Source of the DNA: an uncultured Erysipelotrichaceae bacterium
GTDB taxonomy: Bacteria; Bacillota_I; Bacilli_A; Erysipelotrichales; Erysipelotrichaceae
Length of the DNA stretch: 32,000 nt
Direction: 5' to 3'
Assembly (NCBI GenBank): GCA_942493105.1
Contig: OW818668.1
Location: forward strand, 210,001 to 242,000
Part shown: positions 1 through 32,000 of the stretch, one piece after another
Layout: every line of letters starts with the position of its first letter
Position numbering within the stretch: the first letter of the stretch is position 1
Translations under genes and position numbers: made by a program
The notes under the pieces: generated by a model
Database searches by the model: none
The model's input: the letters and a program-made list of their open reading frames with translations, nothing else
Told to the model about the DNA's origin: nothing

Positions 1-1
1 A

Positions 2-1084
2 AAACCAGTCGATCCAAAACCTGATCCAGAGTTAACGTTGAAGTTAACCATTAAAACAGGTGATGCTGGCTTGAAACTGACGTGGACAAAGGAAACTGAT
101 GAAAATCTTCGTGGAGTCAAGATCGTTATTTCAGAGTCTAATCCTAAACCATCTTATCCTGATGATGGCTATCTAGCTTGGATTACTGACCCAAATGTTA
201 CCTCACTATTGATTGATGGTTCAGAAACCTATAATGGTGGGGATATCGATGGGTCACTTAAGAGCGATACTACTTATTACTTTACAGTTACTTATGTCTA
301 TGAAGATAAAAAAATAACGACCTCTACTGTCACCTACAAGACCCCCTCCTTCCTCACTCAAGATGACGAAGAATTGCCTGTTGATCCTGAGTCATTGGCA
401 CTAACCATCATAACTTTAGATGATTCTTTGCAGTTGAGTTGGACACCTGAACCAAGTAAATCTCTTTTAGGGTATAAGGTTGTCATCTCTGAATCCAATC
501 CTAACCCTTCTTATCCTAATGATGGTTATTTAAAATGGATCACTGATCGTGCTCAGACCTCACTCACTATTGATAACGCAGAATCCTATAATGGCGGAGA
601 TATCAATGGGACACTTAAAGGGGATACGATCTATTACTTTACCATTACCTATGTCTATGCGGATGAAAAAGTAACGACCTCAACTGTAACCTTTAAGACA
701 CCATCTTCCTTCTCTCAAGATGAAGAAGAACAGCCAATAGATCCTGAATCCTTGGAGTTGATTTATAAAATTTGGGATAATACTGTTCAATTGAGTTGGA
801 CACCTGAACCCAGTAAATCTCTGTTAGGGTATAAAGTTGTCATATCTGAATCCAATCCTAACCCTTCTTATCCAGACGATGGTTATCTTAGATGGATCAC
901 CAACTGGGAAGAAAATTCAATAATTATCGATAACTCCGAATCCTACAATGGAGGCGACATCAACAGTTACCTCAAACCTAATACCAATTACTATCTAGCC
1001 ATCACCTATATTTATCAAGACCACAAGGTTACTACTGACCCAATTGTGGTGCTAACGCCCGCAACTTTACATACAAACCGATAG
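2..1084 (+). CDS. Surface/secreted protein, C-terminal part with three tandem ~119-aa Fn3-like repeats (5' end outside window)
   Basis: The reading frame is open from the window start, and the TTG at 38 in the ORF track is not the true start. Three 357-nt units (17-373, 374-730, 731-1081) each encode LxLSWTPEP..GYKVVISESNPNPSYPxDGY..YYFTITYVY. A hairpin terminator follows. Confidence 0.75.
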   Translation, partial: KPVDPKPDPELTLKLTIKTGDAGLKLTWTKETDENLRGVKIVISESNPKPSYPDDGYLAWITDPNVTSLLIDGSETYNGGDIDGSLKSDTTYYFTVTYVYEDKKITTSTVTYKTPSFLTQDDEELPVDPESLALTIITLDDSLQLSWTPEPSKSLLGYKVVISESNPNPSYPNDGYLKWITDRAQTSLTIDNAESYNGGDINGTLKGDTIYYFTITYVYADEKVTTSTVTFKTPSSFSQDEEEQPIDPESLELIYKIWDNTVQLSWTPEPSKSLLGYKVVISESNPNPSYPDDGYLRWITNWEENSIIIDNSESYNGGDINSYLKPNTNYYLAITYIYQDHKVTTDPIVVLTPATLHTNR

Positions 1085-1100
1085 TTAAACAATGATACAG

Positions 1101-1129
1101 AAAAACCATGATATAAAATGGTTTTTTTC
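1101..1129 (+). terminator. Rho-independent terminator
   Basis: AAAAACCAT-gatataa-AATGGTTTTT stem followed by a T-run, 17 nt after the stop codon. Confidence 0.7.
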
Positions 1130-1230
1130 TGCTTAAATATTGGGTTTTGTCGTGTTGTGTTTGACCTATAGTTTTGATAGAATGTGTTTAAATTAGATGA
1201 CATATCGCACATGCGCGGAAAGGGATCATC

Positions 1231-1917
1231 ATGAAGAAGAAGAGACATATCTTACGCAATATTTTCTTGGTTATTGTATTGCTTATCGTTATAGTCGTTG
1301 GCATGTTTTTTATCCCAAAAACAGTCAATGTTGCTTACACAGATAATGATCTTCAATCCTATTTGGACAAAGGTGGCATTACCTTAGATGAAAACAGTGC
1401 CAGTATTGAAGACATCTTTTTTGGGAATTATGTTTCTAAAGGAAGACGCTCTGTTGAGGGGGTCATCACCAGTGCCGAAGCCACAGCCATTCTTAATAAA
1501 GTTGCGGATGGAAACAGTATCTTAACCAACATTCGTGTTAAATTTGTCGGGGACAACAAATACATTGCTTCAGCTCAAATCGGCAGTGATTTCAGTATGG
1601 TCTATGATAGATTTCCTGCTGCGAAAGATTATTCTGGTTGGATCGATACGACCTTAAAAGGACGCTCGATCTATGGAGAAGGCACTTTGATTCAGGGCTC
1701 AAATAAGCCATTTGAAGCAACTTTCACCAACATCTCTGTTGGTTATATCCCTTTACCTGTTGATCAAGCCAATAACTACGGAACTGCTTTAGGAACAGAA
1801 ATGAATCGTATCTTTCAAACATTACCAGGGTTCAGTATGCAAAGCTTTAAGATTGATAAAGAAGGCCTTCATTTTAAAGGGACCATTCCAACAGAAATTG
1901 AAGCGCTCGGTTCTTAA
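1231..1917 (+). CDS. Membrane-anchored hypothetical protein (single N-terminal TM helix)
   Basis: RBS GAAAGGGA lies upstream of the ATG. A basic N-terminus is followed by a hydrophobic helix (IFLVIVLLIVIVVGMFFI). No family recognised. Confidence 0.6.
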   Translation: MKKKRHILRNIFLVIVLLIVIVVGMFFIPKTVNVAYTDNDLQSYLDKGGITLDENSASIEDIFFGNYVSKGRRSVEGVITSAEATAILNKVADGNSILTNIRVKFVGDNKYIASAQIGSDFSMVYDRFPAAKDYSGWIDTTLKGRSIYGEGTLIQGSNKPFEATFTNISVGYIPLPVDQANNYGTALGTEMNRIFQTLPGFSMQSFKIDKEGLHFKGTIPTEIEALGS

Positions 1918-3469
1918 TTCCTTCTCTTAAACCATTCATATCGATCTTACGCATTTCATTGATGGGCATTGCTTTTATAATAAAAAACTTTTGAGGTTGA
2001 GTCCAGCCATCCAGTTCTTTTAGAATCTGGGTGGTTTCTTTTTGGATGACCATGAGATCTGTGTTTTCTTTAACGGTTAAGACGACTGTAAGGATATCAT
2101 CTTCCCCGACCAGTACTCTGGCTTCTTGTATCCCATCGACTTGCATTAAACAATTGATGATCACATGAGGGCTGATCAAGAACCCTTTGACTTTGATCAG
2201 ATCATCACAACGATGATGAAAATGAAGGATGCCCTGCTCATCAAGATGACCGATATCTCCACTGCGATAAGCCAAAGCTCCATCACACTGAATTAAAACA
2301 CGCTTGTTTTCTTCCTCATTATCAAAGTAACCATTCATCAAGATAGGTCCACTGATGAGAATTTCCCCAGCTTCATTTTCTTTAGCAAGCTCCCCATCTT
2401 CTTTGAGGATCTTGATTGAATTTCCATTAAAAGGAAGTCCTACTCCAGCTTTTCCAGAAGCCCCAGTAGGCATCAATGTCACTGCGGTAACCGTTTCTGT
2501 ACAACCATATCCAACTTGAACTTTGGCTCTTGAACCTTGCCTAAGCAAGACCTTATTAAAATCATCGATGAGTGATAGTGAAACACTTTCTCCCCCAACA
2601 AACACCTGTTTCACAAAAGATAAATCTGCACTTGTAAAGCGAGGGTCACTTAAAAACACTTTTAACAGATAAGGAACTGCCGCAATATAGGTTGGTTTTT
2701 CCTTGAGAAAGGTCTTGATGATGGTACCCTTGGTTAATCTGGGGACCAAGATACAGCGTCCTCCCAATGTCAAAACGGTATGCATGGATATGCCCAAACC
2801 AAATCCATGAAAGAAAGGCAAGACACAAAACATGGAGTCGCTTCCTCGCTCTGGATGAATCACCTTTTCCATTTGATCGACCAAAGCATTGAATGCTTTA
2901 TCACTCAGTCTTATGGCTTTTTGTTGTCCGCTGGATCCGCTGGAAAATAGAATGACCGCATCTTCTAAAGACTTTGTTTCATAATCGTTGTGATCAGGAG
3001 CTACTTTATCCCAACCAAGTGCTTGGGATGATGAGAACGCTTGTTTAAGTTTTAAACCTAAAGATAATGGTCCTTTGACACTGTGTGAGGCAGATACAAT
3101 AACAATTTTGAATTCATCCAAGTGCTTTTCATAGCGTTTCTCAAGTAGATCTAAAATAAAAACAGCATCACACTCAACTAGACTACAACGTTGTTTAAGA
3201 GTCACGCCTGAGCTTAATGGATGAAGCATGACTACTGTGATCCCTAAGGCATTCAGTGCATAAAATAGAACCACTGTCTCTGCGATATTTGGTAAAACCA
3301 AAGCTACTTTATCACCACTTCTTAAACCTAAGCCAAGGCATTTCTGTTTAGCTTGTTCAATGGCTATAATCAACCATGCATAAGAAAAATGCTGATCATT
3401 GATAGATAAGGCGATCTCGTCAGGATATTGAGTAGCGATGGAGTTGACACGATCACTCATCGAAGGCAT
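1874..3469 (-). CDS. AMP-dependent synthetase/ligase (ANL superfamily, acyl-CoA synthetase-like)
   Basis: Motifs SSGSSGQQKA, GYGCTET, YRSGDIG and IKVKG are present. I moved the start from the track position 3589 to ATG 3469, which has a GGAGGA RBS 5 nt upstream and overlaps the upstream gene's stop by 17 nt. Confidence 0.85.
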   Translation of the reverse strand: MPSMSDRVNSIATQYPDEIALSINDQHFSYAWLIIAIEQAKQKCLGLGLRSGDKVALVLPNIAETVVLFYALNALGITVVMLHPLSSGVTLKQRCSLVECDAVFILDLLEKRYEKHLDEFKIVIVSASHSVKGPLSLGLKLKQAFSSSQALGWDKVAPDHNDYETKSLEDAVILFSSGSSGQQKAIRLSDKAFNALVDQMEKVIHPERGSDSMFCVLPFFHGFGLGISMHTVLTLGGRCILVPRLTKGTIIKTFLKEKPTYIAAVPYLLKVFLSDPRFTSADLSFVKQVFVGGESVSLSLIDDFNKVLLRQGSRAKVQVGYGCTETVTAVTLMPTGASGKAGVGLPFNGNSIKILKEDGELAKENEAGEILISGPILMNGYFDNEEENKRVLIQCDGALAYRSGDIGHLDEQGILHFHHRCDDLIKVKGFLISPHVIINCLMQVDGIQEARVLVGEDDILTVVLTVKENTDLMVIQKETTQILKELDGWTQPQKFFIIKAMPINEMRKIDMNGLREGIKNRALQFLLEWSL

Positions 3470-4217
3470 AAGGATCCTCCAAGATGGCTTTAAACGTATC
3501 AATGGCTTTGAAAAAGGCAACACCTTCACCAATTCTTTCATCGATGGAGAATGTGATGTCGATGTGTCCATCCATACTGAGTTCACCAACTGTCATCACT
3601 AGAGAACAAGTTCCCCAATTAAACAAATGATGATACACACTTTGGCCTTTGATGCTTCCAAGATTCGCAATGACTAGCCCTGTATGAAGTGGATCAGAAT
3701 TGATGATCGCATTGGGTAACAGATCCATTCGATCAAGAAAACTTGTAAGCTTGATGGCGATTGAAAATATAAATCCAGGTAAATGAGATAAAAATCTCAT
3801 TAGTTTATCAGTATTATGAATCTTACTTGAGCGTGTTTCAGAAATAAGACCATCCATCAAATTCTGAACATCCATGGCCTTCATGCCTTCTTTGAGTTCA
3901 AACTTTACGAAATGATTGGTATTTTCATCCGTCTTGTCTTTTTTGATGACCGTAGAAATCCATAAACGTTTATGTTCATACACTTTTTGTCCCATCACAA
4001 AACGTTTCATCACAGGATTTCTCTGAACCGTAATCAAACAAGCATATAAAACAAACGAAAAGAAGCGGAGATTTTTTTCTTTTAGATAAGTCCTTAGATT
4101 TGGATTATGAATATGTATACTCATGAAAATAGCTGCATCATTGCGTTTGGGCATGATCAGCATTTCTGTACGATCATAAGATCTTACACTGGCTTTGATT
4201 CGATCGAATTTGTTCAT
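3453..4217 (-). CDS. Acyltransferase resembling the 2-oxoacid dehydrogenase E2 catalytic domain (CAT-like fold)
   Basis: The C-terminal segment ITFSIDERIGEGVAFFKAIDTFKAILEDP aligns by eye with the E2 DHRxxDG..F...L..lEdP region, with His replaced by Glu. The gene is translationally coupled to the ligase gene. Confidence 0.5.
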   Translation of the reverse strand: MNKFDRIKASVRSYDRTEMLIMPKRNDAAIFMSIHIHNPNLRTYLKEKNLRFFSFVLYACLITVQRNPVMKRFVMGQKVYEHKRLWISTVIKKDKTDENTNHFVKFELKEGMKAMDVQNLMDGLISETRSSKIHNTDKLMRFLSHLPGFIFSIAIKLTSFLDRMDLLPNAIINSDPLHTGLVIANLGSIKGQSVYHHLFNWGTCSLVMTVGELSMDGHIDITFSIDERIGEGVAFFKAIDTFKAILEDPYAFDE

Positions 4218-4244
4218 AGAGTTGACTCGCTTGTCTCTATTGTA

Positions 4245-4279
4245 TCAAAACAGCTCAACTTTCGTTGAGCTGTTTTGAT
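4245..4279 (-). terminator. Strong hairpin, probable terminator after the YciI-like gene
   Basis: 14-bp perfect stem CAAAACAGCTCAAC-tttc-GTTGAGCTGTTTTG between convergently ending and starting minus-strand genes. The U-tract is partly inside the stem. Confidence 0.55.
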
Positions 4280-4343
4280 GATTTTATCTTAAAAACAAGA
4301 AGAAACTTAGATATCCTACATGACTTACATTAGCATCATTTAA

Positions 4344-4697
4344 CTACTCAAATACTTGGCGTAATTCAATCTGCCCTTCTCCATACCCAATGGGATCAGG
4401 CATCTTTCTAGCCCACATGATGGCTTCTTCTCTAGATTTTACATCAATCAAAATAAAGCCAGAAATAAGTTCTTTTACATCTGTAAAGGGTCCATACGTA
4501 ACAACGGGTTCTTGACCTAAAATCGGATAAGTAAAACGGATCGCATTTGAACTAGGGTGAAGGCCTTTTGCCATAATCCGTACACCAGCTTTAATCAACT
4601 CATCATTATAATCTGACATGGCTTCTTCGAGTCCTAAACTAGGAGAAGCTCCAGCTTCTGAATGCTTTGATGCTTTAACAATCAACATAAATAGCAT
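4344..4697 (-). CDS. YciI-like (YCII domain) protein
   Basis: 117 aa with an MLFMLIV.. start, GPF..KELISGFILIDVKSREEAIMWARKMP (typical YCII signature) and RBS AAAGGGG. Confidence 0.7.
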   Translation of the reverse strand: MLFMLIVKASKHSEAGASPSLGLEEAMSDYNDELIKAGVRIMAKGLHPSSNAIRFTYPILGQEPVVTYGPFTDVKELISGFILIDVKSREEAIMWARKMPDPIGYGEGQIELRQVFE

Positions 4698-5173
4698 ATA
4701 TTACCCCTTTCATTGAGTCGTTATACTTTTAATAAAATAAATCCAAATAGATTCAAGATTTGATCAATTGCTTTATATGCAGCTGAACAAACGGACGCTT
4801 TATTTCAAACAAAGATATCACTCAAATTGGTTTATATTCAAAAATGCCTCAGAAATATAATTAGGAGTACCATGTGTCATCGATAAATTTCCACGGCTTT
4901 GATAATCGGTCAAATATTTTCTTCGTAATTCGCATAAATTTTCCTCTTTTAAACATCTTATCATTGTTTTACAAAAACTGATTTAAATGTATTAATTTTA
5001 ATCTAAAAAACAACTTTTAGAATGACTTTATATATCACAATGGCATCTTCTGTAGGATTTGCTTATCATAAGTCAGTCTAATTTAATGATATTCAAAGAT
5101 AAAATAATGGAGTAAGTATAACCTTGTTTTAGGCTTATAATTTAAATATGTTGGGTCTAAATTTGGCCCAAAA

Positions 5174-6370
5174 ATGGACCCCATGAAAACAAGAAAAAAC
5201 ATCAAAAACAATGAAATGCTTTCCATCCTAGGTTATGGCTGTATGCGACTTCCAAAAAAAGGCAATGCGATCGATGAAGAAGAATCAGAGAAGTTGATTG
5301 TTTCTGCGATTGAGCGTGGCGTAAACTACTTTGATACAGCTTATGTCTATCAAAATGGCAAAAGCGAGCTTGTATTAGGCAAGATTTTAGCGAAGGGTTA
5401 TCGAGATAAAATCAACATCGCAACTAAGATTCCTCCGTTTATGGTTCGTAAAACATCTGATTTTGATAAGATCTTCAATACTCAAATACAGCGACTTCAA
5501 ACAGATCATATCGACTATTATCTGATCCATATGTTGATGGAAGAAGCAACTTGGGAACGTCTAAAATCACTGGGTGTTTTAGAATGGATTGCCCATAAGA
5601 AAGAAACTGGACAGATCCGAAACATCGGTTTTTCCTTTCATGGAACCAAGCAGGAATTCGTTAAGATCATCGATGCCTATGACTGGGATTTCTGTCAGAT
5701 CCAATACAACTTCATTGATGAATTCAACCAAGCTGGTAAAAGCGGATTATTATATGCGACCAGTAAAGGTATCCCTGTTATCGTTATGGAACCCTTAAGA
5801 GGAGGTAAGATCGTTTTTGGATTACCTAAAGAAGTGGATGCGATCTGGAAAAAAATGATTCCACAGCGTACAGTGGTCGATTGGGCTTTGCGTTGGGTAT
5901 GGAATCAACCTCAAGTTCTGCTTTTACTTTCAGGTATGTCTGCTCAAGATCAAGTTGATGAAAATATCAGGATCGCCAATGAAGCTGAAGCCAATATGCT
6001 GACTGATGAAGAACTTTCACTATTCGATCAAGCTCGAGAAATCATCCGTGAGAAAACAAAAGTTCCTTGTACCGCATGCGGTTATTGTATGCCCTGTCCG
6101 CATGGTGTCGACATCCCTGCTGTCTTTGCCGCCTATAATGATAAATATCTCAATAATAAAGGATTCGGTGCGACATTCACCTACATGCAAAACACAGGAG
6201 CCATGACCAAACATCCTGCTTATGCCTCCTTATGTCAAAGTTGCCATGCTTGTGAACCGCATTGTCCACAAAGTATCATGATCAGTGATCGTATGAAAGA
6301 AGTCAAAGCAGATCTTGAAGGACCTTTCTTTAAACCGATTGTTTATTTAGGAAGTAAATTTATGGGATAG
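5174..6370 (+). CDS. Aldo/keto reductase with C-terminal 4Fe-4S cluster-binding motif
   Basis: AKR N-terminal pattern (GYGCMRLP, FDTAYVY, DHIDYYLIHM) plus CTACGYCMPCPHG and CQSCHACEPHCP cysteine clusters. Confidence 0.85.
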   Translation: MDPMKTRKNIKNNEMLSILGYGCMRLPKKGNAIDEEESEKLIVSAIERGVNYFDTAYVYQNGKSELVLGKILAKGYRDKINIATKIPPFMVRKTSDFDKIFNTQIQRLQTDHIDYYLIHMLMEEATWERLKSLGVLEWIAHKKETGQIRNIGFSFHGTKQEFVKIIDAYDWDFCQIQYNFIDEFNQAGKSGLLYATSKGIPVIVMEPLRGGKIVFGLPKEVDAIWKKMIPQRTVVDWALRWVWNQPQVLLLLSGMSAQDQVDENIRIANEAEANMLTDEELSLFDQAREIIREKTKVPCTACGYCMPCPHGVDIPAVFAAYNDKYLNNKGFGATFTYMQNTGAMTKHPAYASLCQSCHACEPHCPQSIMISDRMKEVKADLEGPFFKPIVYLGSKFMG

Positions 6371-6372
6371 TG

Positions 6373-6393
6373 AAGCACTTCGGTGCTTTTTTA
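6373..6393 (+). terminator. Rho-independent terminator
   Basis: AAGCAC-ttcg-GTGCTT followed by TTTTTAT, directly after the stop codon. Confidence 0.75.
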
Positions 6394-6520
6394 TTGGGTT
6401 GCCTTGTGATTATTTTTTAACTGGGATGAGTTCTATGAATATAGACTACAATGCATTTATCATGTGAATCCATATGATATGATGAATCATATCTAGTGAA
6501 ATTAACGGATTAGAATTCAC

Positions 6521-6542
6521 ATTGATCGTTTTATCGATCAAT
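6521..6542 (+). promoter_or_regulatory. 8-bp inverted repeat just upstream of the hydrolase RBS (possible operator)
   Basis: ATTGATCG-ttttat-CGATCAAT lies immediately 5' of AAAAGGGG-N6-ATG. Confidence 0.3.
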
Positions 6543-6555
6543 AAAAGGGGCACTC

Positions 6556-7371
6556 ATGGCCATCGCATCCATCAACGGCATCCATCTTTATTATGAAGAA
6601 AAAGGCAATCTTGAAAGTGAAAAGGTCATCCTATTTTTAAACGGGGTCATGGCTACAACTTCAAGTTGGAATCTTCAAGTGCCTATGTTTGAGAAACTTG
6701 GATTTCGCATCCTTCTGCATGATTTTAGAGGTCAGCTTAAATCCGATAAACCAAAGGGACCTTATACTTTTCATCAGCATGTTTTAGATGTGGTTGCGCT
6801 AATGGATCTTCACCACATCAAATCAGCTCATGTGGTGGGAACCTCCTATGGTGGTGAAGTTGCCATGAAAATGGCCATTGAACAACCATCACGAGTAAAA
6901 AGCTTAGCCATCATCGACTCTGTCAGTGAACTGGACACTGTACTTTCTGCTTTTGTTTATGGATGGAAAGATGCCGCAAAATCCAATGATGGTGAGCGAT
7001 TCTTTAAGTTGATGATGCCCTCAATTTACTCTGATACCTTCATTAAAAATAATGTTGACATGCTAAATAAAAGAACCCAAGCCATGAAAACGATGCCAGC
7101 AAGTTATTTCGAGGGCCAGATCGAATTATATGATACTTTTCTCAATGACGTCACCATGACATCTGAGTTGGATAAAATTGAATGTCCCACCTTGGTCGTC
7201 TGTGGTGAAAATGACATCTTAAAGCCCAGGAAGTTTTCACAGATCATTGCGGATGGGATCAAGAATTCAGAATATCTAATCATTCCAGACTGTGGACATG
7301 TTACGATCTTTGAAAAATCAGATGCACTCAATTCTGCGCTTCTTGGTTTCATCATCAAACAAAACAAATAG
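6556..7371 (+). CDS. Alpha/beta-fold hydrolase
   Basis: Nucleophile elbow GTSYGG, C-terminal DCGHV histidine motif, typical length of 271 aa, RBS AAGGGG. Confidence 0.85.
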   Translation: MAIASINGIHLYYEEKGNLESEKVILFLNGVMATTSSWNLQVPMFEKLGFRILLHDFRGQLKSDKPKGPYTFHQHVLDVVALMDLHHIKSAHVVGTSYGGEVAMKMAIEQPSRVKSLAIIDSVSELDTVLSAFVYGWKDAAKSNDGERFFKLMMPSIYSDTFIKNNVDMLNKRTQAMKTMPASYFEGQIELYDTFLNDVTMTSELDKIECPTLVVCGENDILKPRKFSQIIADGIKNSEYLIIPDCGHVTIFEKSDALNSALLGFIIKQNK

Positions 7372-7383
7372 CTTGAATATAAT

Positions 7384-7432
7384 AAAAAGTCTTTAATTAA
7401 ATGTTTGATCTTACATTTAATTAAAGACTTTT
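7384..7432. terminator. Bidirectional terminator between convergent genes
   Basis: ~20-bp stem AAAAAGTCTTTAATTAAATGT / ACATTTAATTAAAGACTTTTTT with A/T runs on both sides. Confidence 0.75.
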
Positions 7433-7518
7433 TTGACTCCAATATGATCCTAATACCTTACATGCAAACAATCTTGTCATAAAGACTTGAGACTTCACTT
7501 TTAAACATATACACAGCA

Positions 7519-8718
7519 CTATTCGTTATAACTAATCAATGCTGATTTAATTCTATACAATGCATCAATCACCTTCTGATCGTCTTTGAATACACCCAAA
7601 ACGATACGAAGATGACCTTCTCCTCCCGGACCATAATTGACTCCATCATTGATGGAAACTTTCGCTTCTTTCACTAAATAGTTAACGATTTTTGATGAGT
7701 TTCCTAACTTGGATACATTGATCCAACAAAGAAATCCGGATTCAGGCATCAGCATAGAGACATTGGGGATCGAGTTAATAATTTCAAAGGCTTTCTTTCG
7801 TCTTAGGTCATAAGACTTTTCAAAGATTTCCATATAACTTAAATCATTAAAGGCAGTCAAAACAACCGATTGTGAAACCGTATTGGTGGCCCCTATGACA
7901 GAAACTGCATTCGCAAATAAGCTGTCCATAATGACATCACTGCAAACGATATAACCGACTCTAAAGCCACTTAATCCCATGCCTTTGGATACTGAGAATA
8001 CGCTAACCGTTCTTTCAAACATACCAGGCAAAGACGCAGGAGTAATCATCTCGTTTTCAAAACAAAAATCTTCAAATGCTTGATCACACACCAAGATCAA
8101 ATCATGCTTAATGATAAACTTCGCTAAATCTTCCAAAGATTTCCGATTGAAGACCGTTGTGGTTGGATTATTGGGATGAGCCAATACCACCATCTTTGTT
8201 TTTTCAGTCACTCTCGATTCAAATTCTGTTATGTTAAGTTGATAGCCTTCTTCTTCACATAGGGGTACAGGGACTGCTTTAGCCCCCATGATTGCGGTAT
8301 TTAGAAAGTTGTTGGGATAACTAGGACTCGGGATCAAAACCTCATCTTGGGGCTTTAAAAAAGGCAACATGGCATAATATAGGCCAGCATCTGATCCTGG
8401 GGTAATGATGATATTTCGTTCAGGATCTACGTTTAGCTTATTAAATTCCCTTAATTTCTGAGCCAATCTCTTTTTCAGTAAAGCATTTCCTATTGGGGCT
8501 GTATAATGAGATGCTGAATCAAAATTAATGGCATCAATGGCTGCCAAACGTATGTGTTCAGGCAAACAGAAATCAGGCATAAAAGGATCCGCCCAACCCA
8601 TGAGTGCTACACCATTTCTTTCCATCTCCTGATAAGCATTTCCTACATCTGCTTTTTCTACGGATGAGAATAAGCCACCATTGGCATTTTTAAAAGCTTC
8701 GATCATTTTTTGTTTCAT
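7519..8718 (-). CDS. PLP-dependent aminotransferase, class I/II
   Basis: Contains SVSKGMGLSGFRVGY (PLP-lysine motif) and HPNNPTT. Start set at ATG 8718 (MKQKMIEAF) with an AAGGA RBS. The track start at 8745 lies in a terminator-like U-tract. Confidence 0.85.
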   Translation of the reverse strand: MKQKMIEAFKNANGGLFSSVEKADVGNAYQEMERNGVALMGWADPFMPDFCLPEHIRLAAIDAINFDSASHYTAPIGNALLKKRLAQKLREFNKLNVDPERNIIITPGSDAGLYYAMLPFLKPQDEVLIPSPSYPNNFLNTAIMGAKAVPVPLCEEEGYQLNITEFESRVTEKTKMVVLAHPNNPTTTVFNRKSLEDLAKFIIKHDLILVCDQAFEDFCFENEMITPASLPGMFERTVSVFSVSKGMGLSGFRVGYIVCSDVIMDSLFANAVSVIGATNTVSQSVVLTAFNDLSYMEIFEKSYDLRRKKAFEIINSIPNVSMLMPESGFLCWINVSKLGNSSKIVNYLVKEAKVSINDGVNYGPGGEGHLRIVLGVFKDDQKVIDALYRIKSALISYNE

Positions 8719-8734
8719 AGATTTCCTTCTTAAG

Positions 8735-8757
8735 AAAAAGGGCAATTATATATGCCC
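8735..8757 (-). terminator. Hairpin plus U-tract on the minus strand (terminator of the upstream operon or leader attenuator)
   Basis: The minus strand reads GGGCA-tatataat-TGCCC followed by TTTTTCTT. It ends 17 nt before the aminotransferase ATG. Confidence 0.5.
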
Positions 8758-8874
8758 ACTTTAACTTTATCATGACTTTCTAACAGGAGTAATAATATTT
8801 GCAGAATCTTTGATGGTATTCAAAGAGTTTTAATTTCCATAAAAACTTCAATTTTTCGATTAACTTAAATTAAT

Positions 8875-9630
8875 TTAAACCTCAATAAGATGATGAACTT
8901 GGTATTGTTCAACCAATTTTCCTTTATAAGAAATCGCGTTAACAGGACAATTATGAATGCATCTCGTACACATGATACATTTATTTGAATACTGCTTTGC
9001 TTTAAAATCAATATTGTTTTTCGGACAGTTTCTTTCACATTTTCCACATCCGATACAGTTGTCATTGATGTTAAAGTTCTTGCCTAAAGATTTTGCCATC
9101 AAACGAAAAACATCAGCCAAGAGATCCATCATCACGACGGATTGATCAATTTCTATAGGTTCACTCAAATCAACTTTATTGACTGAATCGTTAATAAGGT
9201 TTGCTGCTTTCTCAAACTGACGAATTTGTTGATCCTCTGGGGTTGGATCATACTTATCAATATAAAAATTGCGAGGCATTTCGAAAGTAGGCATAGCAAT
9301 GACATGATAACCCTTTTTGATGAGCTTCTTACCCATCGATACTACCCCATTGGCATTCTGCAGTCCTGCTGAACTGGTGAAGACAATGGCTTTTTTATTT
9401 GACACATTACGTTTAACATATTTTCTAATCCAGATGATAAGTTCATCCGGTACATTCCCTGCATAAATTGGACCACCGATAATCAAGAGATCATGGTCAG
9501 GAATTTCCTTTAATTTCTCTATAGATTGGTAAAGAACTTCATGACCATTCTTTTTTAGAACATGTTCATATCCCAAAGCGATGGCCTGTGTGTTACCCGT
9601 TCCACTAAAATAAGTTATGATTATTTTCAT
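8875..9630 (-). CDS. Flavodoxin-like domain fused to a 4Fe-4S dicluster ferredoxin domain
   Basis: N-terminus MKIIITYFSGTGNT (flavodoxin-type), C-terminus CIGCGKCERNCP and CIMCTRCIHNCP. ATG 9630 has a GAAGGAAAA RBS and forms an ATGA overlap with the MarR stop. Confidence 0.8.
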   Translation of the reverse strand: MKIIITYFSGTGNTQAIALGYEHVLKKNGHEVLYQSIEKLKEIPDHDLLIIGGPIYAGNVPDELIIWIRKYVKRNVSNKKAIVFTSSAGLQNANGVVSMGKKLIKKGYHVIAMPTFEMPRNFYIDKYDPTPEDQQIRQFEKAANLINDSVNKVDLSEPIEIDQSVVMMDLLADVFRLMAKSLGKNFNINDNCIGCGKCERNCPKNNIDFKAKQYSNKCIMCTRCIHNCPVNAISYKGKLVEQYQVHHLIEV

Positions 9631-10043
9631 AAATTTTCCTTCAGATTCTTTTGAATCATAAATAATGTGTCTACAGTGCAATTGATTTCACTAGGGCCAA
9701 TCGAATGTGTCATAAGGATATTCACATTACTGAACGATGCCCCAATTTGTGCTTTAAGTTGGTGACCTAGATCAGAAAGTTGATAAGTTCTATTTTCTAT
9801 GTTGGGTGTCAAGTAGCCTTTGGCTACTAACTTAACAATACTGCGGCTAATGTTTGCTTTATCAACTTCCAGTGCTTTAACAAGTTCATTTTGAGACAAT
9901 GGTTTTTTAAGACTAAAAAAGATCATCAAGATTTGTAACTGCCCCATTCCAATCTCATATTTCTTGAGATCCTTTTCTACCTTGATTTTCAAATACTTAT
10001 AAACAATGATAAGCAGATTTCCTAATTGGTTGGATTCGATCAT
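9627..10043 (-). CDS. MarR-family transcriptional regulator
   Basis: 138 aa with a winged-helix pattern (LSQNELVKALEVDKANISRSIVKLVAKGYL). First gene of a two-gene operon preceded by paired palindromes. Confidence 0.7.
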   Translation of the reverse strand: MIESNQLGNLLIIVYKYLKIKVEKDLKKYEIGMGQLQILMIFFSLKKPLSQNELVKALEVDKANISRSIVKLVAKGYLTPNIENRTYQLSDLGHQLKAQIGASFSNVNILMTHSIGPSEINCTVDTLFMIQKNLKENL

Positions 10044-10075
10044 GATTTTTCCTTTTCAATTTGATCAATGATTGA

Positions 10076-10130
10076 TTGTTGTGCACACAACAAAAGTATT
10101 TTAGCATAAAATCGTTGTGTGCACAACAAT
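10076..10130 (-). promoter_or_regulatory. Promoter bracketed by two inverted copies of a 15-18 bp operator-like sequence
   Basis: TTGTTGTGCACACAACAA (10076-10093) and its inverted copy TTGTGTGCACAACAA (10113-10130) flank the promoter. The minus strand reads TTGTGC-17 nt-TAAAAT (-10 at 10098-10103, -35 at 10121-10126). Confidence 0.5.
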
Positions 10131-10146
10131 TTTAATATTTATTATC

Positions 10147-10225
10147 GATCTGAGTGTGGTATGGCCCTTGTTCTATAGAGTCAGTAAGACTCTCGTATAT
10201 GAATATTCAATTCTTTTGATCACAC
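10147..10225. repeat. Module M copy 1 (dispersed intergenic repeat related to the array junctions)
   Basis: Aligns by eye with 11451-11520, 13153-13240 and 15291-15353. Shared blocks are ggYccttgtt..tagag..ctc.tatatg.ata..caattcttttga. Confidence 0.6.
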
Positions 10226-10363
10226 TGTTTTATGTATCGATTGAGATACTTGATAAATCTTGATAATCTAACAATAATATTGATATATTGACATCATTTT
10301 TCAAAATACATTCTAAAAAAATCTGGTGATTTAGATCTGTTCTTTTATATCATATGTAAACCC

Positions 10364-10831
10364 TTAATCCCAAAGACTACAACAACCTAAATCATCTAAA
10401 CCATATTCCCCACATTTTGGACAAGAATATTTTTTAAAGTCTAATTGTTTTCCTTCAAAGGATTCAGGTATGGGAATATCATCAAATAAGCGATCTAATT
10501 TCACTTTACAATGAGGGCATTTATATTCGGTAACATACATTCCTTCATCATGATGCAATCTTACGTAAAAACGATTAAATAATTCGAGACATTTGTGACA
10601 TCTAAAAATTTCATGACCAAAGTTATCAAAGTCAGATGAATCAACTGACGCATGTTTCTCTTTAATCAAAGTTTTAATCTCAACTCGCATTTTTTGTGAG
10701 CGAAACAATGAAGATAGTAATGCTTCATTTGTTTCATGATTAAGTAAAGAACCATATATCATCCCAATTCCTAAGACAAAGTCTTTTGAATAACCACATT
10801 TAGTACAATGAACTTGAAAACTGCTTCCCAT
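10364..10831 (-). CDS. Zinc-ribbon protein with four CxxC pairs, function unknown
   Basis: Contains CTKC, CHKC, CPHC and CPKC. AAGGAG RBS. Confidence 0.65.
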   Translation of the reverse strand: MGSSFQVHCTKCGYSKDFVLGIGMIYGSLLNHETNEALLSSLFRSQKMRVEIKTLIKEKHASVDSSDFDNFGHEIFRCHKCLELFNRFYVRLHHDEGMYVTEYKCPHCKVKLDRLFDDIPIPESFEGKQLDFKKYSCPKCGEYGLDDLGCCSLWD

Positions 10832-10957
10832 ATTCAGTCTCCTTTATTTAATAAACAATAATTACATAAATATTCAAATATAGAATTATATCGCTTTTAT
10901 AAATGAGGTTTGATGATGTTACTGCAATTGGTATGGATATTGTTTTCTCAACAATCA

Positions 10958-10994
10958 TTAGCCTTACAACACTACATAAGTCGACTTATTCCAA
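10958..10994 (-). repeat. Module T, solitary copy outside the main array
   Basis: The minus strand reads TTTGGAATAAGTCGACTTATGTAGTGTTGTAAGG, about 10 nt after the stop of the 11005-11421 gene. It matches the T consensus TTGGAAYAGGTCGACTTTTGTAGAGG. Confidence 0.6.
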
Positions 10995-11004
10995 AGAAAA
11001 CACA

Positions 11005-11421
11005 TTATCTTATTTTCTTTTGTTTCCAAGCCACAATAAAATACATCAAAGATAAAACAATACTACCCCCAAGATAGACAAACATCATATACTTTCCATA
11101 AAATGAGGAGTCACCTTGAACACCTTGAAGTTTTAGGCCGATGGCTCCTGAAACATAGGCAATGGAAATAATAGCCAAAACATACGGTGCTAAGGTTTTA
11201 TTCTTTTTGAGGATCAATATATACAATAAGCCTGTCAAAATATTTGAAATCCCAAAGGCACCCAACATCATAAGTCCATCTGGATTAGACTCCATTTGAG
11301 CGAAAGTCGCATTGGCCCAATTGATATTGAAGGTATGTAAGAAACCACGGACCAAATCGAGGACTGCTAAACCCCAAAGATAAATGATATTAAATCTAAG
11401 TACTTTTTCTTGCGTAAACAT
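11005..11421 (-). CDS. Small integral membrane protein (about 4 TM helices)
   Basis: Hydrophobicity pattern and AAGGAG RBS. No family recognised. Confidence 0.6.
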   Translation of the reverse strand: MFTQEKVLRFNIIYLWGLAVLDLVRGFLHTFNINWANATFAQMESNPDGLMMLGAFGISNILTGLLYILILKKNKTLAPYVLAIISIAYVSGAIGLKLQGVQGDSSFYGKYMMFVYLGGSIVLSLMYFIVAWKQKKIR

Positions 11422-11450
11422 AAAGTGCTCCTTTGATCATTATTATAACT

Positions 11451-11520
11451 TGGAATTGTCCTAACTTTGTAGAGTCGTTGCATCATTCAGATATGTATAC
11501 TAAACTCATTTGTTTGTACT
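11451..11520. repeat. Module M copy 2 (more diverged)
   Basis: gtcctaactttgtagagtc...cagatatgtatac aligns with the other M copies. Confidence 0.4.
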
Positions 11521-11665
11521 AATATGATATCTTATAAGGAGACTTCGATTTTCTTACAATACTCCATTTATTAGCAGCAAAATAATATGTTAGAAATCAT
11601 TTTACTTTTTGTTTTCAAACGATAAGTCTACACTGAAAATATATTTATATGAACAGGAAACAAAG

Positions 11666-12256
11666 ATGAAAAACAAACAACAGATTCTTAATCAAGATAG
11701 ACAGGCGTTCATTAACCCACCAAAAAGGATCAACTTCTTTTTAAGAATCGGGATTGGAATCTCAAGAAAAGTCACCGGTAAAGATCTGCTCGTCCCTAAA
11801 CTGCTTGCTTGGGTCCCTAAAGTAGCACTTAGCTCTGGGATACTTGAGTCATTGATCGCTCATGGTGACAAGGATTTAAACACTCGTATGTTAAAACTGG
11901 TCAGAATCCAGGCTTCATTGACGGTTTCTTGCCCATTCTGTATTGATATGAACACTTTTGGATACCAAAAAGATGATATTACTGACGAAGAAATTGAAGT
12001 ACTTAGGGGAAGAAAATCAGTTACTGAGGTTAATTCATTCAGTGAAAAGGAATTGATTGTACTCGATTATGTCAAGCATTTATGTGCCAGTCCCATTAAT
12101 ATGCCAAATGAAGTCTCAACTCGATTAATTCAAAACTTTTCAGAACGAGAGATCGTAATTTTGGCCAGCACAGTTGCACAGGTCGACTACTGGGCAAGAT
12201 TGATACAGGGTCTTGGTGTTCCCCCTGAAGGTTTCATGGATCAATGTGATCTCTAG
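11666..12256 (+). CDS. Carboxymuconolactone decarboxylase / AhpD-like family protein
   Basis: CPFCIDMN CxxC motif in a helical context. Start set at ATG 11666 (MKNKQQ), preceded by AGGAAA. Confidence 0.6.
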   Translation: MKNKQQILNQDRQAFINPPKRINFFLRIGIGISRKVTGKDLLVPKLLAWVPKVALSSGILESLIAHGDKDLNTRMLKLVRIQASLTVSCPFCIDMNTFGYQKDDITDEEIEVLRGRKSVTEVNSFSEKELIVLDYVKHLCASPINMPNEVSTRLIQNFSEREIVILASTVAQVDYWARLIQGLGVPPEGFMDQCDL

Positions 12257-12494
12257 TCACCTTAAGTCAAATTCAAACCAGCACTTCGATTTTGATCTTC
12301 GTCTTCAAAATAATAAGACATGATAAAATTCAGAAATAACTAAATATACTCCTTCTTGCGTAGGGTTAGCTTATTCCTTAACTATACAAAGTCAGAATTG
12401 ATTTCATGACTTTACTACAACCTTAATTATCCAGTTCTCAAACTCACTCGAATATTCTTCATCAGTATTGGATCCTATATGAATTCTTAAAACT

Positions 12495-12517
12495 ACAAAA
12501 AACAGCCGACGCTGTTA
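12495..12517 (-). terminator. Rho-independent terminator overlapping the HAD gene stop codon
   Basis: The minus strand reads TAACAGC-gtcg-GCTGTT followed by TTTTTGT. Confidence 0.7.
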
Positions 12518-13123
12518 GAGAATTCCGTTCTCGGTCAAGACTTGTTCAAGGGCTTTAATATCACCTGTATAAATCGTACCTTTGATTCCACACCGGGCTG
12601 CACCTTCAATGTTGGCCTTCATATCATCAATCATAAAGCACTTAGAACGATCTAGTTTGAATTGTGTTAGAACTGTTTCGTAGAAAGCAGGATCCGGTTT
12701 AGCTTTATGGATATCAGCCGAAATAACGATCCCATCAAAGACATCCAAGGCTCGGATATCTTTTTTATAGGTATGAAATTTTGTGGAGGCATTAGAGAGA
12801 AGATAGAGTTTAATGCCTTTGTTTTTTAATGTGTTCACTAAAGGTATCATAGCTTCATAATAAATATTAGTAACTGGCCATTCTTCAACAATCTGAGTGA
12901 CCAAAGGATGATAGGCTGAATCAACTCTGGCACAAATCGATTGGATGGCTTCGTCGTCAGTGATGGTTCCAAGATCCAGTGACAACCATTCTTGATGAGT
13001 AAAAATCAAAGGTGTTAAGTAATCGATCGTTTTAGTGTCTTGGGTAAAATGGCTCACGATGTGGCGGGGATTGAATTCAAGCAGAACATTCCCCATATCA
13101 AAAAACAATGTTGTTATGCTCAA
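12515..13123 (-). CDS. HAD-superfamily hydrolase (subfamily IA-like)
   Basis: Contains FFDMGNVL (motif I variant), LSNAS (motif II), and K..PD followed by MIDD (motifs III/IV). TTG start with a GGAG RBS. Confidence 0.8.
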   Translation of the reverse strand: MSITTLFFDMGNVLLEFNPRHIVSHFTQDTKTIDYLTPLIFTHQEWLSLDLGTITDDEAIQSICARVDSAYHPLVTQIVEEWPVTNIYYEAMIPLVNTLKNKGIKLYLLSNASTKFHTYKKDIRALDVFDGIVISADIHKAKPDPAFYETVLTQFKLDRSKCFMIDDMKANIEGAARCGIKGTIYTGDIKALEQVLTENGIL

Positions 13124-13152
13124 TCTAGTCTCCTTCTGGTCAATCTCTTGAA

Positions 13153-13240
13153 CTCTGGTTTGTAAAATGGTCCTTGTTTGTGTAGAGCCATTATTTTACT
13201 CATATATGCATACCCAATTCTTTTGAATGCATAATTTCTC
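13153..13240. repeat. Module M copy 3
   Basis: Best match to 15291-15353 (tgtagagccattattttactcatatatgcatacccaattcttttgaatgcataat). Lies between H copy 1 and the HAD gene. Confidence 0.65.
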
Positions 13241-13257
13241 CCAAACTATGTCTCCAA

Positions 13258-13384
13258 TTATAACTCAGCACGGTCTTAGTGTTCGCTTTACACGAAGCAT
13301 TCCTCATAGTCTAGTGTGAACACTTGAGCATACGCAAACGATTCCCATGGTCGTCCGTTTAAGACCGTAGTAAGCGTTGTCTTT
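13258..13384 (-). repeat. H foldback repeat copy 1 (most diverged; left edge of the array)
   Basis: Reads agcacggtctt...gctttacacgaagc...cccatggtcgtccgtttaagaccgtagt. The central hairpin carries a compensated pair (GCTT/AAGC). Confidence 0.8.
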
Positions 13385-13613
13385 TCTCAGATAAACTGCT
13401 CTTGTTATTCAACTTTCATCATCATTCTGTCTCATTCATTCTACCCTATTTTAGAGCTACAAACATCACTAATTTAGTGTTCATTTTCTTATTATTTCGG
13501 TTCTCTTTTAAAAAGAAATCTCAAAATCCGTTACACATTTGTTACACTTCGGAATTGGTGATTTGTCCACTATAATATTTAACAATGGGACGTAGTTTTC
13601 TCAACACACTCCA
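13385..13613 (-). repeat. Module L copy 1, short form (single GTTACAC box, no 203-bp insert) plus T-like tail
   Basis: Collinear with 21413-21561 and 24990-25138. The single box AATCCGTTACACATTTGTTACACTT is at 13525-13549. The right flank matches the sequence after the second box of the 25.3-kb copy. Confidence 0.8.
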
Positions 13614-14024
13614 CTAATCCGAGTTCGGAATCTCAGTTCGTATAAAGGTAATTTCTCTGACTTGACCATTGAACATACTGTCATTTTCCAAACTAATCTT
13701 TACAGTAAGCTTCTCAGAACTAAATTTGCATACACCCCAGAAGTATCGCTGAGTTAGATTCTCATCGGTCCAAAAACCTACACCTGTATTGTTATTGAAA
13801 ATTACAGTAAAATGATACGTAATATCGTTATAGATAAGTTGTCCAGTTGGGGCGGTATATCCATCACCAGCAATTTCATACACTTCAAACCAAATATCTG
13901 GATCTTCAGATATCCAAATGGCTGAACCAAGATCCGTTGGCTTTTTCCCAGCATATTGGTCAATACAACCTGCTAAAGAAAGAAAGACTGATAAGATCAG
14001 AAGTCTAATGAGTACTTTTTTCAT
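13614..14024 (-). CDS. Lipoprotein (cassette ORF)
   Basis: MKKVLIRLLILSVFLSLAGC signal peptide with lipobox. Start set at ATG 14024, with the AAAGGTGG RBS provided by leader A. Confidence 0.75.
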   Translation of the reverse strand: MKKVLIRLLILSVFLSLAGCIDQYAGKKPTDLGSAIWISEDPDIWFEVYEIAGDGYTAPTGQLIYNDITYHFTVIFNNNTGVGFWTDENLTQRYFWGVCKFSSEKLTVKISLENDSMFNGQVREITFIRTEIPNSD

Positions 14025-14095
14025 GTTACCACCTTTCATTAACTGTCTTATTGAATTTTATTCGACTCTCTCTACAACCACTGAAGTCCAGTTCT
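14025..14095 (-). repeat. Leader module A copy 1 (shared 5'UTR with RBS)
   Basis: Near-identical to 24249-24320. Conservation continues through ATGAAAAAAGTA, the first four codons. Confidence 0.8.
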
Positions 14096-14212
14096 CAGAA
14101 CTCACCACGGTCTTCGTATTCGCTCCAGGTGGAGCATTCCCTCTGACCGAGTAACAACATATTAGCTCTCGTAAATGAGTCCCACGGTCATCCGTTTAAG
14201 ACCGTGGTCAGA
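14096..14212 (-). repeat. H foldback repeat copy 2 (core subtype II)
   Basis: Reads cagaactcaccacggtcttcgtattcgctccaggtggagcattcc...cccacggtcatccgtttaagaccgtggtcag. The central core is gaccgagtaacaacatattag instead of ctagtatgaacgcttaggcac. Confidence 0.9.
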
Positions 14213-14320
14213 GGCGATGTACTCATGCAACTTGGACATTGCGACTCGACTAGAGTTGGCCTATTCCGGGTAACCTTGAATTTACTCAGAAATTCAAATA
14301 TCTCTGAACGTACTAAGTAT

Positions 14321-15163
14321 TTATTTACGCAAATTCTCAATTTTGCTTGGAGCTCTATCAAGTAACAGTTGTCCAATCTTTAGCTTTTCATATCCAGAGT
14401 CTATCAGTCTCTGATTATTCTTATTAAGGCCTTCTGTAATTTCGTCGATCCCCTTTAGATGATAATCTATAGAAGCAATGACATCATTAATAACAGGCAG
14501 AAACTGATTAATTTTCAATATATCTCTCACATTTTCTACTCTGCTTTTAAACTCGTTAGCAACTATTAAATAGGCATCCTTGCCTGAAATCTTGTAATTA
14601 TCGACTGTTTCATTAAAAATCCAAAACTTAGCAATCACTTGTGGTACCCTATCCAAATAGTCCGATATAAATGCTTCTTCACCATCAATTGAATAAGTTG
14701 CCTCAAGCCTAGTTATGTTCCCTCCAAGATCAGTAAGTATAAGCATTGTTTTTTGATTTTGACCATCAAAACTAAAATCAGGCAATTTTTCAAATGTTAC
14801 CATCACTGCTGTGCTATCAATGATCTTGTCAATAAACTGATCTGGGGTAAAAGTTTCCCCATAAGCAATTGATACTGGTTTCAGTATTGCATTAGGTTTA
14901 ATGGTATCCTTAACTACAACACTTAATGTTACTACACCCTTACCAGTTCCATATGAAACCACATAATCACCAGGAATTTCCATATTTGTTGGATTGTCAA
15001 TTTCCACTTTGCTTTTAGGTGAAACTACATAATCCAACGGACTAAAAGGTTCACCAGCCTCCAAAATGATGTTGCTTTGACTTAATTCAATTTTCTGTGC
15101 TACACAAGCTGAAATCGAAAACATAACAAGCATTAGCAATAAATAAGTAGATAAAGATTTCAT
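14321..15163 (-). CDS. Lipoprotein with two Ig-like (DUF5011-type pattern) segments (cassette ORF)
   Basis: MKSLSTYLLLMLVMFSISAC lipobox, repeated ..G(E)xFxPxxxV.. segments, GGAGGGGG RBS. Confidence 0.75.
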   Translation of the reverse strand: MKSLSTYLLLMLVMFSISACVAQKIELSQSNIILEAGEPFSPLDYVVSPKSKVEIDNPTNMEIPGDYVVSYGTGKGVVTLSVVVKDTIKPNAILKPVSIAYGETFTPDQFIDKIIDSTAVMVTFEKLPDFSFDGQNQKTMLILTDLGGNITRLEATYSIDGEEAFISDYLDRVPQVIAKFWIFNETVDNYKISGKDAYLIVANEFKSRVENVRDILKINQFLPVINDVIASIDYHLKGIDEITEGLNKNNQRLIDSGYEKLKIGQLLLDRAPSKIENLRK

Positions 15164-15290
15164 AATCCCCCTCCGTTTTATTCAGTTATATAGTTAGTAT
15201 ATCAAATTAACCACTACTAACAACGCGTATAATTTACATAAACAGAATTTGATTGCACTGAAAACTATATATATTAAGGAGTGCTTATTT

Positions 15291-15353
15291 TATGTATAGT
15301 CATTATTTCAGTCACATATGAATACTCAATTCGATTGTTTGCATGATTATCCC
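15291..15353. repeat. Module M copy 4
   Basis: tgtatagtcattatttcagtcacatatgaatactcaattcgattgtttgcatgattatccc aligns with 13178-13243. Confidence 0.65.
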
Positions 15354-15433
15354 ACGAAGCATTTTCAAAAATACTCCTCAGGAATATTGTCATCTAGGTA
15401 ATAAGCTCATCATATCTATATGATGATCTATTC

Positions 15434-15535
15434 ATTCACTCTGTCAATCCGGAACACTTAGGGAAGCGTTCTGTATGGACGAGTATCAACTTAAGGGCTG
15501 GGTGAGTTCGTGTCTTTCGTGATGACTGGACATGC
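15434..15535 (-). repeat. Decayed H repeat (subtype II-like)
   Basis: aagcgttctgtatggacgagtatcaac...cgtgatgactgg is collinear with copy 3 (gagcgttcatcgtgaccgagtaacaat...ccgtggtatg). The arms are no longer complementary. Confidence 0.35.
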
Positions 15536-15615
15536 AGTTTGAAGCACTAGAATTATTATGCAGTATGCAAAACAAATGATATACATTAACAATACAGACT
15601 GATCACTTCAATATC

Positions 15616-15644
15616 TTGACAACGGTCATGCATAGTGTAATTAT
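15616..15644 (+). promoter_or_regulatory. Sigma-A-type promoter candidate for the plus-strand SHOCT gene
   Basis: TTGACA (15616-15621), 17-nt spacer, TGT-AATTAT (extended -10-like). About 30 nt upstream of the GGAGG RBS. Confidence 0.5.
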
Positions 15645-15672
15645 GTCCTTAAACATATTTGGAGGTACACAC

Positions 15673-15936
15673 ATGAGTGAATGGGACTTTCTTTGGGGAT
15701 TAAAAGGAAAAGAACTAGAAGATGCTATGTCAACTGGCATGGACCAATTTGATCGCGATTATTTAAGTAAATCCAAACATTTAAATAATGAGAATAAAGC
15801 TATAAATGAACAGCATAGGCTTGCGTTAAAAGCAGAGTGGGAAAGTCTCAAGCAACTAAGAGATAGTGGTGCCATAACAATGGAAGACTTTAGAATGAGA
15901 AAAAGAGCATTATTCCCAATCAAAAAGCAAAAATAG
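15673..15936 (+). CDS. SHOCT-domain small protein (plus-strand cassette ORF)
   Basis: The C-terminal LKQLRDSGAITMEDFRMRKRALF matches the SHOCT pattern. Start set at ATG 15673, 7 nt after GGAGG. Confidence 0.6.
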   Translation: MSEWDFLWGLKGKELEDAMSTGMDQFDRDYLSKSKHLNNENKAINEQHRLALKAEWESLKQLRDSGAITMEDFRMRKRALFPIKKQK

Positions 15937-16000
15937 AAACCGGTAGCCATAGAACACGAACATATACTCTCGTTGTTAGCGACATATTATCTTGAGTTCT

Positions 16001-16117
16001 TAGAACTCACCACAGCCTTTATATTCGCTCCAAGTTGAGCGTTCATCGTGACCGAGTAACAATATATTAGTTCTAGTAATCGAGTCATACGGTCGTCCGT
16101 TTAGGACCGTGGTATGA
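16001..16117 (-). repeat. H foldback repeat copy 3 (core subtype II, diverged arms)
   Basis: tagaactcaccacagcctttatattcgctccaagttgagcgttc...catacggtcgtccgtttaggaccgtggtatg. Confidence 0.85.
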
Positions 16118-16337
16118 TCAGTCTCATGCTCATACACCTTAACAATGAGCTCACTTAAAGTCAGCCTATTTCATTTATGCCAAATACAAATTTAGACTGC
16201 TTTTGTACAAGAAAATGACCAACTAACTTCAAATGTTGAATAAATTCCGTATGATATACTTGATGTGAAATTGCACCATTACCAATCTCATAATTATGAA
16301 TTTTGGAGTGCTTTTATCCAATAGCGGAGGAAATATC

Positions 16338-16607
16338 ATGACGACACTAGAATCATATTGCTTTAGAATCTACCATGAGATATATAAAAGAGAATTGAGC
16401 AATTATGTAAAGCAATGGACAGCAAAACACAACCATATTCCAGAATTTAAGTATGATTCTTGGAGTCGATACGCACAAGAAGAGGCACTAAACCAATCAA
16501 TAGAAAGAGTAATCCAAGAATTTCCATTAATTGATCCGAATTTGATTACAGAAACTATACGAAAAATCCACTTAGAGTGGGATTCAGATATAATTCTAGT
16601 TGACTAG
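16338..16607 (+). CDS. Hypothetical small protein (plus-strand cassette ORF)
   Basis: ATG 16338 lies 7 nt after GGAGGAAA. 89 aa, no family recognised. Confidence 0.5.
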   Translation: MTTLESYCFRIYHEIYKRELSNYVKQWTAKHNHIPEFKYDSWSRYAQEEALNQSIERVIQEFPLIDPNLITETIRKIHLEWDSDIILVD

Positions 16608-16635
16608 ACTTTAATTATTGTGTACATATAAAACA

Positions 16636-16701
16636 GATCTGAGTTGTCTTGTACTCATACAACTTTAGCATTGTGGCTCTACAGAAGACGACTTATACCA
16701 A
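16636..16701 (-). repeat. Module T copy with only the last few nt of H attached (H-less junction remnant)
   Basis: gatctgag + ttgtcttgtactcatacaactttagcattgtggctctacagaagacgacttataccaa parallels 31760-31823 but lacks the body of H. Confidence 0.6.
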
Positions 16702-16726
16702 GTTGTTGATTATTCAAACTACTCGT

Positions 16727-17134
16727 TTATTCTATTTTGACATCTTGCGCCAGTTTTGAAATCTGATCTGAAGTCACTTTTCCTTCACGAGCTAGACTAT
16801 CCAATTCATTCTTCGTCAAATACGCATCATTACACAATTCAAGCGCCTCATCATATGTCATCTCTACATAATCTTTTCTTTCGACAAAATAATTCTTTAA
16901 AATGAATTCTATTCCAAATACCTCACAAGCTAGTGTGATTACACCATTCTTGGCTGCGTTCTCAATGAACTCATTAATTGTCTTACCTTGGCTCCGATAC
17001 AATTCGATGCCATCCTCATCGACTGGGTCTCTTGTTAAAAATGTCGCTATTAATAATTCTGCCACATCTTCATCTCTCATGATCATATATAATATGAACT
17101 TTTGTAAACTGAACACCAATTCTGATTTTGGCAT
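16727..17134 (-). CDS. Hypothetical cytoplasmic protein (cassette ORF)
   Basis: Start set at ATG 17134 (MPKSELVF), 6 nt after AAAGGGAG. 135 aa, acidic and helical. Confidence 0.55.
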   Translation of the reverse strand: MPKSELVFSLQKFILYMIMRDEDVAELLIATFLTRDPVDEDGIELYRSQGKTINEFIENAAKNGVITLACEVFGIEFILKNYFVERKDYVEMTYDEALELCNDAYLTKNELDSLAREGKVTSDQISKLAQDVKIE

Positions 17135-17305
17135 TTCATCTCCCTTTACTTGATGGTTCTCTCTCAACCTATATTGAACACGACTCCTTTTCAACGACAT
17201 TTAGAGCTAGTGTCAATTTATGTGCTTTTCTGCAAATATCTAAATACCCAACCTGGTTTGCCCACTACGTTGTTCCAAAGTATAATGGAATGGTCCATCT
17301 TTGAA

Positions 17306-17351
17306 CTCATACAACTTAACATTGTGTCTATACAAAAGTCGACCTATTCCA
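17306..17351 (-). repeat. Module T copy
   Basis: ctcatacaacttaacattgtgtctatacaaaagtcgacctattcca. Confidence 0.75.
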
Positions 17352-17521
17352 GTTTTACTGGTTGATCCTTATAAAGGAACTTTATAAGGTATATCAGACC
17401 ATCTCTATTACGTGCAGTTTGACTTTGGTTGATTCCCATGTACTCTTAACCAACTTTATCACCTGATCTCATCAAACCTTACCAAATAAGAAAAATCCTG
17501 TATGTACAGAAGTCAATAAAG

Positions 17522-18301
17522 CTAAATATCAACTAGATTAATCATATTAAGGTTTGTACTATCATATAGATACTCACCATGCCGAACAATCAATCTTCGA
17601 ATACATCGATGCAACCAAGCTTCTTCTATTTGGCTAAGTGTATGTTCTGATTTCTTCTCCACTTTTCTAGCTGAGAACTCGTCACCTTTTACAGAAGTCC
17701 AAGTCCCTAGTTGGACAAGAATAGCAGAATCAATACACAATTTTTGCCCTATTCGGTTTCTTCTAGGTGTTCGGCCACTAATGTTATCTCCGAACTCATC
17801 TTCAATGACCGTCAAATAGTAATACCCAAAGTTTAGAATGTGTTCTTTACCTTGTAATACTCCCATATAACGTTCAATTACTTTTTGAAGTTTGATGTTT
17901 GTTTTAAAATTCGCGTGAGCTATTGGAAATTCTCTTAAATTTCTTATCGCATAACCTTCGCATGTAATTGTCGATTTACAGTAAATGTTGCCTGAGAGGT
18001 ATTTAATATTTGGATCGAGTTCTTCATAAACATATCCCTTTTTATAGAATCTTATACTATCTTCGCCATACTCGAGGTCATACTGATAATACCAATCAGC
18101 GAAAATAGAGTTTGCATTTGCCTCAATCTTCGCAACGTTCTCAAGTGGTTCTTTTAGATGAATGATTATTCTTTTGTCTTTAAAAGTTATTGTAAAATCC
18201 GGATAATCGAAAGACTTTTCTATAAATGATTGGATATTCACTGTCTTGTTAACATCAATGTCATAAAGAATGCTTTTAATTCTTGGTTTACTTTGGTCCA
18301 T
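17522..18301 (-). CDS. Hypothetical protein, 259 aa (cassette ORF)
   Basis: Long uninterrupted ORF co-oriented with the array. Weak RBS, no family recognised. Confidence 0.55.
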   Translation of the reverse strand: MDQSKPRIKSILYDIDVNKTVNIQSFIEKSFDYPDFTITFKDKRIIIHLKEPLENVAKIEANANSIFADWYYQYDLEYGEDSIRFYKKGYVYEELDPNIKYLSGNIYCKSTITCEGYAIRNLREFPIAHANFKTNIKLQKVIERYMGVLQGKEHILNFGYYYLTVIEDEFGDNISGRTPRRNRIGQKLCIDSAILVQLGTWTSVKGDEFSARKVEKKSEHTLSQIEEAWLHRCIRRLIVRHGEYLYDSTNLNMINLVDI

Positions 18302-18402
18302 TTAGTTACTCATTTTCGAAATGCTTCCTGTTTTATATAAAAGTTCTGATTTGCTCATATGCCCCGATACACTCTTTTAAGAGTAGCAAGCTTGCCCCTA
18401 AT

Positions 18403-18459
18403 TTGTTCCAAAACAGAATAGAGTTTTAAGCTCGACAACAACCCTATATATTCAGTTCT
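18403..18459 (-). repeat. Leader module C copy 1
   Basis: The minus strand reads GAACTGAATATATAGGGTTGTTGTCGAGCTTAAAACTCTATTCTGTTTTGGAACAA. It matches 28022-28078. Confidence 0.7.
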
Positions 18460-18566
18460 TAGAACTCACCACAGTCTTCGTATTCGCTCCAGGTGGAGCA
18501 TTCACCACATTCTAGTATGAACGCTTAGGCACCCAATCGTGTCCCACGGTCGTCCGCTTAAGACCT
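18460..18566 (-). repeat. H foldback repeat copy 4 (3' arm truncated/decayed)
   Basis: tagaactcaccacagtcttcgtattcgctccaggtggagcattc...ttaggcacccaatcgtgtcccacggtcgtccgcttaagacct. Confidence 0.85.
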
Positions 18567-18577
18567 TGTTTTAAGTG

Positions 18578-18625
18578 CTCATTCAAGGTTAACATTGTGC
18601 CTCTACAAAAGTCGACCTATTCCAA
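18578..18625 (-). repeat. Module T copy
   Basis: ctcattcaaggttaacattgtgcctctacaaaagtcgacctattccaa, 38 nt after the stop of the FRG gene. Confidence 0.8.
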
Positions 18626-18663
18626 TAGTTAACCTAATCCACTTAGATACTTATAAAATAGTA

Positions 18664-19569
18664 CTAGAAATTCAATAATTCACCTTTATTAATATTTGAT
18701 ATCAAAATATATTCAGCAATGCTTTGAATATCTGGAAAAAGTCGTAAGTTAGAGTAGTTCATATTATCCAATAGTCGAAGCAATTCATTTCTTACTTTCT
18801 TGTCAATTCTTATTGTTATATATTCTGCTTTCTTAATAATTTCATTTTGCGCATCCTCATTAAGAATTGAGCAAGGGATACTGAAAAGCCCTTGTTGCGC
18901 TATAAGTCGAGGGTTGCTAGCGTTGCACTCATAAAATAATAATCCATCAGGATTTGTCTTAACATCCTCAATAATTCCTATGTTTTTTAGTTTTGTGCTC
19001 CTTGCTTTCAACTCTTCAATTAGACTCTGTTTATTTATAATGGACTTTATGAATTTATGGTACTCTTCAATGAATTCAGACCCAGATTGCATATTACCAT
19101 GAGTCAAACCACCATAAGATCTGTTTATTAAAATGTGATCATCTAGATTGGTATAGAATAATCTATAACCATCTAAAGGACATTCACTTTGGTTGATAGC
19201 AAAATAAAGAGCAACAAAAGGATCACGTGTCCAGTCAACAAGTCTTGTAGGGAGTCCAAAATGCTGTGCATATGCCACTATATCTAGTAGATCAAGGTTA
19301 CCGTTTAGCATTGCTGAAGCATATTTTTTAAAGTCATAGAGTAAAGAAAACTCTAAATATGATACATCCTTGTACTGAAAATTTGACGAACGATTATTTA
19401 CTCTATTGATTGTTGGCTTTAATTGGCTTAAATCTGATACACCACGAAAAACTAATTTGCGATTTTTTGCAGCTAACAAAAGGTGGTTTAATAACAAATC
19501 TGCTGTTGTATATTCTTCTTGATTGAAAACATTCCCAGAATGTCTTTCTGCTTTTGAATGATTATTCAT
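18664..19569 (-). CDS. FRG-domain protein (cassette ORF)
   Basis: Contains VFRGVSD, AQHFGLPTRLVDWTRDPFVALYFA and NPRLIAQQGLFS, the FRG-domain signature blocks. AAAGGAG RBS. Confidence 0.75.
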   Translation of the reverse strand: MNNHSKAERHSGNVFNQEEYTTADLLLNHLLLAAKNRKLVFRGVSDLSQLKPTINRVNNRSSNFQYKDVSYLEFSLLYDFKKYASAMLNGNLDLLDIVAYAQHFGLPTRLVDWTRDPFVALYFAINQSECPLDGYRLFYTNLDDHILINRSYGGLTHGNMQSGSEFIEEYHKFIKSIINKQSLIEELKARSTKLKNIGIIEDVKTNPDGLLFYECNASNPRLIAQQGLFSIPCSILNEDAQNEIIKKAEYITIRIDKKVRNELLRLLDNMNYSNLRLFPDIQSIAEYILISNINKGELLNF

Positions 19570-19693
19570 ATAAGCTCCTTTTTGAATTATACTTCTGTTA
19601 CAAATTTAAACTATTGGTTGGTAATGTATACAAAACTGAATGATATACCCCATAAATTGTTTTAAAATAGAATGTTAATGATCCATATTTTGT

Positions 19694-19775
19694 ACTTAAA
19701 CAAGTTTATCATTTCGACTCCATAATAGTCGATTTATTCCAATATTGCGTTTCATCAAAAGCTAACTTATTCCAA
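19694..19775 (-). repeat. Module T copy plus a second partial T start abutting the HNH gene stop
   Basis: One copy is tcatttcgactccataatagtcgatttattccaa (19694-19742). A partial copy, ctaacttattccaa (19761-19775), sits 3 nt from the stop at 19779. Confidence 0.6.
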
Positions 19776-19778
19776 GGA

Positions 19779-21269
19779 TTAACTTGTTTTTCTATATCTT
19801 CTTCTAACTAAACCTCTAGTTTTGATTTCATTTACTAAAGTCATAGGACTCATACCAAAGGATTTTGCTACTTGTAAGATTGACAATTCTGATGACATAT
19901 ATGATTCAACTGCCTCACTATATTTTTCTATTAAGAGAACATTCCTTTTCTTGTCAACCTTATGCGGTCTATAAATCTGTCTATTTAGACCTTTCTTTTT
20001 TAGTTCACTACTTAGTAAGTTCTCGCTAATATGATGTTGCTTTGAAACTTCACTTCTTGAGAGTCTAGTTGACATGTAATGCTGAATTGCTGCTTCAAGT
20101 CTAATTGCCTTATCCTCTTTATTAATCTCTATTGTCTTAGGTTTGTCTACTCTAATTTTGGTGTTAATAGCTTCAGGATATTTCTTTCGTACATAGTTAT
20201 ATACAGTAGCAAAGCTTACTCCAAACTCTTCAGCAACTTCCTTATAAGATTTTGAAGAGCTCACATAGCTAAAAGCCACATTTTCAATGAATTTCTCATC
20301 TCGTACTCTTTTGTTTCTTTCACTATAAACAAACTTATTATTATCTTGATCTTTCACAGTTTCAACTTGAGAGGATTGGAATGAATCATCTTCTCGGTCT
20401 GTTAGATTATCTATTTCTTCGCTCTTATTAAGTTGGCTTTTCTTTACACTATTAAATACAGTTACACTGCTTATTCCAAACTCCTTCCCTACTTGCTCAT
20501 ATGTTAATGATGAATTCAAATATCTTTGTTTTGCGGATTCAATTACAGATTCATCTATAAAATTTGGTCTACCTAACTTCTTTCCATTCTTCTTAAGTTC
20601 ATTTAGTGAGTCTGATGTTCTATTTGAAATATTACTTCTCTCAAGTTCTGCAATAATATTAATAAAATGATTCACTATGTCCTGAACAATATCATAATTT
20701 ATTCTTTCCATAGTATTTACAGAATCAGTTTTCCATTTAAATAATCTTTTGTAGAACATTCTTAACAAACCTGCTGTAGTTGAGATGCTAACATGTGTAT
20801 GCCCAAAATGGAATATTAACTCAAGGTCACCAAAGAATTCATCTATTGATTGATATACTTTATCGACTTGATTTGGCGATAAACTCAAAGAATATATATC
20901 GTCAACAAACTCATTTCCATAAATTCTTTTATACTCGTCCAACCCTTTGTATGTCCAAAAATTATCTCTTCTCTTGCTACTGTATGCATTTATCCAATCC
21001 CACATTATTTCGTTATCTTTAACATCAGGGGCTTCAATATGACAAGATTTACATAACAGTACATAGTTGCTTGGGATATCTAGTCCTCCCATAGCAAAAG
21101 GTATAATATGACATTTCTGAATTTTGCGATGTTTTGTAGACACTTCTCCACATCTCCAACAATGACTACTTGCTTTGGCAATCTCAAGATGCGTGTATAG
21201 CCACTCTATTTTATCAGTCCAATATGAACTAATGTAAACCTCAGTTGTTTTTTGATTATTTCTTTTCAC
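19779..21269 (-). CDS. HNH endonuclease fused to a resolvase-like linker and four helix-turn-helix repeats
   Basis: The HNH core is CWRCG..CHIIPFAMGG..NYVLLCKSCH. It is followed by ELERSNISNRTSDSLNELKKNGKKLGRP (serine-recombinase helix-E/GRP-linker-like) and four HTH units (LTYEQVGKEFGISSVTVFN, KSYKEVAEEFGVSFATVYN, LSRSEVSKQHHISENLL, LSILQVAKSFGMSPMTLVN). Start moved to GTG 21269, 5 nt after AAAGGGGGA, because the track start at 21344 lies inside repeat H. Confidence 0.8.
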   Translation of the reverse strand: MKRNNQKTTEVYISSYWTDKIEWLYTHLEIAKASSHCWRCGEVSTKHRKIQKCHIIPFAMGGLDIPSNYVLLCKSCHIEAPDVKDNEIMWDWINAYSSKRRDNFWTYKGLDEYKRIYGNEFVDDIYSLSLSPNQVDKVYQSIDEFFGDLELIFHFGHTHVSISTTAGLLRMFYKRLFKWKTDSVNTMERINYDIVQDIVNHFINIIAELERSNISNRTSDSLNELKKNGKKLGRPNFIDESVIESAKQRYLNSSLTYEQVGKEFGISSVTVFNSVKKSQLNKSEEIDNLTDREDDSFQSSQVETVKDQDNNKFVYSERNKRVRDEKFIENVAFSYVSSSKSYKEVAEEFGVSFATVYNYVRKKYPEAINTKIRVDKPKTIEINKEDKAIRLEAAIQHYMSTRLSRSEVSKQHHISENLLSSELKKKGLNRQIYRPHKVDKKRNVLLIEKYSEAVESYMSSELSILQVAKSFGMSPMTLVNEIKTRGLVRRRYRKTS

Positions 21270-21295
21270 AATATCCCCCTTTATGTCTCTAGTTA

Positions 21296-21412
21296 CATAA
21301 CGCACCACGGTCTTTGTATTCGCTCCAGGTGGAGCATTCCCCATAGTCTAGTATGAACGCTTAGGCACACCCCATCGTGTCTCACGGTCGTCCGTTTAAG
21401 ACCGTAGTCAGC
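21296..21412 (-). repeat. H foldback repeat copy 5 (L-linked)
   Basis: cataacgcaccacggtctttgtattcgctccaggtggagcattcc...ctcacggtcgtccgtttaagaccgtagtcagcg. Confidence 0.9.
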
Positions 21413-21847
21413 GTGGTCTTTTCTCAGTCAAACTGCTCTTGTTATTCAACTTTCAACATCATTCTATCTCATTCATTCTACCCTATTTTAAAGCTATATA
21501 TATCACTAATTATGTGTTCATTTTCTTATTATTTCGGTTCTCTTTTAAAAAGAAATCTCAAAATCCGTTACACTTTTGTTACACTTGGACAAAGTGACCT
21601 GCAAAAAAGCCTTATAGAATAAGGCTTCGTGAAGTCATGGTGCCATCACCGAGAGCAGAATTTATGCGTATTTTTAGGTGTCAGTTATGATAAAAGGCTT
21701 AAAAAACAAGCCTTTTAGTCGATTTTTATCGAATTAAGTGTGATTAAATCGGAATTATATAGGTAATCCGTTACACATTTGTTACACTTCGATGTGATCA
21801 AACTGTCCACCAACAATCGTCTGCAAAGGGACTTCATTTTTCTTAAC
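21413..21847 (-). repeat. Module L copy 2, long form (two GTTACAC boxes 203 bp apart) plus T-like tail
   Basis: Near-identical to 24990-25440. Boxes are at 21562-21586 and 21765-21789, with internal hairpins at about 21606-21630 and 21693-21717. Confidence 0.85.
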
Positions 21848-22342
21848 TTACCTCATTCTTTTGCGTTTCACTTTATCGACTTGATAAAATAGTGAAATCA
21901 GAAAAATGGCATATGAAATTCCAATCAATGGTCGAAACACAAACCATCCGGTGATTATCCATAAACTAGAAAAAATCACAGTTGCTAAAAACCCAAGTGC
22001 GAATCCCCAGTATGGAAGTAACAGATTTAACGGAACAATCCCCAGCTTATCAAGGTAAAACATTCTCCATTTTCTTTCTCCTCTTTTCTTATAGTTCTCT
22101 TTATCGTGTTTTCTCAGATATTTTGAAATTAGTGGAAAGTATAGTGTGTGTCCTCCTACATAATGAATTACTGGAAACGCAATAATGAGCATTATTATTA
22201 TGAAAAATTCTTCTAGGCTCATCATCTTACTGTTACCACGCTTTCTGATTAAGTTCAAAGTCAAATGATATTGGTCTGCTTCGACTTTTATGGAGAGGTT
22301 TTGTCCCCACCCATCACTATTCCCATTATCCCTATTAATCAT
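21848..22342 (-). CDS. Small membrane protein, about 3 TM (cassette ORF; start uncertain)
   Basis: The track start at 22342 lies in module B (MINRDNGN...). An alternative start, ATG 22225 (MMSLEEFF), lies just before the first TM helix. Confidence 0.6.
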   Translation of the reverse strand: MINRDNGNSDGWGQNLSIKVEADQYHLTLNLIRKRGNSKMMSLEEFFIIIMLIIAFPVIHYVGGHTLYFPLISKYLRKHDKENYKKRGERKWRMFYLDKLGIVPLNLLLPYWGFALGFLATVIFSSLWIITGWFVFRPLIGISYAIFLISLFYQVDKVKRKRMR

Positions 22343-22372
22343 CCGTTAGTCTACCTGCAATTCATCTATTGC
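22321..22372 (-). repeat. Module B copy 1
   Basis: Minus strand: GCAATAGATGAATTGCAGGTAGACTAACGGATGATTAATAGGGATAATGGGA. Confidence 0.7.
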
Positions 22373-22489
22373 CAGAACTCACCACGGTCTTCGTATTCGC
22401 TCCACATGGAGCATTCCCCACAGTCTAATATGAACGCTTAGGCACTGCCAATCGTGTCCCCAGTCGGCCATTTAAGACCGTGGTCTGAG
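22373..22489 (-). repeat. H foldback repeat copy 6
   Basis: cagaactcaccacggtcttcgtattcgctccacatggagcattcc...ccccagtcggccatttaagaccgtggtctgag. Confidence 0.9.
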
Positions 22490-22574
22490 TCAACATTACC
22501 TCAAGAAATCAAGTCTCTCAACTTGACATTATGAAGTCACTAATAATTTCATAACATTTTCTTTTTCTCATGTT

Positions 22575-23312
22575 TTATCTCAATTTACAAATTTTATATA
22601 TGAGTTCATGAATAATGAAGATAATCAATCCAGTCGTAAGAATCCAGTTTGTGACTGTTATTGTGTTTTGCTGAGTATCAAAATATGATACTAATATAAA
22701 AACTACAACAGATACACATAGATATGTTTTAAACGTAAATTCTGAGAAGTAGTCTTGCTTTTTCAATGGGACATCTCTATCAGAAATGTAATTTTTCATC
22801 CCTCTAAATCTATGCCACGTTATCCTATTGGTTCTGTGCAGAATTTTCATTTGTAAAATTAGTTCTATAAAACTGGACAAAAAGAGCATAACAACAAAGA
22901 ATATCAATACATAAACTTTTGTAATAGTGAACTCAAATAGAACAAGCTCAAATGCCTTAATCCAGATTATAAAAAGGAAGATCATGGTTAATAATTCTAG
23001 TGCTTGCAGATATTTCTCAAGCATCTTCAAGGTCATGACATCTCTTGGTTCTTGGTTCAGCAAGTTATTCGTTAAGTGCGATGCAACATCAAGAATGAGT
23101 AGATACTTAACAAACACTAAAATAAATAACCCTGCAACTAACAACAATATCACAAGATACTTTGCTAATGCATCAAGCTTTAATACATCTTCTAACGAAA
23201 ACGCAACAATCAAAATTATCGCGAAGTTTAGGAAGAGAAGCAGATTTACTTTCTTTATCTCAATACCGAGCTCCATTTGCTTTTCTTCCTCTATGACTGT
23301 TAATTGTTCCAA
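22575..23312 (-). CDS. Polytopic membrane protein, 245 aa (cassette ORF)
   Basis: TTG start 5 nt after GAGGAGGGG. Multiple hydrophobic helices, no family recognised. Confidence 0.65.
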   Translation of the reverse strand: MEQLTVIEEEKQMELGIEIKKVNLLLFLNFAIILIVAFSLEDVLKLDALAKYLVILLLVAGLFILVFVKYLLILDVASHLTNNLLNQEPRDVMTLKMLEKYLQALELLTMIFLFIIWIKAFELVLFEFTITKVYVLIFFVVMLFLSSFIELILQMKILHRTNRITWHRFRGMKNYISDRDVPLKKQDYFSEFTFKTYLCVSVVVFILVSYFDTQQNTITVTNWILTTGLIIFIIHELIYKICKLR

Positions 23313-23430
23313 AATTCCCCTCCTCTTTCACCCAGTAATGATCGGTTTTGGTTTGCTTAATACCTAAATAGTAAGTTGGTCTGTTCCAACTTTTGTGGGG
23401 ATCTTTCGGATGATCTTGATTATTATTCCC

Positions 23431-23478
23431 ATTATCCCTTTTCTTCATCTATTAGTCTACCTTCAATTCATCTAATCT
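23431..23478 (-). repeat. Module B copy 2
   Basis: Minus strand: AGATTAGATGAATTGAAGGTAGACTAATAGATGAAGAAAAGGGATAATGGGA. Confidence 0.8.
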
Positions 23479-23597
23479 CAGAACGCACCACGGTCTTCGT
23501 TTTCGCTTCATGTGGAGCATTCTCCGCACATCTAGTATGAACGCTTAGGCACTATCAATCGTGTCCCACGGTGAGTTTGCCAAGACCGTGGTCTGAG
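23479..23597 (-). repeat. H foldback repeat copy 7 (loop allele GAGTTTGCCA)
   Basis: cagaacgcaccacggtcttcgttttcgcttcatgtggagcattc...cccacggtgagtttgccaagaccgtggtctgag. Confidence 0.9.
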
Positions 23598-23633
23598 TCC
23601 GGATTGTTATGCGTATTCAACTGAAGATCTAGA

Positions 23634-24248
23634 TTACAAAAAGAGTATATAAACGATAGAAAATACAATCCAAACTGTGATCATTATAATCCATGGCTTA
23701 TCACTCTTTGAAGATTGTGCGATGGATGTGTCTTTATCCAGATTGGCAGCCTTAAAGATGATTTTATGCTGAGCTAGGACCACTACCACACTGATGATCA
23801 GATTAAGCAGATAAACTATGGAAAATAAAGTCGCACCTAAAATATAAACAGAAATCTCAACCGGTATATTCGGTTCAGTGTAAGAGTGTAAAATGGCGCT
23901 GAATGTGAAAAGCAAGATAGAGTACGTGATAAAGAGATAAGGTGGAATCAGAAGTAAGATCGAAATTAACTTTTTATTGGTGTTATTCTTAGCCACCATT
24001 ATGATATTCAAAAAAACAACAACAAATGCTAACATCAGTAACACAAGAATCAAATTATGGACGAAGAGTCCGAAGTCATTTAAAAAAGGGTGCTGATCAA
24101 AGATGATTCTAAACTCTTCTTGAAGTCCTAGATCATCCGGGAAAGGTACTAAAGCCGCGACTCCTGCTGAACCAATTAGCAATTGAAATGATAACTGAAT
24201 AATCGACAGGTCCAAGGCAATGGTATTGATCAGTGCTACTTTTTTCAT
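23634..24248 (-). CDS. Polytopic membrane protein, 204 aa (cassette ORF)
   Basis: ATG with the AAAGGGTGG RBS from leader A. Starts MKKV, then about 5 hydrophobic helices. Confidence 0.7.
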   Translation of the reverse strand: MKKVALINTIALDLSIIQLSFQLLIGSAGVAALVPFPDDLGLQEEFRIIFDQHPFLNDFGLFVHNLILVLLMLAFVVVFLNIIMVAKNNTNKKLISILLLIPPYLFITYSILLFTFSAILHSYTEPNIPVEISVYILGATLFSIVYLLNLIISVVVVLAQHKIIFKAANLDKDTSIAQSSKSDKPWIIMITVWIVFSIVYILFL

Positions 24249-24320
24249 GTTACCACCCTTTCATTAAATGTCTTATCGAGTTTTATTCGACTCTCCCTAC
24301 AACCACTGCTGTTCTATTCA
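24249..24320 (-). repeat. Leader module A copy 2
   Basis: Minus strand: TGAATAGAACAGCAGTGGTTGTAGGGAGAGTCGAATAAAACTCGATAAGACATTTAATGAAAGGGTGGTAAC, followed by ATGAAAAAAGTA. Confidence 0.8.
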
Positions 24321-24439
24321 CAGAACGCACCACGGTCTTCATATTCGCTCCATGTGGAGCATTCCCCACAAGCTAGTATGAAATGCTTAGGCACAGGTAA
24401 TCGTGTCACACGGTGAGTTTGCCAAGACCGTGGTCTGAG
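24321..24439 (-). repeat. H foldback repeat copy 8
   Basis: cagaacgcaccacggtcttcatattcgctccatgtggagcattcc...cacacggtgagtttgccaagaccgtggtctgag. Confidence 0.9.
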
Positions 24440-24503
24440 TTAGTGTTATCTGAAGATCCAATAAAGTCTTGGACTTCACTTTTCTCTTCACCCCAAAAAC
24501 TAT

Positions 24504-24761
24504 TTACAAATTTACAAAATATTCAAATAAACGGGTGATGCTGTATGTGTATATTCCTAATGCAAACCCAATTTTGATAAGATCTTTCTCTCTCTGAAAT
24601 AAACCGCCAATCAACAAAGATGTAGCATATAATAAAGTGGAAACATTGAATAGCATTAAATATGGTTCAAAATCACTGAAATAAAATGTACCAACTATAC
24701 TTATACAAGCAACAATAATTGTCAATAATCTTAGTGTGAATACAATTTTCCTTTTTACCAC
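24504..24761 (-). CDS. Small membrane protein, 85 aa (cassette ORF)
   Basis: GTG start 8 nt after AGGGG. Contains 2-3 hydrophobic helices. Confidence 0.55.
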   Translation of the reverse strand: MVKRKIVFTLRLLTIIVACISIVGTFYFSDFEPYLMLFNVSTLLYATSLLIGGLFQREKDLIKIGFALGIYTYSITRLFEYFVNL

Positions 24762-24822
24762 AATTTATGACCCCTAACTTTCACTTTCTTGTTCAAGGAG
24801 TAAATCTTCATCAACGCTATCC

Positions 24823-24872
24823 TCATTATCCCTTTTCTATACCGGTTAGTCTACCATCAACTCAACTAATCA
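24823..24872 (-). repeat. Module B copy 3 (first ATG replaced by ATA)
   Basis: Minus strand: TGATTAGTTGAGTTGATGGTAGACTAACCGGTATAGAAAAGGGATAATGAGG. Confidence 0.7.
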
Positions 24873-24989
24873 CAGTACGCACCACGGTCTTCGTATTCGC
24901 TCCATGTGGAGCATTCCCACTCATCTAGTATTAACGCTTAGGCACATGCTATCGTGTCCCACGGTCGACTATTTAAGACCGTGGTCAGC
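24873..24989 (-). repeat. H foldback repeat copy 9 (L-linked)
   Basis: cagtacgcaccacggtcttcgtattcgctccatgtggagcattcc...cccacggtcgactatttaagaccgtggtcagcg. Confidence 0.9.
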
Positions 24990-25440
24990 GTTGTCTTTTC
25001 TCAGTCAAACTGCTCTCGTTATTCAACTTTCATCATCATTCTGTCTCATTCATTCTACCCTATTTTAGAGCTATATATATCACTAATTTAGTGTTCATTT
25101 TCTTATTATTTAGGTTCTCTTTTAAAAAGAAATCTCAAAATCCGTTACACTTTTGTTACACTTGGACAAAGTGACCTGCAAAAAAGCCTTATAGAATAAG
25201 GCTTCGTGAAGTCATGGTGCCATCACCGAGAGCAGAATTTATGCGTATATTTAGGTGTCAGTTATGATAAAAGGCTTAAAAAACAAGCCTTTTAGTCGAT
25301 TTTTATCGAATTAAGTGTGATTAAATCGGAATAAAATAGGAAATCCGTTACACATTTGTTACACTTTGGAATTGGCTATTTCTACCACTATGACATGCTC
25401 AAAGGATCATCGCATTTTCTCAATACACCACAGTTCGTAA
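24990..25440 (-). repeat. Module L copy 3, long form
   Basis: Boxes at 25139-25163 and 25342-25366, 203 bp apart. The sequence after the second box (ttggaattggctatttctaccactat) matches the flank of the single box at 13550-13575. Confidence 0.85.
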
Positions 25441-25520
25441 TCGCATTAATGAAGTACGGGGCACATTCATATATTGTTGCCGAATACACTGAATAACTTT
25501 GTCAAATAGATGAAATTTTA

Positions 25521-26057
25521 TTACCATTTGTAAGGAAAATACTTACTGACAAATTCAGAGAACGAATCCCCAACCGAGTCTAGATTGAAGTCATATAGAT
25601 ATAGATAAGCGATTGAGTTTCTCGTATCGGACACGGCAATCATCCCAAAATCATGGGGATAATCTCCATAGCCCTGATCATCACTGATGATCCTGAAATC
25701 AAAATCTCCGACACTAAAGGTTGTTTGGGGGAAAATTTGATCTGAGACATAGCTGTTGGGTTCATTTAGAAAATAGAAAGTATCATCCAATTTTGCCTTC
25801 TCATCCAGATAAGTATCCTGATCATACGTCACAACCAGCAATAGAGTATCCATCTCCCAAATAAAGATGATATCTATTCTGTAGTGATGATAAATATCTT
25901 TGTATTGAGGAAGTGAATCGATCTCAGGCATAACCGACTTCGATGATCCAGTATTTAGACGGTGCCATGAATAAGAAATTTCGCTCTTGTCTTGAAGAGG
26001 GCTGTAACAACCAGTTAATAGAATCAGAACAATGATTGAAAGAAATATATTTTTCAT
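25521..26057 (-). CDS. Lipoprotein, 178 aa (cassette ORF)
   Basis: MKNIFLSIIVLILLTGC lipobox, GGTGGA RBS. Confidence 0.7.
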   Translation of the reverse strand: MKNIFLSIIVLILLTGCYSPLQDKSEISYSWHRLNTGSSKSVMPEIDSLPQYKDIYHHYRIDIIFIWEMDTLLLVVTYDQDTYLDEKAKLDDTFYFLNEPNSYVSDQIFPQTTFSVGDFDFRIISDDQGYGDYPHDFGMIAVSDTRNSIAYLYLYDFNLDSVGDSFSEFVSKYFPYKW

Positions 26058-26312
26058 AAATCCACCATATCTTCATTATAAACACAAAGGAATCTCAATA
26101 AGTTGTGACTTTGTGTAAATAGAGTAAAAACACCTGTTAAGATGCTTCAGAATGCGCTGGGTTGATTGGATAATGAGATTTGAATTGATCCTTTCTTGAC
26201 ATTACAAGATCTTCGAGTTCCAAACAAATCCTCCATAGACTTCTATATTTATCTTGTTTCAAGGCTTATCTAGTCAAAATATTACAAAGGATCATATCAA
26301 TAAACCAGTTCT

Positions 26313-26430
26313 CAGAACGCACCACGGTCTTCGTATTCGCTCCAGGTGGAGCATTCTCGTTACACTAGTATGAACGCTTAGGCACACCCAATCGTGTCCC
26401 ACGGTCGTCCGTTTAAGACCGTGGTCTGCG
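26313..26430 (-). repeat. H foldback repeat copy 10 (close to consensus)
   Basis: cagaacgcaccacggtcttcgtattcgctccaggtggagcattctcgttacactagtatgaacgcttaggcacacccaatcgtgtcccacggtcgtccgtttaagaccgtggtctgcg. Confidence 0.95.
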
Positions 26431-26486
26431 TCAATATTCAACGAAAGTATTAGGAATATCTTATGTAACCACTTCCATTTAGTCAT

Positions 26487-26861
26487 TCACTTAAAAATAT
26501 TGTTTAATATACTTATAATCCTTGACTCAAACAATTTGATTAGTAGTAGATATATAAAAGATATGTACATACCTATGGTATTATCAAATTCAATCATAAA
26601 AAATTTCAGTACAAAAATAGTTAATATGGTCATTATGATGACTAAAATGCACAATGCAAACCCCATCCATTGAGGAACAACTTTTCTGAAAAAAGCTAGA
26701 AATCCACTTAATAACATTGATATCAATAACGATATTGATCCAAGAGTATAATTTAATCCAAGGTCCACATTAGAAAATACAAAAAAATAGAAAGCTAAAC
26801 CCAAAGCTAAAACCATTAAGATAGTTAGTATTAATTCAAATTTCGTTAATTTTTCTTTCAT
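26487..26861 (-). CDS. Small membrane protein, about 4 TM, 124 aa (cassette ORF)
   Basis: Hydrophobicity pattern. AGGA lies 8 nt upstream of the ATG. Confidence 0.6.
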   Translation of the reverse strand: MKEKLTKFELILTILMVLALGLAFYFFVFSNVDLGLNYTLGSISLLISMLLSGFLAFFRKVVPQWMGFALCILVIIMTILTIFVLKFFMIEFDNTIGMYISFIYLLLIKLFESRIISILNNIFK

Positions 26862-26922
26862 GATAATTATCCTATCTGGCCTTCCCCCATTACTTATTCC
26901 AAATCAGTATTAACTCTTTAAT

Positions 26923-27003
26923 CTCATTATCCCTTTTCTTCATCCGTTAGTCTACCTTCAATGCGATCATTTAGAGGCTCTACTATAAACAACCGCAGTC
27001 CAA
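26923..27003 (-). repeat. H-less junction: module B copy 4 fused directly to a T-like module
   Basis: ctcattatcccttttcttcatccgttagtctaccttcaatgcgatcat (B) is followed by ggctctactataaacaaccgcagtccaa (T-like), ending 3 nt from the stop at 27007. Confidence 0.6.
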
Positions 27004-27006
27004 TCT

Positions 27007-27174
27007 CTATTTCTGATTTTCTGAGAGTTTAACCAATGTATAGCACAAATAATTTATGCCCATAAAGACTATTGAACCACCCATAACTTCTGGGATTGGC
27101 ATAATCCAACCTGTAATAAACACACTCACAAACCATACCGCAAAACCAATAAGAAACACTTTAATTGCTTTCAT
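27007..27174 (-). CDS. Very small membrane protein, about 55 aa (cassette ORF; start uncertain)
   Basis: AGGAGGAT sits directly upstream of ATGATTATG. The second ATG, at 27174, has the better spacing. Two hydrophobic helices. Confidence 0.45.
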   Translation of the reverse strand: MKAIKVFLIGFAVWFVSVFITGWIMPIPEVMGGSIVFMGINYLCYTLVKLSENQK

Positions 27175-27261
27175 AATCATATCCTCCTGTTCATTCAAAT
27201 TGTACCGTTTATCCTCCATGTTTACTACACAAAACAGTGATTTTTGTTGCCTATTTAAGAA

Positions 27262-27586
27262 TGTTTTTTATAAATCCGTTACACTTTTGTTACACTTGGA
27301 CAAAGTTACCTGCAAAAAAGCCTTATAGAATAAGGCTTCGTGAAGTCATGGTGCCATCACCGAGAGCAGAATTTACGCGTATTTTTAGGTGTCAATTATG
27401 ATAAAAGGTTTAAAAAACAAGCCTTTTAGTCGATTTTTATCGAATTAAGTGTGATTAAAACTAAATAAAACAGGAAATCCGTTACACATTTGTTACACTT
27501 CGATGTGATCAAATTATCTATCAATAATCTTCCGCAAAGAGACTTCTCTCTTCTCAATACACTCCTGTCCCAACTAAAAAATAACC
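27262..27586 (-). repeat. Module L copy 4, partial: only the box-203 bp-box unit plus T-like tail, with no H and no left arm
   Basis: Boxes at 27273-27297 and 27476-27500. The interior differs from the other two copies at only a handful of scattered positions plus a more variable stretch just before the second box. The right flank resembles that of the 21.8-kb copy. Confidence 0.8.
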
Positions 27587-27979
27587 TTAACACTCTATCC
27601 TTTCCAAAATGCATAAAAGTTCTCTCGCTATCTGACGCAGTTCTTCCCAAAGCAAATGATTTTTCAATCCATTTAATGTCCAAAAATCTTCATCATATGT
27701 AGCACCATCCAAAGAAATATCGTGAAATTTTTTATCTATTTCTTTGTATAAATCAATCACATTATTGCTAATCATATTTTGATTAAACATATGCATGACA
27801 CCATTTTTTAAATCATTCCAAATCCAGTCACTAGCAATATCATTGGTTATATAGTCTTTGAGCATAGACAGCTGTTTATATTGCTCTTCATACGACAATG
27901 CTAATGTTTTAGCTTGTTCAATATAATAATCAATTTCATTTTTTCTGATTTTCTGAATTTCCTTTTTCTTTTTTATCAC
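27587..27979 (-). CDS. Hypothetical cytoplasmic protein, about 130 aa (cassette ORF)
   Basis: GTG 27979 lies 8 nt after GGTGGAGGA. The track TTG start at 28030 sits inside leader C. Confidence 0.5.
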   Translation of the reverse strand: MIKKKKEIQKIRKNEIDYYIEQAKTLALSYEEQYKQLSMLKDYITNDIASDWIWNDLKNGVMHMFNQNMISNNVIDLYKEIDKKFHDISLDGATYDEDFWTLNGLKNHLLWEELRQIARELLCILERIEC

Positions 27980-28021
27980 TTGATGTTCCTCCACCAGTAT
28001 GGAAATAGTCTGCCACCTAAA

Positions 28022-28078
28022 TTGTTCCAAAACACAATTGATTGTTTAACTCGACAACAACCCTTAATATCCAGTTCT
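28022..28078 (-). repeat. Leader module C copy 2
   Basis: Minus strand: GAACTGGATATTAAGGGTTGTTGTCGAGTTAAACAATCAATTGTGTTTTGGAACAA. Confidence 0.7.
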
Positions 28079-28196
28079 CAGAACTCACCACGGTCTTCGT
28101 ATTCGCTCCAGGAGGAGCATTCTCCACACTCTAGTATGAACGCTTAGGCACATGCAATCGTGTCCCACGATGAGTTTACCTAGACCGTGGTCTGCG
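28079..28196 (-). repeat. H foldback repeat copy 11 (sister of copy 12)
   Basis: Shares private variants with copy 12: ccaggaggagc loop, catgcaatcg, cccacgat, gtctgcgtca. Confidence 0.95.
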
Positions 28197-28203
28197 TCAA
28201 TAT

Positions 28204-28251
28204 ATTCATGCAGTCTAAATATCGTGTCATTACGGAAGTCGACCTATTCCA
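28204..28251 (-). repeat. Module T copy overlapping the 3' end of a CDS
   Basis: attcatgcagtctaaatatcgtgtcattacggaagtcgacctattcca. GGAATAGGTCGACTT encodes the C-terminal G-I-G-R-L of the 28230-28538 ORF. Confidence 0.8.
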
Positions 28252-28538
28252 CCATTCTTCTTAACATATTTCTCGATCTTTTTCATTTCTTTAATTGAAA
28301 TCTGTCTACCGCATTTTGGACACAAGAACTCGGTCCATATAAACTTAACATCTCCAAACATGTATCCATCTCCTCCTACAGAACTAAAATCGTACTCTTT
28401 TGCCTCTGGAGATTTGGAATTTACTATCTTGGAAACCTTAGTTTTGAATAATAAAGAATGACAGTCAGGGCAGTAATGCTTCTTACAGTTGACATAAAAT
28501 GGATTTTTCCATGTTCTCACGATGCTTTTAAATTTCAT
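28230..28538 (-). CDS. Zinc-ribbon small protein, 102 aa (cassette ORF)
   Basis: Contains CPDC and CPKC pairs. Start moved to ATG 28538 (MKFKSIV), 5 nt after GGAG, because the track start at 28646 lies inside repeat H. Confidence 0.65.
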   Translation of the reverse strand: MKFKSIVRTWKNPFYVNCKKHYCPDCHSLLFKTKVSKIVNSKSPEAKEYDFSSVGGDGYMFGDVKFIWTEFLCPKCGRQISIKEMKKIEKYVKKNGGIGRLP

Positions 28539-28597
28539 AATTGCTCCAAAGTTTACTCTTTTTCGTTGTTTCCCATAAACCACTACACTTCCATTCT

Positions 28598-28715
28598 TAG
28601 AACGCACCACGGTCTTCGTATTCGCTCCAGGAGGAGCATTCTCCACACTCTAGTATGAACGCTTAGGCACATGCAATCGTGTCCCACGATGAGTTTGCCA
28701 AGACCGTGGTCTGCG
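28598..28715 (-). repeat. H foldback repeat copy 12 (sister of copy 11)
   Basis: I count four differences from copy 11 over ~118 nt. Confidence 0.95.
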
Positions 28716-28756
28716 TCAGTGTAAACTTAGGCTCTCGACTAAACCCAATGCGGTAC

Positions 28757-29233
28757 TTATAACAATTTGATTGATTCGGATAATCTATGAACAAGCTTAT
28801 CAGGGAAAGCATAGTTCTTATGCCATGCCATTTGGTACATAGAGCCAGGATAATCTGAATTTAGTTGATTCAATGCTCGAAGTATTGCTCTAGCAAATCT
28901 GATTTGGGAAACGTTCCCTTGATAAAGAACCTCTTTATCAAAAGTCATCGTTCTTTCGTTATATAGGGAATAGATTACACTGATTGACACTTCCAGGTTC
29001 TCTTCGGAAATAGTCCATTGTACCTCTCCAGGTTCATTCATCCAAACAAAAGATCTTTCCTTTGAGCCTTCGCACATTAAGACAATAGCTATTGTAAAAT
29101 CGTATATAGCATCCGTTAAATAGGAAGAAGTTATTACTGTCTCTTTATCCACATCCTGTATTGTCATATCAAGCCAGCCATTTTGTATTGATATCTTGCT
29201 TATTGTGAATTGATTGTTCATTAACCCCATCAT
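28757..29233 (-). CDS. Hypothetical cytoplasmic protein, 158 aa (cassette ORF)
   Basis: Uninterrupted ORF. The start lies at the edge of module B copy 5 (AAAAGGGATGATGGGG). No family recognised. Confidence 0.55.
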   Translation of the reverse strand: MMGLMNNQFTISKISIQNGWLDMTIQDVDKETVITSSYLTDAIYDFTIAIVLMCEGSKERSFVWMNEPGEVQWTISEENLEVSISVIYSLYNERTMTFDKEVLYQGNVSQIRFARAILRALNQLNSDYPGSMYQMAWHKNYAFPDKLVHRLSESIKLL

Positions 29234-29265
29234 CCCTTTTCTACATCCATTAGTTTACCTAGTAT
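29226..29265 (-). repeat. Module B copy 5 (solitary, diverged)
   Basis: Minus strand: CTAGGTAAACTAATGGATGTAGAAAAGGGATGATGGGG. There is no H or T in this 63-nt junction. Confidence 0.5.
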
Positions 29266-29296
29266 ATCGATACCATGTTTATTTTTACTTCAATGA

Positions 29297-30727
29297 TTAT
29301 TGGTAAAAACTTAGGAAATCTTCAAGTGTCGAACTTGGATTGGCATTCTTGGTTGCTTCTATGTAGAACCATGTATATTCAAGATCGTGAAGGATTACTG
29401 GCAATTCTTTCTTGAACTGGGTTTTGATGAATCCGGTCTGATGAAGTTCCTTTATGATCTCGACAAATAAACCAAGGATCTCGACTAATCCATTGGGTCC
29501 TTTACCGATGTATCTCGATTTAGCATCATGGATAGGACCTTCTTCGAAACCGATATCTTTGACTTTCATTTTCTTCAACCATGATAATACGTCAGCTTTG
29601 CTTTCATCGTCTTCGATAATGGGAACTTCATTTTGAAGCCAGAAAGCATAATTCCATCGTTCTTCTGATTTTGGATCTATATTGAATTCAGATTCGGTAT
29701 TGTAAGTGAGGTAGACATTAGGAATAAAATCTTCACCTTCATCAGCTTCAAAGTAAAGGGATAAGGAATAAATCGCAGGGTCATCAAAAGCCTTGATCTG
29801 ATCAGTGAGTTTTTTTAATAACTCGTTCTTCAGATAGCTCGTTGTGATCAGTTGCTTAGAGACTTTTTTTGGATTCTCGTTTTTAGGATAGTTAATACTA
29901 TCGTCTTTCAGATCAAGTCTTGACTTAGTTTCTATAGTATTATTTTTATTGCGCACTTGTTTTCCCTGGCTATCCGAAGACGAGAAATGTGTTTTGAATC
30001 GATTAGAAGATTTATGATAACATAAGACAGTCCCATCTTCATTCAGGTAAGTACCGCCGACAATATACCCTTCATGATCATAGTCAGGTTTGATTCGTTC
30101 ATGCTTTATAGGAAAAGAGTAAAACTTTCTGTATACATTGATAATCTCAACCTTGGTTTCGTTGTAGGTTAGGGTATAGTAATTGAAATTACAGTCATTT
30201 TCATTTATATTCTTAAATCTTGTTCTTATCTCATCTTTCAACTCCCCTCTCCAATCCTCTAGTACTCCATAACTGATCATCTTTCCTTCACTATCAAATT
30301 TTGATAGTGAAAATTGAATGATTTTGTTCACATAGATATTTCCATGAAACACAAAAGACCATTCGACTTCGCCTTCTCGAAAGAAAAACTCTGTTACTTT
30401 AATATCTTCTTTGCCCCATAAATGATGATGAGTCGTACGAATTAGAATGTTATTCGAATCAAAATCGTGAACAAATACATCATCAAGTATCTTAGGTACC
30501 CTACTTAACTTTCTTCCCAAGTCAAGGTTAGTTACCTGTATTTTCATGAAAGGTACTTTTTGGTAGTATCCGCCAATTTCAGATTTACATCTAGAATACT
30601 CTTTTTTGACTGTCCTCTTGTCAAATTCAGCATAAAGTTCATTTATGTCCCTTGTTAAGGCATCAAAATTCTTTGAATTGGCGATTATATCAAGCATATG
30701 TCTTAATTCATCATTATATTCGTTCAT
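29297..30727 (-). CDS. Hypothetical protein, about 476 aa (largest cassette ORF)
   Basis: ATG 30727 (MNEYNDEL) lies 5 nt after GGGGG. No TM segments, no family recognised with confidence. Confidence 0.65.
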   Translation of the reverse strand: MNEYNDELRHMLDIIANSKNFDALTRDINELYAEFDKRTVKKEYSRCKSEIGGYYQKVPFMKIQVTNLDLGRKLSRVPKILDDVFVHDFDSNNILIRTTHHHLWGKEDIKVTEFFFREGEVEWSFVFHGNIYVNKIIQFSLSKFDSEGKMISYGVLEDWRGELKDEIRTRFKNINENDCNFNYYTLTYNETKVEIINVYRKFYSFPIKHERIKPDYDHEGYIVGGTYLNEDGTVLCYHKSSNRFKTHFSSSDSQGKQVRNKNNTIETKSRLDLKDDSINYPKNENPKKVSKQLITTSYLKNELLKKLTDQIKAFDDPAIYSLSLYFEADEGEDFIPNVYLTYNTESEFNIDPKSEERWNYAFWLQNEVPIIEDDESKADVLSWLKKMKVKDIGFEEGPIHDAKSRYIGKGPNGLVEILGLFVEIIKELHQTGFIKTQFKKELPVILHDLEYTWFYIEATKNANPSSTLEDFLSFYQ

Positions 30728-30807
30728 CTTGACCCCCATTAAGTTATGTTACTTAAGATAGTTTGTCCTTTACAAAGCACCTATAATGCAGCTTGACTCT
30801 TGATTTC

Positions 30808-30854
30808 ATTATCCCTTTTCTTCATCTATTAGTTTACTTCAATTCATCTAATCC
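30808..30854 (-). repeat. Module B copy 6
   Basis: Minus strand: GGATTAGATGAATTGAAGTAAACTAATAGATGAAGAAAAGGGATAATGAAA. It opens a 14-codon ORF, MKKRDNEIKSQAAL. Confidence 0.8.
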
Positions 30855-30971
30855 CAGAACTCACCACGGTCTTCGTATTCGCTCCATATGGAGCATTCCC
30901 CACAATCTAGTATGAACGCTTAGGCACACCCAATCGTGTCCCACAGTGAGTTTGCCAAGACCGTGGTCTGC
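30855..30971 (-). repeat. H foldback repeat copy 13
   Basis: cagaactcaccacggtcttcgtattcgctccatatggagcattcc...cccacagtgagtttgccaagaccgtggtctgc. Confidence 0.9.
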
Positions 30972-30998
30972 ATCGCAATCTAAAACCAGTATTTCTGT

Positions 30999-31628
30999 TT
31001 ACTTGTACTGATTTGATTTTTCCTCATATTCTGTTGCTTTAACCAGATCCCCTAAACGTTTATAAAACAAGGATTCGAATTTGTAGCCAAATCGTTTAAT
31101 ATCATCATAATCATATTCTGTGATGATTTTCTCAATCATCTCTATACTCCAGGTCAAAACTTCAGTGGTTGCATCGCTATCTTGTTGGATCAAAGTAAAA
31201 GGAGCTAGTATACTTAAATAATCTGAAGAGGCTATGAGTAATTTATATCGCATCTCAAATGCTTCCTTAAATTCGGAAATTTGATCTAATTGATAAAGTG
31301 CAAAAAGGTATTCAATATAGAAAATCTCATAGTCTTGTTCTGTCATGTTAGTTGGTTTGTTTTCTATTGCTAAATAATAGTATTTTGCTTTTTCTTTATA
31401 TTGACCTTCAACCTTAAGCAGAGATTTTATGAGGTTTACCAAACTGTTATCAGAATGGTAAAAATCATATTCTCGTTCATACCATATAACCGCTTCGCTA
31501 TAATTACTCCTAGATACATAAAAGTCTCCAATTTGTCTTGAAAAAACATTTAAACTGAGACCTAGAACTATCGTTAATCCAATAGCAGAGGCAAATATAA
31601 TCAACAGAACTTTTATTGGCTTTTTCAT
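30999..31628 (-). CDS. Membrane-anchored helical-repeat protein, 209 aa (cassette ORF)
   Basis: N-terminal TM anchor (VLLIIFASAIGLTIVLGLSL), then Y/E/K-rich helical repeats (TPR-like impression only). GGAAAGGGGA RBS. Confidence 0.65.
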   Translation of the reverse strand: MKKPIKVLLIIFASAIGLTIVLGLSLNVFSRQIGDFYVSRSNYSEAVIWYEREYDFYHSDNSLVNLIKSLLKVEGQYKEKAKYYYLAIENKPTNMTEQDYEIFYIEYLFALYQLDQISEFKEAFEMRYKLLIASSDYLSILAPFTLIQQDSDATTEVLTWSIEMIEKIITEYDYDDIKRFGYKFESLFYKRLGDLVKATEYEEKSNQYK

Positions 31629-31648
31629 TCTATCCCCTTTCCATTAGT

Positions 31649-31767
31649 TAGAGCGCACCACGGTCTTCGTATCCGCTCCAGGTGGAGCATTCTCCACACT
31701 CGAGTATGAATGCTTAGGCACAGCCAATCGTATCCCACGGTGAGTTTGCCAAGACCGTGGTCTGAGT
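31649..31767 (-). repeat. H foldback repeat copy 14
   Basis: tagagcgcaccacggtcttcgtatccgctccaggtggagcattc...cccacggtgagtttgccaagaccgtggtctgag. Confidence 0.9.
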
Positions 31768-31774
31768 GCTCAGG

Positions 31775-31823
31775 GGCTCATACTACTTTAACATTTCGAA
31801 TCTGCAAAAATCGACCTGTTCCA
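31775..31823 (-). repeat. Module T copy
   Basis: ctcatactactttaacatttcgaatctgcaaaaatcgacctgttcca, ending 3 nt from the stop at 31827. Confidence 0.8.
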
Positions 31824-31826
31824 CTA

Positions 31827-32000
31827 TTACTTGGTCACATTGTAATAATATTCGATGTCGCTTAGACCAATTGTCTGTGTAGTCCCATCTGAATATTCGA
31901 CAATGATTTCGCTAATTGTCGATGAGTCGTAAGAATAGCTGTAAAAAAGTGTAGTATTTCTTTTGTAAGAAGATGTTGCACCTGCAGCTAATGGTCCTGT
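31827..32000 (-). CDS. 3' end of a further cassette ORF (5' part beyond the window)
   Basis: My hand translation of the minus strand is open from 32000 down to TAA at 31827-31829 (...SDIEYYYNVTK*). It is absent from the ORF track because no start lies in the window. Confidence 0.45.
   Translation of the reverse strand, partial: TGPLAAGATSSYKRNTTLFYSYSYDSSTISEIIVEYSDGTTQTIGLSDIEYYYNVTK

Follow-up and report, generated by a model that had tools for sequence, protein, structure and literature searches.

How are unrelated accessory genes gathered and exchanged in a long co-oriented array whose genes are separated by copies of one foldback repeat? The question is raised by the window, the whole 32,000-nt stretch of DNA analysed here, from an uncultured Erysipelotrichaceae bacterium. 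A preliminary description had called its layout integron-like. This likeness stands for the cassette array and its strain-variable content, but the organising principle differs and consists of att junctions of tRNA-Thr. Judged by its sequence, the array is not an integron but a gene island formed by repeated insertion of small elements at a tRNA-Thr gene.

The H repeat in the window and elsewhere

The repeat, H, is a GC-rich foldback of about 125 nt (48-50% G+C vs 35% in the surrounding region). A search for repeats and the covariance model R1 gave 14 co-oriented full-length copies spanning 13,247–31,775, all with the minus strand as sense strand and with R1 scores of 111-158 bits (Table 1), in agreement with the start coordinates of the 14 clear copies described before. 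A 23-nt pattern of the H core matched 13 times, on the plus strand only, where 0.00 matches were expected from shuffled sequence. The copies are mutually about 80-98% alike, and the leftmost ones are the most diverged (58-81% identity to the other copies), as had been noticed. The reported absence of H from the first 13 kb was also borne out by R1 with filters off, whose sole match in 1-13,000 (16.6 bits) lies within a hydrolase gene and probably arose by chance. A decayed fifteenth copy proposed at 15434 reached only 4.4 bits (E 9.6) and was not retained.

Table 1. Features of the array region. H, T and L denote the repeat and two intergenic modules; scores are from R1 unless nhmmer is given.
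Feature	Position	Strand	Score or remark
T module without H	10944..10994	-	nhmmer
Other T copies	16650-16701, 17302-17352, 19691-19742, 19741-19776, 31774-31824		nhmmer
HAD hydrolase cassette	12515..13123	-	89.6% identical to L027 counterpart
H copy, most diverged	13247..13385	-	114.1 bits; L remnant upstream
L remnant	13386..13573	-	box and P'-side sequence; core and terminator deleted
H copy	14084..14222	-	134.7 bits; T module 14218-14268 before (nhmmer)
H copy, diverged	15989..16127	-	111.6 bits; without following minus-strand gene
H copy	18448..18584	-	138.3 bits; T module 18574-18625 before (nhmmer)
H copy	21284..21422	-	147.5 bits; L3 directly upstream
att junction L3	21423..21846	-	core 21638-21654
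H copy	22361..22498	-	147 bits
H copy	23467..23606	-	144 bits
H copy	24309..24448	-	143.6 bits
H copy	24861..24999	-	151 bits; L2 directly upstream
att junction L2	25000..25416	-	core 25215-25231
H copy	26301..26439	-	157.6 bits
Type-C leader without H	26918..26962	-
Other type-C leader copies	22317-22361, 23423-23467, 24817-24861, 29221-29265, 30800-30844
70-aa membrane protein gene	27007..27219	-	first gene after a P' arm, likewise in L025 and L027
att junction L1	27251..27557	-	P arm, core 27349-27365, tRNA-type terminator, P' arm box
H copy	28067..28205	-	152 bits; T module 28201-28252 directly before (nhmmer)
H copy	28586..28724	-	153.8 bits
H copy	30843..30981	-	153.4 bits
H copy	31637..31775	-	140.0 bits; model end 9 nt from ATG at 31628

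H is closed by a stem of 11 bp (ACCACGGTCTT/AAGACCGTGGT), which is perfectly paired and free of conserved bulges. For the interior, a three-way junction is predicted whose loops coincide with the variable parts; stem and junction columns are conserved at 0.90-0.98, the loops of P2 and P3 at 0.82. The 11-bp terminal inverted repeats can be extended to CTCAG...CTGAG, and ACCGTGG/CCACGGT occurs three times within H. The most invariant block is GAATGCTCC-N4-GGAGCGAATACGAAGACCGTGGTG, which includes CGAATA and TACGAAGA. Folding z-scores go down to about -4, equally on both strands. Covariation, a check that the preliminary description had proposed, did not rise above plain conservation in H (paired cells 92.1% vs 91.7% in shuffles), so that the fold is unproven. 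Copies from other genomes have a decayed or absent 5' arm of the closing stem, while the 3' two-thirds are constant.

About 50 further copies were found, all in uncultured Erysipelotrichaceae, always in arrays and always in sense relative to the flanking genes; gene-sense orientation holds for ~50 of ~50 distinct copies. No copy occurred in the tens of kilobases of housekeeping flanks that were fetched, and H had no match in Rfam, IMG/VR, PLSDB or a phage collection. The Rfam 15 covariance search of the window gave nothing at gathering score and no match overlapping H at E<5, and under lax filters H attracted only a chance-level SNORD15 (9 bits, E 8.6), consistent with the earlier impression that it belongs to no named RNA family. 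Within the databases searchable here, H is best regarded as a new element family.

Cargo genes and intergenic modules

As claimed, the array is of cassette type and its accessory genes are unrelated to one another. The cargo includes FRG, HNH and several HTH domains, SHOCT and zinc-ribbon proteins, lipoproteins and membrane proteins, nearly all on the minus strand as described and mostly without a Pfam match. The pool is very diverse: of 24 proteins, 3 are shared. The window encodes no tyrosine or serine recombinase, again as claimed, and the only trace of one is a partial, weak match to Resolvase within the HNH protein.

The conserved flanking modules described earlier (T, L and the leader types) are real. 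The intergenic regions draw on a limited repertoire of modules that can replace one another. H is the most frequent, and T, the type-C leader and other types of leader complete the set. The type of upstream flank of an H copy shows no correlation with its downstream flank type (rho 0.03). In the window, H precedes the HAD gene, whose counterpart in a related locus (L027) has a type-C leader and no H. In four related loci (L002, L015, L007 and L018), the type-C module lies directly behind the P' arm after real tRNA genes.

The tRNA-Thr anchor

The module formerly called L turned out to be an att junction, in which the 3'-terminal 17 nt of tRNA-Thr(GGT) are reproduced exactly and the terminator of that tRNA comes next. 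Three exact copies of this core occur in the window, and each precedes the same terminator and box as are found behind the real tRNA gene. The junctions are arranged as an element-end arm, the 17-nt tRNA core, and the tRNA terminator with a second arm, and both arms contain the direct repeat GTGTAAC-N4-GTGTAAC. Eight or more cores with conserved arms on both sides were found in related loci. The arrays of L002 and L015 begin immediately behind tRNA-Thr(CGT), those of L007, L018 and L027 immediately behind tRNA-Thr(GGT), and all are co-oriented with the tRNA; tRNA-Thr(CGT) adjoins the array also in L024 and L025, and CGT-type junctions recur within the CGT-anchored arrays. Moreover, a tract common to L003 and L006 stops exactly at a core, and in L027 a minimal two-gene element lies between the tRNA and a degenerate core. 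Since arrays start at tRNA-Thr and L carries its 3' end, the island can be identified as a tandem accretion of small integrase-free elements at tRNA-Thr, which is a known kind of island (CIME or tycheposon-like).

Abutment of the island on the tRNA was observed in relatives, and the array of the window itself continues past 32000, where its tRNA-Thr(GGT) gene should lie. A cognate recombinase had been expected there; the tRNA gene is more likely, because neither the upstream ends of two related arrays nor one fully reconstructed array have a dedicated recombinase next to them. Neither Phage_integrase nor Resolvase is among the 25 of 67 Pfam families listed for 89 ORFs of the loci, no integrase was seen in ~15 junction-bounded units, and the only transposases found in array loci are of IS3 and IS110. 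The units thus fit the CIME class, without integrase.

Integron features and exchange between strains

Both integron cores (R'' and R', RYYYAAC and GTTRRRY) were present in 0 of 47 H copies on either strand, as the preliminary description had stated for the window, and correctly spaced core pairs numbered 0 in 13,000-32,000 vs 2.1 expected by chance. Rfam includes no attC family. In L002/L024 and L007, the 6 kb that precede the first H encode neither IntI nor another recombinase, and the reconstructed complete array L015+L017 has no dedicated recombinase. In addition, an exchanged gene brings neither of its flanking H copies along, the 3' repeat included. H as an attC site was rejected for the lack of cores, a perfect closing helix without extrahelical bases and the lack of a fixed crossover. 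The integrase for insertion at the tRNA was likewise not found, and the absence of a nearby recombinase leaves room for a trans-acting enzyme on H.

The strain comparison suggested earlier revealed that cassette content differs between near-identical strains, with breakpoints at the repeat. Locus L024 shares an identical flank with L025 and carries different cassettes after the tRNA, and the window has ~13.7 kb more at the place where L027 has only its minimal element. Tracts of 89-97% identity are common to loci with different neighbours, and the copy of H closest to the right edge, together with a 209-aa gene, is common to the window and L002. In exchanged tracts the gene is 96-100% identical, while both flanking H copies are only about 83-89% identical, and the identity drop falls at differing positions inside H. 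Mean H identity is equal within a genome (0.80) and between genomes (0.81). Linkage within H is lost over about 10 nt, and all four gametes occur at 70-80% of site pairs, an incompatibility that recurrent mutation could partly explain. The individual H copies are mosaics. Because crossover positions in H vary and the copies are mosaic, the data point to homologous recombination as a better fit than a fixed crossover of the attC kind.

A proposed two-level island

We propose that at least 19 kb of the window are the distal part of a hypervariable island with two levels of organisation. At the first level, small elements without integrase were inserted serially at the 3' end of a tRNA-Thr(GGT) gene, which should lie beyond 32000, and the integrase for the tRNA core would have to come in trans. 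At the second level, units of one or two genes, separated by the interchangeable modules, would be exchanged within and across elements. Co-oriented H copies would serve as portable homology, at which homologous recombination or gene conversion swaps cassettes between arrays and between genomes; the crossovers would lie in H or next to it and differ in position from case to case. The comparisons above demonstrate the serial insertion at tRNA-Thr, and they demonstrate in part the module-level exchange at H. If this is correct, an undescribed element family resides inside a two-tier version of a known island type.

H may also be transcribed with the cargo, as a 5' or intercistronic leader that would affect processing, stability or expression. 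It lies in sense, 10-150 nt 5' of start codons, no intrinsic terminator was found between genes within one element, and its GC-rich sequence is predicted to fold into three arms; for these reasons we think of H as a transcribed leader. H lies at varying distances from the ribosome-binding site, and this speaks against direct translational control. Our best guess for a role beyond homology is a leader or spacer RNA that is transcribed. We assign a probability of roughly 45% to the whole two-level explanation, including H both as homology and as transcribed leader.

Alternatively, H could be the site of a site-specific recombinase encoded elsewhere, a functional analogue of attC at which recombination between two H copies excises and inserts single-gene circles. 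An attC-like layout of co-oriented direct repeats at cassette boundaries with freely associating flanks would suit this reading, as would a diverse cassette pool whose order differs in close strains, trans-acting enzymes are plausible given that no integrase for the att level is encoded in cis either, and the three ACCGTGG/CCACGGT copies are possible binding sites. We nevertheless consider it unlikely, because cores and extrahelical bases are lacking, tract boundaries vary within H, flanking copies are not inherited with the gene, the copies are internally mosaic, and two upstream array ends and one array reconstructed end to end have no recombinase. The same low odds apply to an undescribed cassette-exchange system of Firmicutes with its enzyme elsewhere, which would be an integron analogue nested in tRNA-anchored islands and acting on a 125-nt three-way-junction site. 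We judge it no likelier that H is a new RNA of the self-cleaving or processing kind, by which operon transcripts of the island would be cut into messages for single genes.

The preliminary description had also raised a swarm of MITE-like elements. H would then be a non-autonomous foldback with a preferred site between T module and leader and a transposase elsewhere. A single orientation relative to genes in ~50 distinct copies and zero copies outside tRNA-anchored arrays make a plain swarm of this kind quite improbable, even though H has terminal inverted repeats, T-only intergenic regions resemble sites without H, the same gene is found with and without it, and its polymorphism is uncoupled from both flanks. 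Moreover, no target-site duplication could be defined between T-only and T+H sites, the IS3 and IS110 copies of the arrays have other ends, no element with matching ends was seen, and the interior of H is better conserved than its ends. As for a DNA-level promoter or operator of the cargo, recognised by an alternative sigma factor or by a regulator of island or helper origin and giving a transcription start near the 3' edge of H, the sense position of H upstream of start codons is suitable, and immediately behind GTGGTG(A/C)GTT the sequence diverges into leaders specific to each gene. The CGAATA and TACGAAGA of the invariant block resemble the ComX box of streptococci (TACGAATA) and the RGAAT -10 element of sigma-H type promoters, and the lack of covariation would also agree with a role as DNA. 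A promoter, however, would need far less than these 100-plus nt of GC-rich, almost invariant sequence, a sigma-70 scan showed no enrichment (76 sites vs 81 expected), and nested hairpins with variable loops suggest folding; we therefore regard this possibility as quite doubtful, too.

Comparison with known systems

In the CIME model, an element decays to a CIME and a new element then integrates into the att site (PMC5704250). Prochlorococcus tycheposon islands carry partial tRNAs scattered throughout, with successive integrations at one site (bioRxiv 10.1101/2020.12.28.424599). The present island resembles tycheposons and the CIMEs of streptococcal ICE families in that it starts at a tRNA 3' end, direct repeats of this end bound the elements, newer elements displace older ones distally, many units are integrase-free and content varies at the strain level. 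It differs from both, as described, in its very small units (about 1.4-8 kb; 0 of ~15 seen with integrase) and in a second level of shuffling, which is finer and is based on a dedicated, conserved repeat of 125 nt.

With integron arrays and CALINs it shares co-oriented short accessory genes, a structured repeat at each gene boundary, a diverse pool, a strain-specific order and a more decayed distal end. Unlike them, it has no RYYYAAC/GTTRRRY cores, bulged stem of the attC type, fixed crossover or IntI, and it possesses its own tRNA-based att system. Firmicutes are not known as integron hosts, and a literature search on this point returned nothing relevant.

The vsa, vsp and vpma lipoprotein loci of Mycoplasma have a neighbouring Xer-like recombinase, and inversions between sites of opposite orientation switch one expression site. 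These loci, from a related lineage, are likewise arrays of surface or membrane genes in which a highly conserved upstream sequence is the recombination substrate, but in our array the repeats are direct throughout, the genes have no relation to one another and no recombinase adjoins them. BOX of Streptococcus pneumoniae, ERIC/IRU, the Neisseria Correia element and REP/BIME are modular intergenic foldbacks of about 100-150 nt; repeats of this type are co-transcribed with their neighbours and can alter mRNA processing or stability. H is similar to them in size, foldback, intergenic position and modular association with neighbouring sub-elements. They are dispersed over the genome in both orientations, whereas H is strictly in sense and occurs only in tRNA-anchored islands. 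Such confinement to mobile islands would be unusual for a regulatory RNA and speaks against an RNA leader.

Occurrence of H and content of the array

The 14 copies of H, the co-oriented and GC-rich foldback repeat of about 125 nt, which the preliminary description had listed were all recovered by repeat finding, alignment and R1, a covariance model of H, as full-length copies scoring 111-158 bits. A 23-nt core of H matched 13 times in the window with at most three mismatches, always on the plus strand, while none was expected from shuffles. Since the genes lie on the minus strand, H is read on the minus strand. No copy was found by R1 in positions 1-13,000 with all filters off, as had been noted before, and the first 10 kb are ordinary chromosome. 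The decayed copy reported near 15,434 was not borne out, reaching only 4.4 bits (E 9.6). In the first 13 kb, one match of 16.6 bits (rough E 0.004) inside and antisense to an alpha/beta-hydrolase gene, low in G+C, is probably due to chance. Another stretch, which scores only 5.3 bits, follows the terminator of the HAD gene with a candidate H 3' end (GAGTGAGTTTGAGAACTGGATAATTAAGG) and then a type-A leader, one of the other conserved intergenic modules, and is a probable, very decayed 3' end of H. The first ORF of the window, with a fibronectin type III match and three tandem 357-nt repeats of 70-74% identity, is a repetitive surface-protein gene with no relation to the array.

The genes between the copies are of accessory type and on the minus strand, in agreement with the preliminary description, and encode FRG, SHOCT and zinc ribbon proteins, an HNH protein with several HTH domains, three lipoproteins and several small membrane proteins; most of them have no Pfam match. 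The absence of a recombinase from the window was also confirmed. The largest cassette protein has an N-terminal HNH nuclease domain and four or five HTH units of the resolvase/transposase type, with a GRP-like hinge ahead of each and a weak partial Resolvase match. It is the sole DNA-acting enzyme in the array of the window, and no homologue of it was found in the related arrays.

Scans of 185,579 species genomes and of JGI metagenomes confined H to a handful of MAGs from uncultured Erysipelotrichaceae and to related contigs, with 47 copies including those of the window and a few more in further loci. At every locus with an H array (loci of other genomes are numbered L002 and so on), the copies are co-oriented and in the sense of the genes. 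No H was found in IMG/VR, in PLSDB plasmids, in a phage collection or in the fetched housekeeping flanks. Rfam returned nothing at the gathering score, at an E-value threshold or for a single copy with lax filters, in keeping with the earlier remark that H was not recognised as any named RNA; H is an element family absent from all databases searched here. Matches in L004 (Dehalococcoidia) and L012 (Saccharibacteria) cover the short P3 hairpin only and were dismissed as chance. H is probably not a fragment of tRNA-Thr, as the two have only short words in common (GGAGC.AAT, AGTTCTGAG) and ARAGORN calls nothing. It is unlikely to be a coding sequence either: NAPPGANTKTVV can be read in one frame, which matches that of the gene downstream in two of the 14 copies, but the other copies contain stop codons and single-base indels.

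Positions of features in the window and in loci of other genomes
Sequence	Positions	Strand	Feature
Window	38-1084		First ORF
Window	45-1035		Three tandem repeats
Window	7208-7323	-	R1 match, probably chance
Window	12427-12470		Probable decayed 3' end of H
Window	13,247-31,775		Full-length H copies
Window	10171-10219, 11465-11513, 13178-13226, 15290-15338		D11 module family
Window	13233		D11 after Shine-Dalgarno and ATG, just past the H copy 13247-13385
Window	19779-21272	-	HNH/HTH protein
Window	21638-21654, 25215-25231, 27349-27365		tRNA-Thr(GGT) 3' end (core) in L
Window	21423-21846, 25000-25416, 27251-27557		GTGTAAC-N4-GTGTAAC box either side of each core
Window	22317-22361, 23423-23467, 24817-24861, 26918-26962, 29221-29265, 30800-30844		Type-C leader
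Window	27007-27219		Protein with a 55-aa version in NCBI
L025	14214-14523		GGT-type junction
L021	10906-16389		Possible prophage-like element
L027	8130-9966		IS in junction terminator
L015	5245-8406		IS in junction terminator
L003	6714-6760		IS in junction terminator
L017	3321-3345		IS in junction terminator

Anchoring of the arrays at tRNA-Thr

In relatives, the arrays follow immediately on a tRNA-Thr gene and run in its direction; this tRNA has the anticodon CGT in L002, L015, L024 and L025 and GGT in L007, L018 and L027. The window holds three copies of a module of about 550 nt, L. Its first part is a conserved arm that carries a hairpin and the direct repeat GTGTAACAAATGTGTAACGG; then come, in order, a core identical to the final 17 nt of tRNA-Thr(GGT), an intrinsic terminator that is the same as that after the real tRNA gene, and a second GTGTAAC-N4-GTGTAAC box. 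CGT-anchored arrays carry a CGT-type core and homologous arms. L is an att junction, the classical scar that site-specific integration leaves at a tRNA 3' end, tandemly repeated. Several comparisons support this. L024 and L025 have 99.96% identity in a flank that reaches 126 nt beyond the tRNA, after which their cassettes differ. The end of a tract common to L003 and L006 falls exactly at a core. A minimal island in L027 runs from the tRNA through an IS110 copy in the terminator T-run, an arm, a 70-aa gene, the HAD gene and a second arm to a degenerate core, with zero H; between the 70-aa gene and the HAD gene, the window is about 13.7 kb longer. L015 and L017 overlap with 100% identity over 663 nt; joined, they cover an entire array of about 15 kb, which contains four internal cores and insertions of IS3 and IS110.

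No tyrosine or serine integrase was found in L015 plus L017, at the upstream array ends of L002/L024 and L007, or among the families listed for 89 locus ORFs. The units therefore correspond to cis-mobilizable elements, which are integrase-less and build up by accretion. All tested features of integrase-less, tRNA-anchored tandem islands were found, except that the tRNA would lie outside the window. We infer that a tRNA-Thr(GGT) gene beyond 32000 anchors the array of the window, and we expect there neither the recombinase nor the expression site that the preliminary description had thought of.

The boxes on either side of each core fit the TGTWAH-N5-TGTWAH pattern of WalR/OmpR-type response regulators and may be bound by one; binding by an integrase or excisionase, as at arm-type sites, is just as possible. 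The patterns of the att junctions were not found in IMG/VR, and the one match to the arm-box pattern, in L020, was rejected as an unrelated viral contig with TGTAAC iterons. L025, anchored at tRNA-Thr(CGT), carries a GGT-type junction that is 85% identical to L of the window, so material moves between both tRNA-Thr islands of a genome. In L021, which is more distantly related (69% identity in the SPFH protein), a series of tiny ORFs in one orientation lies downstream of the SPFH gene, with no tRNA and no H. One of these ORFs has the phage-associated DUF3310, and a prophage-like element may occupy the equivalent site there. One small protein of the window has a 55-aa version in NCBI that is 100% identical over its whole length, and the same NCBI contig encodes an SPFH protein that has 96% identity with its counterpart in L002.

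Exchange of cassettes at H

The 14 copies of H in the window stand against only three or four att junctions and lie inside the elements, mostly between genes. H is thus commoner than the junctions and intra-element, and it forms a second tier, at which cassettes clearly move. L002 and the window have in common a tract of H, a 209-aa gene and H with 94.7% identity, and all surroundings are different. Eight more tracts are common to loci with 84-97% identity, most with different neighbours, and the housekeeping flanks of some of the genomes with common tracts are only 72-79% identical. Across about 190 kb of related arrays, homologues were found for only three of the 24 cassette proteins of the window. 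Near-identical strains carry different cassettes, which bears out the single-cassette differences looked for in related strains.

Gene identity reaches 96-100% in the best pairs, against 83-89% for the H copies on both sides, and the drop in identity falls at the 5' edge, in the middle or near P3 of H. The type of flank upstream of H does not correlate with the type downstream (rho 0.03), and polymorphisms of H track neither flank. Linkage inside H is gone within about 10 nt, with all four gametes in 70-80% of site pairs. Concerted evolution of H within a genome was rejected (identity 0.80 within vs 0.81 between genomes). The same HAD gene is preceded by H in the window and by a type-C leader in L027. 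Together, these patterns indicate that cassettes move by homologous recombination and gene conversion at a shared pool of H copies and of the remaining conserved modules; they give no indication of a crossover at one set point in H. The island is built by site-specific accretion at tRNA-Thr, and H, a conserved and strand-specific repeat, most likely supplies the points where individual genes are swapped.

Fold, constraint and possible role of H

In the sense direction, H reads ACTCAG-ACCACGGTCTT-(TTAAACGGACG or GGCAAACTC)-ACCGTGGGACACGATTGnnnGTGCCTAAGCGTTCATACTAGA-nnnnnnG-GAATGCTCC-ACCT-GGAGCGAATACG-AAGACCGTGGT-G(A/C)GTT... and is predicted to fold into a three-way junction closed by an 11-bp stem with two inner hairpins. 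Conservation per column over 47 copies is 0.90-0.98 in the stem and junction, 0.82 in the hairpin loops and 0.69 in one junction stretch, these loops and this stretch being the variable parts. The fold is no more than plausible, because covariation above plain conservation was not found in H, the closing stem is decayed in its 5' arm in other genomes while the 3' two-thirds of H stay constant, and z-scores against shuffles are equal on both strands. The folding energy was better on the sense strand in all eight copies compared, but with shuffles as the control this comparison was uninformative about the strand. An outer helix or R''/R'-like pairing of the 5' flank AC[T/G]C[A/T]G with the 3' G[A/C]GTT gave no signal in the alignment read by eye (6/12 within a copy, 3/9 with the neighbouring copy).

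Some constraint on H beyond homology is likely, since mere homology would not hold 0.9-0.98 per column across genomes. With modest confidence, we consider it most likely that H is a transcribed 5' or intercistronic leader acting on processing or stability. This reading is based on the strict sense orientation, on the position just upstream of start codons (10-150 nt from the 3' end of H), on the lack of intrinsic terminators between the genes inside an element, strong ones being carried by the junctions, and on the G+C richness (48-50% vs 35% in the surrounding region) with variation limited to the loops. H is often joined at a fixed junction to T, a module of about 50 nt upstream, and a leader of one of several types comes after it. 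On the other hand, H as a recombinase site served by an enzyme in trans is a real possibility, as even the att level has no integrase in cis. H may also be a MITE selected for orientation, or a promoter or operator module acting at the DNA level. That something truly new lies behind H seems improbable to us.

Comparison with known systems

The integron-like array proposed in the preliminary description holds for layout and outcome, in which H arrays resemble integrons and CALINs. It does not hold for the mechanism, which is different: no testable defining feature of an integron or CALIN was found, and the reading of H as an integron analogue loses support. Firmicutes are considered to be without integron-style gene shuffling. 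This Erysipelotrichaceae lineage gets an integron-like outcome, strain-variable arrays of unrelated single-gene cassettes, by a different route.

H behaves as a modular intergenic repeat like BOX, ERIC and Correia elements, but unlike them it is confined to islands and strictly oriented. The units of the window resemble the cis-mobilizable elements of the streptococcal ICE-related kind, which are integrase-less and accumulate by accretion (PMC5704250). The island is also similar in spirit to those built by tycheposons, through which partial tRNAs are scattered (bioRxiv 10.1101/2020.12.28.424599). If H is only homology and leader, it is a clean natural example of conserved non-coding modules turning a tRNA island into a platform for cassette exchange; should it prove to be a site for a recombinase, or an RNA with a new catalytic or processing activity, it would amount to a new system. 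In both cases, H is a clearly bounded family with about 50 members, which Rfam lacks.

Insertion sequences and other modules

IS elements lie repeatedly in the tRNA-derived terminator beside the att core, which suggests that they target it site-specifically. In L027, an IS110-family copy sits in the terminator T-run (GGCTTTTT|TTTTGCAGG), with a 91% identical copy in L015. A sequence starting TGAGTCTGTTCATTTAATTGTGACAG splits the terminator loop in L015, beside an rve/IS3 ORF, and in L003, with a diverged form in L017. IS110 as the integrase of the island or H as an IS110 bridge RNA was rejected, because R1 finds zero H in the IS110-bearing L027 and the position of the IS is in the T-run, away from the core.

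T was rejected as an attC site, because GGTTAAC...GTTAACC is present in one copy and absent from all the others. It is plausibly a promoter by its motifs (-35-like TCGACT and extended -10 TGtTAAAGT); a sigma-70 scan found no enrichment of sites. In the type-C leader, a short reading frame (M-K/I-K/N-R-D-N-G-N) starts at a conserved ATG, and there is a promoter-like TAGACT-17-GATAAT; the module is a candidate small upstream ORF, promoter or both. D11, a further module family, can encode a conserved mini-peptide (..SKEL..HI..), and its product may be a leader peptide.

Follow-up and report, generated by a model that had tools for sequence, protein, structure and literature searches.

Which kind of element separates the small orphan genes of this Erysipelotrichaceae island, and does it act as a DNA site at which genes are exchanged or as a signal in the transcript? 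The question is raised by a stretch of 223 bases (positions 18403-18625, minus strand) within 32,000 nt of contig OW818668.1 from an uncultured Erysipelotrichaceae bacterium; this whole piece of analysed DNA is called the window in the following. Among platforms dedicated to gene capture, integrons are the textbook case, and they are not known from the Gram-positive lineage (Firmicutes). An earlier note on this DNA had described the stretch as formally analogous to the paired core sites that delimit integron cassettes. Here, we show that it is one copy of a real, conserved and previously undescribed modular spacer between unrelated orphan genes; full-text literature searches on repeats of this kind and on accretion islands gave no description of such a unit. 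The junction resembles an integron junction in layout but fails the tests of integron membership that were run. Our tentative reading, which we hold to be possible but stop short of calling probable, is that of a transcribed expression adapter that also gives portable homology for the shuffling of cassettes.

The island and its related loci

The left 10 kb of the window (G+C content about 35%) are occupied by ordinary housekeeping genes and contain none of the repeats. From about 10.3 kb to the right end some 24 small ORFs follow that are separated by repeated intergenic DNA, and all but three of them lie on the minus strand. Around the inverted ones (11609-12256, 15616-15936 and 16296-16607, plus strand) the surrounding modules keep their common orientation. 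Most of the cassette proteins belong to no Pfam family (30 proteins scanned). Outside the island, ORF 38-1084 (plus strand) carries three tandem repeats of 357 nt (119 aa) that are 70-74% identical and unrelated to the junction.

Related loci were obtained by exact-pattern scans with the most conserved repeat, which gave matches only in uncultured Erysipelotrichaceae and in metagenome contigs of freshwater type. They comprise six genome and eight metagenome loci (given L numbers here), and 13 contigs carry module H, the core element described below. Relatives at 68% protein identity that share the conserved MarR/flavodoxin flank possess neither the array nor H; the junction family is restricted to a narrow clade of Erysipelotrichaceae. 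Neither the unit nor leader A nor the att flank had a relative in the collections of plasmids, phages and viruses. Scanning viral contigs with module, repeat and att patterns returned either nothing or chance GTAAC-rich matches only, and a GTGTAAC repeat seen in two viral contigs was rejected as a relative, being a case of chance GTAAC-rich iterons.

A gene for a recombinase or integrase was found neither in the window nor in the related loci (about 115 kb), and the 4-6 kb preceding the start of the array in L002, L004 and L003 contained none either. A 521-aa ORF of the window (19779-21344, minus strand) begins inside an H copy. Its product has an HNH nuclease motif, an E-helix like that of resolvases and four helix-turn-helix repeats, but no serine-recombinase catalytic domain. 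As the enzyme acting on H this protein was rejected and is considered cargo, since its only homologue (40% identical) sits in an element without H, which belongs to a 26%-GC organism and carries a tyrosine-recombinase trio and a type I restriction system. In L003 the array comes directly after genes (1-2462, plus strand) for a small membrane protein and an RHS-repeat toxin whose C-terminal domain is hydrophobic, which hints that the cassettes may include immunity genes.

Anatomy and edges of the composite junction

The stretch 18403-18625 is a composite of four parts, namely T (51 nt), H (117 nt), the H tail with leader C (49 nt) and an end module that we name E (Table 1). Read on the minus strand, the full T is TTGGAATAGGTCGACTTTTGTAGAGGCACAATGTTAACCTTGAATGAGCAC and starts 38 nt past the stop codon of the FRG gene. 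The H copy is partly degenerate, its 5' end reading AAACAAGGTCTT and not GACCACGGTCTT, and E reads TTGGAACAAATTAGGGGCAAGC. Behind it, an ORF of 18 codons (18302-18358, minus strand) terminates in a TAA that directly precedes the start codon (ATG) of the gene for the 259-aa cassette protein, an arrangement that may serve translational coupling downstream of E.

Table 1. Positions of junction modules, neighbouring ORFs and repeats (window coordinates unless a locus is named)
Feature	Position	Strand	Remarks
Upstream cassette ORF	18664-19569	-	FRG-domain protein, 301 aa
Module T	18575-18625	-	5' part is the 33-nt TTGGAATAGGTCGACTTTTGTAGAGGCACAATG, 3' part is TTAACCTTGAATGAGCAC
TTGGAAT opening T	18625-18619	-	Direct reading
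Module H	18461-18577	-	Core conserved element; covariance-model match of 120.8 bits
H tail and leader C	18412-18460	-	Tail closes the palindrome AGTTCTaAGAACT (18466-18454); leader C is GGGTTGTTGTCGAGCTTAAAACTCTATTCTGTT
Module E	18388-18411	-	TTGGAACAAATTAGGGGCAAGCTT; distal edge of the unit, with a Shine-Dalgarno-like G run inside
TTGGAAC in E	18411-18405	-	Direct reading
Downstream cassette ORF	17522-18301	-	259 aa; no homologue in a 5.8-billion-protein database
Second complete T-H-leader C-E composite in the window	28005-28252	-	T overlaps the last codons of ORF 28230-28646
All 14 H copies (span)	13260-31768	-	Covariance model; listed in the next two rows
H copies 1-7	13260-13378, 14097-14215, 16002-16120, 18461-18577, 21297-21415, 22374-22491, 23480-23599	-	Covariance model
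H copies 8-14	24322-24441, 24874-24992, 26314-26432, 28080-28198, 28599-28717, 30856-30974, 31650-31768	-	Covariance model
H copy resembling a neighbour	28599-28717	-	97.5% identical to H 28080-28198, 519 nt away (mean 78%); identity ends exactly at the H edges
Leader A	26923-26956	-	Promoter-like: TAGACT, 17 nt, GATAAT
Other leader A copies	22322-22355, 23428-23461, 24822-24855, 29226-29259, 30805-30838	-	Repeat family
300-nt repeat (att scar)	21540-21839	-	Other copies 25117-25416 and 27251-27550; partial copy 13400-13551
Related copies of the att scar	L002 5158-5310; L004 3760-3905; L012 7181-7326		

Besides the two copies of the window, the T-H-leader C composite is present once each in L003, L011 and L012, and these five copies from four contigs were aligned together with flanks of 90 nt. 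Conservation begins on the left at TGGAATAGGTCGAC and ends in four of the five copies about 12 nt past TTTGGAAC; in the fifth it ceases earlier, within leader C. The discrete conserved unit between cassette-specific DNA that the earlier note had proposed is thus borne out by edges that recur, other contigs included. Its 5' edge lies where it had been expected, at TGGAAT of T, and its 3' edge has to be moved beyond TTGGAAC into the longer module E. The sequences and coordinates quoted before for T, leader C and TTGGAAY were found as such on the minus strand, including TTGGAAC at 18405, 28024, 23306, 17272 and 26217. The same is true for the distances from stop codon to T, which amount to 3 nt (19779, 31827 and near 27007, where the upstream ORF has 55 codons), 10 nt (11005), 25 nt (16727) and 38 nt (18664), and for the copy of T that encodes a C-terminal GIGRL, as ORF 28230-28646 ends with ...GGIGRLP*.

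Other elements of that description could not be retained. The inverted repeat GAATAG/CTATTC that was thought to bound the unit is a 6-mer at chance level (15 such pairs exist within 261 nt), and it is missing from the second window copy, which has CAATTG. Junctions with leader A were said to lack the distal TTGGAAC, yet some of them carry a distal TTGGAAY (window 26902-26896; L002, L004 and L007). As to the frequency of this heptamer, 24 sites on both strands compared with 16.6 +/- 4.3 expected represent a mild excess only. On the gene-sense strand of the array it is about threefold, with 16 sites (11 of them intergenic) against some 5.6 expected when scaled from the both-strand estimate, but most of the 11 intergenic sites sit inside copies of T or E and are therefore not independent events. 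A long-range pairing between T and leader C, considered here in addition, was rejected, since the five composite copies show no covariation for it.

T-H-leader C-E is one fairly rare combination among the junction types. Further combinations include H-leader A, T-H-leader B and junctions made up of a single T, H or leader A; many junctions lack H or lack T entirely. Within the window, as within each related locus, the copies of H, T and the leaders all share a single strand. A decayed junction at 12376-12440 has lost the body of H and retains only its terminal bases, together with the tail and a stretch similar to leader C; not all module copies are thus maintained.

Module T, the leaders and module E

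In the window 14 copies of H, nine of T and three of leader C were counted. Together with the related loci T amounts to 21 copies, all in one orientation, and two thirds of them (14 of 21) overlap the stop codon of an ORF of at least 120 codons or fall within 70 nt of it. The first 33 nt of T also occur as a head-to-tail pair with a period of 33 nt, and this was observed in two different genomes, at 19775-19706 of the window and in L014 (13114-13244, plus strand, corresponding to about 1-131 in array orientation).

Leader A is represented by 21 copies as well, six from the window and 15 from related loci. GGTAGACTA and GGGATAATG are conserved in it, while the 17-nt spacer between them is variable, and genuine Shine-Dalgarno and ATG signals are found downstream. 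It is placed before unrelated ORFs, either after the H tail or after an att scar, and looks like a portable promoter of the sigma-70 type. Leaders B and C were likewise considered as promoters and rejected, their hexamers being inconsistent. Both look like variants of one sequence to which also the "G" module (CAGTGGGTTTAGTCGAGAGCC) belongs, and the latter can stand in for T before H. Module E comes after either leader C or leader A; in L002 its G run is located 8 nt upstream of an ATG.

Module H

In addition to the 14 copies of the window, all of them on the minus strand and none within positions 1-13000, a covariance-model search yielded about 28 more copies of H in the 13 related contigs, always co-oriented with the local genes, which makes about 42 in total. 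Their mean identity is about 80%, with 22 columns invariant and about 50 nearly so. Within a locus the copies are 78% identical and between loci 80%. Since the former value does not exceed the latter, H copies are not homogenised and each copy is conserved independently; concerted evolution was rejected as the source of conservation for this reason. This element of about 117 nt is conserved and undescribed and, judging from the invariant columns of its roughly 42 copies and from the missing excess of identity within loci, it is apparently under selection copy by copy. No Rfam 15 family reached its gathering threshold anywhere in the window, and for 18300-18700 and 26250-28800 even a cutoff of E <= 10 gave no match. 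Coding function was rejected as well, because two ORFs merely begin inside H (MGNAPPGANTKTVVR...), a conserved start is not present and the variable sites would be non-synonymous loop positions.

The ends of H are inverted repeats of 11 bp, ACCACGGTCTT and AAGACCGTGGT. A 9-mer, GACCGTGGT, is found three times, once inverted and twice direct, the third copy lying just inside the 5' end where it could form a local hairpin instead. H further contains a GCTCC-N4-GGAGC hairpin, long invariant single-stranded blocks and the palindrome AGTTCTnAGAACT at its 3' end. Its four variable patches coincide with the apical loops of four possible hairpins, and in the two structures tested 90-94% of the cells pair. 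In one helix a consensus G-U is replaced by A-U in four copies, and one compensatory change is added. Nevertheless, covariation is weak: there are three to four compensatory cells with scores in a range for which the tool warns that relatedness alone can produce them, the all-pairs scan gave only signals at noise level, and the GCTCC/GGAGC hairpin shows transitions (C-A) that break its pairing. Copies with a truncated 5' side retain the 3' GACCGTGGTG although its pairing partner has been lost, which indicates a sequence-specific rather than a structural constraint. In at least eight junctions H stands upstream of the leader A promoter, so that it is not the 5' UTR of the next gene there.

The tRNA-Thr gene and the 300-nt repeat

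ARAGORN detected no tRNA or tmRNA gene in the window. In L002, L004 and L012, by comparison, the array begins directly after a tRNA-Thr gene of the same orientation, and the last 16 nt of the tRNA-Thr(GGT) of L004 and L012 (CTCGGTGATGGCACCA) are repeated three times in the window. They are part of a 300-nt repeat (Table 1), in which a pair of GTGTAAC direct repeats, a terminator hairpin, this tRNA-Thr 3' end, a second hairpin and a second GTGTAAC pair follow each other and which is bounded by two GTGTAACAAAWGTGTAACGG repeats. The tRNA remnant is followed by the same terminator hairpin and GTGTAACAAAAGTGTAACGG repeat as are found behind the intact tRNA. The 300-nt repeat is an att scar, of the classic type that repeated integrase-mediated insertion leaves at tRNA 3' ends and that has been described for other tRNA-linked islands; it shows that site-specific insertion at tRNA-Thr has repeatedly enlarged the island. 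The units between the scars measure 2-8 kb. Within the scar, a stretch containing TTGACA and the tRNA remnant lies between two terminator-like hairpins (21640-21720 and the equivalents in the other 300-nt repeats); it could give rise to a small transcript.

Cassette breakpoints and exchange between copies

Two cassettes that occur in different contexts, neither of which is flanked by both T and E, allow a comparison of breakpoints. The first (209 aa, 30869-31767 of the window) is 94.5% identical to its counterpart in L002. Its upstream H is no closer to that of L002 than any two H copies are to each other; identity starts right after GTGGTGCGYTCT, covers the ORF and, with 46 of 48 nt, the 5' half of the H that follows, and then ends. 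The second cassette, with two ORFs, is 96-98% identical between L003 and L012. Here the identical stretch begins no more than 3 nt from where leader A ends and breaks off at the first base of H, and the flanking copies of leader A and H are only about 76-82% identical (downstream H about 82%). In these two cases the breakpoints are thus the 3' end of H, its 5' start and the end of leader A, and no TTGGAAY is found at them. In both cassettes homology ends where a module begins or ends, and the point is not a fixed one.

Exchange apparently also takes place between the modules themselves. The H pair with 97.5% identity looks like the result of a recent gene conversion or of a duplication confined to H, and the alleles of the H loops occur in all combinations across copies and genomes. 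From both observations it follows that H copies exchange sequence, and such an exchange could blur the co-inheritance of an H copy with its cassette. The ORF enclosed by this pair encodes a zinc ribbon, starts in one H and ends in T.

Possible functions of the junction

The reading that we tentatively suggest regards the junction as a cis-acting expression adapter that would be transcribed together with the cassettes. T would cap the upstream ORF and H would fold into an intercistronic or 3'-UTR element with several hairpins. The leaders would then restart expression, leader A as a sigma-70-type promoter and the promoterless leader C with E by means of its Shine-Dalgarno-like run. As the same modules flank unrelated ORFs, they would also serve as portable homology, and homologous recombination and gene conversion between junction copies may reshuffle both cassettes and modules. 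The whole island, finally, would grow through integrase-mediated tandem insertion at the tRNA-Thr 3' end. In favour of this reading are the copy-by-copy conservation of H, the position of its variable patches in possible hairpin loops, the promoter-like leader A, the location of T and E at the boundaries of genes, the traces of recombination between copies and, for the growth of the island, the array starts and the att scar at tRNA-Thr. Several observations speak against such an adapter. One orientation kept even beside three inverted ORFs fits DNA recombination sites better than expression signals, and plain homologous recombination inside the modules would not give the edge-exact identity of the L003/L012 cassette without later conversion. 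The weak covariation, the C-A mismatches, the 3' 9-mer without partner and the position of H upstream of the leader A promoter also do not fit well.

The uniform orientation of about 42 H, 21 T and the other modules is one reason to consider, as the main though rather unlikely alternative, that T-H (with E) is an attC-like site at which a recombinase encoded elsewhere excises and inserts cassettes at a fixed point. Crossover would occur at TTGGAAY or at the 3' end of H (behind GTTCT), and the array would be an integron-like platform for gene capture. Like attC sites, T adjoins or overlaps stop codons; H is bounded by inverted repeats of 11 bp, orphan cassettes without Pfam family remind of chromosomal integrons, breakpoints fall exactly at module edges and the att scars show that site-specific recombination has operated in these islands. 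Whether a cassette carries its own site along was answered differently by the two cassettes: the 5' half of the downstream H has moved together with the one shared with L002, whereas in L003/L012 neither the downstream H nor the upstream leader A moves with the cassette, and gene conversion could mask co-inheritance. Against an attC-like site stand also the lack of a recombinase gene in the window and in about 115 kb of related loci, the absence of RYYYAAC/GTTRRRY boxes, the sequence conservation of the H interior, which is unlike that of attC, the many junctions without H or T and the promoters that cassettes have of their own. An "empty" site, that is a leader C-T junction, was not seen in about 115 kb of related sequence. 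In its most specific form, T-H (with E) would be the functional equivalent of attC in a Gram-positive integron-like system, served in trans by a recombinase other than IntI and supplying promoters and ribosome-binding leaders to the captured ORF; we consider this version unlikely.

It is improbable that H is a MITE-like non-autonomous transposable element that has spread between the genes of the island and of which the other modules are passengers or decay products. H does possess terminal inverted repeats of 11 bp, it is a discrete unit with homology breakpoints at both edges, truncated copies exist, and its limitation to a narrow clade, with absence from the relatives at 68% protein identity, would fit. 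However, no target-site duplication was found flanking H, and its copies are not dispersed in both orientations as a MITE would be: all have the same orientation and are confined to few arrays, positions 1-13000 of the window being free of them. Moreover, a divergence of about 20% with invariant blocks kept is not the pattern of a recent burst, and polymorphism of presence and absence was not seen.

We also regard it as improbable that H works as double-stranded DNA, namely as a platform to which a silencer, a regulator or an accessory factor of an integrase would bind through the three GACCGTGGT 9-mers and the palindromes. The arrangement of these 9-mers, the conservation of the 3' copy even without pairing partner, the palindrome AGTTCTnAGAACT and the location upstream of leader A in at least eight junctions are all in line with protein binding. 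Against this, leader A is found without H as well, beside the att scar, four different inverted repeats would require several proteins, and no candidate protein is known. Finally, functionless leftovers of repeated local duplication would account for decayed fragments such as the tail-leader C remnant at 12376-12440 and the truncated H copies, but this is very improbable as invariant blocks persist among copies that have diverged by about 20%, while flanking housekeeping DNA is 71-77% identical between genomes.

Comparison with known repeat systems

The array shares with chromosomal integron arrays (the VCRs of Vibrio and, as arrays without integrase, CALINs) its length and its mostly orphan, co-oriented cassettes. 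As with attC, a repeat of about 120 nt with inverted-repeat bounds follows each cassette in one orientation and starts at or near stop codons, and all sites are in direct orientation. Unlike in integrons, where an IntI-type tyrosine recombinase and attI stand beside the array, no recombinase ORF was found in the window or upstream of the L002, L004 and L003 arrays. The core consensus of R'' (RYYYAAC) and R' (GTTRRRY) around a variable centre is not present either; H ends with ACCACGGTCTT and AAGACCGTGGT and its centre is conserved. The junction is modular (T, H, leaders, E), many junctions lack H, and cassettes come with a promoter module of their own. What survives of the analogy drawn in the earlier note is the architecture; neither an integrase nearby nor an attC consensus was found, and the bounding inverted repeat has to be given up.

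BIMEs/REP of enterobacteria, BOX of pneumococcus and NIMEs of Neisseria are mosaics of modules with hairpins that may affect the fate of mRNA and promote recombination. The elements described here are likewise intergenic, built of few modules in variable combinations and hairpin-forming. Those families are spread over the genome in both orientations, in contrast with the present one that is found only in tRNA-Thr islands, has one orientation and includes a promoter module.

The rAID-1 arrays of Bacteroidales consist of recombinase-associated immunity genes which are small and have repetitive intergenic sequences "reminiscent of integrons", and a conserved XerD-family recombinase is found adjacent to them (Ross et al., bioRxiv 10.1101/471110). 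Small genes with repeated spacers and a link to interbacterial toxins (the L003 array follows the RHS toxin) are common to both. Sequence similarity between the two is not known. In contrast, no XerD-family recombinase heads the arrays described here, which start at tRNA-Thr or after the RHS toxin; the phylum is a different one, and recognisable immunity families were not seen among the cassettes, most of which belong to no Pfam family.

Islands that target tRNA genes and grow by tandem accretion have been described as tycheposons (bioRxiv 10.1101/2020.12.28.424599) and CIMEs (PMC5704250). Partial tRNA copies scattered in an island that starts at an intact tRNA gene correspond to these, and repeated 3' ends of the target tRNA do occur at boundaries. 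This likeness concerns the island with its 300-nt att scar and not the T-H junction, and neither an integrase gene (window and about 115 kb of related loci) nor a replication module was found here.

Biological significance

Islands of Erysipelotrichaceae thus display an integron-like layout, with orphan cassettes in one orientation and a repeat of about 120 nt with inverted ends after the ORFs. The repeat family itself is unrelated to integrons; it is modular, includes a promoter and is located at a tRNA-Thr integration hot spot. As recombination sites, its members would mean that cassette capture was invented independently; as RNA or expression modules, they would offer a clear case of portable promoters and UTRs that are reused for newly acquired orphan genes. 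Under either reading H remains a conserved and undescribed element of about 117 nt, and the RHS toxin linked to one of the arrays is suggestive of a role in conflicts between bacteria.

Follow-up and report, generated by a model that had tools for sequence, protein, structure and literature searches.

What is the 203-bp unit that recurs, bounded by two copies of a 25-bp box, in the 32,000-nt stretch of Erysipelotrichaceae DNA analysed here (the window), and how did it come to lie there? The original prediction took it for an independent inserted entity, in which the two boxes would be an attL/attR-like duplication produced by the insertion, and saw an ‘empty site’ at 13.4 kb. The box pattern AATCCGTTACACWTTTGTTACACTT has seven exact matches in the window, all on one strand (at 13525, 21562, 21765, 25139, 25342, 27273 and 27476), vs none in 100 shuffled versions, and the boxes are thus not due to chance. 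These matches form three pairs, each spaced 203 bp from start to start (228 bp when both boxes are counted), and leave the copy at 13525 single. The pairs foreseen at 21562/21765 and 25139/25342, the lone box of the 13.4-kb copy (13525–13549) and the further box-203 bp-box unit in another context at 27273–27500, whose downstream arm is unrelated to that of the other copies, were all recovered in this way; the predicted repeat length of 25 bp holds for the exact matches, the effective length being 25–26 bp. Each box consists of two direct GTGTAAC heptads set 11 bp apart (one helical turn), and its sequence is the same at every copy in the window and in other genomes.

Read on the gene strand, which is the minus strand for all the modules described here, the unit is composed of a box, an arm of ~110 nt with a bidirectional terminator hairpin, the 17-nt block TCTCGGTGATGGCACCA, a second terminator and a box; folding of this strand gave two strong hairpins, each followed by a U-run, and one of them was called as a terminator on the opposite strand as well. 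The larger stretch between the upstream ORF and the ~130-nt repeat H, named L, has the gene order F, box, M (110 nt), T (69 nt), box, D1 and H. In the 21.4-kb copy, box 1 (21765–21789; AAGTGTAACAAATGTGTAACGGATT, the ‘T’ variant) is followed by M (21656–21764, with the hairpin AAAAGGCTTGTTTTTTAAGCCTTTT at 21691–21717), the identity block TCTCGGTGATGGCACCA (21638–21654), a terminator copy (GAAGCCTTATTCTATAAGGCTTTTTT) with the conserved pre-box TGCAGGTCACTTTGTCC (21587–21637), box 2 (21562–21586, the ‘A’ variant), the AT-rich spacer D1 (21429–21561), formerly called the L left arm, and H (21290–21421). The second full unit lies at 25139–25366 (identity block 25215–25231), preceded by F (25367–25428), a module of ~62–65 nt with a small hairpin at its end that is always found upstream of box 1, and followed by D1 (25006–25138) and H (24867–24998). 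The third (27273–27500; identity block 27349–27365) leads through an alternative downstream arm, D2 (27211–27272), into a 70-aa ORF at 27007–27219 (ORF70). The short form F-box-D1 has a single box of the ‘T’ variant (13525–13549), with F (13550–13614) placed directly after the stop codon of ORF 13614–14039 and with D1 (13393–13524) continued by H (13253–13384) and a HAD hydrolase gene (12515–13123). The adjacency of L and H expected at 13385, 21413 and 24990 was confirmed, and H itself proved to be far more widely distributed, with 14 copies in the window.

Sequence conservation differs among these modules. The box-to-box segment is 94–100% identical among the three full copies and D1 (133 nt downstream) is 92–97% identical among the 13.4-, 21.4- and 25.0-kb copies, D2 being unrelated, while F (65 nt upstream) shows 59–76% identity between copies. 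In a four-region alignment, the single-box copy is collinear with the outer flanks of the full copies, as had been proposed, with a distant left side (62–69%) and a close right side (92–97%). By eye, an apparent shortened and degenerate H (ending in ATGTGCCCCGTACTTCATTAATGCGATTACGAACTGTGGTG) lies on the minus strand at 25430–25520, between the stop of ORF 25521–26057 and F, and the start of F resembles the 3′ end of H (GTGGTGTATTGAGAAAA vs GTGGTGAGTTCTGAGAAC).

The interior of the unit contains the 3′ end of a tRNA gene. The 16-mer CTCGGTGATGGCACCA, present inside every full unit (21638, 25215 and 27349), is the 3′ end of the tRNA-Thr(GGT) genes called by ARAGORN in other genomes (L005, L006, L014, L015, L019, L022–L027 and L034), and the 17-nt direct repeats of TCTCGGTGATGGCACCA (21638–21654, 25215–25231 and 27349–27365) correspond to the last T-loop base, the 3′ strands of the T-stem and acceptor stem and the CCA. 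When six units were aligned to three intact tRNA loci, homology began at TCTCGGTGATGGCACCA and took in the terminator hairpin, the conserved pre-box (TGATGGTCATATTGTCC), box and downstream arm. The terminator stem varies between genomes with compensating changes, while pre-box and box stay fixed. Box 2 of the 21.4-kb copy is of the ‘A’ variant, as after most of the intact tRNA genes examined (L034 has the T variant), and its D1 has homology to what comes after the box at some of the intact tRNA loci (L005, L022 and L034). The downstream box is therefore part of a ~93-bp copy of the tRNA-proximal region, and the upstream box belongs to the module F-box-M, which is the distal end of the preceding block.

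These results retain the att-like character of the structure and do not support its reading as an independent insert. The supposed independent entity has as its interior the last 17 nt of tRNA-Thr(GGT), a terminator and a pre-box, just as they follow the intact tRNA in relatives; its two boxes, belonging to different modules, are standing copies of a conserved, putatively protein-binding motif and not a duplication generated by a 203-bp insertion; and the ‘empty site’ at 13.4 kb is a paralogous position within the same array rather than an allelic one. A related reading, in which the unit would be a MITE-like non-autonomous transposable element with the 25-bp repeats as its target-site duplication, could draw on its small size, repetition, direct-repeat flanks and two flank contexts. 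However, the flanking repeat is the same at all copies and across genomes, which excludes a target-site duplication; a search for inverted pairs yielded none at the settings used, and hence no terminal inverted repeats; all copies share one orientation within one array; and the interior consists of a tRNA 3′ end and terminators. On this sequence evidence we regard the MITE-like reading as hardly credible and, by the invariance of the repeat, as already refuted. Other candidates were rejected as well: M with the tRNA fragment is not a decayed whole tRNA, the weak similarity 5′ of the T-loop being confined to ATCATA and TTCTG; for a 16-aa peptide or a small RNA, a ribosome-binding site is missing, and the hairpins are explained as terminators; and TGTAAC as an ECF-sigma −35 element lacks, by eye, a conserved −10 at the right spacing.

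The orthologous loci show where such a tRNA fragment comes from in relatives. A box scan of species-representative genomes led to Erysipelotrichaceae MAGs with the same unit and H repeats, in two of which an intact tRNA-Thr(GGT) gene with its terminator immediately precedes the box, and further loci were fetched with the membrane protein encoded upstream of the tRNA as query. The upstream synteny is common to them (acetyl-CoA hydrolase, abhydrolase, TetR, Maf, membrane proteins, tRNA), and at intact tRNA loci the box is directly followed by the array of cassettes and H repeats; in 10 related loci an array of this type begins directly after tRNA-Thr(GGT). As an example of occupied loci, L022 and L023 show the tRNA, T, the box, a D1-like arm, a 1936-aa RHS toxin, a small ORF, a full F-box-M-T-box-D3 unit and H cassettes. 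In L025, whose arrangement is that of L001, the tRNA and T are followed by an IS110-family insertion, the pre-box, the box, D2, ORF70 and a HAD hydrolase, and the distal part carries F-box-F-box-M, a decayed tRNA fragment with a decayed box, and a yhf-type operon. L014 has the tRNA, T, the box, D3, four H-bounded cassettes, a truncated M, a decayed tRNA fragment and a homologue of window ORF 1231–1917, and in L034 a D1-like arm follows tRNA, T and box. The IS110-family (DEDD) element sits exactly between the tRNA terminator and the pre-box (L025 10840–12580, and likewise at the left end of L001). Empty loci were found in two relatives of higher GC content, L028 (46% GC) and L032 (49% GC), which have the same tRNA and upstream synteny and a terminator of their own, with no box and no array; these are distant relatives (44–54% identity in the neighbouring protein), so they are not strain-level empty sites. 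In L032, a YCII gene just past the tRNA is 66% identical to window 4344–4697.

The distal ends of the arrays carry decayed copies of M with the tRNA fragment (L014 ~980–1010, L001 and L025), with decayed boxes after the fragments. In addition, L003 and L004 have in common H-ORF342-F-box-M-tRNA fragment and diverge immediately past CACCAT, into different terminators and downstream genes. Altogether, the attachment of F-box-M at the T-loop edge of the homology, the copies of the tRNA locus, these seams and the empty loci, each of them directly observed, fit a tandem accretion anchored at the tRNA. We consider it somewhat probable that the box-to-box segment is an internal attachment-site junction of an island anchored at tRNA-Thr(GGT), in which gene blocks are stacked sequentially. 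The position of the tRNA is here assumed from relatives: a tRNA scan found no intact tRNA gene in the window, and the array runs past the window end at 32000.

On the gene strand, such a junction would begin with F, box 1 and M with its terminator, as the distal end of the block upstream, and go on with the 17-nt block identical to the tRNA 3′ end from the T-loop, the tRNA terminator, the conserved pre-box with box 2, and the start of the next block (D), so that its second half, from the tRNA fragment through box 2 with D, would be a copy of what follows the intact tRNA at the head of the array. An incoming block would enter at the tRNA and regenerate its 3′ end, while the old tRNA 3′ end, terminator, box and downstream arm would be displaced inward, behind the newcomer's distal end (F-box-M), and repeated entries at the tRNA would leave a chain of junctions. 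A site-specific integrase acting in trans may have made these junctions, and the boxes may bind this integrase or its cofactor; their placement ~135 bp to the left and ~52–76 bp to the right of the tRNA identity block would correspond to the arm-type-site geometry of a lambda-type attP. At the single-box site at 13525, recombination between boxes would have removed M and the tRNA fragment together with one box, and the deletion between direct repeats that had been offered as an alternative is thus probably a better account of this site than an insertion. Accretion is further supported by the stretch at 27.2 kb (terminator tail/pre-box-box-D2-ORF70), which is 95% identical to the one downstream of tRNA-Thr in L001 and L025, so that a tRNA-proximal stretch of those genomes is separated in the window from the array head by several cassettes and by at least 4.5 kb. 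The HAD hydrolase, next to ORF70 in L025, comes last among the array genes of the window (12515–13123), behind the single-box junction. Against accretion at the tRNA alone, the blocks between ORF70 and HAD cannot all have come in there.

The repeated sequence extends far beyond an att core, over ~93 bp from the tRNA fragment to the box and over ~300 bp of box-D1-H at 92–97% identity in three copies, and this length makes homologous (Campbell-type) integration or segmental duplication a serious rival. No dedicated recombinase would then be needed: the junctions would stem from slippage and homologous recombination between portable repeats, these being H, the hairpins and the stretch that runs from the tRNA fragment over the box into D1, for instance by Campbell-type integration of circular DNA carrying the tRNA-proximal region, by unequal crossing-over and by short-repeat deletions, the boxes being conserved for another reason, e.g., as an operator upstream of a D1 promoter. 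Besides the long homology between junctions, this rival is favoured by a hairpin-to-hairpin deletion in L004 (2078–2207) that removed the tRNA fragment, which indicates that short-repeat deletions do happen inside these units, by the lack of a recombinase in every locus scanned, and by a TAGAAT −10-like element seen by eye in D1, which in L022 lies ahead of the RHS gene. However, the left edge of the tRNA homology falls in the T-loop, where integrases that target tRNA genes classically cross over, and F-box-M is joined there without exception. The operator idea is further weakened by L012, where the box precedes a convergent gene and has nothing to regulate, and by the promoter scan, in which D1 was not flagged. 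We therefore judge recombination by homology alone to be rather unlikely, though it deserves to be kept in mind.

The short forms raise the question of whether the box itself is the site of crossover. In such a site-specific system, which comes near the original filled-site versus empty-site view, blocks of the form D...F-box would insert at the box, F-box-D would be the normal junctions, and M-tRNA fragment-box would be one insert or an excisable minicircle. Variability among the occupied tRNA loci starts exactly at the 3′ edge of the box, the same box being followed by D1, D2 or D3, as expected for such a site; the D arm of the F-box-D short forms is not the same in the window, in L007 and in L013; a tandem F-box-F-box is present in L001; the upstream-type box variant is kept in all four short forms; and pre-box and box are conserved after another tRNA in L012. 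The short forms at L007 2910–2934 and L013 1997–2021 also mean that the 13.4-kb copy is not the only departure from the long form, and their recurrence in other genomes indicates that recombination at the box, site-specific or homologous, is recurrent. In contrast, the heptads are direct and not inverted, which differs from the core sites of tyrosine and serine recombinases; the predicted reciprocal junction, tRNA fragment-box-M, is absent among the units and loci compared; the tRNA 3′ end starting at the T-loop within the unit is left unexplained; the T/A variant is only loosely tied to its context, since L016 and L034 break the pattern (for which reason it was dropped as a marker of the crossover point); and the window and the scanned related loci yielded no recombinase. 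Crossover at the box is accordingly an unlikely explanation of the locus as a whole.

The place of the box in accretion at the tRNA, the reading that we prefer, is put in question by L012. In L012 (5191–5336, minus strand), tRNA-Thr(CGT) and its terminator are followed by the same pre-box and box and then by the convergent gene, with no array and no H; this genome has 41% GC, and its aldo-keto reductase is 88% identical to window 5174–6370. The occurrence of the box after a different tRNA where there is no array, together with the decayed boxes at distal ends, suggests that it may be a component of the landing site rather than an arm borne by the incoming DNA. Among tRNA att junctions, the unit is unusual in its ~93-bp repeat, its double-heptad boxes and the lack of a visible integrase.

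The surrounding array is a more unusual feature than the 203-bp unit. From ~13250 to the window end, diverse small ORFs, mostly ORFans or without a Pfam hit, follow one another on the minus strand with H in between, and thus at least 14 cassettes are separated by this conserved ~130-nt repeat, which is also found in several Erysipelotrichaceae MAGs. The 14 copies span 13253–31778 on the minus strand, with starts at 13253, 14090, 15995, 18454, 21290, 22367, 23476, 24321, 24867, 26307, 28073, 28592, 30849 and 31643. Each H includes three ACCGTGG heptamers, one of them inverted, and long blocks of conserved sequence; between heptamers one and two lie 12 nt that fall into two classes, TTAAACGGACG and TTGGCAAACTC. 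Predicted pairing reaches 93%; covariation is barely above that of shuffled controls, compensatory change is almost absent, and the 5′ strand of the long stem changes with no compensation. H as a structured RNA or as an attC site was consequently rejected, the pairing potential being present and the covariation not convincingly above controls, and no attC-type RYYYAAC/GTTRRRY boxes were seen by eye in the alignments at either end or on either strand. One cassette lies after box-D3 in L003 and after H in L014, and another is found in three different contexts (L004, L013 and L014), so that cassettes move independently of the seams at the tRNA level.

Several further observations concern the ends and the content of the cassettes. 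Just after the HAD gene, at 12410–12470 on the minus strand, GAGTGAGTTTGAGAACTGGATAATTAAGGTTGTAG resembles the 3′ end of H with its usual trailer, the rest of H being absent, and may be a hybrid end site; a complementary truncation occurs in L013, where H ends at GCGAATACGAAGA. A conserved cassette leader of ~40 nt, AGGTAGACTAAnGGATGAAGAAAAGGGATAAT, is located after H or after a box-D3 arm (window 22325–22353, 23431–23462, 24825–24853 and 26926–26957; L003 3184–3225) and gave TAGACT-17-GATAAT in the promoter scan; a second leader type, GGGTTGTTGTCGAG..., follows other H copies, and the leaders of the form AGGTAGACTAA...GGGATAAT are candidate transcript starts. In L022 (11151–16961) and L023 (6028–11838), the 1936-aa RHS/YD-shell toxin and its small ORF come first after tRNA-Thr and precede the full unit, and an RHS fragment lies ahead of a unit in L003 (13–1950). 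Such content suggests that many cassettes are perhaps orphan immunity or toxin-related genes. The array also holds an FRG-domain protein (18664–19569, minus strand), and its single direction is broken by two ORFs on the opposite strand (15616–15936 and 16296–16607), one with a SHOCT domain. At the other end of the window, ORF 38–1084 contains three tandem coding repeats of 357 bp on the plus strand (55–1035; 70–74% identical), with fn3 and MORN-like matches in the protein.

No Pfam hit to a phage integrase or other recombinase was obtained for the larger ORFs of the window and 60+ ORFs of the related loci, the sole exception being a sub-threshold Resolvase match in ORF521, and tyrosine and serine recombinases are lacking from the window, from the vicinity of the tRNAs and from those related array loci and flanks that were scanned, which speaks against junctions made by an integrase. 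ORF521 (19779–21269, minus strand), the first gene after the 21.4-kb L and H, combines an HNH nuclease domain with four tandem helix-turn-helix repeats; relating these repeats to the four GTGTAAC heptads of each unit would be sheer speculation. We treated ORF521 as cargo and not as the enzyme of the array, as its only homologue (41% identity) is itself cargo of an unrelated element of 28% GC (L021) with three tyrosine recombinases and none of the modules. Rfam gave no match for the whole window at the gathering score, nor for 13000–32000 at E ≤ 1, and viral contigs scanned for the box and for H gave no match. The box also had hits in Lachnospiraceae, Bacteroidales, Robinsoniella and high-GC contigs (L002, L008–L011, L017 and L018), which were set aside: they have no shared flanks, and about four 19-mers are expected by chance in the ~1.2e12 bases searched. 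In one of these, a Bacteroidales MAG (L008 4380–4510), iteron-like clusters of the same 11-mer (GTGTAACAAAA) form inverted arrays beside a 925-aa DUF5906 protein; they are probably unrelated to the box and show that the 11-mer motif can act as a repeated protein-binding site.

The array invites comparison with integrons, and a bolder explanation would make it a hitherto undescribed integron-like gene-capture platform of Erysipelotrichaceae at tRNA-Thr, whose recombinase would be encoded elsewhere. Box-M-tRNA fragment-box would then be the active head or landing site, H the recombination site of the cassettes, and the single-box junctions site-specific products, with the 203 bp leaving and re-entering as a circle. 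The long one-directional array of packed and mostly ORFan cassettes, the conserved structured repeat, the distinct head site (box and D) and the presence of one cassette after the head site in one genome and after H in another are all like integrons. In contrast to integrons, there is no IntI in the loci scanned (upstream of the tRNA lie genes for membrane proteins, Maf and TetR), H has no attC boxes and is conserved in sequence and not in pairing, and the array is anchored at a tRNA. The phylum of Erysipelotrichaceae is not known to have integrons, and we regard this explanation as improbable.

Closer parallels exist for tRNA-anchored accretion. In streptococci, ICEs and CIMEs accrete with internal att sites. 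As in tandem accretion at tRNA genes generally, an intact tRNA stands at the head (in relatives), partial tRNA 3′ ends are scattered through the island, older blocks appear to be pushed inward, distal copies are decayed and many blocks have no integrase. Unlike it, no integrase or remnant was found in any locus here, the repeat of ~93 bp is more than a tRNA fragment, and blocks are subdivided into single-gene cassettes by the ~130-nt H. The attP sites of lambda, HP1 and L5 have arm-type sites, in which the N-terminal domain of the integrase binds arm motifs flanking the core, and the unit resembles them in geometry, with ~230 bp in total, an asymmetric core position (~135 bp vs ~76 bp) and direct-repeat motifs at the outer edges; it differs from them in that the box is also present in single-box junctions that have no core and in that no integrase with an arm-binding domain was identified. 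The tycheposon islands of Prochlorococcus likewise grow by tandem accretion at tRNA genes, with partial tRNAs between stacked elements (10.1101/2020.12.28.424599). For the cassettes, the rAID-1 arrays of Bacteroidales are recombinase-associated arrays of immunity genes, between which lie repetitive sequences ‘reminiscent of integrons’, and their defining feature is a conserved XerD-family recombinase (10.1101/471110). The small-gene arrays with repeats and the RHS toxin at the head of L022 and L023, or as a fragment before a unit in L003, are like rAID-1, but the phylum is different, no XerD-type recombinase was found at the array head in the loci scanned, and an immunity role of the cassettes is putative, most of them having no Pfam hit. 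Membership in known classes is thus excluded for integrons by the lack of IntI and of the attC consensus, for rAID-1 by the lack of a XerD-type recombinase, and for MITEs by the invariant repeat and the lack of terminal inverted repeats.

Altogether, what had looked like a 203-bp element becomes a readable record of assembly, in which tRNA fragments mark the seams between gene blocks and so offer a means of delimiting and dating acquisitions in these genomes. The analysis also exposes an unannotated hot spot of Erysipelotrichaceae that carries, in relatives, an RHS toxin, probable immunity or defence genes (HNH-HTH and FRG) and many ORFans, and whose architecture has two levels, tRNA-box junctions and H repeats, a recombinase not being visible. 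Should an enzyme act here in trans, the region would represent a new cassette-capture system of Bacillota; if there is no such enzyme, the locus would be a clean example of island growth through homology alone.

Follow-up and report, generated by a model that had tools for sequence, protein, structure and literature searches.

The DNA examined here, a stretch of 32,000 nucleotides from an uncultured, Erysipelotrichaceae-like Firmicute referred to throughout as the window, contains an island of short genes, all on one strand, that lie singly between copies of a repeat approximately 118 bp in length, termed H. Almost none of the genes in such islands has a match in Pfam, and the window's own cassettes lack one even at E < 1. 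The repeat is recognisable through its arm motif, AAGACCGTGGT, for which 27 matches with at most one mismatch are found in the window against 0.24 expected by chance. These pair into 14 full copies of H, with arm starts 92-95 nt apart, and the units align over approximately 120 nt. In most of the window's copies, H lies 26-107 nt after the upstream stop codon when read in gene sense, that is, along the minus strand (the reverse complement); the focal copy begins 56 nt past the stop of the ORF at 26487-26861. An earlier note on this DNA had described the repeat from its letters, and both the span given for the focal copy and every element of the proposed consensus are present in the alignment. 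The copies, located with nhmmer except where stated, are as follows:

12431-12460, minus strand: partial H at the array's distal end, reduced to a remnant of the left portion that has an internal deletion (read directly)
13258-13376, minus strand: H copy 1, the most diverged, allele A
14093-14213, minus strand: H copy 2, alternative core, allele A
15998-16117, minus strand: H copy 3, alternative core, allele A
18457-18575, minus strand: H copy 4
21295-21413, minus strand: H copy 5, directly downstream (gene sense) of a tRNA-3'-end repeat and module M
22371-22490, minus strand: H copy 6
23476-23598, minus strand: H copy 7, allele B
24318-24440, minus strand: H copy 8, allele B
24871-24990, minus strand: H copy 9, directly downstream (gene sense) of a tRNA-3'-end repeat and module M
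26313-26430, minus strand: H copy 10, the focal copy (nhmmer 26310-26430, E=3.9e-39)
28076-28196, minus strand: H copy 11, allele B
28595-28715, minus strand: H copy 12, allele B
30854-30971, minus strand: H copy 13, allele B
31647-31767, minus strand: H copy 14, allele B

Decaying copies are also found, at approximately 15461 in the window and at approximately 1230-1330 in a related contig (L128). The former is what the earlier note had listed as a decayed copy at 15434, and it amounts to a weak match (nhmmer E=0.27, at 15461-15491).

The islands that carry H

A specific 23-nt pattern retrieved seven metagenome contigs containing H (L120-L126), and the repeat is also present in L113 and L116, two contigs of the metagenome-assembled genome 'Erysipelotrichaceae bacterium X3_MetaBAT.3'. 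H forms an uninterrupted open reading frame on its gene-sense strand, a property that had previously gone unremarked, and using the translation of this frame as a protein query identified three protein clusters, whose encoding contigs constitute five further loci (L127-L131). As the query returned just these three clusters, the H family appears to be rare in public data. No instance was found in viral contigs by pattern scan, or in plasmids or phages by BLAST; Rfam 15 gave no match at gathering thresholds and none on H at E < 5; and nothing resembling H is present in the multi-immunity and Rhs arrays examined from other taxa (L132-L138). A further consequence of the open frame is that ORF finders run spurious ORFs over H, or extend real ones into it, and real genes were observed to be extended at their 5' ends in this way. 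A coding role for the frame was rejected, because the variation within H shows no codon periodicity.

Once the related contigs are added to the window, the number of full copies rises to 35 (alignment A4), and all 35 are oriented opposite to the flanking genes. The repeat is confined to the islands: 54 nhmmer matches were found in approximately 67 kb of island sequence and none in approximately 41 kb of adjoining housekeeping DNA, the latter being composed of genome fragments only (window 1-12300, L113 1-5233, L126 1-12100 and others).

Three array starts could be seen, each directly following a tRNA-Thr gene, with the anticodon CGT in L113 and L121 and GGT in L125. After the tRNA comes a conserved module of approximately 160 nt, termed M, comprising a terminator hairpin, the doublet GTGTAACAAAAGTGTAAC and a promoter-like sequence, TAGACT-17-GATAAT. 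Each internal copy of M follows a repeat of the final 17 nt of the tRNA concerned, which has a conserved arm on its upstream side, and attR-type distal ends can be seen in L126 and L124. Within the window, this tRNA-derived sequence occurs three times:

21638-21654, minus strand: exact copy of the final 17 nt of tRNA-Thr(GGT), TCTCGGTGATGGCACCA, an att-type core that lies outside H and marks the boundary of an accreted unit (sequence match)
25215-25231, minus strand: second tRNA-Thr(GGT) 3'-end repeat, TCTCGGTGATGGCACCA (exact match)
27349-27365, minus strand: third tRNA-Thr(GGT) 3'-end repeat, TCTCGGTGATGGCACCA (exact match)

These features are the classic footprint of tandem accretion, left as integrase-less units integrate one after another, site-specifically, at a tRNA gene. 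H is not the att site but a second repeat that occurs within the units bounded by tRNA ends: one copy lies in the unit spanning 27349-25232, four lie in that spanning 25215-21655 and five follow the last tRNA-end repeat. No part of H resembles a tRNA, and the repeat is identical in kind in islands of both tRNA-Thr types (CGT and GGT). As the islands already possess a conventional att-type repeat in the tRNA 3' end, H is not needed to explain their growth.

The promoter-like part of M runs straight into H after approximately 55 nt in the window. Four of the window's copies (those with 5' arms at 22381, 23487, 24881 and 30863) have TAGACT-17-GATAAT just downstream in gene sense, with the -35 hexamer 27 nt from the arm of H, as measured in the copy at 23487.

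One cassette family of L126 (ORF167) has homologues in Rhs-toxin and Imm44/DUF5071 multi-immunity arrays of other taxa, which suggests a link between the cassettes and immunity islands. DUF2691, DUF1871 and LRR proteins are encoded in related loci.

Anatomy, folding and variation of the repeat

The elements of H, given here for the focal copy and without assignment to a strand, comprise three copies of one motif arranged around a palindrome and a conserved core:

26321-26331: 5' arm, ACCACGGTCTT, motif copy 1, direct; pairs with the 3' arm in 93.2% of cells
26339-26352: P2, GCTCC-AGGT-GGAGC, a 14-bp palindrome or hairpin with a hypervariable 4-nt centre; 98.9% paired
26365-26385: conserved core, CTAGTATGAACGCTTAGGCAC, replaced by GACCGAGTAACAAYATATTAG in the copies at 14093 and 15998 (alignments)
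26383-26396: P4, CAC...GTG, a 3-bp helix with a variable loop (RNAalifold, pairing count)
26399-26405: internal CCACGGT, motif copy 2, direct (alignments)
26415-26425: 3' arm, AAGACCGTGGT, motif copy 3, inverted (motif scan)

Most of this architecture had been correctly read from the letters. The two arms, ACCACGGTCTT and AAGACCGTGGT, are complementary at 11 of 11 bases, and the third, direct CCACGGT(C/G) lies 12 nt upstream of the 3' arm, its 12-nt spacer being made up of the segment that distinguishes alleles A and B (26406-26414) together with AAG, the first three bases of the arm. GCTCC and GGAGC are retained around variable 4-nt loops, which include the AGGT, ACAT, ATGT, AGGA and ATAT of the original description as well as ACAC, AAGT, AGGC, AGAT and TGGT in additional copies. 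The compensated stem change attributed to copy 1 is present, in that GCTTT-ACAC-GAAGC contains one C-G to T-A double change, alongside one T-G pair. Likewise, the loop alleles are distributed along the array as had been proposed, A being found in copies 1-5 and 10 (with variants in 6 and 9) and B in copies 7, 8 and 11-14. The alternative core GACCGAGTAACAAYATATTAG is carried by copies 2 and 3, as claimed, although the third supposed carrier, at 15434, is the weak match described above. In these same two copies the CAC/GTG of P4 becomes CTC/GAG (copy 2, 14093) and TTC/GAG (copy 3, 15998), the central A-T to T-A change being counted as one event. To these elements can be added an outer CAG/CTG pairing, separated from the arms by a 5-nt bulge, that had not been recorded before.

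Consensus folding with RNAalifold retains only the outer stem, P2 and the 3-bp P4, and this closed structure is paired in 95.0% of cells across the 35 aligned copies (A4). On both strands, the predicted folds exceed those of shuffled sequences in stability (z -2.95 to -4.69), with the gene-sense strand folding approximately 3 kcal/mol better on average. Covariation is nevertheless unsupported for any helix, as three pairs (four cells) change on both sides compared with one to four pairs in controls slid by 1-3 columns; the family is so little diverged, with a mean column identity of 80%, that the test has almost no power. Nor do mismatches identify the strand that functions, as the earlier note had already concluded from a hand count: the outer stems of the 35 copies contain nine G-T, ten A-C and 16 other mismatch cells.

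The same note had observed that the 3' arm could pair either with the 5' arm or with the internal CCACGGT, and had offered two readings, a conformational switch or three protein-binding half-sites arranged as two direct and one inverted. Both pairings are real and mutually exclusive, and the local hairpin pairs in 91.4% of cells. When considered as DNA, moreover, the alternative form lies within 2 kcal/mol of the closed one in 11-15 of the 35 copies. As RNA this is true of only 3-4 of the 35, and when the alternative is enforced, it is worse than the closed form by an average of 8.2-8.5 kcal/mol as RNA and 3.6-4.6 kcal/mol as DNA. The local hairpin shows no double-sided change among the 35 copies and never appears in the minimum-energy folds of single sequences, in which the internal CCACGGT instead pairs elsewhere, and does so differently in the two loop alleles. 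Given this energy gap, the lack of covariation and the absence from minimum-energy folds, the switch is not supported and we consider it very improbable.

The distribution of variation is informative in a different way. Rather than being spread evenly, it falls in five islands (per-column mean 4.3, variance 22.3) that sit mainly in the predicted loops and linkers, and the long unpaired blocks of H are as conserved as its stems. Variable segments are nearly constant in length, with the P2 loop being 4 nt in all copies and the spacer carrying the loop allele 12 nt in both alleles, and the G+C content of H is 51%, compared with 34% for the island. It had been suggested that H, should no helix show supported covariation and its conservation be explained purely by recent copying, would be reduced to a young repeat without selected structure. 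No helix does show supported covariation, but the clumping of variation, the fixed segment lengths and the G+C content show that H is clearly under constraint rather than being a young repeat in neutral decay. These same properties, together with the junctions that fall at GCTCC/GGAGC, are better accommodated by the three putative half-sites than by the switch, and it is plausible that the CCACGGT copies represent sites of this kind: their strand-neutral conservation, and the inverted pair's spacer of fixed length and free sequence, fit protein-binding sites on duplex DNA.

Inferred exchange within H

Some cassettes recur in different arrays, lying between copies of H but with different neighbours. 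That at 30869-31767 in the window, between copies 13 and 14, has 94.7% DNA identity to a cassette in L113 (WSYG01000011), and the zinc-ribbon gene at 28230-28646 is found again in L128, L129 and L116; few other cassettes are common to different arrays. Among the 35 copies, those with similar left flanks also tend to be similar in the left part of H (Mantel r=0.24, p=0.0015), a relation that does not extend to the far right part, and resemblance between right flanks is not predictive of any part of H. Four pairs of copies in alignment A4 share a left flank and have different right parts, and the variable islands of H are in mutual linkage equilibrium. These mismatches between flanks and parts, in combination with the linkage equilibrium, indicate that exchange happens inside H. 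A single crossover point was rejected, since a linkage scan found short-range decay everywhere and no one breakpoint.

Incomplete copies point to a more specific location. Five independent, clean half-copies were identified, all of them broken within approximately 6 nt of the P2 loop:

L121 3866-3895: solo left half of H
L121 2433-2468: solo left half of H
L121 9108-9144: solo left half of H (same sequence as L124 9787-9823)
L121 3041-3120: solo right half of H (same event as L127 3142-3228)
L122 1954-2037: solo right half of H

The chance of five random breaks falling there is approximately (16/118)^5, or about 5e-5. Four of the five events involve one contig, L121. Other truncations have different ends: a copy in L113 (L113b) lacks the 5' arm, having broken at the arm's inner edge, and one in L120 (L120b) keeps the last three bases of the arm, having broken inside it. 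An arrangement in L121 that resembled an ORF inserted in the P2 loop was resolved through comparison with L127 into an upstream half-copy fused to a diverged M and a separate downstream deletion.

Evidence of insertion was also sought. No target-site duplication is apparent at any definition of the boundaries, the best giving 3 of 35 copies, and no empty site was found among the loci; the one candidate, which follows the zinc-ribbon gene in L128, proved to contain a decayed H.

An enzyme that might act on H was also looked for. Pfam searches found no tyrosine or serine recombinase and no Phage_integrase domain in the window or related loci. The three visible array starts hold tRNA-Thr and module M without a recombinase, and that of the window's own array lies beyond position 32000. 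A protein with HNH and resolvase-like features, encoded at 19779-21344, was rejected as an H-binding enzyme: it is absent from all other loci, and thus nothing supports its link to H. Two further candidates, ORF202 of L121 and the window ORF at 1231-1917, were discarded as recombinases, both having the look of membrane or secreted proteins. Transposases of the IS110 and IS3 families are present in one related locus.

Interpretation and comparison with other systems

We tentatively favour the view that H may be a DNA-level module for cassette junctions and recombination, similar in its working to the repeats of integrons and rAID arrays and belonging to neither. This reading draws on several features together: spacers that are conserved around genes that vary, confinement to islands, a single orientation, exchange within the repeat and a hotspot of junctions at P2. 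Signs of constraint that are independent of strand, and the precedent of integrons, can also be cited for it. H would be the substrate on which genes pass between arrays, with exchange inside the repeat occurring preferentially at the 14-bp palindrome GCTCC-N4-GGAGC. The three copies of CCACGGT are putative binding sites for a protein supplied in trans, two of them forming what would be an inverted pair with a fixed 12-bp spacer and the third a possible lone site 7 bp from P2. Homologous recombination over the left block of H, which is nearly invariant along its 37 nt, probably contributes to the shuffling, and may account for part or all of it. As counter-points to a junction module, no recombinase was found in the window or related loci, H is not required for the growth of islands that have tRNA-end repeats, some copies are decaying, general gene conversion could explain the mosaicism, since linkage decays throughout H, and the half-copies could be hairpin-prone deletions.

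Several other explanations have to be weighed against this. A role as RNA is possible, if somewhat unlikely; H would be transcribed as its reverse complement at the 3' end of messages or between cistrons, where the closed, multi-branch fold would protect, process or insulate them in the manner of REP, BOX or ERIC sequences. The strict orientation relative to genes, the position shortly after stop codons in most window copies, the stability of folds relative to shuffles on both strands and the advantage of the gene-sense fold can all be cited for such a role, as can the gathering of variation in predicted loops and linkers and the manner in which the promoter-like part of M runs into H. However, no helix has supported covariation, there is no surplus of G-U-compatible changes on the gene-sense strand, Rfam gives no match even at E < 5, and the unpaired long blocks equal the stems in conservation. 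Furthermore, no U-tract follows the stem, and M already provides both terminator and promoter, while the absence of H from housekeeping operons and the clustering of junctions at P2 would be left unexplained. Proposing that H is instead an operator cluster, through which one regulator would control all cassettes and in which CCACGGT-N12-ACCGTGG would be a dimer site upstream of promoters, has the merit of accounting for a 12-bp spacer fixed in length and free in sequence, for conservation independent of strand and for the promoter-like module just downstream (gene sense) of four window copies. This we regard as decidedly improbable, given that many copies of H have no promoter module after them, that some promoter modules have no H, that a fully conserved 118 bp far exceeds the needs of an operator and that neither the junction hotspot nor the reshuffling is explained.

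The features of H also invite comparison with transposable elements and with integrons. A non-autonomous element, either a MITE or a palindrome-associated sequence, mobilised by a transposase encoded elsewhere and inserting strand-specifically into intergenic DNA of islands, would be in keeping with the terminal 11-bp inverted repeats of H, which extend to CAG/CTG, with its length of approximately 118 bp, narrow hosts, truncated copies and modular alleles, and with the presence of IS110 and IS3 transposases in one related locus. Single-strand transposons of the IS200/IS605 type are biased in orientation and leave no duplications. We nevertheless consider this origin rather improbable, because target-site duplications (best 3 of 35) and empty sites were not found, H does not occur outside islands or in the opposite orientation, no plasmid or phage record contains it and no candidate transposase is linked to it. 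H resembles the REP/BIME, ERIC, BOX, RUP and Correia repeats in its length (approximately 100-150 bp among them), its imperfect palindrome, modular alleles, truncated copies, position after genes and narrow hosts; however, those families are genome-wide, occur in both orientations and in several cases have duplications, whereas H is restricted to islands, has a single orientation and lacks duplications. At the other extreme, H might be a canonical attC site and the array a CALIN, an attC cluster lacking an integrase, as has been reported in Firmicutes (PMC4889954). The architecture of the array fits, the length of H is inside the attC range of 57-141 bp, its two ends have an AAC and a GTT triplet, respectively, and beyond ...CTG(A/C)GT conservation ends abruptly. 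Even so, this seems extremely unlikely. H has only AAC or GAC and GTT triplets, whose adjoining 4 nt are not complementary, so that neither strand contains a complementary 7-bp RYYYAAC/GTTRRRY pair, and inspection by eye of the left G/T and right C/A positions found no core co-variation, with matches in 7 of 14 cases within a copy and 5 of 13 across a cassette. Extrahelical bases are absent from the arms, which form an 11-bp duplex that is perfect in most copies, the sole asymmetry being the 5-nt bulge between CAG/CTG and the arms, and the fold is multi-branched with long conserved unpaired blocks. Half-copies of H break at P2, mid-repeat and approximately 40 nt from one end, whereas attC crossover occurs at G|TT at the 3' end; and attC travels whole with its upstream gene, whereas right-flank similarity predicts no part of H. 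No IntI was found, several island cassettes have their own promoter-like module, and a survey encountered complete integrons in none of its Firmicutes and Tenericutes genomes (PMC4889954).

In more general terms, the likeness of the H arrays to integrons and CALINs is considerable. Both have co-oriented, mostly single-gene and mostly unannotatable cassettes, separated by a repeat of approximately 60-140 bp that has terminal inverted repeats and one orientation; in both, the repeats are more alike within a lineage than are the genes, and cassette content varies between close relatives. Firmicutes are generally considered, to our knowledge, to be essentially without gene capture of the integron type. 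A bolder form of the junction-module reading would make H the attC-equivalent of an IntI-independent type of cassette capture in these bacteria, whereby small integrase-less elements at tRNA-Thr genes undergo exchange in GCTCC-N4-GGAGC, the three CCACGGT arm sites place a recombinase supplied in trans and the variable centre sets the compatibility of sites. We think it unlikely; if true, the integron principle would have been invented a second time, convergently, in Firmicutes.

The nearest described analogue of the H arrays appears to be the rAID-1 arrays of Bacteroidales, which combine a recombinase with co-oriented orphan-immunity genes and integron-like intergenic repeats (Ross et al. 2019, bioRxiv 10.1101/471110; PMC12247911). 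As judged from published descriptions, the two have in common at least two co-oriented short genes (approximately 100-300 codons) with conserved intergenic motifs and low G+C, and at least one of the cassette families found here is related to genes of toxin and immunity arrays. They differ in that the array starts seen here, three in number, consist of tRNA-Thr without a XerD-like gene, and in the phylum of the host. Another parallel is provided by tycheposon islands, through which partial tRNAs are scattered (bioRxiv 10.1101/2020.12.28.424599). The resemblance, which extends to accretion by CIMEs and ICEs, lies in the start at tRNA-Thr, the internal exact 17-nt tRNA repeats with conserved arms and the distal end of the attR type; it concerns module M and the tRNA repeat, not H, and the units are seen without an integrase. 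For the nesting of H, with one to five copies per att-bounded unit, we know of no counterpart in tRNA-accretion systems.

How cassettes arise and move in arrays that lack a recombinase, such as CALINs and multi-immunity islands, is an open question in the field. Were H a recombination site, it would represent a new class and point to a recombinase still to be found; were it an RNA element, the motif would be a new one, structured and peculiar to mobile islands. Specialists would be surprised to find, in a Firmicute, tRNA-anchored islands with a nested cassette scaffold that is integron-like yet recombinase-less. The locus is a compact and unusually regular case, with tRNA-end repeats between units and H between genes, conserved spacers alternating with variable genes, and junctions at H that cluster at a mappable hotspot.

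Terminal tRNA-Thr repeats and the growth of the islands

Exact copies of the last 17 nt of tRNA-Thr lie within the window and also within three H-bearing metagenome contigs (L120, L124 and L126), a locus retrieved through the H-frame protein query (L131) and an array of another taxon that lacks an H-like repeat (L135). Each of these terminal repeats is followed next by module M, which combines a terminator hairpin with the doublet GTGTAACAAAAGTGTAAC and a promoter-like region; D3 and D4, 300-nt repeats of the window, are copies of this module, and the doublet is a possible set of arm-type integrase sites.

21638-21654, 25215-25231, 27349-27365, minus strand: exact repeats of the tRNA-Thr 3' end, last 17 nt
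21424-21637, 24991-25214, 27237-27348, and 5234-5390 in L113, a contig of the MAG Erysipelotrichaceae bacterium X3_MetaBAT.3: module M, about 160 nt
12376-12460: 65-nt leader repeat and H remnant
21691-21717, 25268-25294, plus strand: terminator-like hairpin

Conserved arms flank both sides of the 17-nt repeats internal to arrays, and in three cases (L113 and the metagenome contigs L121 and L125) a full tRNA-Thr gene directly precedes the array start. On both counts, the islands have the look of integrase-less integrative elements accreted in tandem. The window's array ends distally next to a HAD hydrolase gene. There, at 12376-12460, stands the 65-nt leader repeat, which also occurs in the left flanks of two H copies (18457 and 28076); behind it comes what remains of the left part of H after a deletion, and no tRNA-end repeat turned up at this end. 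In L121, genes for IS3-family (rve) and IS110-family transposases are present between two H arrays on the one contig (5311-8230).

The plus-strand hairpin TAAAAGGCTTAAAAAACAAGCCTTTTA, with its T-rich tail, constitutes a strong terminator-like element, located in island DNA close upstream, in the gene sense, of two tRNA-end repeats, those at 21638 and 25215. As the cassettes occupy the other strand, these elements hint at antisense transcription.

Short repeats bordering the cassettes

22317-22361, 23423-23467, 24817-24861, 26918-26962, 29221-29265, 30800-30844: 45-nt promoter-like repeat
10948-10993, 14223-14268, 16655-16700, 17306-17351, 18579-18624, 19696-19774, 28206-28251, 31778-31823, and 3970-4010 in L127, another query-retrieved locus: 46-nt repeat

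On its gene-sense strand the 45-nt repeat carries TAGACT-17-GATAAT, a promoter-like motif close upstream of cassette start codons; it thus seems that many cassettes bring a promoter of their own, in which they differ from typical integron cassettes. The 46-nt repeat (gene-sense TGGAATAGGTCGACTTTTGTAGAG...) immediately follows cassette stop codons, in some places with H next and in others alone.

The protein encoded by the cassette next to one H copy of L126 has homologues of 34-35% identity in gut metagenomes (L133 1-12300, L132 and L137), placed downstream of an Rhs/YD-repeat toxin of 2481 aa and also in 20-gene arrays with Imm44, DUF5071, HEAT and LRR proteins. L133 has an intergenic repeat of its own, 72 nt long and unrelated to H.

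Reading frames across H and the HNH protein gene

26292-26486, minus strand: spurious 64-aa ORF over H, called by an ORF finder
19779-21344, minus strand: gene for an HNH protein

One gene-sense frame is open across the entire repeat, hence the 64-aa ORF that ORF finders call across it. They likewise start two real genes (28230-28646 and 19779-21344, both minus strand) too far upstream, adding the peptide ENAPPGANTKTVVR to the 5' end of each, and annotation of such genomes will carry H-derived artefacts of this kind. The true start of the 19779-21344 gene is probably the GTG behind the ribosome-binding site AAGGGGGA, rather than the ATG within H. Its product, which has no counterpart in any related locus, possesses an N-terminal HNH nuclease domain, four helix-turn-helix repeats of resolvase/transposase type and one stretch weakly resembling the Tn3 resolvase E-helix region (PDB 5cy1, E=0.07).

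Elsewhere in the window, three tandem 357-nt repeats (38-1084), 70-76% identical, fall within one ORF that has fibronectin type III and MORN-like matches.
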